Below are positions 1 through 64,000 of a stretch of DNA of 64,000 bases, piece by piece. Position numbers and translations under genes: made by a program. Numbering within the stretch: position 1 is the stretch's first letter; every line of letters starts with the position of its first letter. Below the pieces are notes generated by a model. The model had not been told where the DNA came from. It did no database searches and saw only the letters and a program-made list of their open reading frames with translations. Source of the DNA: Convolutriloba macropyga (lineage: Eukaryota); assembly GCF_964194025.1 (NCBI RefSeq), contig NC_134473.1, forward strand, positions 13,826,001-13,890,000, written 5' to 3'.

Positions 1-1127
1 ACTGTTGAATCGGAATATCATTCTTGCTTAATTCTGCAACTCAATGTTTACCCTATTAGTGCAAAGCATGCTTCGTATAAGATATAGTACACTAGTACTC
101 AAGAGACTATTTTTTTTGAAAAGCACCTCTTACCAATTACAAATTGCAAAGACTAAAAAACACGTGCTAAATTCTACTTGATAGCCTTGAGAACAACTTC
201 ACAATAAGGCCATCGAGCTTAAATTTATCAAAATAAAGAACACGAGAAAGCGGAAAATTGTTCCAGAAGAAAAAAGGTTATTTCAATCGAGATTCTTCGA
301 AAAACTTCGAAGGCTATCACAACCAGACGGCGAGTTAAAAAATAGTTAAATTACTTTAAGCTAATTCAATCAGTAATTTGATCATATGAATGCAGTTGCT
401 CTAAATCAGCCTTTCTGCCGTCCTGTTCTTGTAATATACTCTAATTTCGATAGTTTTATCAGCGTCAATTTTTAACTTAAATAATGTGAAATTAAAACAA
501 TACACTCCTACAATTCAAATACAGATTAGCAAGATATAACAGTTAGTAAGATGTAAACGAAATGGGAAAAAATACATGACATCGACGTGACCGGACAATA
601 GATCGAAAGCTAGAAGTGGGACAGTAAATCGAAATTGATCTATTCTCATTGGCTGAAATTAAGCAGTGTTTGAGAGCCGACATCAGATTACTGAATCTGA
701 CTGTGCCTTGCGCGTCATGGCCATACCTTAGTGGCCGGTGGAACTTGGTATGAATATTAAGTGAGGGCTAAAACCTGATTGACCAGTATGCAACGGAAGT
801 AATTTCATTATTGATCTATTATCCCATTTTTGTTTTTGAGCTATTGTCATATCACCTGAAATAGAATCTATACAAATTTGTGCGCAAACAGTAACCAGAT
901 TCGTTAATTATACATCTCTAAGAGAAAAGTTAAATTACATTCTACCTCATTCATGAACGAAACAAAAACTCTCAGATTTTGATCATTTAAAAAGTTTTGT
1001 TACTCGAATTTAGTCATTTACTAGAGACATGAAAATAGACTCAGCAATTGACCAGACAGAACATACAAGATTAAGCACAATTTTAAAGGAAAAACTTCGG
1101 TGAGTACCAATAGAAACGAAAAAAAAA

Positions 1128-1478
1128 CACAAACCGACTAACGCCGGACGAACTGCTCCCGAGGGACAGACAAGGCAATTTAATTTGGAGGGTGCGTTGC
1201 ATATAACCTTTTTATGGTTTCAAAATTCCGACCCCAGAGGGGTTCGAATCCGCAACCCCCAGAACAACAGTCTGGCCTCTTAAATCACTCAATCATAAAG
1301 TATTTCCAACTTCAACGCTAAAAATCGCCTTTATGCCAGCAACAAACTTTCTAAAGAGTAAAAGCAATTGAGATCACACAAAAATTCAGAAGCCAAGCGT
1401 GAAAACGGTCAAGCAAAAATCTTGCTTAAAATTACACACGTTTACAATAACGGCCTCAAACTTCGTTCGAGAGCGATT
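1128..1478 (-). mobile_element. HINE family A, tRNA-cassette subtype
   Basis: Degenerate family A ends plus an internal tRNA-like segment (~1231-1298). Related to 30607-30994 and 44130-44512. Confidence 0.65.
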
Positions 1479-1634
1479 AAACATCTTAAAACGCAACATA
1501 CGTTCAACTTATCAATAGATTTTAAAAAAGTAAGTATTAATGATTTTTCTAGAAAAAGAAAAATAGAAGACGGAAAAAACAAAAAACACTTGAATACACT
1601 TTAAAGTTCTGCGTTTGCTTTCCTCTTTTTAAAC

Positions 1635-3438
1635 AAATTTTCTCATCAATATTTTTAATAACAGATCAAGTTGCCTTGTTAGAAGGTATTTAAATATTAA
1701 AAGCATCTACTCCTCTCTTTTTAACAAAAGTTTGACAACGATATTAGAACAAAATTTTAATGTCCACGGAGACTATAAAGCTGTAAATTGCAGTATTAAA
1801 GCAAGAAAATTCATTCTTTTTGACAAAAGTTTAGGTCAACAATAAGAAACACTGCTGGCAGATTGCCGGAGAATAGCCGCGCCTGTTGGCTTCCATTAAT
1901 TGAAACAACTAAAGAAATAAGACAGACAGATGGAACACCAGTCCTGTAACAGACCACTAGACTTTTTGGTTAGTTTTTGACTGTCATTTTTTGAGACACA
2001 TACGCTCTATAAAGAAAAAGCCCTAATGGAGTTTTTTCAAAATTAATACTCGAAATCAAAAACTCAAGACTCTAAAACTCGAGAATAAGGTCATATACGG
2101 TTGGCACTATTTTGACACTAATGACCTTTAACTATGCAATGTTAATAAAATTTAAAGTTCATTAAGCGAGTTCAGTAGTAATTTTTTGAGTGAGGTAAGT
2201 CACACAATTGACCTAAAAGCAGAACAAATGATGTCACGTACACAAATTTTAACAGCAAACCAGTAGAAATCACTGAAACTGAAAAAAGTCAATTCCAAGA
2301 AGTCAGGTCGCAAGAATCATCGATAGAATCGAACTAACGAGAAAGCGAATTTTTGTTCAAACACCGTTTTCTCACTCTACTTTAAATTTTAAGCGAAAAA
2401 ATTTCACGCCACAAAACCACTCGCTTTTCCGCTCCACTTCCTGTTTCGGCGTGACCAATATCACTACTCCAATTTGAGTTCAAAAATCACGAAACTGTGT
2501 GAACAGATCTTAAAAACATAGCTGGCAGATTGCCAGAAATTTCCTCATCAATATTTTTAATAACAGATCAAGTTGCCTTGTTAGAAGGTATTTAAATATT
2601 AAAAGCATCTACTCCTCTCTTTTTAACAAAAGTTTGACAACGATATTAGAACAAAATTTTAATGTCCACGGAGACTATAAAGCTGTAAATTGCAGTATTA
2701 AAGCAAGAAAATTCATTCTTTTTGACAAAAGTTTAGGTCAACAATAAGAAACACAGCTGGCAGATTGCCGGAGAATAGCCGCGCCTGTTGGCTTCCATTA
2801 ATTGAAACAACTAAAGAAATAAGACAGACAGATGGAACACCAGTCCTGTAACAGACCACTAGACTTTTTGGTTAGTTTTTGACTGTCATTTTTTGAGACA
2901 CATACGCTCTATAAAGAAAAAGCCCTAATGGAGTTTTTTCAAAATTAATACTCGAAATCAAAAACTCAAGACTCTAAAACTCGAGAATAAGGTCATATAC
3001 GGTTGGCACTATTTTGACACTATTGACCTTTAACTATGGAATGTTAATAAAATTTAAAGTTCATTAAGCGAGTTCAGTAGTAATTTTTTGAGTGAGGTAA
3101 GTCACACAATTGACCTAAAAGCAGAACAAATGATGTCACGTACACAAATTTTAACAGCAAACCAGTAGAAATCACTGAAACTGAAAAAAGTCAATTCCAA
3201 GAAGTCAGGTCGCAAGAATCACCGATAGAATCGAACTAACGAGAAAGCGAATTTTTGTTCAAACACCGTTTTCTCACTCTACTTTAAATTTTAAGCGAAA
3301 AAATTTCACGCCACAAAACCACTCGCTTTTCCGCTCCACTTCCTGTTTCGGCGTGACCAATATCACTACTCCAATTTGACTTCAAAAATCACGAAACTGT
3401 GTGAACAGATCTTAAAAACATAGCTGGCAGATTGCCAG
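1635..3438. repeat. Tandem duplication, 2 x 902 bp
   Basis: 1635-2536 and 2537-3438 differ at only a handful of positions. Confidence 0.92.
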
Positions 3439-4690
3439 AAAATAGCCGCAATAGATTCGTAGATCGGCAGTCTAAAAAAAACAGTAAGAAAGACAGACCA
3501 AAAAACCCGTCTTTTCATTGAAGGCTGATCTGTTATATTTTGATTAAAAATCTGTATAAGTTATTGCTGCCTCTATTAGCTGATCTCAATTAACCTTCAT
3601 TTAGAGTGACACACACCCATTTGACCTTATCTCTTTGAATTAAAGTAAATAAAAGTCAATTTCAAAGTGAGGAAGTCATTTTTGAGAGTGAGGTAAGTCA
3701 AGTGTGACCATTAATCAGGCGCATGAACAAAAAAACTCGCTCCACTAAGAGCGAAAAATGACGTCACACATGCAATTCAGTTGAAATTGCATGAACGAAT
3801 GAACAAAAAGTGGCTGTGACGTCATATGGTCGTAACAAAAATCATGACGACGAAATAAAAAAACATAGCAGGACAAGTCCTGACGTACAATTCAAAGAAT
3901 TTTCATTGACTTAACAAACAACTAGACCTAGAACGGACAATGGGTGAATTGGGAAAACCATTTCTAAAAAAAATCAGATGAAAAAAACAAAAAAAAACAG
4001 AAAATCAATGTCAAAATGCTGCTAGGGAGAACAATAAACCACTAGTGAAATATGTAATTTTGATTCTAAAAAAAAACTAGGTCCAGAATGAGCTGTGAAT
4101 GGATTGGGAAAACCATTCAGAAAAAAATCCGATCCAAAAAATCGAAAAAACAGTAAAAATCAGAGTGAAATTGCCGCATGTGAACAAAAAACCACTACCG
4201 AGAAACCGAACTTTTGTTCAAACACTGTTTTCTCACTCTACTTTAAAATTAGAGCGAAAAAAATTCACGCCGCAAAACCACTCGCTTTTTCGCTCCATTT
4301 CCTGTTTCGGCGTGACCAAAATCACCACTCCAATTTGACTTCAAAAATCATGAAAATGTGTGAACAGATCTTAAAAAAAAAAAGACAGCGCCCCAATACA
4401 ATTCAAATTCTTTGAATTGTAAAAAAACCAAGAGAAGGCCAATAATAGCCCCAGCTATCGCTGTGCGGCTATTAAAAAAGACAGCGTCCCAAAACAATTA
4501 AAATTCTTTGAATTGTAAAAAAAAATAGGAGCGCTATAATAGCCGGCTGAGAAGCTGAGGGCGGCTATTAACAAGCGTGAAAAAGTCACTTGAGAAGTCC
4601 AAGAATGTTGGAGAACAAAAAGGCGAAAGCGGTCAAGAAAAAGACGCACATGTTGACAATAATTGCTTCAAACTTTATTCGAGAGCAATT
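3419..4690 (-). mobile_element. Nested HINE stack: B1 (3419-4473) containing C (3864-4420), followed by the closing ends of three outer elements (4517, 4569, 4690)
   Basis: Family C has hairpin caggac-aa-gtcctg and subTIR acaattcaaagaa/ttctttgaattgt. Comparison with the empty B1 at 25166 places the insertion in the A-run before ccaagagaagg. Confidence 0.8.
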
Positions 4691-4823
4691 AAAAACAAAA
4701 GTCAATATTTAAAAGCTGTGGATAGTTCGAAGACAAAAATTAGCAAGGAATCAGGCTTTTGCACTAAAATAGACAATCATTTTATAGTTGCTATTCATAG
4801 TGGTGTGACTGGTGGCCTCTTAC

Positions 4824-4983
4824 CCGTTTCTTTATCCCTGAGGCCATAGCACTGAGTGAGGCGCATGGTGCGTGGGTCGAAGAACATGAGATACTGGTAG
4901 GAGCCACAGCAGTAAAGATTGTGCTCAGCTGAATAGCACAAAGTCACTGTCTCCTGACAATCCACGAGTTTCTCTGACCTCGT
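4824..4983 (-). CDS. DCAF12: DCAF12 coding exon 6 (gene continues left of the window)
   Basis: CQETVTLCY...YCCGSYQYLMFFDPR matches CRENVCLAY...YAVGSQAHVSFLDPR. gtttag acceptor and gtaaga donor. No further exon was recognised in 1-4823. Confidence 0.87.
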
Positions 4984-5776
4984 CTAAACACAAACACACC
5001 GTAGAATCAATCGAGATTAGCGGGTTCAGAGCTCGCATCTGGTTGATGAAGAAAGTGACAAAATAAACGCAGTAAATTTCAAAACCATCTGCTATTATCA
5101 CCACAACCATTCACTTGGTTCTATATACCCGTTTAATATAACTTTCAAAATAAAGTTTTTTCCCGTACACAGAGACAAAAATATAAGAGATTTCTGCGAA
5201 GCAACGTTAGCTAGTCTAGATAAAGATGGCAGCAATCAAATAGCTCTAAGAAACTCCCATGTATTGTTAGCAGAAAGCCCCAATAGCATAAAAAAAGTTC
5301 AGGAAAGCCCCAAGTCTTCCCAATTGCAAAAATACAACGTCCAATACCCAATACATCTAAAAGAAACGCTTAGATGTGACCAAAGTAAGTTTTGGAATCC
5401 AAATGAATCAACGAATATACAAAATATGCACATATAGCGAAGTAGAACGAATCACTTATGTATATATAATGCATTAAATAACTCAATTGGTCAAAATAAA
5501 TGTCACAGCCAATTAACCGTTGTTTTTAACTACTTTTGGGAAAAATTAGTTCCAGCGCATTTAAGATTTACATTACATTTATGGTACCAAATTTTCTTCT
5601 ATTAGAGCGCAATCAAATTCATAATTTCTAGTGTGCGATATAGATCACGTAAAACATGAAGTTAAGCGTTGAAAAAAGCACACCCACAAAGAAGTCAAAT
5701 TAGTCTTAATATTTTGCATAATGACGTATTATGTTCCACCGCTAACCTATATTGGTGATCAAAACAGTTCATTCAC

Positions 5777-5932
5777 CTGTTTCATTAGACCCGGATCCCA
5801 TGTGTGGATATATCCATTTAATGAGGTGACGGCCAGTTCTTGTCTTCTAGTGTTGAGAGCCATGGCTCTCACTCGATCGCTCGTCTGGCACAACTTCTTT
5901 GCCAGTGGTTGAACAGGAGAATAAAAAGGTAC
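5777..5932 (-). CDS. DCAF12: DCAF12 coding exon 5
   Basis: DRVRAMALNTRRQELAVTSLNGYIHTWD matches KVRALAFN...ELGAVSLDGYFHLW. tttcag acceptor and gtgaat donor. Confidence 0.9.
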
Positions 5933-8555
5933 CTGAAACGAGCAGTAACACAATTTTCTACTCATTCTTCTATTCTCAAAACATCTCGAAACTCTACTTG
6001 AGCAAGATTGCTCTCACGCTACAGCATCTAGTCGCCAATCAAAACACCAATAAGATGAACAAATAAAATAGCCCACGTTGGAAAGCAAGTCGAGGAGCAG
6101 AAAGTTTAAACAAGTTTAGCTTCCTTTTAAAAGCGCAGAGATGACTGCAATAAAACCTAAATACACAAAGGGGCAACAAAAAATTTTTGGAACCAAATTT
6201 CATTGCAAAAAATTCAGAACCTAAAGAGATTTTGCAGCCCCACTAGTTTGAAAGCGTATACCTACCGATGCATTAGAACGAATTGTGAAACGATGTCGAA
6301 AGGAGAATATGCTGATGCTAAATTCACCCTTAATAAAAGAAAGCTCTCTACAAAACCGAGGTGAACAAAATTTGAAACTTAACTCATATTTTCCCAAGCA
6401 TCTCTTAAAAATTAAGCGCTTCTTGAGCGATGGGAAGAGCTTGAAATGAAAGCTGCAGGAATTGCAATTTTAGCTTCTTGAAAACTACTTTTTCCATTTG
6501 CATTCAACACTTAAAAGCGCTCTTTCTCCGGTACCATCTTATCCTTCAGAAATGCGTAAAAATCATCAGGAAAACTGCTGCCTATTTTACAATTTTTGAA
6601 AAATGCGAACAATACGAATCTACTTCAAAATCCCGTTAACGATTTTTTTAAAGAAAATAAATATGGAGCAACTTTATAGAATGGGGGGTTTAGCGTATTC
6701 GATATCCAAATTGTATGAACTTGAATGTTGTATCATTCTTATCTTTTATAAATTGCTTTAAAACAATTTTGACAGAAACAAAGATGGCCCGCAAAATAGT
6801 GTCTTACATTGCCTTTGAAAATGTCTACTGTAAATGCAGCACATCAAATTGTAAAATTAAAGACACTTTGAGAGTGAGGTAAGTCACATATGGCCACAAC
6901 ATTCACGCCAATGAAAACAAAAATCACTCCAATAAGTGTAAAAATGACCTAACGCACGCTATTCGATCTAAAAATTGAATGCATGGATGTCATATTGGTC
7001 GTAACAAAAAAATCTAGCCAAATAAAAAATAACCAACAGACTGCCCGAATAGCTACGAGACTTTTGTCCCGTAAAATACAGATACAAAGAGGATAAAGAA
7101 ATGACTCGGAAAAAAGTTATTGCGGCAACCTTAAAAATTTAAAGGGGTGCATCATTGAGAACATTTTGGGTGCACAAAATTTTGACACCCGAAAGGTTCG
7201 AGCCCCAATCCTCCTCATAAGAATACGAGGCATCAACCACTCCGCTATCAGGCCCTCGTCAGCGTTTATCTTACAATAGACTTTGTGTGAGCAACAGATA
7301 TAAATTAGGAATGCGAGCAACGTAGTGCACACAAAAAGCAAAACCAAGCGTGAAAAACACTGATAAATTAAAGCAACAGAACCTTCCAGAACATATGTAA
7401 AACGAAGAGCGTTAGATGACGAAACAAAACAATTCAAAGAATTTTAACTGACTAAAACATAGCCGGCAGATTGCCGGAAAATAGCCGCGATAGACACTTG
7501 TGGCCTTCCATGAAATGAAACAACTAAAGAAATAAGATAGACAGATCGACCACCAGTCGATTAATAAACCACTAGACTTTTGGGGTTAGATACGTACTGT
7601 CAATTTTATTGACACATACGGTCTTTAACGAAAAAGCCCTAAAAGAGCTTTCTCAAAATTGATATTCGAAATCAAAAACTCAAGACTAATACTCAAGAGT
7701 TAGGGTATAAGTTTGGCACCACTTAGATGCACACTAATGATCTTTAACTATTAAATGTTCATAAAAATTGAAGTTCCATAAGTGAGTTCAGAAATATTTT
7801 TTTTTGAGTGAGGTAAGTCACGCAATTGACCTAAAAGCAGCAATGAAGTTACGGTAAGACGAAACAAAAATCTGTTAGACGAAGTAAAAAAAATAGGAGC
7901 GCAATAATAGCCGCCTGGAATTGCTGACGCGGCTATTAAACAGTTATAATCGAAGTTCAATTGCCATACGTGAACAAAAAACCACAATCAAAAATATTGA
8001 AAATGTGTGTGATCTTATAAGAAAGACAGCGCCCCAATACAAATCTTTAAATTGTAAAAAACCAAGAGCACAGCAATATAGCTACGTTCAGCTCACAACT
8101 ATAAATGCTAGAGAAGGCCAATAATAGGTCCGCCCAGCTATCACAATGACAGCTATTAATAAACAACTAACGTCAGACAAATTGCTATCAAACGACTCGC
8201 GAGGGGAAGGGGTTGGCTTTAATAGTAAGAAACCAGGCTGTAAGGAAATGGGGGAGAACTTCCCAAAGTAGACCATGGGATAATGAAATTGACCCTCCAC
8301 AGGGGTTTCCGTCAAAGGTAAAGTTACAGACTAGTATAGCGATAAGAGCACAGAACAGGCACTTAATGCCATCAGGCTTTACAAGTTCATCTCGTTTTTT
8401 GTTATTATTGAGAACGAAAAGTCAAAAAAGTGCAACCGGAGCCCAATAATTGCTACAAACTTGGATTGAGAACAAGTAAATTTCACTTTCAGGGTACTCC
8501 CAAAAAATTTGTACTGTAGCATCAATGTAATAGAAGAATAAAAATGCCTTCTTAC

Positions 8556-8806
8556 TTCGAATTGATCGCTAGCTTCACACGAGGCTACTGATTGCGCGCT
8601 CGGAAGCTGACGGGCGCTGAATGAGCTCTCAGCGATGGTAGCTGCACTATCCTCGTCTGAGGGAGTCATGAAAGAGGAAAGGGGTGACTGGTGCGCATAG
8701 CCAGGAATAGGAAAAGAGGAGGAGGATTTGGATGACGAACAGTCTTGATGTGTGAAATCGTCATCAGATGATATGTGCCACAAGCACAGGTAATTGTCAC
8801 GGCTTC
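8556..8806 (-). CDS. DCAF12: DCAF12 coding exon 4
   Basis: GSRDNYLCLWH followed by a Ser-rich segment. aatag acceptor and gtaag donor; phase closes to 0. Confidence 0.85.
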
Positions 8807-9669
8807 CTATTAACAAACCAACACTATTTTAACGGCAGATTAGTAAAAAAAAATATTTGACCGTACTTCAAAAATCCTAGTGGGTTGCCTGATCAATTAT
8901 TCCAAAAACATTTAACAAAAATCAAAAACAATTTCGAGTTTGATTGTCTTATTCTCGCCAGAGCAAACGCATAACAGGACAGCTAAAACTAATAAATATA
9001 GCTCGTGTGAGCCACAGACCAATAATTTACGCAATAAACTGCTACAAAGTTCACAACAAAGAAAATTTAAACATAAACCGACTAATGTCGGAGGAATTGC
9101 TCTTTTTTGAACCCATTTTTTTATACTTACAGCTTTGATGTAACTAGATTTCTCAAACTAAAGGTAATTAAATTTCACGTTTTGTAATCTAATTTCACAC
9201 GTTTCACGCGATTACAACATTATTAATGTCCCACATTTCTATAACCAACAATAAGAACTTAATTTGAACTCAAATCTAGGCAAAATTTCAAATTAATGAT
9301 CTCCTTAAACTTCTAAAACCATAATGCATTTATTTGAATTTTTTTCAGAAATATCCCTCAGCAGTCATTTTATTTGTCTGTCTCAATTTCCATACGAGAG
9401 AGCTACTCTTACATTGTGAATTTTAATTACACTAAATTATTAAAAGTGCATACAAGGCTACGTTTTGAACTGTAGATTTCACGTGAATTCTATTTACGAA
9501 AGATAGCAAGTAGATTTCACAAATTTGTAAGCGTTGTCCACGACCCCCGTGTGGCAGCTTCGCTTAGGGTCACACAACTCCTAACGAGCCCCGAAATATT
9601 GAAGATCAAAAAATGTCAGCTTAATGAACGGGGTTTTTTTTTAAAAAGCAGAACATGAGGCTGTCATAC

Positions 9670-9730
9670 CTGTCACAATGAATTCGTCGTCCAGCCATGA
9701 TCCACAAAAGACCCAGTCACCGTGACCCTT
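9670..9730 (-). CDS. DCAF12: DCAF12 coding exon 3 (61 nt)
   Basis: KGHGDWVFCGSWLDDEFIVTG is a WD40 repeat matching GHKDWIFSIAW...SG. ttttag acceptor and gtatga donor. Confidence 0.88.
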
Positions 9731-9954
9731 CTAAAACAAGAACCCTGCTGTAACAAGTACCCGACTATCAAAAACAAACTATGTTTACTTCGCATAAGCG
9801 TTGAATAGGTTAATCAAAGCACACGCGTTCTTTAACTCCAAAAGTAGGTAAAATGAAAGTAGGTAGAAAGTTCTTATATACAAAGCAAAAAGTTGATTTT
9901 CATGGGCTTTCGGCATTTCATAATTTTTAAGTTGGGCGTTTTTAGGCAAATTTA

Positions 9955-10339
9955 CGTGAATCTGTAGAAGTCGCTTTGAAATTCTGGCTGAACATCTTGA
10001 ACTGACACGCGGTTCACTGTGAACTCCAATAAGTTCCCAGTGACTCAAGCAGAGTCACGTTACCAAAACAGGAAATTATGGAAGCGCTACTTTCTTTTCT
10101 GCCGTCTTTAACACTCAAAGCTTCATACATATCTGGCTCTACTTCTGCTTCCAGACATTACTTGCCAACGGTTCAATTCAAATTATGACTCTCTCAATCA
10201 CACTTTTCAACTCCCGTGCCACTTGAATTATTGGTTACATGACTCTGCTTGAAGTCACTGAGAACTTCTGTCGTTTATTGAGAACCGTGATATGTTCGAG
10301 ATGTTCAGCCAGAATTTAGAAGTGACTTCTGCAGTCACG
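9955..10339. mobile_element. MITE with ~115-bp TIRs and TA target duplication (Tc1/mariner-like)
   Basis: ta|cgtgaatctgtagaagtcgc...aattctggctgaacatc at the left and gatgttcagccagaatt...gacttctgcagtcacg|ta at the right. Confidence 0.75.
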
Positions 10340-10354
10340 TACCCTGGTTAAAAA

Positions 10355-11477
10355 CATAGCCGGCAGATTGCCGGAAAATAGCCAATATAGACGCTTGTGG
10401 CCTTCCATGAATTGAAACAACTAAAGAAATAAGATAGACAGATTCGGACTGTCAGTTTTTTTATACATACGGTCTATAAGGAAAAAACCCTAAAAGAGCT
10501 TTTTCAAAATTGATATTCGAAATCAAAAACTCAAGACTAATAATCACGAATTAGGGCATATAAGTTTGGCACTACTTGGATGCACACTATTAACTAGTAA
10601 ATGTTCATAAATATTAAAGTTCCATAAGTGAGTTCAGAAGTAATTTTTTTGAGTGAGGTTAAGTCACGCAATTGACCTAAAAGCAGAAATGACGTCACGT
10701 ACACAAATCTTAACTGCAAAGCAGTAGAAGTCACTGAAGTCATTGAAAAAGTCAATTCCAAGAAGTCAGATCGTAAGAATCATCGATGGAGACGACGAAT
10801 TAAAAACATAGCCGGTAGAATACCGGAAACGACTCGAATCGTCGTGCATTATAATCTCTAACCTAACCTTACCGAAATCAGAACATCAAAATAGACAAGA
10901 GAAAAAAAACAAAAGTAGCCCAACAAACTCATTAAAGTGTTTTAAAAATATGCCGATAATTTTTTAGGTGCGGGGGGAGCTAGGTGGGGTGGGTGGGTAG
11001 GTAGGTTGGGGAGGTGGGTAGTGCTGGGGTAGTTGGGGGTAGCTAGGTGAAGGGAGGGGCTAGGGGTAGGTGGGGTAAGTTGGGGGGGGGGGTGCAGGGG
11101 GCGGTGGGGGGAGGGGTAGGTAGGTGTTGAGGGGGGGGGGGGGGGTAGATTGGTGGTGGGGGGGGGGCGTTGTGTGGGATAATTAGGGGTGTCTTATATA
11201 GGAACAAAAAATCTCAAAATGACCTCTTCACCTTGAACATTACTAGCAGTTCCTAATTACTATACATTACAAAAGCTACTGTTAAAGTCCAATGATCGAA
11301 AACAGATGTCAACAATCAAAAACGGAGGTAAATGCTCGAAAAGAAAGAAGTCAAAATTCAAGTCATGAACAAACTTGCTTTCTGCTAAAAAAAACCTGTA
11401 GAATCTCAATACTCCTCTTCGAGTCGTAAAAAAACCACGATGTCCCCAATAATAGCCGCTATCGCTTCGCGGCTATT
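10355..11477 (-). mobile_element. HINE family B2 (10355-11477) containing family D (10807-11427)
   Basis: Family D has hairpin ccggta-gaa-taccgg and subTIR acgactcgaa/ttcgagtcgt. The empty B2 end is seen at 44000-44071. Confidence 0.78.
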
Positions 11478-11621
11478 AAACACGAAACGTGCACATTTTA
11501 ATAGGACCAAAGTTTATGGCAGTCCACTTCTGGCTAATTAGATAGGAAAATAGGAACTTCCGGCATTTTAATTTCTGGCACTGTTTTTTGTTTTAAGTAA
11601 TTTAGCGCAGTGAATTCTCAC

Positions 11622-11861
11622 CTCTCCTAGCACTAGCGGGTCAATCTGTGGCAGCGAGTACACGGCAATGTCGTTTGGGTTCTCTCCCCCGGTAGCTAGG
11701 CGTGTCTCCGAGGGATTCACAGCAATCATGTGAATTCCACAGTTGGAAGGCTGTTGCTGCCTTTGCTCTCGCTCCGTGAGAGGGCCACGTGACTGTACAT
11801 TCTGTCGCTTCAGAAGCGGAATCGAAAAGCGGCTTTGGTTGTTCACATTCAGCACTTTGAG
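11622..11861 (-). CDS. DCAF12: DCAF12 coding exon 2
   Basis: [35 protein letters not shown]. atttag acceptor and gtgag donor, phase 0/0. Confidence 0.9.
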
Positions 11862-13506
11862 CTAAATAGGAAAAATTTCTGCCCACTTCCATATCAAATA
11901 GCGTTCTCATTATTGACAAGAAATCTGCGTCATTAAGAACAATTAACGCAACGAAAATCAATTAGTTAAAGAACAGAATATTCTACGAGCCATGGCAAAC
12001 AATGATGCTGTTTTTTTGAAACACAGATTTTGAGGATGAAATACTGACATTCAAAAACAGTAAAAGATCGACATATACAATTGCGACCTACGGGGAACTC
12101 GGGGGGTTAACAGCGGGGAGGGGGATGTGAAATTATTGAAAAGGCTGCGTAGTTCAGAAAAATTAAGATCAATTGAAGTGCACAATTTTTTTTTGAATAA
12201 AAACGCACTTGGAACAGCAATTTTGGACACTAGATAAAACAAACAGACTAACATCGGACAAATTGCTCTCAAGTGACAGGCGGGGCAATTTAATTCAGGG
12301 GCTGTAGCCAAGATAAAATTTTCTTTATGGCTGCACCAAAATCCTCCGAGTTTGCCACAGAAGCATTAAACATTCGGCTATCAGGCTGACGATATTTGCT
12401 ATTTTACAACTGCTTTTATTTTAACGAAAAACTTTATTTCGGAGTTCGGAGTGAGAGCAACTGATATCACTCAAAAACGAAGACAAGCGTGAAAAATTAC
12501 TTGAGAATTCGAAGTGGACAGATAGAAGAGGACAGATATCTCGGAGAGGACAGATAGACGGGGTTATAAAACCCACCTAGTATCTGCCCTGGCTAAAGTT
12601 AAATAGTTACACTTAAATATTTAACATCCCCTGACCAGGTCTCCGGTGCCAACGCCAAGGCAAACAAACCTCAGAACGCTGTCATAGAGACATGAACAAG
12701 GAACAATGCTTAATCGGAAGAAAGGCTAACACTGTGTCTTTGCTAACGAGAGAGCCTTTGATTCCTAGCTATTATCAATTACACTTCAATGGGTATGCAA
12801 ATAATAAATATAACAATAAAGTAGAAGGTCGACCTACCCAGGGGGTGAAAATCGAACCTCATCTCACCCCACGTGCTACCCTGGGTAGACTGGCCACTAG
12901 GAAGAGTTAAGCTAACAAAGCAACGATTTCCTTATACAAGCTTGTCATCTGTTCGGGAAATTTAGGCATATACACACTACTCGAATGCATTACGTTGAGA
13001 TCACTGGCGTGAATATATTGATCGCCATTCTAGAGAAAGTCAGACAGGCTTTCGTCGAGAAAGATTGTGCAAAGCAAAAAATTTTGCAGATGGAGTGCTT
13101 CTCGAAAGCCATCAAATAATCAGTCTTGAAACAGCATCTGGGTAGCCTGGATCACAACAAGCTCAGTTGAAATGTATTGCAAATATTGAAACGCAAGCTC
13201 AGTTAAGTATCGACGCCTAACCCACCAAAAGTCGATCAGACTTCCAAATTACTGCTTTTAGCATTCTAAAACTGGTCCCCATGGCCAGAAAGATGGACAC
13301 TTTGTAGCTGTTACTCGGAACACTGAACACTCCATCTCTGCGAGAAAGGAAATTGAGCAACATAATGCAGTCTTACAAACTTGCGTCTTAAAAACAGAAA
13401 TAGAAAGTGTAAACAAAAATTTAAACTCAGGATTAAGAAACGGAGTTCCAAACCTAGCTCCTGGGTTCTTTCGCTAAATTGAACCTGATACCTCCAAAAA
13501 ATAAAA

Positions 13507-13948
13507 CATAACCGACTAACGTCAGGCGAATTGCTCTCAAACGACCGGCTAGCGGTCGGCTTCGTCAGTAGCCAGCCACGGTTTAGTGATGCTAGCTTTA
13601 GATTGATTGAAGGGGGGTAAGGTGAGCGAAGCGGGGGTGCACCGCATCGGGGAGTGGATTGGGAGGACAGATGTGGGGGCTGTGGGTGGGTGGGGTGTGG
13701 GATCAACTTCTAAGAACCGCCCTCCACAGCATAAGTATAAGTCTCCAAAACAACTTCTGTTAATCGCTTAATTGAAGACTAGTGGGCTGAACGGCACTAC
13801 GAGAACTTCAGGGAAACTGGGCGCTACCTATGTCCAGTATCTGAAGACGAAAAACAAATGGGTCAGACGAAAAATCGGCCAAACGAAAATTTGCATAAGA
13901 GACAAACAGGATTAATACATTTGCAATAAATTGCTTTTGAGAGCAAGT
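13507..13948 (-). mobile_element. HINE family A (G-tract subtype)
   Basis: Same ends and internal blocks as 28154-28569. Confidence 0.75.
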
Positions 13949-14043
13949 ACGATTAAAACATTTCTACTATAACTCATTGTTAATGAGGATCAGAGATGAT
14001 GTTATTACGTCGCGAAACAGCAGCTGAAGTGCGGCATCAACAA

Positions 14044-14044
<1 letters not shown>

Positions 14045-14079
<35 letters not shown>

Positions 14080-14100
14080 TAGTATGAGAGAGAGAGAGAG
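14045..14100 (+). repeat. (GA)n microsatellite
   Basis: Directly visible. Confidence 0.95.
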
Positions 14101-14329
14101 ATAAAACGTGAACGAGAAAGAAAAAGAAGAAATCATAAGAGACAGAGAGAAAGAGAGATGGGAATATTTTTCATGATGGGATTCGACTCTGCAACTTTTT
14201 TAGCCTTGTTGGTAAATAAATCATATAGAAAAAAACTGAAAAAGGCAAAATTAAAAGAAAAGTTTTCAACTTCGCAGTAAAAAAGCTCAAAACAAATTCT
14301 TGTCTCAGAAGTTCTGTCAAGTAATCCAT

Positions 14330-15545
14330 CCCCGAGACTTAATAGTTTCGTTGGCCAGTATAGGTCGTTAAACTCAGAAACATACTGAAAAGATTTTAGA
14401 AACGATTGCAAATTTTAACAAAATCTTGCTAAAATTCAAAATTTTAATACATTGAGAACCATTTCATTGTCAAAAATCTATCCATTATCCCTGTTTCAAG
14501 CCTGAAATAATTTAACTGGCTCATAAAGATCCATACACTTGGAACAAGATAAAAGTTTAAGAAAATATGATAAAATTTTAAATTTTATCCAAAAATTACT
14601 AAAACTGGAGTCATAAAAATATTGATCACAATCCCATTAACTCTAGAAACTATGCAGCAGCTTATTATCAAACCTTGGAGATCTAAGGGGCTGGAAAAAT
14701 CAAAAACATGAAATTGCAGAATTTTTAAAAAAAATATTGCTCAAATTCGTGATGTTAAAATCTTGAAAAACATTCCATTACATCTATAAACAATGCAGTA
14801 ACCCTATATTATCAAACCCTAGAGGAATGTCCGTGGCTGTTGAGTCTAGAGAAATCTAAAAATGACAAAAAATTGAAAAAACAGAAAAATCGCAAGTTTT
14901 TATAAAACTTGCTAAAACTTGTGATATTGAAAAGTTGAAAACTAATCCAAGACCAAGAAAAATTTTCCAGTAACTTATTATCAAACCCTAATGGAGGGTC
15001 GACTATAAATGTCAAAAAAAATGTAAGGACAAAAACTGTCAAAAAATTGCTCAAGTTCGTGATGTTCATATCTTGCAAGACATTCCATTACACCTAAACT
15101 ATACAGTAACCTATTTTCAAACCCTAGAGGAGGTTCATTGGCTTTTCAGGCTGAAAAAAAAACCTAAGAAACGACAAACAATTTAAAGAGAAACTTGAAA
15201 AAAGCAAGTTTTATCGAAAAATTGCTAAAATTTGTGACATTAAATAGTTGAAAAACTTTTCCATGACAATTTAAAATTTGTCAGTAACTTATTATCAAAC
15301 CCCTTAGGATGTTTTCTGGCGCATGGATCTGGAAAGACCTGAAGAAGCAAAACTAAATGTCAAAAAATTTAAAATTGCACGTTTTGTCAATAAAATTCGT
15401 GATGTTTAAAATTTGAAACCATTCCATTACCACGAGAAAATATGCAGTAACCTATTATTAAAACCTAAAGGAGGTTCATTGACACCTAGAGCTGATGAAA
15501 ATCAAAAATGTCATATATTTTTCAAAAAGCTTGAAAAAATTGCAA
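14330..15545. repeat. Degenerate ~140-175-bp tandem repeat array, also at ~38200-38870
   Basis: The core ccatta...aaactatgcagtaacctattatcaaaccct recurs at ~14665, 14809, 14978, 15115, 15292 and 15456. Confidence 0.7.
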
Positions 15546-18500
15546 AATAGTATATATTTGCGTGTTTTTAGTGAGCGGTTGGTCGTCAGTAGCTAAATGG
15601 GGGGTGCATCGAGGGCTGACGGGGGTAACAGTGCGGTGGGGGTAACATCGCGCGGGGGAGGGGGGAGGGAGGTGGGGGCATTAGTGGGGGGGGGGGTCAA
15701 CAGTGGAGGGGTATTCAACCGCCCTTCACACTATAATAAGTCTCCAAAACAGTTTGAGCTGGAACAGAGCTGAAAGGCTCTAAGAGGACTTAATGCCCGC
15801 TGGGCGCTACCTGTTCATCCCGTTTTTGAGGACGAAAAATCAGTCAAGCGGAAAATCGCATAAAAAGGCACTAATTTTGCAAATACAATTGCTACAAACT
15901 TCGTTTGAGAGCAATTAATCACGAATACAATATCAACTTGAATAAAACACATGTTGTTAAAAAATGGCGGAATGTTTACTGAAAACGTTATGAAAGAACC
16001 CCGACAGATGATTACAGGACAATTAATAATCTTTTAGCGTCACTGTCCACCATAGCTCTATGCAAAGTAAAACTGAAAGCATAACCCGCAGATTGTCGTA
16101 CGATAGTCCCTAAATAGAGCGTTGACAAAATTAGTTAAAAATTCCACTGAGACCAACGTTAAAAGATTTATCAAAAAATTATAGAATTAAAGAAACAGAG
16201 CGGGACAACTCCTGACACAATTCAAAGAATTTTCATTGACTAAACAAAAAAACAGGACCTACAGTGGTCTATGAATGGATTGCGAAAACCATTCAAAAAG
16301 TCAGATAAAAATGTGGAAAAAACCGTAAACATCGATCTCAAAATGCCGCATGCTCAAAAACCCATTAGCGACAAAGCGAACTTTGTTCAAACATTTTCTC
16401 ACTCTACTTGAAAATAGGAGCAAAAAATTCACGCTGCAAAACCAACCGCTTTTTCGCTTCACTTCCTGTTTCGGCGTGGCCAAAATCATCACTTCAATTT
16501 GACTTAAAAATCATGAAAAAGTGTGAAAAAAGACAACGTCCCAAAAGACAACGAATTGCAAAAAAACTAGAAAAATAAACCTTAACAAAACATTAAAACA
16601 TCCAATTAAGTAAATAAAAACTTTTCCATTAAACATGGTCAAAAACTACAATAAGTTACTTTTCAAAAGACTAAAACAAATCTGAAGACTTTCTGAAACC
16701 ACTAGAAGCATAGTATATTTCACCAAAGAACAGTTCCAAACCACCAAAGTATAACAAACATTACAAGAGCAGAAAAAAATTAGGCCAGAACAGTCAGAAT
16801 AATTTGGAAGAAAACAGTCTGAAGACTACTTTAAAACAAAAATAAAAATATGGAAGCCAAAAGCTCTTTTAGCAGAGACAAAACGTTTTGCCCTCTGGTA
16901 AATTATTCAATTCATCCACAATAAAATTTTTTCTACGAAATCTCCAAAAGACTACAAGAAGAGTTATAGTCACTAGTAAACAAAACTTTTGTTCTTTATT
17001 TAACAAAAATCTTTACGCTTTGTCAACAAATTATTGAAAGAGGCAAGCGAAACTGCTAAGGGGCCCTAACATACAAACAGGTCTTTTAACCTTGAACGAT
17101 ACTGGCAGTTTTTAATTGCTGAACAATAGAGAAAAATTAAGTTCTGTAAAAAATAACTCTGGCTGACAATAAGACTACGCGCTTCAACGAGGGCTCTGCA
17201 GGTGTTGTGGAAAAAAATTTTATGAATAATTGTTACAAATTTCACAGCGCTTGATCTCCGTGCCTAATAAAGCAAACATAAGAAATCAGATTTCACATTG
17301 TAATGTGACTTTGGGGCTTATTATATTCCCTAACCTTGTTGTGATGTTTCACGCCGACTGTTATATGGCATATCTTTTGTCACGAATTATTCCTTTAAAG
17401 ATTTTGTTGTACAGCGCCTGAGCATTTAAAAATGTACCTCGAAGCAGGGCGAACAGCTAAATAAGATTTCTAGTAAAAAAGATTTTTAGTTAAAAAGACC
17501 GAATTTGCTGGCTCCTATTCTTTATCTAAACAATTTCGGCTGTAATCTTCAGCTTCATACGTCTCAAGACCCGGGCCCATATTTACAACTCAGTAATCAA
17601 AAAACAAATATTTCAAGATATATCAAGATAACTCACGATAAATAAAACTTCTGGCGCGTGCTGGTATGTGCCAGACAAAATGCTAATATAGAAGTGTACA
17701 ATGCAAATGTAAGTATCGGTTCGTACTATCTCCAAAAATAACTATGTGGTTTTATAGCAAATATAATTGAGTAAGTTCACAGGATTTTATCAAAATGAAT
17801 ATACATTTTCTCATCCTAATGAGGCAGTAAAATCAAATCTATATATGGCCTTGAAAATATACCACTTAACAAAGAAATCATGGTAAAAAAGGAAATATCC
17901 ATTAACATAAGAAACGTAATTTAGGACGCTACACATTTTGCTCATGTGAATCACACTTGAGTTTCTAGATTTTCAAACCGCTTATCCCCTCAAAGTTGAG
18001 GAAGTTGAGTTGTAGAAAGTGTTGGTAAGAAGAGTAATTAGGAAAAAAATGTATAAATAAGGGTTGTTATCTTACAATTTGCACGAATTCGTATCCCTCA
18101 AATCCTGTCAAATGTTGACATTAATGATGCCAATCCCAAACGTTCGGAAAGAAAGATGTCAAGTTGTGACAAAAATCATAAATGGACGATTTTTGTCGCA
18201 TTGACAGAGTTGTGGAAATCAGTACTCGTCTTTGAGTCACAAGAAAAACAGGCAGAGAAACAATACTCCTGGTCGAGGAAAATCCCACGATGAATTCAAT
18301 AATAGTCTCAGCTTACACTTCACGACTATTGATGGTTACAATGCAAACTAGGTCACAATGATTAAAAATTGTCCGTTTTAGTCGTGGGATTTCAGCGAAT
18401 ACTGATAATGGTAATGTGACATTGATACCACCGCGTCAGTAATATAGAAAATATTTCAAATTGAAATCTCAAATCGTCCATTTGTTCTTTGCAATGGTGT

Positions 18501-18660
18501 CATTAAAAAACATTTTACGCCGCCAAATGGAATCACTTAACAAATTCTCTTAACAAGTTTTGAAAAAAATTGCCAATTCTCGTTCACCATTATCACTTCG
18601 AGGCCAAAATAAGAGCAAAAAATTAAGGCAACCTAAGAGGCTACAAAAATTTGAGCTTAC

Positions 18661-18879
18661 TTGATTGCACTTGGTTCCAAACGCTATCTCGCTGTGCGAG
18701 ATCCACTTGGAAGCGAAAATTTTGTTGGTATCTGGAATAGCAATAGGCACTTCTCTCATCGTCAAGGGCGAATAATTTTTAAACATCGCACTTCTTCGCA
18801 CTTGCGGCTGATCACCGGCCAGTCCATAGGCCCGCTTGTAAATATACTCGTGAAGGGACATCTTTGATGGGTCTAACAT
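18661..18879 (-). CDS. DCAF12: DDB1- and CUL4-associated factor 12 (WD40), coding exon 1
   Basis: NKIFASKWISHSEIAFGTKCNQ resembles DCAF12 NKVFASQWL...GTKCN. gtaagc donor. The start ATG is uncertain (18879 or 18861). Confidence 0.85.
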
Positions 18880-21122
18880 ATACACAGGGACGGATCAAGG
18901 TAGGTTCTAGATGCGGGTTTCAGTGGCCCTTTTTCAGACCACAAAGTAATCGTCAAGATACAATCATTGTAAACAGACGCTTGATATGCGATCAAAGGTT
19001 CGATCACAGATCATCCATAACAATATCTGAAAACTGTTAATGATGAAAAACTTATCAACATAATTTTAAAGAAACAGCTGTCAGTCAAAAGGGGAAATTG
19101 TCAAATATCTTTGAACTACATAATGACAGACTTCAGGAAGTTGTGCGAACTTAATAATGTTGTGAAATGTCTGAATAAACTAGGATATGTACTTTAAAAA
19201 GAATCTAATGAGTCACTGAAAGTGAATTTTAAATTCAGTTTAAAAAAAGCTGAGCCCATTTTCAGCACCCGACACAGTCGCAACCTTCAATACTTTTCTT
19301 ATTTACTCCATAAAAAATGTCGAGGAATCATATGGGACAAAAATTGTCAATCAACCAACTCACAGCCTAATGCCTGATATTTCATGCTTACTACTAAGCT
19401 CTAACTATTTCGCCTGCGTGTAGGTTGTGAAGCTTCTTTGAGCAGAAGAGCAACTATTTTAAAAACCCAATTTTCACTAGTTATTGAATTAAAACGAGTG
19501 AAATTTAGGTAAGTGTCACAACAGACCGGTGCATAAAGCACATTTCCATGATCGTGCAAGAAGAACTGAACATCAAGCTTGCTTCTAGTCTTTGATTTTC
19601 AGCTATTAATTATTTAGCTACTAGCATTGATTGTAACAAAATTTTAACAAACTTTTTTGAACTTTAAAAAATTCTGCTCCTTTCCAAATTCTTGAATAAA
19701 TATGGCCACAGGAGCAGTAAAACAGTCTTCAACAAGGATGAATGCTTAGTTTTAAAAATTCAAACTTCAACAACATTGCTAGCAGATTGCTTAAAAATTT
19801 GGAAAGGACAAAAATTTGGCTTCATAGAACTGTAGTCTCAAAATACCAATGAAGTAAATAGGACCTAAATGTCCAAGACAAACAACTTTTGGTTATGTTC
19901 CAATCAAGGCCGTGATGTCTTAACCTTAGAACTGTTTCTAAAATCTGCTCTTAAATGACCTTCAAATAGAGTAAGATGTCCTCAGTTGACCTTTAAAGCA
20001 AGCTAAGTCATTTTGAAAGCGGCGCGGGGACAATTTTTTTTAATGCGCATGACCCAAAACAAGAGCAAAAATGACGTCACGCATGGAACTTATGAGGTGA
20101 CGGGTCACAGGTCTTAAAAAAATCTTGAAAATATAAAAAAACGCGAAGTCAATAGTAGCTCCACTCAGCTGCCTCCATTGCGGCTACTAAGAAGAACCCG
20201 CTTCGTTTCATTTAACACCGTTACACATTTTGTGTTCAATTCATTTGACACTCGAAAACTACAATATTAAAATCCATGCATTCAATCCTTTCTCGGCTTG
20301 GTTGACGCCGTATTGGCGGACGGCGTTTGGCCAAAAAAATAATGAGAAATTTTGCCGACAATTTAAGTAAAGTGAGCAATAAGATCAATTCTGAAGCCGT
20401 GATTTGCTAATTTAAAACAGTATTTCGCAAGCTGACAAATATAAGGAAGAGTTTTTATCAAACAGTAATGAAGGTCTTTCCATGGATGCACCCTCCCCCC
20501 GTAAGGTGCGGCCACGGCAAGTGGAGCTCCACCCGACCGCACATCAAAAGATAATGGTTCACCAAACTACTGATTTAATGGAACAATGAGATTTTTTAGA
20601 CCAATTATGATAAAACTGTCGGCTAAGTTTCTCTTTTTATAACAATTTTTCTATCACCCTCAGCTTACACAATAGTTACTAATAATGACCCCGTAGAGTA
20701 GCTAATAACGCTTTTGTTGACCCCAAACCCAAAACAACAGTCAGTAATTAAGTTATTCATAGCAATTTTCACAGGAAAAAAAAACAAACTATAAGGATCT
20801 CTGACGCCGCCTTATAAAAAAATATATACTATAATAATACAATATTTTGATGCAGTAAATCATTTCTGCATTCAATTTAGGGGGATAAAACATTCACGTT
20901 TGAAGTGATTAAAACACCACGAAGCCATAAAAACTATTGGGGGATCATCATAAGAACGGACCAGGACATAATAGATCCAATAATTAGTGGTCAAATCAAC
21001 TATCAACAAAGCAATTATAAAGAACTGCTAAGAAAGAAAACAAAACGATGGCCTACAGACAGCTCGAACACTAGCCACAATTGAAATCCTGCACTGCAAT
21101 GAGATTAAAACAAGCTAACAAA

Positions 21123-23015
21123 CATAGCCGGCAGATTGCCGCAATAGCTGCGAAAGGATAGACTTGTGTGTCGTATAATAGAGATAGAAACATAAAGATC
21201 TAAATTGAAAATATCGACGCCGCTCAAAAAGCAAAGAAAAAAAATTCAGCGATAAATTAATTAAGATTGTTAAAATTCATTGCGCAGAAGCCTTTTTATT
21301 ACAGACTTTTATTACACATATGAGTTCCTTTGACCTTAAAGTAATTCAAATTAAACTTAAGTTCTAAAGTGCAAATTGAGTGAGGTGAGTCACGAATGAT
21401 CAAAATCTTATCACGCAAATGACTTAAAAACGTTGGCTAAAGAGAGTGAGATATGACGCCACGCGCGCAATGCCATTAGTGAGAGGAAGAAGTCATTCAG
21501 AAAATCTGATTTTTTCAGCTTTGCTGTGTGAACAAATATAAAACGAAAAAGAGCGTCAGACGATGAAATAAAAAACATAGCAGGACAAGTCCTGACGCAC
21601 AATTCAATAATTGTCATTGACTAAACGAAAAAACCATTGGGAAAACGATTTCCAAAAAATATCAGATCAATTAAAAAAACAGAAAATCATGGTCAAAATG
21701 CCGCATGTGAACAAAAACCCACTAGCGAGAAAAATTTGGTTTAAAAAAACTACGCCTAGATTGAACTATGAATGGATTTGGAAAACAATTTTTAAAAAAA
21801 TTCGAGCCAAAAATCGAAAAAAAAATCAAAGTGAAATTGCTGCATGAGAACAAAAAAGCACTAGCGAGAAAGCGAACTTTTGTTCAAACATCGATTTTTT
21901 ACCCTACTTGAATATTCGAGTGAGAAAAAATTCACGCCGAAAAACCACTTGCTTTATCGCTCCACTTCCTATTTCGGCGTTACCAAAATCACTACTCCAA
22001 TTTGAAAATGTGTGAACAGATCTTAAAAAAACATAGCCGGAGGAATCCCGGAAAAGTCTCGAAGATAGCTTCGCCAAAAATCAGCCTGTCGAACATCTAG
22101 TTTCTGATCGCAGTGAGTATTAACGAAGCGAGAAGACTATGTTAATTTAATAAAAAAAAACAAAATTTAGTTAAAAATTAATTTAAACGAAAACAAAAAT
22201 TCAAACAATTTTTCAATTTGCACAAGTAAAAATACAGAGGGAAAACAATATTACAAGTACTAGCAAAAATTTAATTGCTCACACAAATTCGGACAATCCA
22301 AAAAAACAGAAAAACCTCTCTTGTTTTGAAAAAGCGAAGAACTAAGAAATTTTAAAATAATTTAACAATTGTTCGCAATTTTTTGTCAAATGCAAAGAAA
22401 TAAATTGCTTGGTACCAAAGAACCTATTTAATTTGTAATAAAAAATTCCCACAAGCATTAAGCTTGCATTCAAAAACGAGTAAAAGCAATACAATACAAA
22501 AATAGGCAAGAAATCGCTAAAATAGCCTTAAAACCGGAGAATTGGTTGAAAAACCTTCAAATTAGCGTAAAACTCCCTTTAACTAACAAAAAACTTAAGC
22601 AGTATCAAAACAATATTAAAACTATAACTTTAATCTGAAATAAACTCAGACAACAAATAAGTCTAAAAAAACGCTTAAAAAAGCCGCATGTGAACAAAAA
22701 AATTGCTCGCTTAGCGAAAATTTTTTCACACCTACATTTCTCGCTCTGTTTCAAAAGAAGGCATGAACAAAACAACCACTCTCTCTTTTCTCCGCTTTTC
22801 GAATTTGTTCACTGAAACAACTTTTACAAACTTTCTTCACTCCCTGAACTTCCGGTTTTCTTGCTCGCTCACTTATATATATAAAAAACAGAAAACCATA
22901 AAGCCTCTTCGAGTCTTAAAAAAGACAGCGCCCCAATGAAATTCAATTTCTTCGTATTGTAAAAATTCAAGAGCACCGCAATATAGCTCCGCTTAGCTTA
23001 CAGCCTCGCATCTAT
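21123..23015 (-). mobile_element. Three-level HINE nest: B-like (21123-23015), C (21576-22960), D (22032-22917)
   Basis: Three catag+hairpin ends followed by three matching closing ends in reverse order. Confidence 0.75.
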
Positions 23016-23997
23016 AAAAAAGATAAAGTGCCAGCCTATTTTCAATTGTTCTAATTTGATGCGCTGTTACAGTGGGATTAGAACATTATGCTGCACCCGC
23101 TTCCATTATCAATTGCTTAAACGATACTTGACTATCGAACGACCTAAATATTGAAACGCTTGCCATATAGTAGGATAAATCGTTGACTTGCACATAACAT
23201 AAGTAAAATAGCTCAAAATTTTCGATTTTGTAGACACTATAGGCGCTTTTTTTGGCGATAGTTTATATTTCTATCACTTTAAGTGAATGTTTAATTCAAT
23301 TGATGTTAATTCAAGTTTATTTAGTTGGAGAAAATTATTGAGTCAAAATTTTGCAATTTTCTGCCATTTCGTTTTTGTGTTTCCAGGATACTTTTACATG
23401 AACTGCTTTTCTAAAGATCTATTTAGTGCGTTTTATTACTCATATGAGCCATTTGAATTGTTATTAGGCCATTTTTCACTGAAATAATGGCCTTATATTT
23501 TTTGTATTTGTTTTCATTGCCATTTACTGTTGGCTGAAGTGCGAGTAGTCACTGATTGACCAGATGAGGCATTACACGCCCTCTGAAGACCATTTAGGAC
23601 AGCAGTTTATATTTACGTTTTTCAAAAAAATAATCATTTGAAAAGTAAAGTCTCAAATTCACGCAAAATAGCATGACCCGAATAATTGCTCAACTTAAAA
23701 TCATAAAAGCTTTAAGAATCAGAAGAAACTTGCAAGAACCATTGGTCGTCCTGGAATCATGTAATAATAAATCATATAAAATAACCGATTGCTCAAGCGG
23801 ATATTAAATCACGCTTGCATTAACACGGTAGTATCAAACTTCAAAACGTGAATACGATCAACAGAGTAAATTAGCATTATTTATCTGGCTATACATAACA
23901 TTGTTACTGATTACACATTATTAGTTCTCCAGTTTAAAACGTCGAACGGTAGGTATAGTACTTTATTATGGACTGAGTAAAGCATCTATAGAGACAT

Positions 23998-24285
23998 TTA
24001 TTTGGAGTCGGCAAAGCACACTTGGTTGTTGGCAAAGTCAAATTTCGTGTAGTAGGGTCCAATGAAAACGTCTCCCAAGATCCACTGGGGTCCAGTTGGG
24101 ATCTCCATTCCGATGAAGCCAGAGAGACACTCGGTCTCTGTGCCCTGGGTTACCTTGAGCACGTACTGTTCGGGAGTCAGGACGAAGTCTTTTCCAGAGA
24201 TGGTGAAGGTGATGTCGGGCATGGAGTCAAGCTTGTCGCAGTCCACCATGTATTCACCACCAACCAGAGGGGTGGCGCCAATAGC
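23998..24285 (-). CDS. CTSD: Cathepsin D exon 5 (terminal)
   Basis: AIGATPLVGGEYMVDC...CLSGFIG...WILGDVFIGPYYTKFD then TAA. An AATAAA follows ~30 nt downstream (23962-23967). Total CDS is 1194 nt. Confidence 0.93.
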   Translation of the reverse strand, partial: AIGATPLVGGEYMVDCDKLDSMPDITFTISGKDFVLTPEQYVLKVTQGTETECLSGFIGMEIPTGPQWILGDVFIGPYYTKFDFANNQVCFADSK

Positions 24286-25165
24286 CTACAAAAGAAAATT
24301 AAATTGAGAAACAAAGAAAGAAGCAGCCAACATCACACAAGTCTCAGTCAGTTAACTTTGCTCAATAATTTAAAAAAACATCGCATGACAAGTCCTGAAT
24401 TACTATTCAAAAAATTGAATTAACTAATGACCCGAAAAATGTTTTTCCATTTTTACAGAAAAATTTGAATGGACTGAAAACCGACAACTATTATTTTTAC
24501 ATCAACACGAACTAAGAAAGTCAACGAACTATGAAAGCCCTTGACCCCATAGGCTCTAAAATGAACAAAAAACTCAAATCAATTAGAACTTTTTTCCATC
24601 TTTTAGTGTTTTAGCAACCCTTAGTAACAACATTTTTGAAAATATTGACTATGCGTCAATATTGTAACGCAATACAAAAACCTCGTGAGAATCAATGGTA
24701 GACTAAACAAAACAGAGGCAAAAACTGAAAACTGGCAAAAATCAGAAACATTCAAAACCAGTGGCGCCAAACTAAGAGAACCTGATAACTACCAGCCAAA
24801 GCCATTAAAAACCCCAAAACATAAAATAATTTTTAGCAGTTCTAATGGCTGAAAAAGGAATAATAGAACTACACATGAAGGCAAGACTCACTAATTCACT
24901 TAAACCTTTAAAAACCAATAGTATCCAAGTGAATAAAAAGTTAGCTAAAAGTTGGAGCCCATAAATTGTCTAAAATTACGCCGCACTAAAAGGCCTATAA
25001 AAATTAATTGTTGTTTTTGAGGCCAAGTGATAAGACCACAAGAAAACCAAAAACATTTAAGACCAAAAAGTGAAGTTTTGAACCAAAGTGAACTCACGCA
25101 ACCAATTAGGTTAACCTATTTCTCATAAGCAGTCAAAAATTTGCGATCAATGATAAAAGAGCAAA

Positions 25166-25659
25166 CATAGCTGGCAGATTGCCAGAAAATAGCCGCAATA
25201 GATTCGTAGATCGGCGGTCTAAAAAAACAGTAAAAAAGACAGACCAAAAAATTGTCTTTTCATTGAAGGCTGATATGTTATATTTTGATTCAAAATCTGT
25301 ATAAGTTTTTGCCGCCTCTATTAGCTGCTCTCAAATAACCTTCATTTAGAGTGACACACACCCATTTGACCTTATCTCTTTGAATTAAAGTAAATAAAAG
25401 TCAATTTCAAATTGAGGAAGTCATTTTTGAGAGTGAGGTAAGTCAAGTGTGACCAAAAATTTAATCACGCGCATGAACAAAAAAACTCGCTCCACTAAGA
25501 GCGAAAATTGACGTCACACATGCAATTCAGTTGAAATTGCATGAACGAATGAACAAAAAGTGGCCGTGACGTCATATGGTCGTAACAAAAATCATGACAA
25601 CGAAATAAAAAAACCAAGAGAAGGCCAATAATAGCCCCAGCTATCGCTGTGCGGCTATT
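25166..25659 (-). mobile_element. Non-autonomous Helentron-like element (HINE), family B1, uninterrupted copy
   Basis: On the + strand: catag, hairpin ctggca-gat-tgccag, subTIR aatagccgc, and terminal gcggctatt at the other end. It sits in A-runs with no TSD. Near-identical copies at 37264-37759 and 3419-4473. Confidence 0.8.
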
Positions 25660-27633
25660 AATAAGTACAAATACTAACAAAATTGAAAAAATTATCTTTT
25701 TTTTTGAAAACGATAAGCGTATCATTCAAAAAAAATAACAGCTGAAAATTGTAATGATTAATTCGGCTGACTAAAGCAGTTTTAGCAACCGATTAGAATT
25801 GTCATTAAGGACACTAAGAGACAACAAATTGAGCAAAAAACTCGTAAACATCAAACAATCGGTAACAATTCTTGAAAAGAATGAAAGTCAAAGTATGACC
25901 TTTAAACAGAAGCAATTAAAATTATTAAATTAAGGACATTAGCACCTTATGTTACCTGTCCATAAAGGGATTAAAAGACGAGACAACTAAAAGTACAACA
26001 AATACTGTCAAAACCAACAACAGTCATTATAACAATCAAAGAAATAGTGTCAAAGTCATTGCAACCACAAGCCGAAAATACATAACTAGGTTTAATTATG
26101 CCCCATTACCAACCATTGATAAAGTCATTATTGATACTTGGCAATAAGACAACAGAAATAAAAAAAAGGGCAAACAGCAAATTTTCGATAATATCTTATA
26201 ATTTGAAAACAAATATTTTCTTGAAAAGAATTAGTATCGAAGTCATAGACAGCTTAACCTTTCAACAAATACGATTAAACCAACCAAATTAGCCCCAGTA
26301 ACAATCATGAATCCTGTCCCTAATGAGATTAAATGGTAAGACAGCAAAAAAAACAACAAATACTCGCAAAATGGAAAAAATCCCTCGAAGTTTGAGAAAA
26401 GTAGTGGCAAAGTCATGAAAAATGATAGCCATTAACTCGAACCAGTTATTAGGTTTTTTTATGACCCATAAGAAACCAAACATACCAGTTATTGATAATA
26501 CTGAGAGAACAGATTTTTTTTTAAAAAGTCGGCAAAGTCAAATATTCAATATTTTATGACAACAAATAGTGATATAACAGCCATATAAAAATTTAGCTGC
26601 CCCTTGATGATTTCAAGCAATTGCAAATAGGTGAAATAACTAAAACACAAATTTATCATATTAAAATAAGAGCACTTAAGGAGAAGAAACACTGAAAACG
26701 GGAGTCAAATCGACGCACATAAAATCTATGAAAAATCGAAAAATCGTTTAAACACAAGTTCTCACTCCACTTGAAAGTAAGTTGAGAAAAAAACGAATCA
26801 ATTTTTCGCTCCCTTTACCACTTCACCGTGACTAAAATAACCACTCTAAGGTACTTCTCACTGATGTGAAATAGCGGGAAAAAGAACAGATCTTAAAAAA
26901 ACATAGCAGTACAAGTCCAGAAATACAATTCACAGGATTGAACGAAAAAATTTGAACTACAGTACCTGACCCGCAGATCAATTGAATAGCACCAGCCAAT
27001 AAGACAAAATTTCCCAAGTTGAGAAACTAAAAGAATGAAAAAAATCTAATAAAAAACATTGCTAAAACTCTTGAAACTTACCCTAAAGGCCGCCAAATCT
27101 AATCCATTTAACTATACCGATTAAAACACGCACAAAACTTTTAAAGAGGATTATTTGCCACTAAAGATAGAAAACTTAAGAAATAAGACAAAGAATTATA
27201 GAAAATAAAATTTGCAAAAAATAATGCATCTCAATTTTGTAATAATATGTAATACTAAAATAACAATCTTTTTTAAAAAGTAGGAAAAGTCAAATAGTGC
27301 CAGTCTAAAAAAAATTTAGCTGCCCCTTGATGTTTTCAACCAATTGGGAATAGGCGCAACTAAAAACAAATTTTTCATATTAAAAGCATGTAAGGAGAAG
27401 AAACAGTGAAAACAGGAGTCAAATTGACGCACATGAAAAAAAAATCTGAAAATCGAAAATTCGTTCAAACACCAATTTTTCACTCCACCCGAAACTTAGT
27501 TGAGAAAAAATCACACTCTACACCTAATCAATTTTTCACTCCCTTTACCACTTGAGCTTGACTAAAATCACTACTCCAAATTGACTTTTCACTGACGTGA
27601 AATAGCCGAAAAAAGAACAGATCTTTAAAAAAA

Positions 27634-28897
27634 CATAGTAGTACAAATCCAGAAATACATTCCACAGAATTGAATGAAAAACTTTGAGCTACTGAACCTG
27701 ATCAGCAGACCAATTGAAGAATGCCAGCCAAAAAAACAATTTCCTGAGTTGAGAAATTAAAATTATCAAACAAACTAAAAACCACTGCTAAACTCTTGAA
27801 GCTATTACCCTAAATACCAAATCTATTTATCCTGTATTATCCATTTAACTACAACAAATAAAACACGCACGAAACCTTCAAAGAGGATTATTGGCCGATG
27901 AAGAAAAAGTTTCACCAGCTCAAAGACTAGTAAACACGTAACAGCATAAAACTACTCCGTTCCCCAAGCAACTATGAAGTAGCATACTATCAAACCCTGG
28001 AGGAGGTTCCCTGACCTCTGAGGCTGGAATAACACAGCAAATGACAACAATTTTCAATTAAATTGAAAAACATTGCGAAAATTAGTATCATTTTGAGTTT
28101 TCAAGTTTGCTGTACTAAAACGTTTAGCTCATAAAATTGTCAGAAAAGGTAAACATAACCGACTAACGTCGGGCGAATTGCTCTCAAACGACATCCGAGC
28201 AGTTGGCTTCGTCAGTAGCTAGCCAAGGGGGGGGGGTGCACCGGGGGCTGATGGGTGGGCAACACTGGGTTGGGGGGCAACAGCGCGGTGGGGGTGGAGG
28301 CAATAGTGGGGGTCAACAGGGGGGGGGGGGGGTGTCAACCTGGAAGAACCTCCCTTCACACCATAAGTATAAGTCTCCAAAACAGTTTGAGCTGAAACAG
28401 AGCGGAAAGGCTCTAAGAGCACTTAATGCCCGCTGGGCGCTACCTGTTTATCCCGTTTTTGAGGACGAAAAGTCAAAGCGTCAGACGAAAAATCGGTCAA
28501 GCGAAAAATCGCATAAAAAAAGACCGACAGGACTATTATAATTGCTATAAACTTCGTTTGAGAGCAATTAATTATGTCTTTGAAAAAACCTTTATCAAAT
28601 TTGACAAACGTCAACTCAAAACTAATTTTAAAAAAATTCGAAAAGTGGCAAAACGTGAATCGTGTCATTTTGGACTCAAAAACTCCGAAATTGACCTTTT
28701 AACCTTGGGCATTCCCAGAAGCTGCACTCCTCTAAGCCCTTGAAGGACAACTAAAGTCAGCTTTGGGCCTCTAATGAAACTTAATACCCACTGACCTCAC
28801 ATGCTTATCGGGTTTTGAAAGGTCACAGTCATGAAAAATGTGCGAAAACTTCGTACAAAAAAGACCGAGCACCAATACAATCCAATTCTTGGATTGT
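27634..28897 (-). mobile_element. HINE family E containing a G-rich family A copy (28154-28569)
   Basis: E closes with ccaatacaatccaattcttggattgt. A has hairpin ccgac-taac-gtcgg and subTIR aattgctctcaaacga/tcgtttgagagcaatt. Confidence 0.72.
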
Positions 28898-29292
28898 AAA
28901 AAAAAACAATAGACTCAAAGTATAGACGGCGCAAACGAGCTGATATTAGCTTTCCGAAAAATTCAAATATTGCACCCGCCGTCTCAGTTCTATCTAGACT
29001 AGAGCTATCAACTAATAAGTTTTTAGAGATAATTTGAAATCAGCAGCCATAGTTCATGAGTATCAGCACAAGCATAATTTCAAAAACTATTGTAATTTGA
29101 GTTCGGAAATGAAATCATTTTTATGAGCTTAAGAGTCTAGAAACTTTAGAATCGAACGACTGCTTTTAGTTGACGAATGCAATTTAAAGATGAAAATATT
29201 CTTCTATTTCGATTACCAAGCCACTGAATTATCAGTTACTTTATTTCTTTTCTAAGATATGAACTTGTCTCATTTAACAGTAATCAATTTAC

Positions 29293-29468
29293 ATCTTGGA
29301 TCTTTTTGACATCTCTCTTGGGTCCAGCGAGGAGAGAGGTTCCAGTGTCGGCGATGGCCTGACAACTTCCATCACAGAATGAGACTCCGCCACTTCCCTC
29401 CACTTCGCCTCCGTCCATTGTGAATTGCCAGTAGGTCTGCTCAGTCACATTTGTGCACGTGAAGTCAC
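29293..29468 (-). CDS. CTSD: Cathepsin D exon 4 (second catalytic DTG)
   Basis: YWQFTMD...CQAIADTGTSLLAGP. gttcag acceptor and gtaaat donor. Confidence 0.93.
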
Positions 29469-29485
29469 CTGAACATAAAAATTTG

Positions 29486-29635
29486 AGACCTTTTCTGTTT
29501 TTGCCCCCCTCCCTCCCAGGTACAGAGCACGTGTCATTACATGGTAAATCATTTTGTAAAAACATGGCACGTGCGTCTGGGGGTTGCAAATAATATGCAC
29601 CCACTAAGTTGGGGAGGCACAAACGGAAAAGATCC
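29486..29635. mobile_element. ~145-bp MITE with 8-9 bp TSD
   Basis: Same element as 56923-57064, flanked by the direct repeat aaaatttg. Confidence 0.8.
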
Positions 29636-29935
29636 AAAATTTGTTATCGTTTTATTACCAAAACAGAATTACGGGAAGGACCTTGTTCGTCGATCACGGT
29701 CAGTAATACAAGCATGACCAATTTGCTGGATACTGACAGTAGTCAAAACTTTCGGTTTCAAACAAGAACGTTGGAAGATTGACCTTGAGAAGGTCTGAAA
29801 CATTGGATTTCCTGCCCCGGTGTTTTCTGCCAGCAGTTACAAATGATGCGTTAATCTGTAGCATGTTACTATGTAAAAATTAGTATGTGCGCATGGGGGA
29901 CAATAGATCCAAATAACCTTGTGAACTCATTATTC

Positions 29936-30289
29936 GGTTCTACTTCTTTTCACCCCGATTCATTTAACCCCTCTATCATTTCACCCCTCTATCATTTCAT
30001 ACCGCCAATTAGGACGACCGTCGACATTAAAGGCATCTTTGTCATAATTAAGTAGATAATTTAATCCCATGTTCGGTTGTGATAATTTCATATCAAGTCC
30101 CATGGGCCGCTAAGGCATGGCCATGGCCCGTGAGGCATGGCCAAATGACTATATTGCTAATTAAATAGTCCTTATTTTACAAAAGATTAAAATCGGGGTG
30201 AAATGATAGAGGGGTTAAATGATGGAGGGGTGAAAAAATCGGGGTTAAATGATAAGGGGGTTAAATAAATAGGGGTGAAAAAGCGGGCC
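29936..30289. mobile_element. Foldback/Mutator-like MITE whose TIRs are built of ~16-bp repeats, with an 11-bp TSD
   Basis: Direct repeat actcattattc at 29925-29935 and 30290-30300. Left arm (tcatttcacccctcta)n, right arm (tagaggggttaaatga)n. Confidence 0.8.
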
Positions 30290-30606
30290 ACTCATTATTC
30301 TTCTACACAGGTAGTTTCGTTTTACAACATATACAAAAAACTAATCAGCCTTCGATAAAATTTGTTTTCCACAACTTTAAGGCGGATTGTGAAAAACTTC
30401 TTCGGATCAGCAAACTTAAGCAGAGTTTCAATACTAAAAATTTAACACGAGTAGATCAGTTTAAAAAACTAAATAATTGTCAGCAGATTGCTATCAACAT
30501 GGCGATTTATGTACTTCATTGCTTAAATACCCATTAGAGAATCTGACACTAGAAGCGCAAAGCAGGACTCACAAAACCTTTTCAAAACCACTCTGGTTAG
30601 CAGAAA

Positions 30607-30994
30607 CATAAAACGATTTACGTCAGACGAATTTCACTCGAACGACAGGCGAGGAAATTTAATTTAGTGTGGGTTTTGCTCAGAAATTTTCTATGGTCGC
30701 ACAAATCGAGAACCCAAAGGAAAGGGGTTCGTACCCGCAACCTATAGAACAAAATCTAACATCTTTACAACTCAGGTACAATAGCTTTGATACTCGTTCG
30801 CTCACAACTGTTCTCGTATTTGCAACAAACTTTATTTCAGAGTGAGAGCAACTTGATCCCCTCAAAAAAGTCACTCAAGAAGTGAAACAAAGTTCCAGCC
30901 AGAACAAAAGCGCAAAAACAACCGATCAGAAAATTTGCACAAAAGAAGCACACACGCATACAATAATTACCTCAAACTTCATTTGCAAGCAATC
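30607..30994 (-). mobile_element. HINE family A, tRNA-cassette subtype
   Basis: Degenerate family A ends plus an internal ggggttcgtacccgcaacc segment. Confidence 0.6.
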
Positions 30995-32760
30995 AAAAAG
31001 TTAAATTTCTTTTAAAAAAAAACTGACTAACTGAAAAATCGAAAGTAGTTAAATGTGATCTAAATGATTTTCTCCACAAAATTGAATTATTTCTTTCATC
31101 TAAACCTAATAGAGCAATTAAAGTAAATTGAGACATGATTCGAACTCTAGAATACCTCTTCTTATATTGCATCTTGAAATCCGCGTGAAATTTTGCAACT
31201 TCGAGTTTACCATTCCCTCCAAAAACAAATTCATTGGCAATAGAAGGCCATGAATTTTACAATAAAAGAGTAAACAAGTATGCCATCGTCAGGAATTCCT
31301 TTCAAATATCAAAACTCTAAGTGTCGCATTCTTACCAGATAAGCAGCTTACTCGCTTAAACGGTGAGCTCAATCAATGTTTTTATTGGAAAGTCTGCCAC
31401 ACGAAAAGTCTAAAGGAAAAGTCATAAACGTGTCGAAATGAAAAAAATGTCCCAAGCTGCATAATTTAATATCTCAATAGCCGCAACAACCGCAATAAAA
31501 CCATCAATAAGACGTCCGCCACCCAGCATGCGTTGCCCTCTAAGACCAATTTAATGAACATAACAGCCCTTAAAAAATAGTCGCAATGAATGAGCCGACA
31601 GACAGGTATTTTGATATACCTGTTATGTTCAAAGAGTTTTCACAGTTTGACAGCGGAAAAGATATTAATGAGCATTATGTTAATGCAAAACGATCATCCT
31701 AATTTTTTGGCTATTCGGATATAATATGGGTTCTGAAAGGTTCCAAATTTTTACTTGCGGGTGGAACTTATAAATAGTCATTTAGAAACTTGTGCCAAAT
31801 TTACACCCTTCATGCTGATAATTTCGGTACTGAACCTGTTTGTATGCTATCCTTCTCAACAAAAACATTTATCCCAGCCAATTTATCGCTGCTTGAAAAA
31901 CTACTGCTCCAGATTTTACGCCAAATATAGTTCTACTTGATTTTGAACTGGCTCCCATTAATGCTTTTCAAAAACACCATCCAGAATCAATGGTATCAGC
32001 CTGTTTTTACCAACTACCCTCCAGTGGGGAAAATCATGAAATCTAGAGAGAAAGGGCTCACATCTTGATGAAGGTTCACAAGGACGCAACATAAATATTG
32101 CCAAATTGTCGTAATTGTGTATTTGAAATGTTTTAATGTTAATTTAAATGTGAAATTCATCGTATTTTTGAGATCACGCCTTCCTTGCATCCTCGCGGAG
32201 TTACTTCAAAGCCTCGTAACGCGCCTCGTTAGGGCATTTAATCCCATGCGTTTTGGAATTCATTACATTTTCTGTTAAATAAGGTTTTGTTTGGATTCAA
32301 TCATTTATGCTTGCTTTAAAAGTAGGTTTGAAATTTAATTTAGATTGTTTTCATTGGGAAGTACCGGCTTGTCGGTCCGCTGGACTAAGATTGCTTTTCA
32401 ACTTTTCCAATTTAGCTATAATGTGATCAACGTGGAACATAAGAAATCGGAGTTGTCAATTATGTTCTACATCATCAAACGCGTCAAAATGAAAAAAAAA
32501 AATCGTCCCAAGCTGTACAAAGTCGTGTCGTTTGAGCGACAAGACGTGCATGTCGCTCAAACGAATTTTCTCCGTTCTCCAAATACACTCGGTTAGGACG
32601 TAAAAAAGGTTGCATTTGGAAAGAGGACATCAATAGGATTAGCTTTGCGCACTACTTAGCCTTCACGCTACTTCAAATTGAAACCACCAAAACTATATTT
32701 TCCCTTTAGCAGTAGAAGTTCGCAAAAACTTCAGCAGAGCTCGAATAAATCAGATCTAAC

Positions 32761-33031
32761 CAGTGTAATGGTCAGGGTTCACCCCTCCAAAGAAGATTTC
32801 TCCACCATCATCGCTGTCAGGGTCTCGGTTGAGCCAGAATCCGAACTCATTCTTTGCCACAAGTCCTTGATCCCAGGCGTTGTTGAACCATGGTTCCAAA
32901 CCATCGACCGCGATTCTGGGGTAAGCCATGCCGAGAATTCCGTCAAATTTGGCTGCTACAAAAGTGATTCCGGGTTCTTTGATTGCCTCGCCGAAAAACT
33001 GATGCTGAACAGAAATTCCAGCAACTTCCAC
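32761..33031 (-). CDS. CTSD: Cathepsin D exon 3
   Basis: FGEAIKEPGITFVAAKFDGILGMAYP...GGEIFFGG. ctgtag acceptor and gttag donor; phases are consistent. Confidence 0.93.
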
Positions 33032-33368
33032 CTACAGGGCACAAAAAGATTACAACCTCAATTAAAGCTGACATGAAAAACTGAGTTTGAAATAATTATC
33101 CAGAAAAAATTAAAGCTTCTTTTGATATGGCATGATTCTTCTTTCTATCAAGAGTTCTTTAACAAATGTAGCTTAATTACTGGTTGAAATCTGATTTCCC
33201 ATTCCGCTTCAAGGACTTTATTTTCAATGTGATAATAACTTGCATTCGAGGTCGCACCGTGCAAGAATTTTCCAGATTTCCTCTGGTTGCTTATTTTTAG
33301 CACAACCTTTATTAAATCAGCTTGTTAATGTTGCTAAACCGAACCGGTTATTTTTTCAGTGACAATCA

Positions 33369-34136
<768 letters not shown>

Positions 34137-34476
34137 TTACGTTTACTAAACGCGGAAATTAGCAACAAATAATGGGTTCTGATTGTTTTAGTTGATGATT
34201 TTCTGTAACACGCTAAAGAAGAACCCGATATTGTCCATATTGAATTCTGCTTTAAGCATCATCACCATGTCTCAAAATGTATCAGGACTCCTCCGTTTTC
34301 CAAAATCTCAGATTAAGGCAAGCCGCTTCCGAACTTACATTCCTGCATATATAGGAAGCGCGTACAAAGCCGATATCTGAGAAAAGCAAAAGCCTAAAAA
34401 TAGCTCAGACGACTCGAACATACATTAAATGTCAGGTTTTCAAACGTAGTTAAATGTAGAGAAAGTTATAACTTAC

Positions 34477-34514
34477 CATAGCACGGCAAGCAATAGAACC
34501 GTGTATTTCATCAT
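34477..34514 (-). CDS. CTSD: Cathepsin D exon 1 (signal peptide MMKYTVLLLAVL)
   Basis: Hydrophobic signal peptide followed by a gtaagt donor (phase 2). It joins exon 2 as ...AVLCGLALADF. Confidence 0.85.
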
Positions 34515-35015
34515 GTTGAGAGTTAGAGAGAGAAACCAACCGCAAGTGAGGCAAGTTAAGTTGATAATAAGACAAATCGGATAATCAGCAAACTAGACAA
34601 ACATTATGGCCTCGTGACATTTGCACAAAGTTTTGTTCGCGTGTAATGAGATAACCAGATCGAAACAACACTCCCGTTCACTACAGCCCCAAATGGCTAC
34701 ATTTGTGACGAATTGTTTAAACAAATAATCAATCAAAATGTTCACAATACCATATACGATAAGGAATGCAGCAAATAAATACATGGCAAGCCCATCCATC
34801 GTAAATTTGAGATGCTTATAACATTCAATCCTACGATTGAACTCACCAACCATCATTTGAGTTCATCGAAACCTGCAGTGTAAATTTGAAATTTCCCACG
34901 TAAATAAACGATTTCTTTATTTAACTAGTTTCATGTTCAAGGTTTAAACTTCAATTTATAGCTGTAAACAAAGTTTTTCAGATATGTCAAGAACTCACGA
35001 TTGATAAGGATAAAC

Positions 35016-35498
35016 CTAAGCTGTCCATTTCAGACATCTAGTATCTTTATGCATCTGTTGGCAATCTAAGCTGCAGAATTTGAAACCGCATTGAACACAG
35101 TTGTATGCTGACGGGAATCCACAAACGGAGCAGAGCTTTTTAGCGGGTTTCTTGCTAGGTGGCGCTATACATGTAAAATAATTTGGTGATTCTCTTTCAA
35201 GCGCCGCCTCCTCTTCAACCAAGTTTTGCAACGTCTTTCTAAATCTTTGTTTAAAATGATCGCCACGAATTTTCCGTTTTCGTCCTTTGGCAGACTTAGA
35301 TTTGTCCTCCTGACCTTCAACATGTAACATCTTTTTGTTGATAAAGATTAAGTTGGCATGTGGGTCTTCTTGAAAGTTGTCCTTTTCCAACGAGTCCAGG
35401 TGTCGTTCCAGCCTCCTCTCTCTGGATATGTTGTCCAAAATTTTCTTTTCATTAACAATTTTTTGACGTTCACTTTCTCTCGCAACAACAACAGACAT
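35016..35498 (-). CDS. ZNHIT1: Zinc finger HIT domain protein 1 (Vps71/SRCAP-SWR1 subunit), 160 aa
   Basis: LEKDNFQEDPHA, HFKQRFRKT, and the HIT finger CSVCGFPSAYNCVQCGFKFCSLDCQQMHKDTRCLKW. The first ATG is at 35498; the ORF-track start at 35522 is a TTG. Confidence 0.93.
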   Translation of the reverse strand: MSVVVARESERQKIVNEKKILDNISRERRLERHLDSLEKDNFQEDPHANLIFINKKMLHVEGQEDKSKSAKGRKRKIRGDHFKQRFRKTLQNLVEEEAALERESPNYFTCIAPPSKKPAKKLCSVCGFPSAYNCVQCGFKFCSLDCQQMHKDTRCLKWTA

Positions 35499-35705
35499 TT
35501 TATCCTGAAATTTGCCCAACAATATAATACCAATTACTCTCTAAACTAAGGGACACATTCAGGAACACAAACTTGTTAAATTCTGGCAGAAAGCCGAACG
35601 CTACATAAATATAGCAAGAGATTTCAAAAATAAGTTCATTTCAAATTCAAACACCGGCCGCTATTTATAATAAATTGTTTAATAAAACTTACGAGTAAAA
35701 AAGAA

Positions 35706-36088
35706 CATAACCGACTAACGTCGGGCGAATTGCTCTCAAACGACCGGTTAGCTTCGTCAGTAGCTAGCCACGGGGGGGGGGGGGGGGGCTGGGCAACCGT
35801 GGGGCTGTCGCGCGGGGGGCAACAGCTTGGGGGGGGGGGGGCTCTTCAAGAACCGTCCTTCACACAATAACTAAGTCTCCAAAACAGCTTCTGTGAATCG
35901 CATACTTCGAGTACTTGGAGACTAGTGCGCTGAAAGGCTATAAGGGCACTTAATGCCCTCTACCTGTTTATCCCGTTTTTGTGGACGAAAAGTCAATTGG
36001 GTCAGACGAAAAAACTCAAGCGAAAAATCGCATTAAAAAAGACCGACAGGACTGATATAATTGCTAAAAACTTTGATTGAGAGCAATT
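35706..36088 (-). mobile_element. HINE family A (G-tract subtype)
   Basis: cataaccgactaacgtcgggcgaattgctctcaaacga at one end and ttgagagcaatt at the other. Homologous to 28154-28569, 13507-13948, ~15570-15916 and 49686-50057. Confidence 0.8.
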
Positions 36089-37263
36089 AAACAGATACAA
36101 ATCCTGTCAAACCTAGTCATCAGTTCTATGGATCGACCAGTAATTTCTAACATAGCAGTCACATTGCCAAATAACAGCAGCGAAAGAAACCGCTTAGACC
36201 GTAAATTGAAGCAGAGAAGTGACAAAGGGAAAGAGTACAGTAAAAGATACGTTTAAAAATTTCAAGCAGTTTAAACACTGAAGCCAACCAATAAACTCAT
36301 GTTTACGTTCAGTTAGTTTTTGAATTCAAATTTATCCAGTAACGTACACGTCCTCTCGAGCCAAGTAATCAGTACTATGGATCGACCAGTAATTTCTAAC
36401 ATAGCAGTCAGATTGCCAAACGACAGCAGCGAAAGAAACTGTTTAGACCGAAAGTTGAAACAGAGAACTTTGCACGACAGCAAGTAAAAGTATTCTTTTG
36501 AGTGATACCGTTTAAGCATTCAAAGCCACCAGAAATTCTGCTAAATCCAAAAAGATCGAGAACAGCAAGAACAATCCGACAAGAACAAAATCCACTGCAC
36601 GAGAAATCTGCATTTTCCCAAAAAATGAAGAATTCTCTCCTATAGCAATAACTCAGGGACAACGTGTTATCTACCACGGAGTTGATGCAGAAACGTCGCC
36701 GCATAACAGGCACTTGTGGAGAGGCGAAAATTAGGTGACCAGTTCGGAACAACAAACCGACGTCCCACTTACCCGAAGCGCTCAGTCTGTTACGCATCTC
36801 AAAAAGAACGAATTGAAAAACATAGCAAGACAAACACTCAAATATAATGCTACGAACTCTAAAATTGTATGACCTTACAATCAGCTTTCCAAGCATAATT
36901 TTTGAAATTAAGCAGCACATATAAACAGTAACAAGAAAAAGAAACCGGAAAAACGAAATCAAATCAAACCAGAAAGTCCAAATTTCACTAAGGATAAAAA
37001 CCAATGTTCGTATCTTGAAACAATTTTCTCGGTGGTGTGAAAATGAATCTATTCGAGCAGATATTTTTAAAATCAAAAACCTGTTGAATAGTTTTAATAC
37101 GCAACATTTTGGTATACATTTTTTGAAATTTTCAACCCAACATTTACAATACAGTAGACTAGGTTCAAAGCCAGATGCTTAAAATAGATAACTTTTATAC
37201 ATAAGACTTATGCAACAAAAAAACTGATTTACATAAATCTGTAATAACTAAAAATAACTAAAA

Positions 37264-37759
37264 CATAGCTGGCAGATTGCCACAAAATAGCCGCAATAGC
37301 TCCGTAGATCTGCAGTCTCAAAAAAACAGTAAAAAAGAAAGACCAAAAAAATTCGTCTTTTTATTGAAGGTTGATATGTTATATAATTTTGATTAAAAAT
37401 CTGTTTAAGTTTTTGCTGCCTCTACTAGCTGCTCTCAAATAACCTTCATTTAGAGTGACACACACCCATTTGACCTTATCTCTGAATTAAAGTAAATAAA
37501 AGTCAATTTCAAATTGAGGAAGTCATTTTTGAGAGTGAGGTAAGTCAAGTGTGACCAAAAATTTACTCACGCGAATGAACAAAAAAACTCGCTACACTGA
37601 GAGCGAAAAATGACGTCACGCATGCAATTCAGTTGAAATTGCATGAACGAATGAACAAAAAGTGGCTGTGACGTCATATGGTCGTAACAAAAATCATGAC
37701 GACGAAATAAAAAAAAACAGAAGGCCAATAATAGCCTCAGCTATCGCTGTGCGGCTATT
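37264..37759 (-). mobile_element. HINE family B1 copy
   Basis: End-to-end similar to 25166-25659. Confidence 0.8.
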
Positions 37760-37809
37760 AAAAATATCTTATACTGTCTTTTAAGACTTATAAGATATTG
37801 TAAAAAAAG

Positions 37810-39959
37810 ATACAATCCAAGGAATTGAATGAAAAACAGGCCTCATGTACCTGACCAGCAGATCAATTGAACAATCCCAGCCAAAAAGACGAAATCTCGA
37901 AAGTTGAGAAACTAAAAGAATCAAACTAAACAAAAAAACAATTATTCATAAAACTCTTGAAGCTTTTAACCTGAAGTCCATTTATGACACAATGCAATAT
38001 AGTCATTAACTCACGCAAAAGACTTGAAAGAGATTAATTTGACACTAAAGGTAGATAATCACGAAAAAAATGACAAAGACTTCAAAAAGAAATGTGAAAA
38101 AAATTCTTCAAATGAAAAGGAAAAATTTAAAGATATTTTTCGAAAAGGTGTCTGGAAAAAATGTTCAAATTCATTTTTTCTCTGTGGAGTTGTCTTGTAA
38201 CCCATCAGCAACATTTTAAAAGTTTCGTTGGCCCATAAAGATAGTTAAACTTAGAAAATGACAAAAAAATTCAAAAAATTTGAAAACAATCAAAAAAATT
38301 TAAATTGCAAGCTTTATTTAAAAAATTGCTTTTATTTGCAATCTTAAAAACAAAAACTATTTTGTTGCCACTAGAAACTCTGCAAAAACATACTAGCAAA
38401 CTCAATAGCAGCAAACCCATGGCCACTGAGGAAAAAGACTAAAATTTCAGTAAGTCAAAGAAAAAATTACAATTTAGAAATCGCTTAAATTTGTAATATT
38501 ATAATCTTGAAACACATTCCCCATTACTACTAAAAACTATGCAGTAACCTATCACCAAAACCTAAAGGAAATGTTTTGGCTATTCAGGTTAGAGAAACAT
38601 AAAAATTGACAACACGTTTCAAAAATTTGAAAAAAATTGGCTTATGCCATGGCCAATAAAAATTTTGCAGTAAACTATTAGCAAATCCTAAACAAGATTT
38701 CTTGCCCCCTGGAGCTGGAAAACTTGAATAATGACAATTAATGTCAGAAAATTGGAAATAACTGCAAGTTTTATCAAAAAAATTGGTAAAATTCGTAAGT
38801 TGAAAACCATTCCATTACCGCTAGAAACTATAAAATAACCTATTATTGTGACACCAAGAGCTGAAACAACAAAAATTCAAAAAACTTGAAAAAATTTTTA
38901 AAATTAGAATAAATTACCGTGTTTATGTTTGGTGTAGCAATGCATATAGCTCTTAAAATGGCCATAAAAAGTTATTACGTCTTGCAAAAGACCTTTACCA
39001 ACTTTTACAAACCTCAATTTCAGACTGGTCCAACAAAAAATCCGAAAGAGACGGAAAAATTGCAACATTTTGGGCTCAAAAACTTCTGAAAATGACCTGT
39101 TAACCTTGAATGACGGCCTTCCCAGTAGCTTCACCACTCTAAGTACTTGAAGAACTACTAAACGCGGCTAAGGGCCTCTAATGAAACTTGATGCCCGCTG
39201 AGCTTTACCGGTTTATCCCGTTTTGAAAGCTCAAAGTCATAAAAGGTGTGAAAACCTTACAAAAATAAAAAACATAGCAGGACAAGTCCTGACGTACAAT
39301 TCAAAAAATTTTCATTGACTAAACAGAAAAAAAAACTAGACCTAGAATGGACTATGAGTGAATTGAGAAAACCATTTTAAATAAATCAGATCAAAAAAAT
39401 AAGAAATAAACAGAAAATCAATGTCAAAATGCCGCATGTGAACAAAAAAAACCACTAGCGAGAAATGAAAATTTAATTCAAACAAAAGAATAGGCCTAGA
39501 ATGAGCTGTGAATGGCTTGGGAAAACCATTTAGAAAAAAATCCGATCCAAAAAATCGAAAGAACAGTTAAAATCAGAGTGAAATTGCCGCACGCGAACAA
39601 AAAACCACTACCGAGAAACCGAATTTTTGTTCAAACACCGTTTTCTCACTCTACTTTAAAATTAGAGCGAAAAAAAATTCACGCCACAAAACCACTCGCT
39701 TTTTCGCTCCATTTCCTGTTTCGGCGTGACCAAAATCACCACTCCAATTTGACTTCAAAAATCATGAAAATGTGTGAACAGATCTTAAAAAAAAGACAGC
39801 GCCCCAATACAATTCAAATTCTTTGAATTGTAAAAATTCTTTGAATTGTAAAAATTCTTTGAATTGTAAAAAGACAGAGCACCAATACAATCCAATTCTT
39901 GGATTGTAAAAAACCAAGAGAAGGTCAATAATAGCCCCAGCTATCGCTGTGCGACTATT
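37810..39959 (-). mobile_element. HINE family E (to 39907) containing family C (39273-39831), followed by a B1 closing end
   Basis: The C copy is near-identical to 3864-4420. The empty E end is seen at 28840-28897. Confidence 0.72.
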
Positions 39960-40829
39960 AAACAATGAACGATACCAAAAACTTGAAAAAATTGAAAACA
40001 CGTGTTTCCGAGTGGAATCAAGACGCCGAATACAGTTAGATCCTTTCATTAGATCTTTGAAGCGACATGAGACTTGATTACAAACCAAACAAATATAAAC
40101 GCATAAGGTCAGACGAACAGTTCTCGAACGACTCTAGTGGGGGATAGAAATTTTGCTACATAAGTGCATGCTGATAGGAGTGTTTTGTGTGCAACAAGAT
40201 AATGAAACTATTATAGACCACTATTAAATAGAACAAAAAATCTATGACGTAAAAGTAAATCGATTTATTAAAATTACTACAAAATTTTTCAACAAAAACA
40301 TTTTGGAAAGTTTTAAAACTTACCAGCGCAATGCTTCAAAAACTAAGATATTTGAGAATTCAAGGTTGTTATGTCTTCTACAAAAACATTATTTGACTAC
40401 CGTCAGACAAATTGCTTTCAAATGATTGACTTTCGTCATCGCTAGCTTGAGTTTAGTGAGCCTATTATGGTGGTCGTACGAAAAATCACAAAAAAACAAC
40501 CAAAGGGACTGAAGTCTTTGCTACAAACTCAATTTCATAGAAAAAAAGACCTTACTCGGACTGCTATCAAATTTTGATATCCAATCTTCATTTCTGCCAT
40601 ACGTTTAAAGTGTGCATATTATTTGCAATCCACAACCGCGCAAGCCATATTTTATTAATGATTTGCTACGCAAAGACAGTTACTCTGACAGTTACAAAGC
40701 GTATTTCGTTTCAAGCAAAATAGTACGCTCATGCAATCCGATTCCGTTGAGAATATCTTCAGGCTGAGTTTTTTGTGCTAAGCACAGACTTCACGAATCA
40801 TGTATATTTAACCTTTATGTTCATCTTAC

Positions 40830-42720
40830 TAACCTTTCTTCATTTTAAAAAGTATCGCAACCTTGTAAATCGAAAGTTAAAAGAAGCACAAAATCAATTT
40901 TCAGAGGATTTTTTAAGAAAATTGAAACCTCGAAAGAGAAAGGGAAATTCATTAAGAAAAATATTGGAAAAAAACAACAGTCCAAAAATCACTGAAATTG
41001 ATTGAAATGGTAAAAAAAAACGAAAGACAAAAAATCAATATGTAACGCTTTTAACAGAGTTTTCAGCGAAATGGGCATCTACAGAGGGCAGATTGTTCCA
41101 CCGAACGTCGAAAAAATAGAGCGGACACTTCATGAGTTTAACTTTAGACCTTTTACTTTGAGGCAAATCTATAAAGTTATTGACAATCTAGACAACAACA
41201 AAGCACCAGGGCCGGGACATCAATGCTTGGGCATTGAAATCCGGAAAATAAGCTATTAGGACACATCTTCAGATTATATTTAACGATTGTATTCAAGAGA
41301 AAGTTTTTCCAACAATTCTTAAGGATGCACACATCACCAATTTTCAAAAAAGGAGATGTTTCTGTTTCAACTAATTATCGTCCAATTTCGTAACACCAAC
41401 TTTCGCAAAAGTTTTTAAGAGACTTTTACTTAATCAGTTAGTAGAAAATCTTGAAAAATTGCGCTTTTGAACAGAAAACAATACAGTTTTCAATCCGGAA
41501 AGTCGTCTACTGATGCTGTGCTTTATTTTATTGAAAAATTTACTTTATTGAAATCTTTCCATGAGATCTTTCTCAAGAAAGCTGAAATTTCAACCTCTCT
41601 CAATCAACAATTTTACTTTTCAAATCTTTTCTCGCAAATCGAACGAAATGCGTAAAACTGGGTAGGGTATTGACTTATCAGATAAAAAACTATTAATCAT
41701 GGTGTTCCACAAGGAACTGTGTTAAAACCTCTTATTTTTCTGTTATATGACATCGATTTTTCTGAAAAACTTGAAGGTGAAAATGATTTTATTCAGTTTG
41801 CGGATGACACTAGTATTATACGCAAATTTGAACGTAATGAAAACATTCCACAGAAAAATGAAAAATTATTAGAACAAACAGACAACGATCCAACAGAGAA
41901 TCAACTCACTTTAAATGCCGATAAAACATGTTATTCTTTACAAACCATAATAATTCGGATCCAGAGTTTTCCTTTAAAGGCCAAGTTATCAAACCAGCTC
42001 ATGCTTGTCGTTGTCTGGGAGTACAAATTGATTCAAACCTAACCTTTGAAAATCACCAGAAATCAGTTTTAAGCAGAATGGCTAATTGAAATCGTTCTTT
42101 CTATCTCGTAAGAAATCAAATTCCTTTGAAAGTAAGAATTGATGTTTTCAAGTCAGTTGTACTCTCTCATTAAAAAATCAAATTCTTTTAAAAGTAAGAA
42201 TTGATGTTTTCAAGTAATTTGTACTCTGTCATTTTTCTTTCAGTGGAGTATTCTTTAAAACTCGTACAGTGAAAAACATAAACCGCATAACAGGCAAATA
42301 AACTGGGGAATAAAAGTTTTGTTATTTTCAACAAAAATTTGACCACTCTATTGATCTTCTCATTAAGGATCGTATCCTGCCAGCCGAATTGTTTCTCAGA
42401 AGTTAGACTAAGGAAACTACAAACATATATAAGACACTGGGAAACATCCGAAAATTTTAAAATGTTTACTAGTCGCCATAACGCTAGACAGAACAAGAGA
42501 ACAAATCAAATTATTATGAAAAAGAAACCGAAATGGAGTTACAAATCTTTAAACTTGAAAAGCGTTCAAATATGGAACAAATTGCCCTCCTCAATAAGAA
42601 CTTTTAATAGTAAAACTTGCTTTAAAAATGCTAAATGTTTTAACCGAGTATTTGCTCGATCAACACAAGGTGCCCGTTAATTGACAAATAGGAGCCTTCA
42701 AATCCTATTTTTTCCTACGA
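40830..42720 (+). mobile_element. 5'-truncated, frameshifted LINE (CR1/L2/Jockey-like) reverse transcriptase region
   Basis: Motifs in order: KAPGPG, NYRP, QYSFQSGKSSTDA, GVPQGTVLKPLIFLLY, FADDT, QLTLNADKT, WNKLP. Confidence 0.85.
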
Positions 42721-42867
42721 GAACAAACAGCCACAATTTGAAGATTATATTAATAACAATGCCGATTAATTTATTTAACATTTGAAAGCATGTAGATATC
42801 TAACCTTAGGGTTATATTCTGAGTAATTTACATGTTTCGAAAAAAACACTTAATGACATTGATAAAA

Positions 42868-44512
42868 CATAACCAACGCATGTCGGGCAGATTGCTCTCC
42901 ATTGTTTCTACTGGACCTGGGGAGGGAATGGAAGCAGAGCATAATATAGGCTTATGAAGGCTTTTCAATTGTTGTTGTTAGTAATTATATTGTCCAATAG
43001 TGAGATTCAAAATAAAAAGCACCAATTTCGGCGCGCAGTTCAATTGAAGTTTAGTAGTATACTGACGGCACTAGAGCTAAACTGCTCAAAATTGTGGAGG
43101 AGCAACTTATATGACCCAAAAATTAAGAACTCAAGCATGGCAAAAGTCACAGCGGTCAAACACAAATTTTGCATTAAAAAGAAGGGGCTCCGCAGCATTC
43201 AGTCCGAACCAATTTGGTTGCTCAAAAAATGAGGGCGGCGGATGATCATTTCCACATCAATTTTCAAAGAATCAGATTTAAACTCTAGACTCACGTTTCC
43301 CAGATGCAAGAAAAAACTTGGTGCGGAAATCTTAAAAATAGCGAGCATTGGTGTGAAAAACGCAAAAAAGCACTAAATTCGACGTGAGGACACTGCTTCA
43401 AAACCGCGAACTCCAGGATAGCAACAAACTTCAATTCGGAGTAAGAGCAATGCAATTAAAATCACTCAAAATTAAAAAGCGAGGCGTGAAAAAGTAACTT
43501 GAGAAATAACAGAATGTTCTAGAACAAGAGCGCAAAAACAGTCAAGTGAAAACTAAGATTGCCCGAAAATAGTCGCAATAGACGCTTGAGGCCTTCCATG
43601 AAATGAATTACTAAAGAAAGGAGATAGAGATTGACCACCAGTACTTTAATAGACCACTAGACTTTTTGATTAGATTCCGACTGTCATTTTTATGAGATAC
43701 ATACGCTCTATAAAAAGCCCTAAGAGCTTTTTCAAAATTAATATTCGAAACCAAAACTCAAGACTCTAATACCCGAGAATTTGGGCATGTACGTTTGACA
43801 CCTCTTAGATGCACACTTTTGATCTTTAACTAGTAAATGTTCATAAAATTTAAAGTTCATTAAGTGAGTTGAGAAATCATTTTTTTAGTGAGGTAAGTCA
43901 CGCAAATGACCTAAAAGCAGAACAAATGACGTTAAGCAAACAAAATTTAACTGCAAAGCAGTAGCAGTCACTGACATTGAAAAAGTCAACGGTCGCAAGA
44001 ATCATCGATGGAGACGAATTAAAGAAAACCACCATGTCCCCAATAATAGCCGCTATCGCTTCGCGGCTATTAATAAAAAAACACATGTAAAATAATTGCT
44101 TTAAAACTGCCTTCGAGAGCAATTAAAACCATAAAACGACTAACGTCGGATGAATTGCTCTGGAACGACAATCAACTTCATTTAGAGGAGCATGTACCTT
44201 AGAAATGTGTTGTGGGTGCAAACTAACTCCATCCCACAGGGGTTTGAAACTGGGACCTCCATGATGCCATTCCAACATCTTAGCCACTAAGCTACAATGG
44301 CTTTTACACTCACAATCAGTTTTATAGTAGCAACAATCTTTATTTCAGAAATCGAGCAACTTAAAGGCCACTCTAAAATGAACTCAAGCGTGAAAAACTC
44401 ACTCAAGTCACAGAATGTTCTAGAACAAAAGCGCAAAAACGGTCACGCAAAAATTCTGTATAAAAACACGCACGTTTACAATAAATGCTTCAAACGTCGT
44501 TCAAGAGCAATT
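42868..44512 (-). mobile_element. Two head-to-tail family A HINEs (42868-44124, containing B2 at ~43555-44071; and 44130-44512, with a tRNA-like cassette)
   Basis: Family A ends at both positions, and the B2 body matches 10355-10800. Confidence 0.7.
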
Positions 44513-44802
44513 AAAACCGTGCAAAATGCCGATAGAAACCCAATACCCACCTTTGCTTAGTAAGAACATTGATGAGACAAATAATATCCCTATGCTTCGT
44601 CATGTTCGTGAAAGAGCGCAGTACGACTAATTGCGCAACTCCCCCTTACATGAAAAAATAAACCTGAGTTACTAAGCCAACTGATTCGTACAATTTAACA
44701 ACATTGAATTGGAGAGCATGTGAACTTGCACTTTCATACTTCTCTACAGAAAGCAACATCCTATAACAATATCAAGCACAGATCAATTTGTCCACTATTA
44801 CA

Positions 44803-45669
44803 CTAAGCGTTGAGCGCCATTGTCAGCAGTTTATCTTGAACAGAGATCTGGTTTTCAATCAACTTCGATAAATACAACACCATAAGATTATCCTTGAGAT
44901 CTCTGTTAATCGTCTCTTTGAATTGCTCTGGCTTGATTTGAGGCAAATTCATGATCAACTCTGTCAGCATTCTACCAACATGACTGTCTCCACTTTTGTT
45001 ACCAGCCATCACTGCCTCAACATACATTATAAGCTGATCCAATCTGCTCAGAATCGACTCACAACTGTTCTTTATCAAGTCTATGTCACTCAATGCAGGC
45101 ACAACTCTTTCTTTCTGAACTATGCCCTGCTTGAATATCTCAATAGCTGAAGTATCGGCTGAATGTTGCACTACATTAAGAGGGACTGGATTGAAGATAT
45201 GACCTAGGGTCTGTTTTGGAACGCCCATTGGTGAGCTAATAAACGCTTTAACATCAATCCGCCTGTTGATTTTAGATATCGTCTCGACTAAGACATGAAC
45301 AGGAGCTTTAACACATGCTCCAGTATAGAATTCGTGGATCAATAACGAGTGCTCATTGATTGCATTGCCAGTAGCGAACCACCCGACAATGGTTCCAGAG
45401 GTGTTGGCCTTCTTATGCAGTTCGAACATTCTGTGAGCTGCAAGTTTATCAACAGCAACTTCATCATCTGTCTCTTTATGAGGGACCATGAAACAAGCGT
45501 TAACTTCGATTACGCCTCCAGCATCGTGGGTTCCGAGAAGCGTACCCATGACCCTCTGGTCGTTTGCATTTCGCCTTTCGTAGAAGTCGAGAATGCTGAA
45601 GATGACATCTAGCTTGATATTGACATACTTGATGCCAGTAGCAGTCCCTGAGTCCTTGTTTGAACTCAT
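44803..45669 (-). CDS. EIF3F: Eukaryotic translation initiation factor 3 subunit F (MPN domain), single-exon CDS, 288 aa
   Basis: Motifs VIFSILDFYERR, RVMGTLLG, CFMVPHKE, IVGWFATG, SLLIHEFY and a C-terminal DNLMVLYLSKL are typical of eIF3f. Confidence 0.93.
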   Translation of the reverse strand: MSSNKDSGTATGIKYVNIKLDVIFSILDFYERRNANDQRVMGTLLGTHDAGGVIEVNACFMVPHKETDDEVAVDKLAAHRMFELHKKANTSGTIVGWFATGNAINEHSLLIHEFYTGACVKAPVHVLVETISKINRRIDVKAFISSPMGVPKQTLGHIFNPVPLNVVQHSADTSAIEIFKQGIVQKERVVPALSDIDLIKNSCESILSRLDQLIMYVEAVMAGNKSGDSHVGRMLTELIMNLPQIKPEQFKETINRDLKDNLMVLYLSKLIENQISVQDKLLTMALNA

Positions 45670-46030
45670 TTCTTATCTTAAAGCAAATACTTTTTAATAA
45701 AATAAGCTCCCCAGTGAGTAAGACAATTTCACTTTCCCAAAAGGAAAAAATATTTGTAGCGAGGTTCAAAAAGAGTTACGAGTTATATTTGAGTGTTCAA
45801 AGGAAGTTCTTAACATTCCGCCATGATTTCTAGTATGACCAAGTCCATGTCCATCTCAATAACCGCTGGGACTCATTTCCGCGAAATTGGACCAAAATTG
45901 AAGCTAGTTAAAGTTAAATTAAATCAAAACTTATTTGAAATCATTTTTACATTTGCAAAATTTAGCGCACTCATATCATGGGGGGTAAGGATAATTACAC
46001 TGGGCTACAGCTAATATACATGACAGTCTT

Positions 46031-46697
46031 CTATCCATACGCATTTGAGTTTCGAAAAATTGACGGGTCGGGGTCGTCTAAATCCTCGTAATTTGGAACC
46101 CTTGGGGAAGCCGAAGCACCGGGACCTGACTGAGGGGCACTGTTTGCGTCATCCAGTGGTTTCCGACAAACTGGACAGGCATTGTGAAGTTTTAACCAGG
46201 GCTCAATGCACTCTTTGTGAAACAAATGGCCACATGGAAGGCACTTGACAGTTTCATTAAGAGAGAACTTATCTTGACAGACGCTGCAGTCACTTTCTGC
46301 TTTTACATGATCAGAGTTGATAACCACAGACCCTATGGAGTCAATTGTGGTTTGACTGCAGGGAGGGGGACCTCCTCCTTCAAGCTGGTCCATCATTTGT
46401 GTTAATATCGCATCCAAGCCACCTGGACCCCAGGCATAGTCTTGCGGATTGCCATTGACAGTGACAACGTTAAAGGGAGGATGCAACATGAGCCCGTCTA
46501 TGAGTCTGTGCAGTGCGTCGTTTGAAAGGGGCATTCCCTGAGGCAGAGCAGTGGGAGTGCTCAGCATAGTCATGTCCTCGTTTGAGTCAAACACGATGCT
46601 GTGTGGAGTAGCCGGCATTCTTGGGTGACGTCGAGGACGACGGTGTGGTCTGCTAGAACTACTCCCCTGTTGAGTTGTGGTCGATGTCCCGTTTCCT
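46031..46697 (-). CDS. RNF126: RNF126/RNF115-like E3 ligase, coding exon 2 (RING-H2)
   Basis: Contains GNPQDYAWGPGGLDAILTQMM and the RING-H2 CSVC...CGHLFHKECIEPWLKLHNACPVC. Acceptor tggtttag at 46698 is phase 2. The joined CDS is 352 aa. Confidence 0.9.
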
Positions 46698-49685
46698 CTA
46701 AACCAGGTAAACAAAAGTTTGCATTGACAATATTCAACTGTCAAACGCTGATTCATCCAGATAATGGCGCATAATTTTACATCATAAGATTTTAACTCTC
46801 AGTAAAGGAGTTCTCTGCTCATATTAATTATAAAAACAGACCATCTGATTGACCCGACTCCTATCATTCAATTGCTCCATCGTCAGCTCTACTGACATGA
46901 ATGTCGACAATTAGAAAATTTAAAAATTTTTTTGGAAGATATGCAGTTAGTGGCGAAACTAAAAACATCAGGTAAAACAGACCAATGATTACTAAAAAGT
47001 ACTAGATAATGTTTTATCCAGAACACTAAAATTCGTCAATTTAAAATTCCAAATTTGCGATCTCCGCCTCGATTTTCCTATCAAACTTTCCTAGAGTAAT
47101 AGAACAGAAATATAAATGTGACCTATTGCCTTTATAAAAAGACGTAACTCAATGTATTATCAAAACACAACACTTGATTGGCTTAAAGGCTCACCATTAA
47201 CTCTACTAGTTGTTCCGACTCCACTTGTGGGGGGAGAAACTATATACTCAAATGGGTTTTTTTTTGTTCAGACAATTTTGGTCGATCGATATACTCATCG
47301 TAGAGAAATTAAGTGGTATCATTAAAAAGCTCGCCCAGTGTAGAAATCGAAATTAAAGGGATTATTTTCAATTTCGCATTTCTTGAGGAGCTATCGAGGA
47401 TTGCAGTTTTGTGTGAACACCGCATACGCATATTTGGCATGATTTTGTTCACTTTTAGTGTAATTTTTTTCTTCAAATAATCAATTTTTTTAATTTAAAT
47501 ATAAATTCAAAATTACATTTCAAACCACAAAATGAATCAATTTTGTGTTCCTAATAGACAAAAGGCAATAAAAAAGACTAGTTCTGGTCTCATAAGAAAG
47601 TTTACAATAAAAAAATTGAATTCTATCTGAAAGCTTTTTTTTAAATAAAACTTTTCATTTCTTTGTTTTCTTAGGTCACCTAGAAACTAGTCACTTTTCA
47701 TATCAAGCTTCCGGTAATGACGAACCCTAATTACGGTCAAATGAAGCCCAATGAACAAAACATTCGTTTTCAAGGAATCACTCAGTTATCGTAATTTAAA
47801 ATGAAATTTTGATTTTCTTTTTGAGGTTTTACTAAATTTTCGGAGTCTTATGGCATTCACTGACTCGTTGACCAAAACTGCATTAAGCTCCGTAATGAGC
47901 ATTAAAGGAACCTATCTAGTGCTTTGAGTGGACAGCTGATGGCTGTTAAGTCTTTGAAAATAAATTCTCGAAATTTTTTTTAACATTGATCAATCATAAA
48001 CCTATTTGCGTGAACTTTGAGTCAGTCACAGTAATGACAGGATCCCCTTTATTCCTACTGCAACCAAAACGAATCAGTTTATCGGTTTTATCTTCTAGTT
48101 ATTGGTTTTATGACTTCGAAGCCAAAAGATTTTTTAAAAAATTTTAAAATTTTTTTGGTATTTTTGATTCCCGTTGAAATCTTAACACATTATCCTTATA
48201 TTGATAGCTCCAACTGGCTTAGACATTCAATGGATTGAAGATAAATTTTTCAGATAAAAGGTTAAGTTTTAAATGGCTTCGACAGTTTCTCGCACTTTTC
48301 TACTGAATTTTTGGTTTTTGCCTGTATTTGATGATGTTTTCGTAGTCAATAGTCTTATTGTGATGCCTTATTGATTACTTATGCACGAAAAACATCCTTA
48401 TCCTCCCAATGAGGAATAACCGAGCGTATTTACTAAATTCCGTTGAAAGCTATTAAATTTAATGGCTGTTAAGACTTTGAAAATAATTTTTCAAAAAATT
48501 TTTGAACATTAACCGAATTTAATTTTTTTTGGTGAACTGTGCTTCTGTCTCTGTAATGACAGGATCCCCTTAATTCATACTGCAACCATAATTAGTATAA
48601 ATTAGTATAAATTGAAGGAAAAATATATAGTATTCGGATAATAGCTAATGATTTTATTGGCTTCAATAATTTGTGCTTTCGCAAATTGTTTAAAATTTTT
48701 TGAGTTTTTCCGCATTTTTAGTCTCTTCCTATGGCTTAGTCTAACCGAAGACAGGCCGTATTAGCTTCATAATAAATTTTTTATTAAATTTATTAAGAAT
48801 TATTTTGTTAAAAACTAATGTTTTTAACGACTTTAAAAATTATTTGGTTTACAAAATGTTGATTGATTTTTGAATTTCGACTCATTATTTCTTCTTTTGT
48901 CGATTTGTTACCTAGTCTCATTAAGGAAAATTTCCATCTCCTGTATAGTTGGGAATAATTATATTTGAGGTTTTATCCGATTAAATTTTGACGTTGTTAC
49001 TACGTGCTTTTAAATTTAGGTATTTAGTTTTTGCCGTAAAATTCTTTTTTGCTTATCTTGCTGTTTGTTTTTTATCTTAGTTTTTGTAATTACAGATCTC
49101 GTGAGCGCTGTATTGAGGTCTGGCATTATGTAATTCACTTAGTTAGGTTTTGTAACGATTTTTTTTCAACTCAAACATCTATTTTTGTTATCTCTTCATT
49201 TGGTTGACAATTAAGGCAAAAATGTACATGAGCTCGGGTCGAAACATAATGTGCGAACGCACATTAGCGAGCCTCCTTGTTTTTCTATTATCCTTTATGG
49301 ATTGCTGCTGTGGTTATGCGCTCAGCTATTAGAAGACTGAGCTGTCGGACAAATTATCTTTCTAATAAAGATTTTTTCTGATCGTGAGTTTGCTAAAAAC
49401 TTTGTGTTTTGCTGAGATTTTTATTCAATTTTATGGAACCAACTGAGCTGCAGAGAGCAGGTGAAAAGCAGTACCTTAATATATCAGTTATGCTATACAT
49501 AATTTTACAAAACATTTTTCAACCAGTCGAATTCCAGCATCACCATATGCAATAAAAAAAGAAATGAGTCCACGTATTTAGTACTATCCGTTGAGCGCTG
49601 AAAATCAACCACAAAATTAGATTTCAGCCGAGTAGGATTAAAAATAAGAACAGAAAACTTTCCACCGGGAACAAATTTATAACAA

Positions 49686-52467
49686 GCGATGGGTTGGGAG
49701 AAGGGTCGAGGGGGGGGGGGCAAATAAATCGCTAAATCGCCGGATGGAGGGTGATCGGGGGAGTATTGGGGGGTTGACCGGGGTGGGGGTTAAACTTTTA
49801 AGATTAAGAACCACCCTTCACGCTATCAAATCGTCTTCTCAAAACAGTTTTGGTGAACCGCATACATAGAGACTATTAAAGCGTAATGTTCTAGGAAAGC
49901 TACTGAACCACTTCATGTCCTCCTTCTTTACCTGTTTTTCCCGCTTTTGAGGACAAAAAGTTGAAAGGGTCAGACGAAAAATTGTTCGCGTGAAAAATTT
50001 CATCAAACAAGACCTCAGGACCAATAAAATTGCTACAAATTTCTTTTGATAGCAATTAGTTAATCAAATGAAACGAACAAATATAGAAGTAGCAGGAGAT
50101 TCGTTGCCTGTCTGGCTTAGTTAGACAGAAAATACAAAAATAAAAATTCATAGCCAAAGGTCGCTCGAAATAAGGTCAACAGCAGCCTCAAACACTATAT
50201 TAACAAAAAATAAAGAAGGGAAGAGTCGAGCAGGAAGTAGAAAGCACAAATCTGTATGACTACTATTTACGAGTTGCATAAAAAATAGACAAAATTGGAC
50301 GGCTGTCGGCATGTAGAAGACTCAAAGTCACAACCTCATCCTTGAGAGAGATGGAAAGAACTAATTAATTAAATATTTGGAAGGAAATGAAAAGTCACCA
50401 CTTAAGAAGAAAATAAGCTTGGAAGCGTTAGGGAAAAAATACAAATCCACAACAAAACAATCATTAAACGTCGCACTAATTATCTCGTACGCCTGGTGGT
50501 GGGAAAGGTTGGCTTTCATAGTATGTAAGTACAAGTTTTGAGAAGAAGTCAAAATCGTACGACAAAAATTCTCTTAAAAAAGACCACAAGGACTCAAATA
50601 CTGCTTCAAAATTTCAAATTTTGTTTGAAGAACAATAAAAATAATAACCAATGGTTAGCTTCTTTAGAGGAAACAAACGAATCGAAAAAGAAATACCAAA
50701 AAATCTTCAGATACTGGAGTAAATTAGCAAGAGAATCCCAAGGGACAAGCTCAAAATTGCAGGAAAGCAGAAATAGGGATCGGAGACAGCAATAAGAGAA
50801 CGAATTGATCACATTGAAGATGGGAGTAAAGATAACGGATGACATAAAGAACGAATGGAAATGTCACAGAAACGAAAGAAAGATCGAAGTAATAGAGTGC
50901 TATCAATGCAGACAGATTTTAACGTCGGTAACAGTCCTGCCAACGCACACCGTGTGGTTCAACACAAGACCAAGAAGTACAGAGGGAGCAAAAAGTGAAC
51001 TACGTTTTAGAAGAAAACCAACCCTAACAATAAAATGAGCTGCAGACAAAACGCAACCAAAGAGCTACAGAGAGCGGCGATGGGTTGGGAGAAGGGTTGA
51101 GGGGGGGGGGGCAAATAAATCGCTAAATCGCCGGATGGAGGGTGATCGGGGGAGTATTGGGGGGTTGACCGGGGTGGGGGTTAAATTTTTAAGATTAAGA
51201 ACCACCCTTCACGCTATCAAATCGTCTTCTCAAAACAGTTTTGGTGAATCGCATACATAGAGACTATTAAAGCGCAATGTTCTAGGAAAGCTACTGAACC
51301 ACTTCATGTCCTCCTTCTTTACCTGTTTTTCCCGCTTTTGAGGACAAAAAGTTGAAAGGGTCAGACGAAAAATTGTTCGCGTGAAAAATTTCATTAAACA
51401 AGACCTCAGGACCAATAAAATTGCTACAAATTTCTTTTGATAGCAATTAGTTAATCAAATGAAACGAACAAATATAGAAGTAGCAGGAGATTCGTTGCCT
51501 GTCTGGCTTAGTTAGACAGAAAATACAAAAATAAAAATTCATAGCCAAAGGTCGCTCGAAATAAGGTCAACAGCAGCCTCAAACACTATATTAACAAAAA
51601 ATAAAGAAGGGAAGAGTCGAGCAGGAAGTAGAAAGCACAAATCTGTATGACTACTATTTACGAGTTGCATAAAAAATAGACAAAATTGGACGGCTGTCGG
51701 CATGTAGAAGACTCAAAGTCACAACCTCATCCTTGAGAGAGATGGAAAGAACTAATTAATTAAATATTTGGAAGGAAATGAAAAGTCACCACTTAAGAAG
51801 AAAATAAGCTTGGAAGCGTTAGGGAAAAAATACAAATCCACAACAAAACAATCATTAAACGTCGCACTAATTATCTCGTACGCCTGGTGGTGGGAAAGGT
51901 TGGCTTTCATAGTATGTAAGTACAAGTTTTGAGAAGAAGTCAAAATCGTACGACAAAAATTCTCTTAAAAAAGACCACAAGGACTCAAATACTGCTTCAA
52001 AATTTCAAATTTTGTTTGAAGAACAATAAAAATAATAACCAATGGTTAGCTTCTTTAGAGGAAACAAACGAATCGAAAAAGAAATACCAAAAAATCTTCA
52101 GATACTGGAGTAAATTAGCAAGAGAATCCCAAGGGACAAGCTCAAAATTGCAGGAAAGCAGAAATAGGGATCGGAGACAGCAATAAGAGAACGAATTGAT
52201 CACATTGAAGATGGGAGTAAAGATAACGGATGACATAAAGAACGAATGGAAATGTCACAGAAACGAAAGAAAGATCGAAGTAATAGAGTGCTATCAATGC
52301 AGACAGATTTTAACGTCGGTAACAGTCCTGCCAACGCACACCATGTGGTTCAACACAAGACCAAGAAGTACAGAGGGAGCAAAAAGTGAACTACGTTTTA
52401 GAAGAAAACCAACCCTAACAATAAAATGAGCTGCAGACAAAACGCAACCAAAGAGCTACAGAGAGCG
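49686..52467. repeat. Tandem duplication, 2 x 1391 bp, inside the RNF126 intron
   Basis: Identical ORF-track entries are offset by 1391, with few substitutions. Confidence 0.95.
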
Positions 52468-54115
52468 GCAAGTGGTGCTTTGAGCAAGGTCAAATGAGCT
52501 GCCTGTTAAAGCTCACACAGAAATGTTAGCATAGCAACTTCAGATCGGCAGTTATCAGAGCCGCCGTGCTGATCACAAAACAATCTCTTCAACCAGTTTT
52601 CGTTCCATGAGACCGACACTAAATGATACTTATAGGGACCGTGTGAAACTACACACCAACAAAAAAAGAGCAATTACATTGCAAAGAATACAAAAATGCG
52701 CTCAATAGCATCCAGCGACACACGGTCCATACTCAGTTGAACAAAGACAGCATGCAAAAAGCCACATCTCCCCCAGAAGATAGCAGAAAAACAAACGCTG
52801 CCATGAAATGCAAGTATCCGATTAGCACAACTGAGAACTGGATTCTGCCCCCTGCTAAACTCTCACGAGTAGATCTGTAACATTGTTGATAACCGCAGTC
52901 CCAAATGTGAAGTAGCACCACATTCTCAACTGCAGTAAGAACACCACGGATCTGAAAGTGATTGGCCTGTGTGAAAGACCAATAGAGGTAGCTAACTGGC
53001 TGGACTTAATACCGTCAGTCCAACACAATCACACTGCACATAATTCTCCGCCTTCCTTGCCCCTTTTCCCCCGATGTTGTCGATGCCCCTTCTGTCCCCC
53101 CTAACTCGGGGACGGTATGTCATTCACCATGGCGTAGATGCAGAAAGGACGCCGCACTACAAGCAAGTTGTGGATAAGCAGTCACACTACTACTAATAAC
53201 TATTTTTATCATGATACAAATGCAACTAAGGTACCAGTTAAAAACGGCAATAAGCGCCGTGTCCCGCCAAAACTACCGGCGATTGCAGATCTGTGCTACA
53301 GCTGCAACAACGGCAAGGTGAGATCAGATCAACATTGACTTGAACAAATGAATTGAACATTGACGACAACGATCACTTTTTACAAAAAACGATTGAGATA
53401 AAAAAAAAGCCAAGCCCGGAGCAAAACGATTTTTTTCTGCAATAAACATATTACAATCAATGCAAGCATACGATTTCGGTCAGAAACTTGTTTGTACTTA
53501 GATACTTGATTTACGCAACTTGAGCATCCCGACTTCTCAAACTTTTAAGATCCTATACAAAATGTCAGCATAAATAAACAAAACTATAAATTGAAGAGGA
53601 AAATTTTTTCTCACAAAATTGGGGTGAGTCAAAATCCACAAAAATTATGAGACAATTTGTGCATCAGCAAAAAACCTATGAGCTCAGCAAGATTCCAGCA
53701 AGTTCCAGTTCAAATTTTTAGAAGTAAGCTGTTTAAAATTATATAAGATCCTTTGAAAGACCGAGAGGATTCGATATGAAACTGATAGCCAAAATTCAGG
53801 AATTGGGAAAATTCTAAAAAGGGAACATATAAATTTTATGCGTTTATGGTTTGAAATACTTCAAGCCAATAATTTGGATAATTGTTTCTGGTTCATCCTC
53901 AATAAACGCAGCTTTTGTTTGTTAATTGAGCACTGGAAAATAATTAACAATAATTTTGTTTATAAAATTCAGCTTGCTTCAGAATTAATACTCTGTATAT
54001 CTTTTTTCTTTTCTCCAGAACTCGAATTAGACATTAGAAAGAACGGAACTCTCGATTTTGTTGTTAATACTTAAACAATGTTCGAGAACCTTTTTTGCTA
54101 AACGAATTGACAAAC

Positions 54116-54507
54116 CCTGATTGTGCCCCCGTTGAACTCGGTCCAGGCATTACGTGATCAATTTCATCGGCCATTTGTGTCGCCTGACCATTTGTGCTGG
54201 GAGACGTTTCTTGCGGTGTGTCTAACGTCGAATTACTGCCCATATCAGTTGCACCAAAACCAGGCAGGAATGCGCTTATCAGTGAGAAGACATCATTCTG
54301 GTAGTCAAGTGCGTGTTGGTTTAACTGTGAATCTTCTGCTTCGAACTCTCCCTCATTTTCGCCATTAACTTCCTCAATAAACGATCCGTTACATGTGGGA
54401 CAAATTAATGTATCTGGACTGATTGGATCAATAAACGCTCGACATTCATGACAAAAATATCTGGTCTCCATCCCATCAGGAAGGCCATTGATTAAGCGGG
54501 TACTCAT
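54116..54507 (-). CDS. RNF126: RNF126/RNF115-like E3 ubiquitin ligase, coding exon 1 (N-terminal C2-C2 zinc finger)
   Basis: MSTRLING...YFCHECRAFI...LICPTCNGSFIEE matches the RNF115/126 N-terminal zinc ribbon. Donor GG|gtttgt at 54116 (phase 2) is in frame with the exon starting at 46697. Confidence 0.85.
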
Positions 54508-54926
54508 GACGATAAAGTTCTTTCGATGATTGTGGCTCCAATTCAGTTAAGTTTCTGAAAACAAACACAAGAGGATTTTTCACATTCAAAAAAAGGTAAA
54601 TAAATTAAGAAATGCCCCTCCCCAACACTTTCACATTCATGACTACTTTGGTTCATGTGTGAATTTAAAATCATATGACAGTATACTCTAAAAGGACGTT
54701 CGTACGATTTGTTAGCAGAAGTATGATACTAATAATAAAACCGAACTTAGTGTTAGCACCAGGGGAGGTTAGTTCCATTGATCCAAGTTTCATAGTAAAT
54801 AGTTTCATTTTATATGGCGACGGCACCAGTGTTGGAGAGTCCCTTGTAAATATATAAAAAGGACCGTGTACACCTCATCTGACTGCTATTGGAGGACTGA
54901 GCTTCAACTCCAACAGCAAACCCCTC

Positions 54927-55022
54927 GAGGTCTTCCCCATTATATCCCCCCCATCATGGTAAGTATACCATAATGGGGGGGGGGCGATATTTTCATGGGG
55001 GGGCCTATAATGGGAAAGACCC
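54927..55022. mobile_element. 96-bp hairpin MITE with 8-9 bp TSD
   Basis: ggtcttccccattata at the left and tataatgggaaagacc at the right, flanked by aacccctc on both sides. Confidence 0.75.
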
Positions 55023-55365
55023 AACCCCTCAAACGTCTTCAAAATCTTCTGGAAAGTGGTGGCTCATTGAAAGACAAGACTGACATTGTGTTGTTGCACG
55101 ACATTGTTAGCAACTCAATCAACGGTCACGTAAGCAACAATTTCCGACCCTGCTCAACAAGAAAGTTAGTAGATCTTGCTTACGTTCAAACATCAAATTC
55201 GTTCAAACATCAAATTCATGCTACTGTGTATACGAGACGAAGTCAAGCGCCCAGCGTTTTAACAGCAATTCAGAAGGCAGGTATCATGGTTGTCCAAGCG
55301 CAAAACCTCATTTCGAAACAAAAACGCAAGCAACCACAAATTTCGGAAGAACTCAAACAAGTACA

Positions 55366-55507
55366 CCCGTACCTAACTTTCAGAGTAATTCAGTACTGAA
55401 TCAAATCAGAAACTATTCTGAAAACGTTCTGAATCAGTACTGAAAGTTAATATTATTCTGAAAATGTTCTGATTCAGTTCTGATGCCGACTGAATGGAAG
55501 GTACGGG
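55366..55507. mobile_element. 142-bp MITE with CCC termini and 2-bp (CA) TSD (EnSpm/CACTA-like)
   Basis: ca|cccgtacct at the left and aggtacggg|ca at the right, with internal ttctgaa/cagtactga repeats. Confidence 0.65.
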
Positions 55508-55838
55508 CATCCAAACGTGTAACTTGATCGAAAAATTTTCCTAGCTGTGTGCAGGCGTGAAGAAAACTTGTTTGCCGCATTCAAACAACAGCGATAAAAA
55601 AACAAGCAGGGCAAAAATCAGCGAGAAAATCAAAAGCACAGGCAAAGCGATCATAAAATTGGTTCTTAAGGCGACTCTTTAACGGATTAAGTCCCTTTGA
55701 GTGAAAATGAGTAAGTCTATCTATCAACATCAAGCCTTTCGTTAGCTCTTTCTCCTTTCTTTTTCCTGTTTCCCCTTTGCACATTGTTTCAAGCTTCCTA
55801 TAAATAACAAAGGTAACAGAAAAAGCGATTTTAGTACT

Positions 55839-55933
55839 TACTGCAGTGTTGCGCTAGTTAAATTAGTTAGCTCTATCCTTATCGATACTGCAGTGTTGCG
55901 CTGGTTAAATTAGTTAGCTCTATCCTTATCGAT
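55839..55933. repeat. 47-bp tandem duplication
   Basis: tactgcagtgttgcgct(a/g)gttaaattagttagctctatccttatcga occurs twice. Confidence 0.9.
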
Positions 55934-56488
55934 CCTAAACAACCCTGTATCCATTACACTCTTTGGGTGCTCTTTAACCACCGTTTGTAAGTTTTTCAGA
56001 GCAATCTATTTATAAAAACTATCTTTTATGGAAAGTGAAAATCATTATGAGCAATGGAGCCGGCAAGTTCCACACCTGCCGATGAAAAATGAACAAAGAA
56101 AATTTTATGTGTTCCTTTTGCAATAAAACAATGCACATGACCAAAGAATGCACTGATTTTGACCAGAAAATTATTGAACTCCTCATTAAGTTAAAATCAA
56201 GCTTACCACACATCTGTAATGAAAGTGTTGTGAAAAAAGAGCAAAGAGTTTAACGAACATGAAATTGATAGAAGACCTTTGCATTAGAACCTTAAAAACT
56301 GGGATCAAAATTGGGGAAAAATGGGTTAAATATATTGAAAGAAACTCAAGCACTGCATCCAAAATCGAAACTGATGCAAAATGACTAAATATTTTTGAAA
56401 TATTTTGTCCCTCAATGTGCGTCTTAAATCTAAAACGGAGAAGTAAACTAACAAATTCAACAACAAATTCTAACTATGACGTCATTTG

Positions 56489-59400
56489 TCTGACCAAAAT
56501 TTGGCTTACCGCTAAAATCCCCACCTCTGCTCTATTTTTCCTTCTTACTCAAAATAGCGAAAATATGAAAAATATGAACATTTCATAACAAAACAACGTG
56601 ACGTTTCAGCTGCAATTAGAGATCATATAAAGCAAATAGAAATAGTTTACACCAATGCAAAAGGGACATTGTTATCGTCAAAAATTAGAACGAAACAAAA
56701 ACCTATACTTTCAAGCAATATCTATGATCCACCTCCCAACAGTCCTTAAAAATGGAATATTGAAAATTTCCAAATGCTAATTCATATTTTATGCAAAAAC
56801 GCCACAAAGGTAACCGAAAATTGTCATATCAGAATTGCAGGCGATGTCAATTTTCAAAAGCAAACTGGAGTCAAATAAGCTCTACTGACCAGTATGAAAA
56901 TCGGTACTTGAAAATTTTGTTGGGATCTTTTCCGTTTGTGCCCCCCAGTTACAGAGCACGTGCCATTACATAGTAAATCATTATGTGAAAATATGGCACG
57001 TGCGTCTGGGGGGCTGCAAATAATATGCGCCCATTAAGCTGGGGGGCACAAATGGAAAAGATCCTTTTTGTTGATTCATACTTCTCAAATGTCGCCAACT
57101 CACAACTGGATGTTGTCCCAACAATCGAGGCAAGCCCAATCATTGATTGCAGCTTTGATCAAACTACAGTTTAAATGAAAAACCATGTTTCGATCAAAAA
57201 CCGATCCGAATTATAATAGAAGCAACTAGAAAACGTGAAGATTCTGCAAAACATATCAAATTGGCTTGCAACAGAGATTAGAAAGCCTTAATTAACTAAA
57301 AGATGAAACACTTTTTAACCCATAATTGCTATAGTAACATAAATCACCTCGTTAAACAATGGTACGATTAGGTAACATTGATCTTAGAAAATTACATTTC
57401 AAAAGTCACTAAAGATTGCTGTTCCCTACCACCTTGGGTATCTAAATCTACCTATTTTATCAAAAAAAAATTAGCAACCAAAAAGGCAACTGGAAGATAT
57501 GAAACATCGATCGAAAAAAAGCGTTCAGAAAAGAGCTTCATATGAAAATGGATCCAGATCTAGGGGGGTTCGAAGCCGATATGTTCCTAAACTTCAAAAG
57601 TTCAGAAGCAATCAAAAAATCTGAAATCAATTCGACTAAAGACAGCTATTCCGCACACGTTAAGATATCAAGATTAGTCCACAGAGCAAGGCAAAGAAAA
57701 CGAAAAAAGAATTCTTCGATGAGATTTTCCACAGTGTCTTCAATCCTAACACTGCCAAGCAGATTACTTTGAAAACAAAAAACTTGACATAATTAACATC
57801 ACGAAGTCTAAAATCATAACTATACTTGAAAATTTTGATTTCAACAAATCTAGTGGACTTGATAAGATATGAAACATTGTTCTGAAAACTGCAGTAAAAC
57901 GCTGTCAAAATCAATACAGCTTCTTATTCAAACAATTGTTAACAAGGATAATTATCCTGAATTATCGAAAATAACCAAGTCTCACCTATTAATAAAGAAG
58001 GAAACATTGTAGACGTTAATAGTTATCGGCCAATTAGTTTGCTATGCTGCATCTCCAAAATGCTAGAGAAAAAAAGTTTGAAAAAACTTTGCGAATTCTG
58101 CAAAACAAAATTACACGAAAATCAATTTGGCTTCCCAAAAAAGATATCAGCTGGGATTCAACTTTTATTTTGTTTGATTCAGTCTACCTAAATGACGATG
58201 ATAAACGGGTTCTTGAATTAACCTTATTCTATCTATATTTCGAGAAAACGTCCGATAAAAATGATATTGACTTGTTACTACACAAGCAGATGAAAAAAGA
58301 ACTCGTTGGAAAATTTTTGTGCCTCCTAAAATCATATCTGGAAACTGGAAAACAGTTTGTCGAAATAATTCAAATGATTGTCTAAGTAAACTCAGAATGA
58401 TTAAGAACGAACATGAAATTGATAGAAAAGATCTTTGCATTCGAAACTTGAAAATTGAGATCAAAGATGGGGGAAAATGGGTTAAATACATTGAAAAAAA
58501 CCCGACACCGCATCCAAAAAAGAAACTGATGCAAAATGATTAAAATTTATTGAAATATTTTGTCCTTCAATATGCGAAGCGTCCTAAATCTAAAACGAGG
58601 GAGGAAATGATCAAATTCGCCAACAAATTCTAATCATGAATTCATTTGTCTGACCGAAATTGGGCTTACCATTGAAGTATCTATTTCTGCACTATTTTTC
58701 TGGCTACCTCAAATTAGCGAGATAATAGAAAATGTGAACATTTCAAATTAAAACATGGAGATCATATAAAGCACAAAAAAATAATATTACCCTAATGCAA
58801 TAGGGACATTTTATTATCATAATTAGCTCAAAATTGAAACATACACTGTTTTGCTCTGTCTAAAATCCACTTCATAACAGTCCAATTAAATTGGTTATCG
58901 GAAATTTTGAACTGCTCATTCATATTTAATGCAAAATCGCCACAAAAAAAATGTTAAATCATATTTTCAGGTGATGTTAATTTTTCAAAAGCAAACTGGA
59001 ATTAAATGGGCTCTACTGATGAGAAGAAAAATCAGTACTTGAAAATTTTGTTAATTCAAACTTTTCAAATGCCGCCAACTGACAACTGGATGTTATCCAA
59101 ACCAATGAGCCAGAACAAATCATTGATTGCAGCTTTGATCGCAAGCTTTTTTTAAAATACACTTTAGATGAAAAAACATATTTTGATGATAAACAGATCA
59201 GAATCATAATAGAAACAACTAGAAAACAATACGTATCTGGAAAATTTGCTAGAGAAAATAAATTCTGAGAAATTTTACGAGTTCAGCAAAACAGAATTAC
59301 AAGAAAATCAATTTGACTTTCAAAAAAATGATTCAACTTTTGCTTTTCTTTGATTCAGTCTACCTAGAAGACTGTGATAAACATGTCATTGATTTAACCG

Positions 59401-62400
59401 TATTCCATCTAGATTTCGCGGAAGTGTTCAATAAAGTAGATCATGAATTGTTACTACGCAGGCTGATGAAAATGGAATTTGCTGGACAATTTTTATGCCT
59501 CCAAAAATCAAACCTGGAAACCGGAAAAGAGTTTGTTTAAAAAAAGCAACGAAAAAACAGAGTAATCAGAATTTACCAGCGGAGTACCACAAGGATCAAA
59601 CCGTAGGCAACTCCTTTTCCTGATTTTCATAAAACAGCTACCAGACACATATCCCGAGCTAGAGAGTTATGGTTTCACCGACGACTTTAAGTTAATAGCC
59701 ATCACAAATCAAGATCTAAACGCATGCGCAGAACAACTCGACATATGGTGATGCAAAAAAACTGTATGGAAACAAACACAAGCCGATTTGAACTTTTAAA
59801 CAAAAAGAAATAAGAGCACATCTTTATACAACATCAAATTGTGCAAATGTGCAAAAAGATATAGGTCTAATGGTCACAACTAGTCTGACCTGGATTAAAA
59901 TTGGGATAGACGTTTACAAAAAACTACGAAAGCTTTATTTTCATCTCAAACGTAAAGTGTCATTAATCTGTTCAACATCTGACCAAAATTTGGCTTACCG
60001 CTAAAATCCCCACCTCTGCTCTATTTTTCCTTCTTACTCAAAATAGCGAAAATATGAAAAATATGAACATTTCATAACAAAACAACGTGACGTTTCAGCT
60101 GCAATTAGAGATCATATAAAGCAAATAGAAATAGTTTACACCAATGCAAAACGGACATTGTTATCGTCAAAAATTAGAACGAAACAAAAACCTATACTTT
60201 CAAGCAATATCTATGATCCACCTCCCAACAGTCCTTAAAAATGGAATATTGAAAATTTCCAACTGCTAATTCATATTTTATGCAAAAACGCCACAAAGGT
60301 AACCGAAAATTGTCATATCAGAATTGCAGGCGATGTCAATTTTCAAAAGCAAACTGGAGTCAAAGAAGCTCTACTGACCAGTATGAAAATCGGTACTTGA
60401 AAATTTTGTTGGGATCTTTTCCGTTTGTGCCCCCCAGTTACAGAGCACGTGCCATTACATAGTAAATCATTATGTGAAAATATGGCACGTGCGTCTGGGG
60501 GGCTGCAAATAATATGCGCCCATTAAGCTGGGGGGCACAAATGGAAAAGATCCTTTTTGTTGATTCATACTTCTCAAATGTCGCCAACTCACAACTGGAT
60601 GTTGTCCCAACAATCGAGGCAAGCCCAATCATTGATTGCAGCTTTGATCAAACTACAGTTTAAATGAAAAACCATGTTTCGATCAAAAACCGATCCGAAT
60701 TATAATAGAAGCAACTAGAAAACGTGAAGATTCTGCAAAACATATCAAATTGGCTTGCAACAGAGATTAGAAAGCCTTAATTAACTAAAAGATGAAACAC
60801 TTTTTAACCCATAATTGCTATAGTAACATAAATCACCTCGTTAAGCAATGGTACGATTAGGTAACATTGATCTTAGAAAATTACATTTCAAAAGTCACTA
60901 AAGATTGCTGTTCCCTACCACCTTGGGTATCTAAATCTACCTATTTTATCAAAAAAAAATTAGCAAGCAAAAAGGCAACTGGAAGATATGAAACATCGAT
61001 CTAAAAAAAGCGTTCAGAAAAGAACTTCATATGAAAATGGATCCAGATCTAGGGGGGTTCGAAGCCGATATGTTCCTAAACTTCAAAAGTTCAGAAGCAA
61101 TCAAAAAATCTGAAATCAATTCGACTAAAGACAGCTATTCCGCACACGTTAAGATATCAAGATTAGTCCACAGAGCAAGGCAAAGAAAACGAAAAAAGAA
61201 TTCTTCGATGAGATTTTCCACAGTGTCTTCAATCCTAACACTGCCAAGCAGATTACTTTGAAAACAAAAAACTTGACATAATTAACATCACGAAGTCTAA
61301 AATCATAACTATACTTGAAAATTTTGATTTCAACAAATCTAGTGGACTTGATAAGATATGAAACATTGTTCTGAAAACTGCAGTAAAACGCTGTCAAAAT
61401 CAATACAGCTTCTTATTCAAACAATTGTTAACAAGGATAATTATCCTGAATTATCGAAAATAACCAAGTCTCACCTATTAATAAAGAAGGAAACATTGTA
61501 GACGTTAATAGTTATCGGCCAATTAGTTTGCTATGCTGCATCTCCAAAATGCTAGAGAAAAAAAGTTTGAAAAAACTTTGCGAATTCTGCAAAACAAAAT
61601 TACAGGAAAATCAATTTGGCTTCCCAAAAAAGATATCAGCTGGGATTCAACTTTTATTTTGTTTGATTCAGTCTGCCTAAATGACCATGATAAACGGGTT
61701 CTTGAATTAACCTTATTCTATCTATATTTCGAGAAAACGTCCGATAAAGTTGATATTGACTTGTTACTACACAAGCAGATGAAAAAAGAACTCGTTGGAA
61801 AATTTTTGTGCCTCCTAAAATCATATCTGGAAACTGGAAAACAGTTTGTCGAAATAATTCAAATGATTGTCTAAGTAAACTCAGAATGATTAAGAACGAA
61901 CATGAAATTGATAGAAAAGGTCTTTGCATTCGAAACTTGAAAATTGAGATCAAAGATGGGGGAAAATGGGTTAAATACATTGAAAAAAACCCGACACCGC
62001 ATCCAAAAAAGAAACTGATGCAAAATGATTAAAATTTATTGAAATATTTTGTCCTTCAATATGCGAAGCGTCCTAAATCTAAAACGAGGGAGGAAATGAT
62101 CAAATTCGTCAACAAATTCTGATCATGAATTCATTTGTCTGACCGAAATTGGGCTTACCATTGAAGTATCTATTTCTGCACTATTTTTCTGGCTACCTCA
62201 AATTAGCAAGATAATAGAAAATGTGAACATTTCAAATTAAAACATGGAGATCATATAAAGCACAAAAAAATAATATTACCCCAATGCAATAGGGACATTT
62301 TATTATCATAATTAGCTCAAAATTGAAACATACACTGTTTTGCACTGTCTAAAATCCACTTCATAACAGTCCAATTAAATTGGATATCGGAAATTTTGAA

Positions 62401-63467
62401 CTGCTCATTCATATTTAATGCAAAATCGCCACAAAAAAAATTGTTAAATCATATTTTCAGGTGATGTTAATTTTTCAAAAGCAAACTGGAATCAAATGGG
62501 CTCTACTGATGAGAAGAAAAATCAGTACTTGAAAATTTTGTTAATTCAAACTTTTCAAATGCCGCCAACTGACAACTGGATGTTATCCAAACCAATGAGC
62601 CAGAACAAATCATTGATTGCAGCTTTGATCGCAAGCTTTTTTTAAAATACACTTTAGATGAAAAAACATATTTTGATGATAAACAGATCAGAATCATAAT
62701 AGAAACAACTAGAAAACAATACGTATCTGGAAAATTTGCTAGAGAAAATAAATTCTGAGAAATTTTACGAGTTCAGCAAAACAGAATTACAAGAAAATCA
62801 ATTTGACTTTCAAAAAAATGATTCAACTTTTGCTTTTCTTTGATTCAGTCTACCTAGAAGACTGTGATAAACATGTCATTGATTTAACCGTATTCCATCT
62901 AGATTTCGCGGAAGTGTTCAATAAAGTAGATCATGAATTGTTACTACGCAGGCTGATGAAAATGGAATTTGCTGGACAATTTTTATGCCTCCAAAAATCA
63001 AACCTGGAAACCGGAAAAGAGTTTGTTTAAAAAAAGCAACGAAAAAACAGAGTAATCAGAATTTACCAGCGGAGTACCACAAGGATCAAACCGTAGGCAA
63101 CTCCTTTTCCTGATTTTCATAAAACAGCTACCAGACACATATCCCGAGCTAGAGAGTTATGGTTTCACCGACGACTTTAAGTTAATAGCCATCACAAATC
63201 AAGATCTAAACGCATGCGCAGAACAACTCGACATATGGTGATGCAAAAAAACTGTATGGAAACAAACACAAGCCGATTTGAACTTTTAAACAAAAAGAAA
63301 TAAGAGCACATCTTTATACAACATCAAATTGTGCAAATGTGCAAAAAGATATAGGTCTAATGGTCACAACTAGTCTGACCTGGATTAAAATTGGGATAGA
63401 CGTTTACAAAAAACTACGAAAGCTTTATTTTCATCTCAAACGTAAAGTGTCATTAATCTGTTCAACA
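56489..63467. repeat. Tandem duplication, 2 x ~3489 bp
   Basis: ORF-track entries repeat at offset 3489-3490; the junction is at 59977/59978. Confidence 0.95.
56923..57064. mobile_element. 142-bp MITE (TIR ggatcttttccgtttgtgccccccag) inserted in a LINE remnant; duplicated at ~60412-60553
   Basis: 26-bp TIRs with flanking attttgttg/tttttgttg. An empty site is visible at ~59041-59055. Confidence 0.85.
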
Positions 63468-64000
63468 TAAAATAAACTGTGTTCATACACAGGAAATATT
63501 GTGCCTATCATTAAGTTTTGCTCGCAGGCATAGTGTCCCAAGAAAACAAACCTTATGAAAATTTAAATAGGGCAAGTAATGGTAGCAATATAGATTCTTT
63601 CATCCATTCAGGGGTACAATGAAAGACCATTGAGTTTTAAATAACTACCTCTTAGTCCCTATGTGATGATGCACAACCTGCTACTCTTTTTATCACCGAC
63701 AAAATCCAAGAATGAAGCTCCAATTATTATCGAAAACGCATGCGGCGACAAAACAAGACAATATATTTGAGGAGATTTTAGTTTGAGTTAAAACCAACTA
63801 TTAAATCGGCAAAAATAGTTCCATTGAAATTTTTATGACATCATTAAAAAACCTTTGTGTAATTTTGGAAGTGAAATGAACAAAAGGACAATTAGTAATC
63901 AGTACTGGAGTTTCTTCACCGTTTCAAAAAAACTTACCTGGCTGGTCTATTGCTAGTGCTCAAATTGCAAAAAATGAAAGAAATTAGAGTGAACCTTCAA

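Follow-up and report, generated by a model that had tools for sequence, protein, structure and literature searches.

The window analysed here, a stretch of 64,000 nucleotides from the acoel Convolutriloba macropyga, carries five housekeeping genes in the order RNF126, EIF3F, ZNHIT1, CTSD and DCAF12, all of them on the minus strand (Table 1). These identities had been proposed in a preliminary description of the locus made from its letters, and they proved right when checked exon by exon, with exons never joined; all were settled by matches to Pfam and PDB. Equally exact were the two short spacers that it had reported, of 361 nt between the RNF126 stop and the EIF3F ATG (46030-45670) and of 501 nt between the ZNHIT1 stop and the CTSD ATG (35015-34515).

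Gene structures and spacers of the cluster

EIF3F matched the PDB eIF3f entry with an E-value of 4e-61, the runner-up being PSMD7 (1e-15), and ZNHIT1 matched its human counterpart with an E-value of 3e-45 in an alignment starting at residue 5. The N-terminal zinc finger of RNF126 matched PDB 2n9o (RNF126). For this gene, the putative donor of exon 1 (agg/gtttgt, after 54116) was placed by reading frame and the GT-AG rule only, and the predicted acceptor of the last exon reads ggtttag/a. The RNF126 intron contains a tandem duplication of 1.39 kb (49686-52469). The last exon of CTSD (24285-23998) matched cathepsin D with an E-value of 7e-33; a GTAAGT-ended micro-exon of 38 nt (34376-34339) was left outside the main CDS because it brings an in-frame TGA once joined to exon 1. 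DCAF12 was recognized by PF23760 matches within 18885-18553 and 11855-11571, and the area of its leader (18700-19800) is single copy. No opposite-strand genes were found between the five.

Table 1. Positions of the genes, splice motifs, poly(A) hexamers and repeats discussed in the text, numbered from the first nucleotide of the window.
Feature	Position	Strand	Remarks
TATAAAAT	54814		upstream of RNF126 acceptor
ttgttttcag, candidate SL acceptor, RNF126	54564-54555	-	47 nt before ATG, strong pyrimidine tract
RNF126 coding exon 1, ATG 54507	54507-54116	-	Zn_ribbon_19, E 6e-11
RNF126 intron, ~7.4 kb, repeat-bearing	54115-46698	-	DNA-run depth in thousands from 47100 up
RNF126 last coding exon, RING-H2, stop TAG 46033-46031	46697-46031	-	zf-RING_2, E 1e-14
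ATTAAA, only canonical poly(A) hexamer after RNF126 stop	45698-45693	-	starts 21 nt before EIF3F acceptor G
tttgctttaag, best candidate SL acceptor, EIF3F	45687-45677	-	7 nt before ATG
EIF3F intronless CDS, single exon, 288 aa	45669-44803	-	single copy in genome
EIF3F-ZNHIT1 gap, 9.3 kb, transposon-rich	44802-35513	-	many repeats
High-copy DNA in EIF3F-ZNHIT1 gap	42500-42899, 43500-44699		DNA-run depth
Reverse-transcriptase fragment in EIF3F-ZNHIT1 gap	~41719-42042
GTAAGT, candidate cis donor of ZNHIT1 5'-UTR intron	35692-35687	-	187 nt upstream of acceptor
aatttcag acceptor, ZNHIT1	35512-35505	-	6 nt before ATG
ZNHIT1 intronless CDS, single exon, 160 aa	35498-35016	-	single copy
AATAAA in ZNHIT1-CTSD spacer	34921-34916	-
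CTSD (cathepsin D-like), several exons	34514-23998	-	Asp-family exons
CTSD exon 1, signal peptide, donor GTAAGT	34514-34477	-	exon 2 starts 34110
AATAAA after CTSD last exon	23967	-
GTGAGT, plausible cis donor, DCAF12	19363	-	336 nt upstream of acceptor
gttttcag acceptor, DCAF12 leader	19034-19027	-	147 nt before ATG 18879
DCAF12 first coding exon (open frame), ATG 18879	18879-18553	-	remainder toward window start

Both short spacers are free of repeats, as had been described: no intra-window repeat falls in either of them, whereas such repeats make up 35% of the window overall. Whole-genome searches with 45670-46760, 34880-35520 and 34380-34900 returned self-matches only. In four sequencing runs, recognizable as DNA by their half-depth alleles and by a depth that stays even across exon, spacer and intron, the depth is that of single-copy DNA from 44700 to 47099 but rises to thousands on both flanks. 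The same runs showed no alternative letters in the RNF126-EIF3F spacer, and eight at half depth (heterozygous) at 46310-46637, in the last exon of RNF126. At 361 nt, this spacer is large enough for a compact promoter. An ORF of 87 aa in the ZNHIT1-CTSD spacer (34856-34593) was considered as a sixth gene and discarded, with no match in Pfam or in the Atlas. The pairs separated by 361 and 501 nt have the adjacency expected of an operon, which is lacking at the 9.3-kb EIF3F-ZNHIT1 gap and at the CTSD-DCAF12 gap of 5.1 kb, where some repeats are found.

Spliced leader and acceptors before the start codons

The preliminary description had placed the locus in a setting of spliced-leader (SL) trans-splicing, which was correct for this acoel, in whose genome we found a family of SL RNA genes. 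We probed the whole genome for exact matches to the 22-mer at the 3' end of the leader published for S. roscoffensis (PMC9911081) and obtained 3,744 occurrences versus 95 for the control. About 1,277 of these sites are followed by GT and correspond to SL RNA genes. Most of these stand in arrays on contig C9 (23.1-23.7 Mb), and they take the form of a 31-nt exon and GTAAGT, with a stem that pairs with the donor, an Sm-like AGUUUUAUUUGA and a hairpin. The genome carries the machinery for SL trans-splicing. It also holds more than 2,000 "fossil" copies of leader-headed RNAs, in which the leader is usually followed by the ATG after 2-15 nt; among the 48 of these sites that were read, about 17 distinct families have an ATG 2-21 nt after the leader, with a median of about 8.

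The acceptor-like motifs reported before four of the starts were located exactly, ending at 54555, 45677, 35505 and 19027, that is 47, 7, 6 and 147 nt before the ATGs of RNF126, EIF3F, ZNHIT1 and DCAF12, respectively. Judged by their letters, the candidate acceptors of EIF3F and ZNHIT1 match the leader-to-ATG spacing of the fossils. No good acceptor closely precedes the ATG of CTSD; the sole nearby AG is a weak gtctag that ends at 34593, 78 nt upstream. The chance level was estimated from TTT(C/A)AG motifs ending upstream of all ATGs on the minus strand, and such a motif was found within 10 nt of 1.8% of the background ATGs, within 50 nt of 6.8% and within 150 nt of 19.8%. An acceptor at no more than 10 nt in two of the five starts (EIF3F and ZNHIT1) is therefore above chance (p ~0.003), whereas the motifs of RNF126 (p ~0.07 by position alone) and DCAF12 are individually within it. 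No ATG intervenes in the 47 nt between the RNF126 acceptor and the start, and the nearest GTAAG-type donors lie 628 and 1286 nt upstream of that acceptor.

At EIF3F, the claim that no strong donor precedes the acceptor was upheld and extended, GTRAGT and GTAAG being absent within 1.5 kb of it, spacer included. The acceptor AG is directly followed by an in-frame TAA, so that it begins a 5' UTR and not a coding exon. This acceptor ends in AAG; CAG and TAG are stronger. EIF3F is the only one of the starts for which an acceptor unpaired by an upstream cis donor was established; ZNHIT1 and DCAF12 both have plausible cis donors.

A second gene pair of this genome, DSD1-PHF5A, showed on re-measurement a layout like that of EIF3F, with the stop followed by 183 nt, tttcag, 6 nt and the ATG. 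A genome search for fossil cDNAs, in the form of retrocopies, showed that EIF3F, ZNHIT1 and the stretch made up of the last RNF126 exon and the spacer each occur in single copy. The idea that EIF3F and ZNHIT1 arose as retrogenes, with the remains of a leader before the ATG, was rejected when the leader was aligned locally with the 70 nucleotides preceding each start (p = 0.16 and 0.32); the corresponding value for RNF126, p = 0.03, loses its significance once five tests are allowed for. Relatives of EIF3F with gene context were sought in metagenomes, and none was found.

RNF126-EIF3F as a candidate dicistronic operon

According to the preliminary description, at least RNF126 and EIF3F, and perhaps ZNHIT1, might be polycistronic. 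This suggestion is plausible for the first pair, which has a dicistronic anatomy, but less so for the extension to ZNHIT1, which would require transcription across the transposon-rich gap of 9.3 kb. We regard RNF126-EIF3F as a plausible dicistronic operon, with a confidence that stops a little short of even. More tentative is the full claim of a true operon in which poly(A) cleavage and leader addition would lie about 20 nt apart and EIF3F, which has no introns, would rely entirely on the promoter of RNF126. ZNHIT1-CTSD may be a second candidate pair, a weaker one.

The steps that we infer, namely co-transcription, the RNF126 poly(A) site and leader use at these acceptors, would run as follows. 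A single promoter upstream of RNF126 would most likely give rise to a dicistronic RNF126-EIF3F precursor, in which the 3' end of RNF126 would be formed after the ATTAAA at 45698, a putative poly(A) signal. About 20 nt past the hexamer, the leader would most probably be joined to EIF3F at the AG that ends at 45677 and precedes the ATG by 7 nt, leaving almost no intercistronic region between the two genes. The acceptors of ZNHIT1 (35505) and RNF126 (54555) probably receive the leader as well. Downstream, EIF3F itself shows no canonical poly(A) hexamer for 458 nt. A general rule by which a hexamer would precede the acceptor by about 20 nt was discarded, as it fails at DSD1-PHF5A, whose spacer has no canonical hexamer; the hexamer spacing at RNF126-EIF3F is thus a locus-specific hint only.

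The genes could also be trans-spliced and yet monocistronic, each with its own compact promoter and with the leader replacing a short outron, in which case the short spacers would be compact promoter regions that transposons missed or could not enter; we hold this to be a real but doubtful possibility. In Ciona and Oikopleura, each with a single leader, many monocistronic genes receive it (PMC7986045), so that an acceptor alone is no proof of an operon, and about 30% of the genes of S. roscoffensis are trans-spliced with no operons reported there (PMC9911081). TATA-like boxes precede the acceptors of ZNHIT1 and RNF126 by 164 and 259 nt, respectively, the variant-free spacer suits a promoter as well as processing signals, and five genes share one strand by chance in 1 of 16 cases. 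However, a stop-to-start distance of 361 nt is extreme for a genome of 1.18 Gb in which the other gaps of this cluster measure 5-9 kb, and these 361 nt would have to fit the 3' UTR and poly(A) site of RNF126 together with an entire promoter. With the only canonical hexamer placed 21 nt ahead of the acceptor of EIF3F, there is no space for a promoter downstream of it.

Ordinary cis-splicing, in which the acceptors would end 5'-UTR introns whose donors belong to non-coding exons further upstream, without participation of a leader, appears improbable. The preliminary description had named this alternative, and it remains applicable to ZNHIT1 and DCAF12, which have plausible donors (187 and 336 nt upstream of their acceptors), but not to EIF3F, which has none within 1.5 kb and whose 5' exon would have to lie within the 361-nt spacer or in RNF126. 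GTAAGT occurs nine times on the minus strand, so that the chance of one falling within 200 nt of the ZNHIT1 acceptor is about 3%. A dispersed repeat (35781-35697) ends immediately before this donor, and the 5' exon of ZNHIT1 would therefore be repeat-derived. It would also suit cis-splicing that the motifs of RNF126 and DCAF12 are within chance and that, in the related species, 70% of the genes lack trans-splicing (PMC9911081); the acceptor-ATG distances of 6-7 nt, which match the fossil leader spacing, speak against it.

That all five genes form one operon of about 36 kb, with one promoter upstream of RNF126 and long gaps that are short intercistronic regions swollen by transposons, is very unlikely: the shared orientation with no opposite-strand gene found in between, the repeats of the long gaps and a sense-strand T excess that runs on from the introns through both gaps would agree with it, but CTSD has no acceptor near its ATG, that of DCAF12 lies 147 nt from its ATG, is separated from it by short upstream ORFs and may be paired with a cis donor, the AATAAA near the stops of ZNHIT1 and CTSD would terminate transcripts, the T excess is also present upstream of RNF126 and so has no internal control within the window, and two of the four gaps, the transposon-rich one of 9.3 kb and that of 5.1 kb, leave a single operon of five genes unsupported.

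Relation to known operon systems

Operons resolved by SL trans-splicing are known from nematodes, tunicates, flatworms, chaetognaths and a few other groups, and it is debated whether they had many origins or reflect an old bilaterian capacity. The position of acoels among bilaterians is itself contested and possibly very deep. To our knowledge, leader trans-splicing has been published for one acoel and an operon for none, and a literature search found no paper linking operons, trans-splicing and Xenacoelomorpha. If verified, the dicistronic RNF126-EIF3F operon, which would have no intercistronic region, would add a phylum and bear on how easily operons evolve once a leader is given. Taken alone, this pair is one more candidate at the sequence level; if it is true, together with other candidates in the genome such as DSD1-PHF5A, SL-resolved operons would be regular in a phylum without a published one. 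The C. macropyga genome has had no annotation so far, and pipelines blind to trans-splicing would fuse such genes or misplace their starts.

The closest studied relative is S. roscoffensis, in which 30.2% of the genes are trans-spliced and operons are nowhere mentioned (PMC9911081). Its leader (PMC9911081) is essentially identical over 31 nt to that of C. macropyga, where the 22-mer is exact in thousands of copies, and the SL RNA gene of C. macropyga has a canonical fold.

With the SL2-type operons of C. elegans, the RNF126-EIF3F pair shares co-oriented, functionally unrelated housekeeping genes and an acceptor that stands unpaired shortly before the ATG of the downstream gene. Their intercistronic regions measure about 100 nt (PMC7986045); here the value would be about 0 or up to about 330 nt, according to where the poly(A) site of RNF126 really lies. 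C. macropyga showed a single leader sequence, so that, unlike in SL2-type operons, downstream genes would bear no SL2-like mark.

In the operons of Ciona and the SL1-type operons of C. elegans, which use a single leader (or SL1) and are mostly dicistronic, the upstream poly(A) site adjoins the downstream trans-splice acceptor, and hardly any intercistronic sequence separates the two (PMC7986045). Both kinds of site are RNA-mapped in those operons, whereas the sites of C. macropyga are predicted from its genome, and the DSD1-PHF5A pair differs from them in having no canonical hexamer. It is this type that the candidate RNF126-EIF3F operon resembles, with its ATTAAA 21 nt before the EIF3F acceptor.

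Layout of the five-gene cluster

Gene identities were checked by reference on single exons rather than on joined (spliced) proteins. These exon-by-exon matches bore out the preliminary description, which had named RNF126, EIF3F, ZNHIT1, CTSD and DCAF12, in transcription order, and placed all five on the minus strand, a co-orientation that random strands would give once in 16. The next family matched by the EIF3F exon was PSMD7 (E 1e-15), and the ATG of ZNHIT1 is the true start because the alignment to human ZNHIT1 begins at residue 5. For RNF126, we inferred a frame-consistent GT-AG junction joining 54116 to 46697.

Exons of the five genes and other features of the window
Feature	Position	Strand	Description
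RNF126 first exon	ATG 54507	-	Zn_ribbon_19
RNF126 last exon	stop TAG 46033-46031	-	RING-H2
EIF3F	45669-44803	-	single exon; PDB eIF3f E 4e-61
ZNHIT1	35498-35016	-	single exon; human ZNHIT1 E 3e-45, alignment from residue 5
CTSD first exon	starts 34514	-	38-nt signal-peptide exon, GTAAGT at its end
CTSD later exons	resumes 34110; last exon 24285-23998	-	cathepsin D E 7e-33 on last exon
DCAF12	start 18879	-	PF23760
Tandem duplication in RNF126 intron	49686-52469		near-identical, unit about 1.39 kb
Tandem duplication upstream of RNF126	56252-63468		near-identical, unit about 3.49 kb
ORF of 87 aa	34593-34856	-	ATG-initiated, one hydrophobic helix; middle of ZNHIT1-CTSD spacer
38-nt segment	34339-34376	-	between ttttctcag and GTAAGT, within CTSD intron 1

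The 3' splice sites (acceptors) named in the preliminary description at 54555, 45677, 35505 and 19027 were exact, as were the lengths it gave for the RNF126-EIF3F (361 nt) and ZNHIT1-CTSD (501 nt) spacers; it gave neither the EIF3F-ZNHIT1 distance (9.3 kb, rich in repeats) nor the CTSD-DCAF12 distance (5.1 kb, with repeats present too). Both short spacers, said to be free of transposable elements, were indeed repeat-free by DNA depth, genome searches and intra-window comparison: sequence repeated within the window made up 35% of it but no part of either spacer, and each spacer sequence, searched against the whole genome, matched itself only. In the four sequencing runs covering the locus, which are DNA reads, 44700-47099 was at single-copy depth, with depths in the thousands on both flanks. 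The observation of a five-gene cluster with acceptors and short spacers is real.

The window (C6:13826001-13890000) belongs to an assembly of 1,175,981,408 bases; the published genome note of this acoel gives 1,175.98 Mb and 3.65% heterozygosity, the genome being not yet annotated. The ORFs in the two tandem duplications had no Pfam matches. Non-coding DNA showed a marked T excess on the minus (gene) strand window-wide (AT skew on the plus strand between +0.06 and +0.24), in introns as well as in the two long gaps and in the 9 kb that precede RNF126, coding exons having the opposite sign; transcription, repeat orientation or regional composition may each be its cause.

Spliced leader of C. macropyga and its genomic copies

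The spliced leader (SL) of Symsagittifera roscoffensis has been published (PMC9911081). Its 3' 22-mer occurred 3,744 times in the C. macropyga genome, compared with 95 times for the reversed control. At 1,277 of the 3,744 sites the leader was followed by GT, mostly in large arrays on contig C9 (23.1-23.7 Mb). Very large tandem arrays at C9:23.13-23.75 Mb (e.g., L025:1489-1620) lie in both orientations and have periods of about 1.06-2 kb. The C9 copies comprise, in order, the 31-nt leader, GTAAGT, a stem pairing the donor region with the leader, an Sm-like AGUUUUAUUUGA and a hairpin, the layout of a canonical SL RNA gene.

More than 2,000 other copies (examples being L001-L008 and L026-L065), in which the leader is followed by diverse sequence, not GT, and often by repeat families, are DNA copies of leader-carrying RNAs. 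Some leader-headed copies carry two stacked leaders. In L001 (minus strand, around 1460-1620) and L015 (minus strand, 1455-1530) these are separated by a few tens of bases, with one of them decayed in L001, and record repeated trans-splicing and retro-copying like that described in dinoflagellate genes. One family occurred in two forms, with the leader joined either to AGATGAGCC or to TTTCAG AGATGAGCC, which suggests the use of tandem alternative acceptors. Two tandem arrays on contig C2, L009 (C2:15835300-15837700, 955-nt period) and L010 (C2:76712200-76717000, 2.18-kb period), bear a leader copy at the start of each unit, with no GT donor; they are not SL RNA genes but leader-headed retrocopies that have been amplified.

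Leader-headed copies (n = 48) served as fossil cDNAs: in about 17 distinct families, 2-21 nt (median about 8) separated the leader from the first ATG. Leader acceptors in this animal therefore typically lie a few bases upstream of the start codon. The spacing at EIF3F (7 nt) and ZNHIT1 (6 nt) is exactly this pattern. PHF5A of the same genome is alike: in the same-strand pair DSD1-PHF5A, re-measured here, the DSD1 stop is followed by 183 nt, tttcag, 6 nt and the PHF5A ATG. TTT[C/A]AG ended within 10, 50 and 150 nt upstream of 1.8%, 6.8% and 19.8% of minus-strand ATG triplets, respectively. With an acceptor within 10 nt at two of the five gene starts (p about 0.003), the arrangement at EIF3F and ZNHIT1 is beyond chance; the motifs of RNF126 (47 nt) and DCAF12 (147 nt) are not individually significant.

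Acceptors of ZNHIT1, CTSD and DCAF12

Three readings of the ZNHIT1 acceptor are possible. It may close a cis 5'-UTR intron, for which a GTAAGT, one of only nine on the minus strand of the window, is available 187 nt upstream; it may end a short outron from the gene's own promoter; or it may be reached by through-transcription. This GTAAGT adjoins the terminus of a dispersed repeat, whose copy ends 5 nt before it, and TATAAATA is found 164 nt before the acceptor. The repeat, present in three minus-strand copies in gene orientation (35697-35781, 13497-13581 and 28151-28574), contains a conserved 60-nt core (GTCGTTTGAGAGCAATTCGCCCGACGTTAGTCGGTTATGTT) as well as a C-rich tract; the core was also seen beside a leader copy in L010, in reverse orientation.

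CTSD had no acceptor close to its ATG, the sole candidate being gtctag 78 nt upstream, and a canonical AATAAA lies 94 nt after the ZNHIT1 stop; the putative co-transcription of ZNHIT1 and CTSD is doubtful. The 87-aa ORF between them is probably due to chance, since it had no match in Pfam or Atlas; ctgcag lies 20 nt upstream of its start codon and about 48 nt downstream of the AATAAA. The 38-nt segment in CTSD intron 1 was rejected as a coding exon because its inclusion creates an in-frame TGA, and is either a decoy or a non-productive alternative exon.

Short upstream ORFs lie between the DCAF12 acceptor and the ATG, and GTGAGT is found in single-copy sequence 336 nt upstream of that acceptor; trans-splicing is no more likely here than an ordinary 5'-UTR intron. 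The proposal of an operon resolved by SL trans-splicing was reasonable given its setting in a trans-splicing acoel. A single operon of all five genes is very improbable.

RNF126-EIF3F as a candidate operon

EIF3F is the strongest case among the five genes. Its acceptor can only open a 5' UTR, because an in-frame TAA follows it. The spacer had been described as lacking a strong donor, and no GTRAGT or GTAAG was found in the 1.5 kb upstream of the acceptor. EIF3F is predicted with good confidence to receive the leader by trans-splicing. RNF126 itself has a strong acceptor, and the region upstream of it, about 240-460 nt of unique sequence followed by repeats, is compatible with a promoter and outron.

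In the DNA runs, eight half-depth alternative letters (heterozygous sites) clustered at 46310-46637, where the last exon of RNF126 is of low complexity, whereas none was reported in the adjoining 703 nt (RING domain and spacer). The absence of variants from the spacer, against eight over the 330 nt of RNF126 coding sequence beside it, suggests constraint, with the reservation that the reads reflect a single clonal culture. Whole-genome searches revealed no retrocopies of EIF3F, ZNHIT1 or RNF126, and no relatives of EIF3F with gene context were found in a metagenome scan.

RNF126-EIF3F is a candidate dicistronic operon, to which we give slightly less than an even chance. No report of operons in Xenacoelomorpha was found in the literature searched, and the five-gene locus is a further, unproven candidate of a known kind. 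Downstream of the RNF126 stop there is a single canonical poly(A) hexamer, ATTAAA at 45698, which precedes the EIF3F acceptor AG by 21 nt. Its use is made less certain by the lack of a canonical hexamer in the DSD1-PHF5A spacer and for 458 nt after the end of EIF3F. If it were used, the RNF126 cleavage site would coincide with the EIF3F trans-splice site, and the pair would resemble the operons of Ciona and the SL1-type operons of C. elegans, in which the upstream cleavage site and the downstream trans-splice site coincide (PMC7986045).
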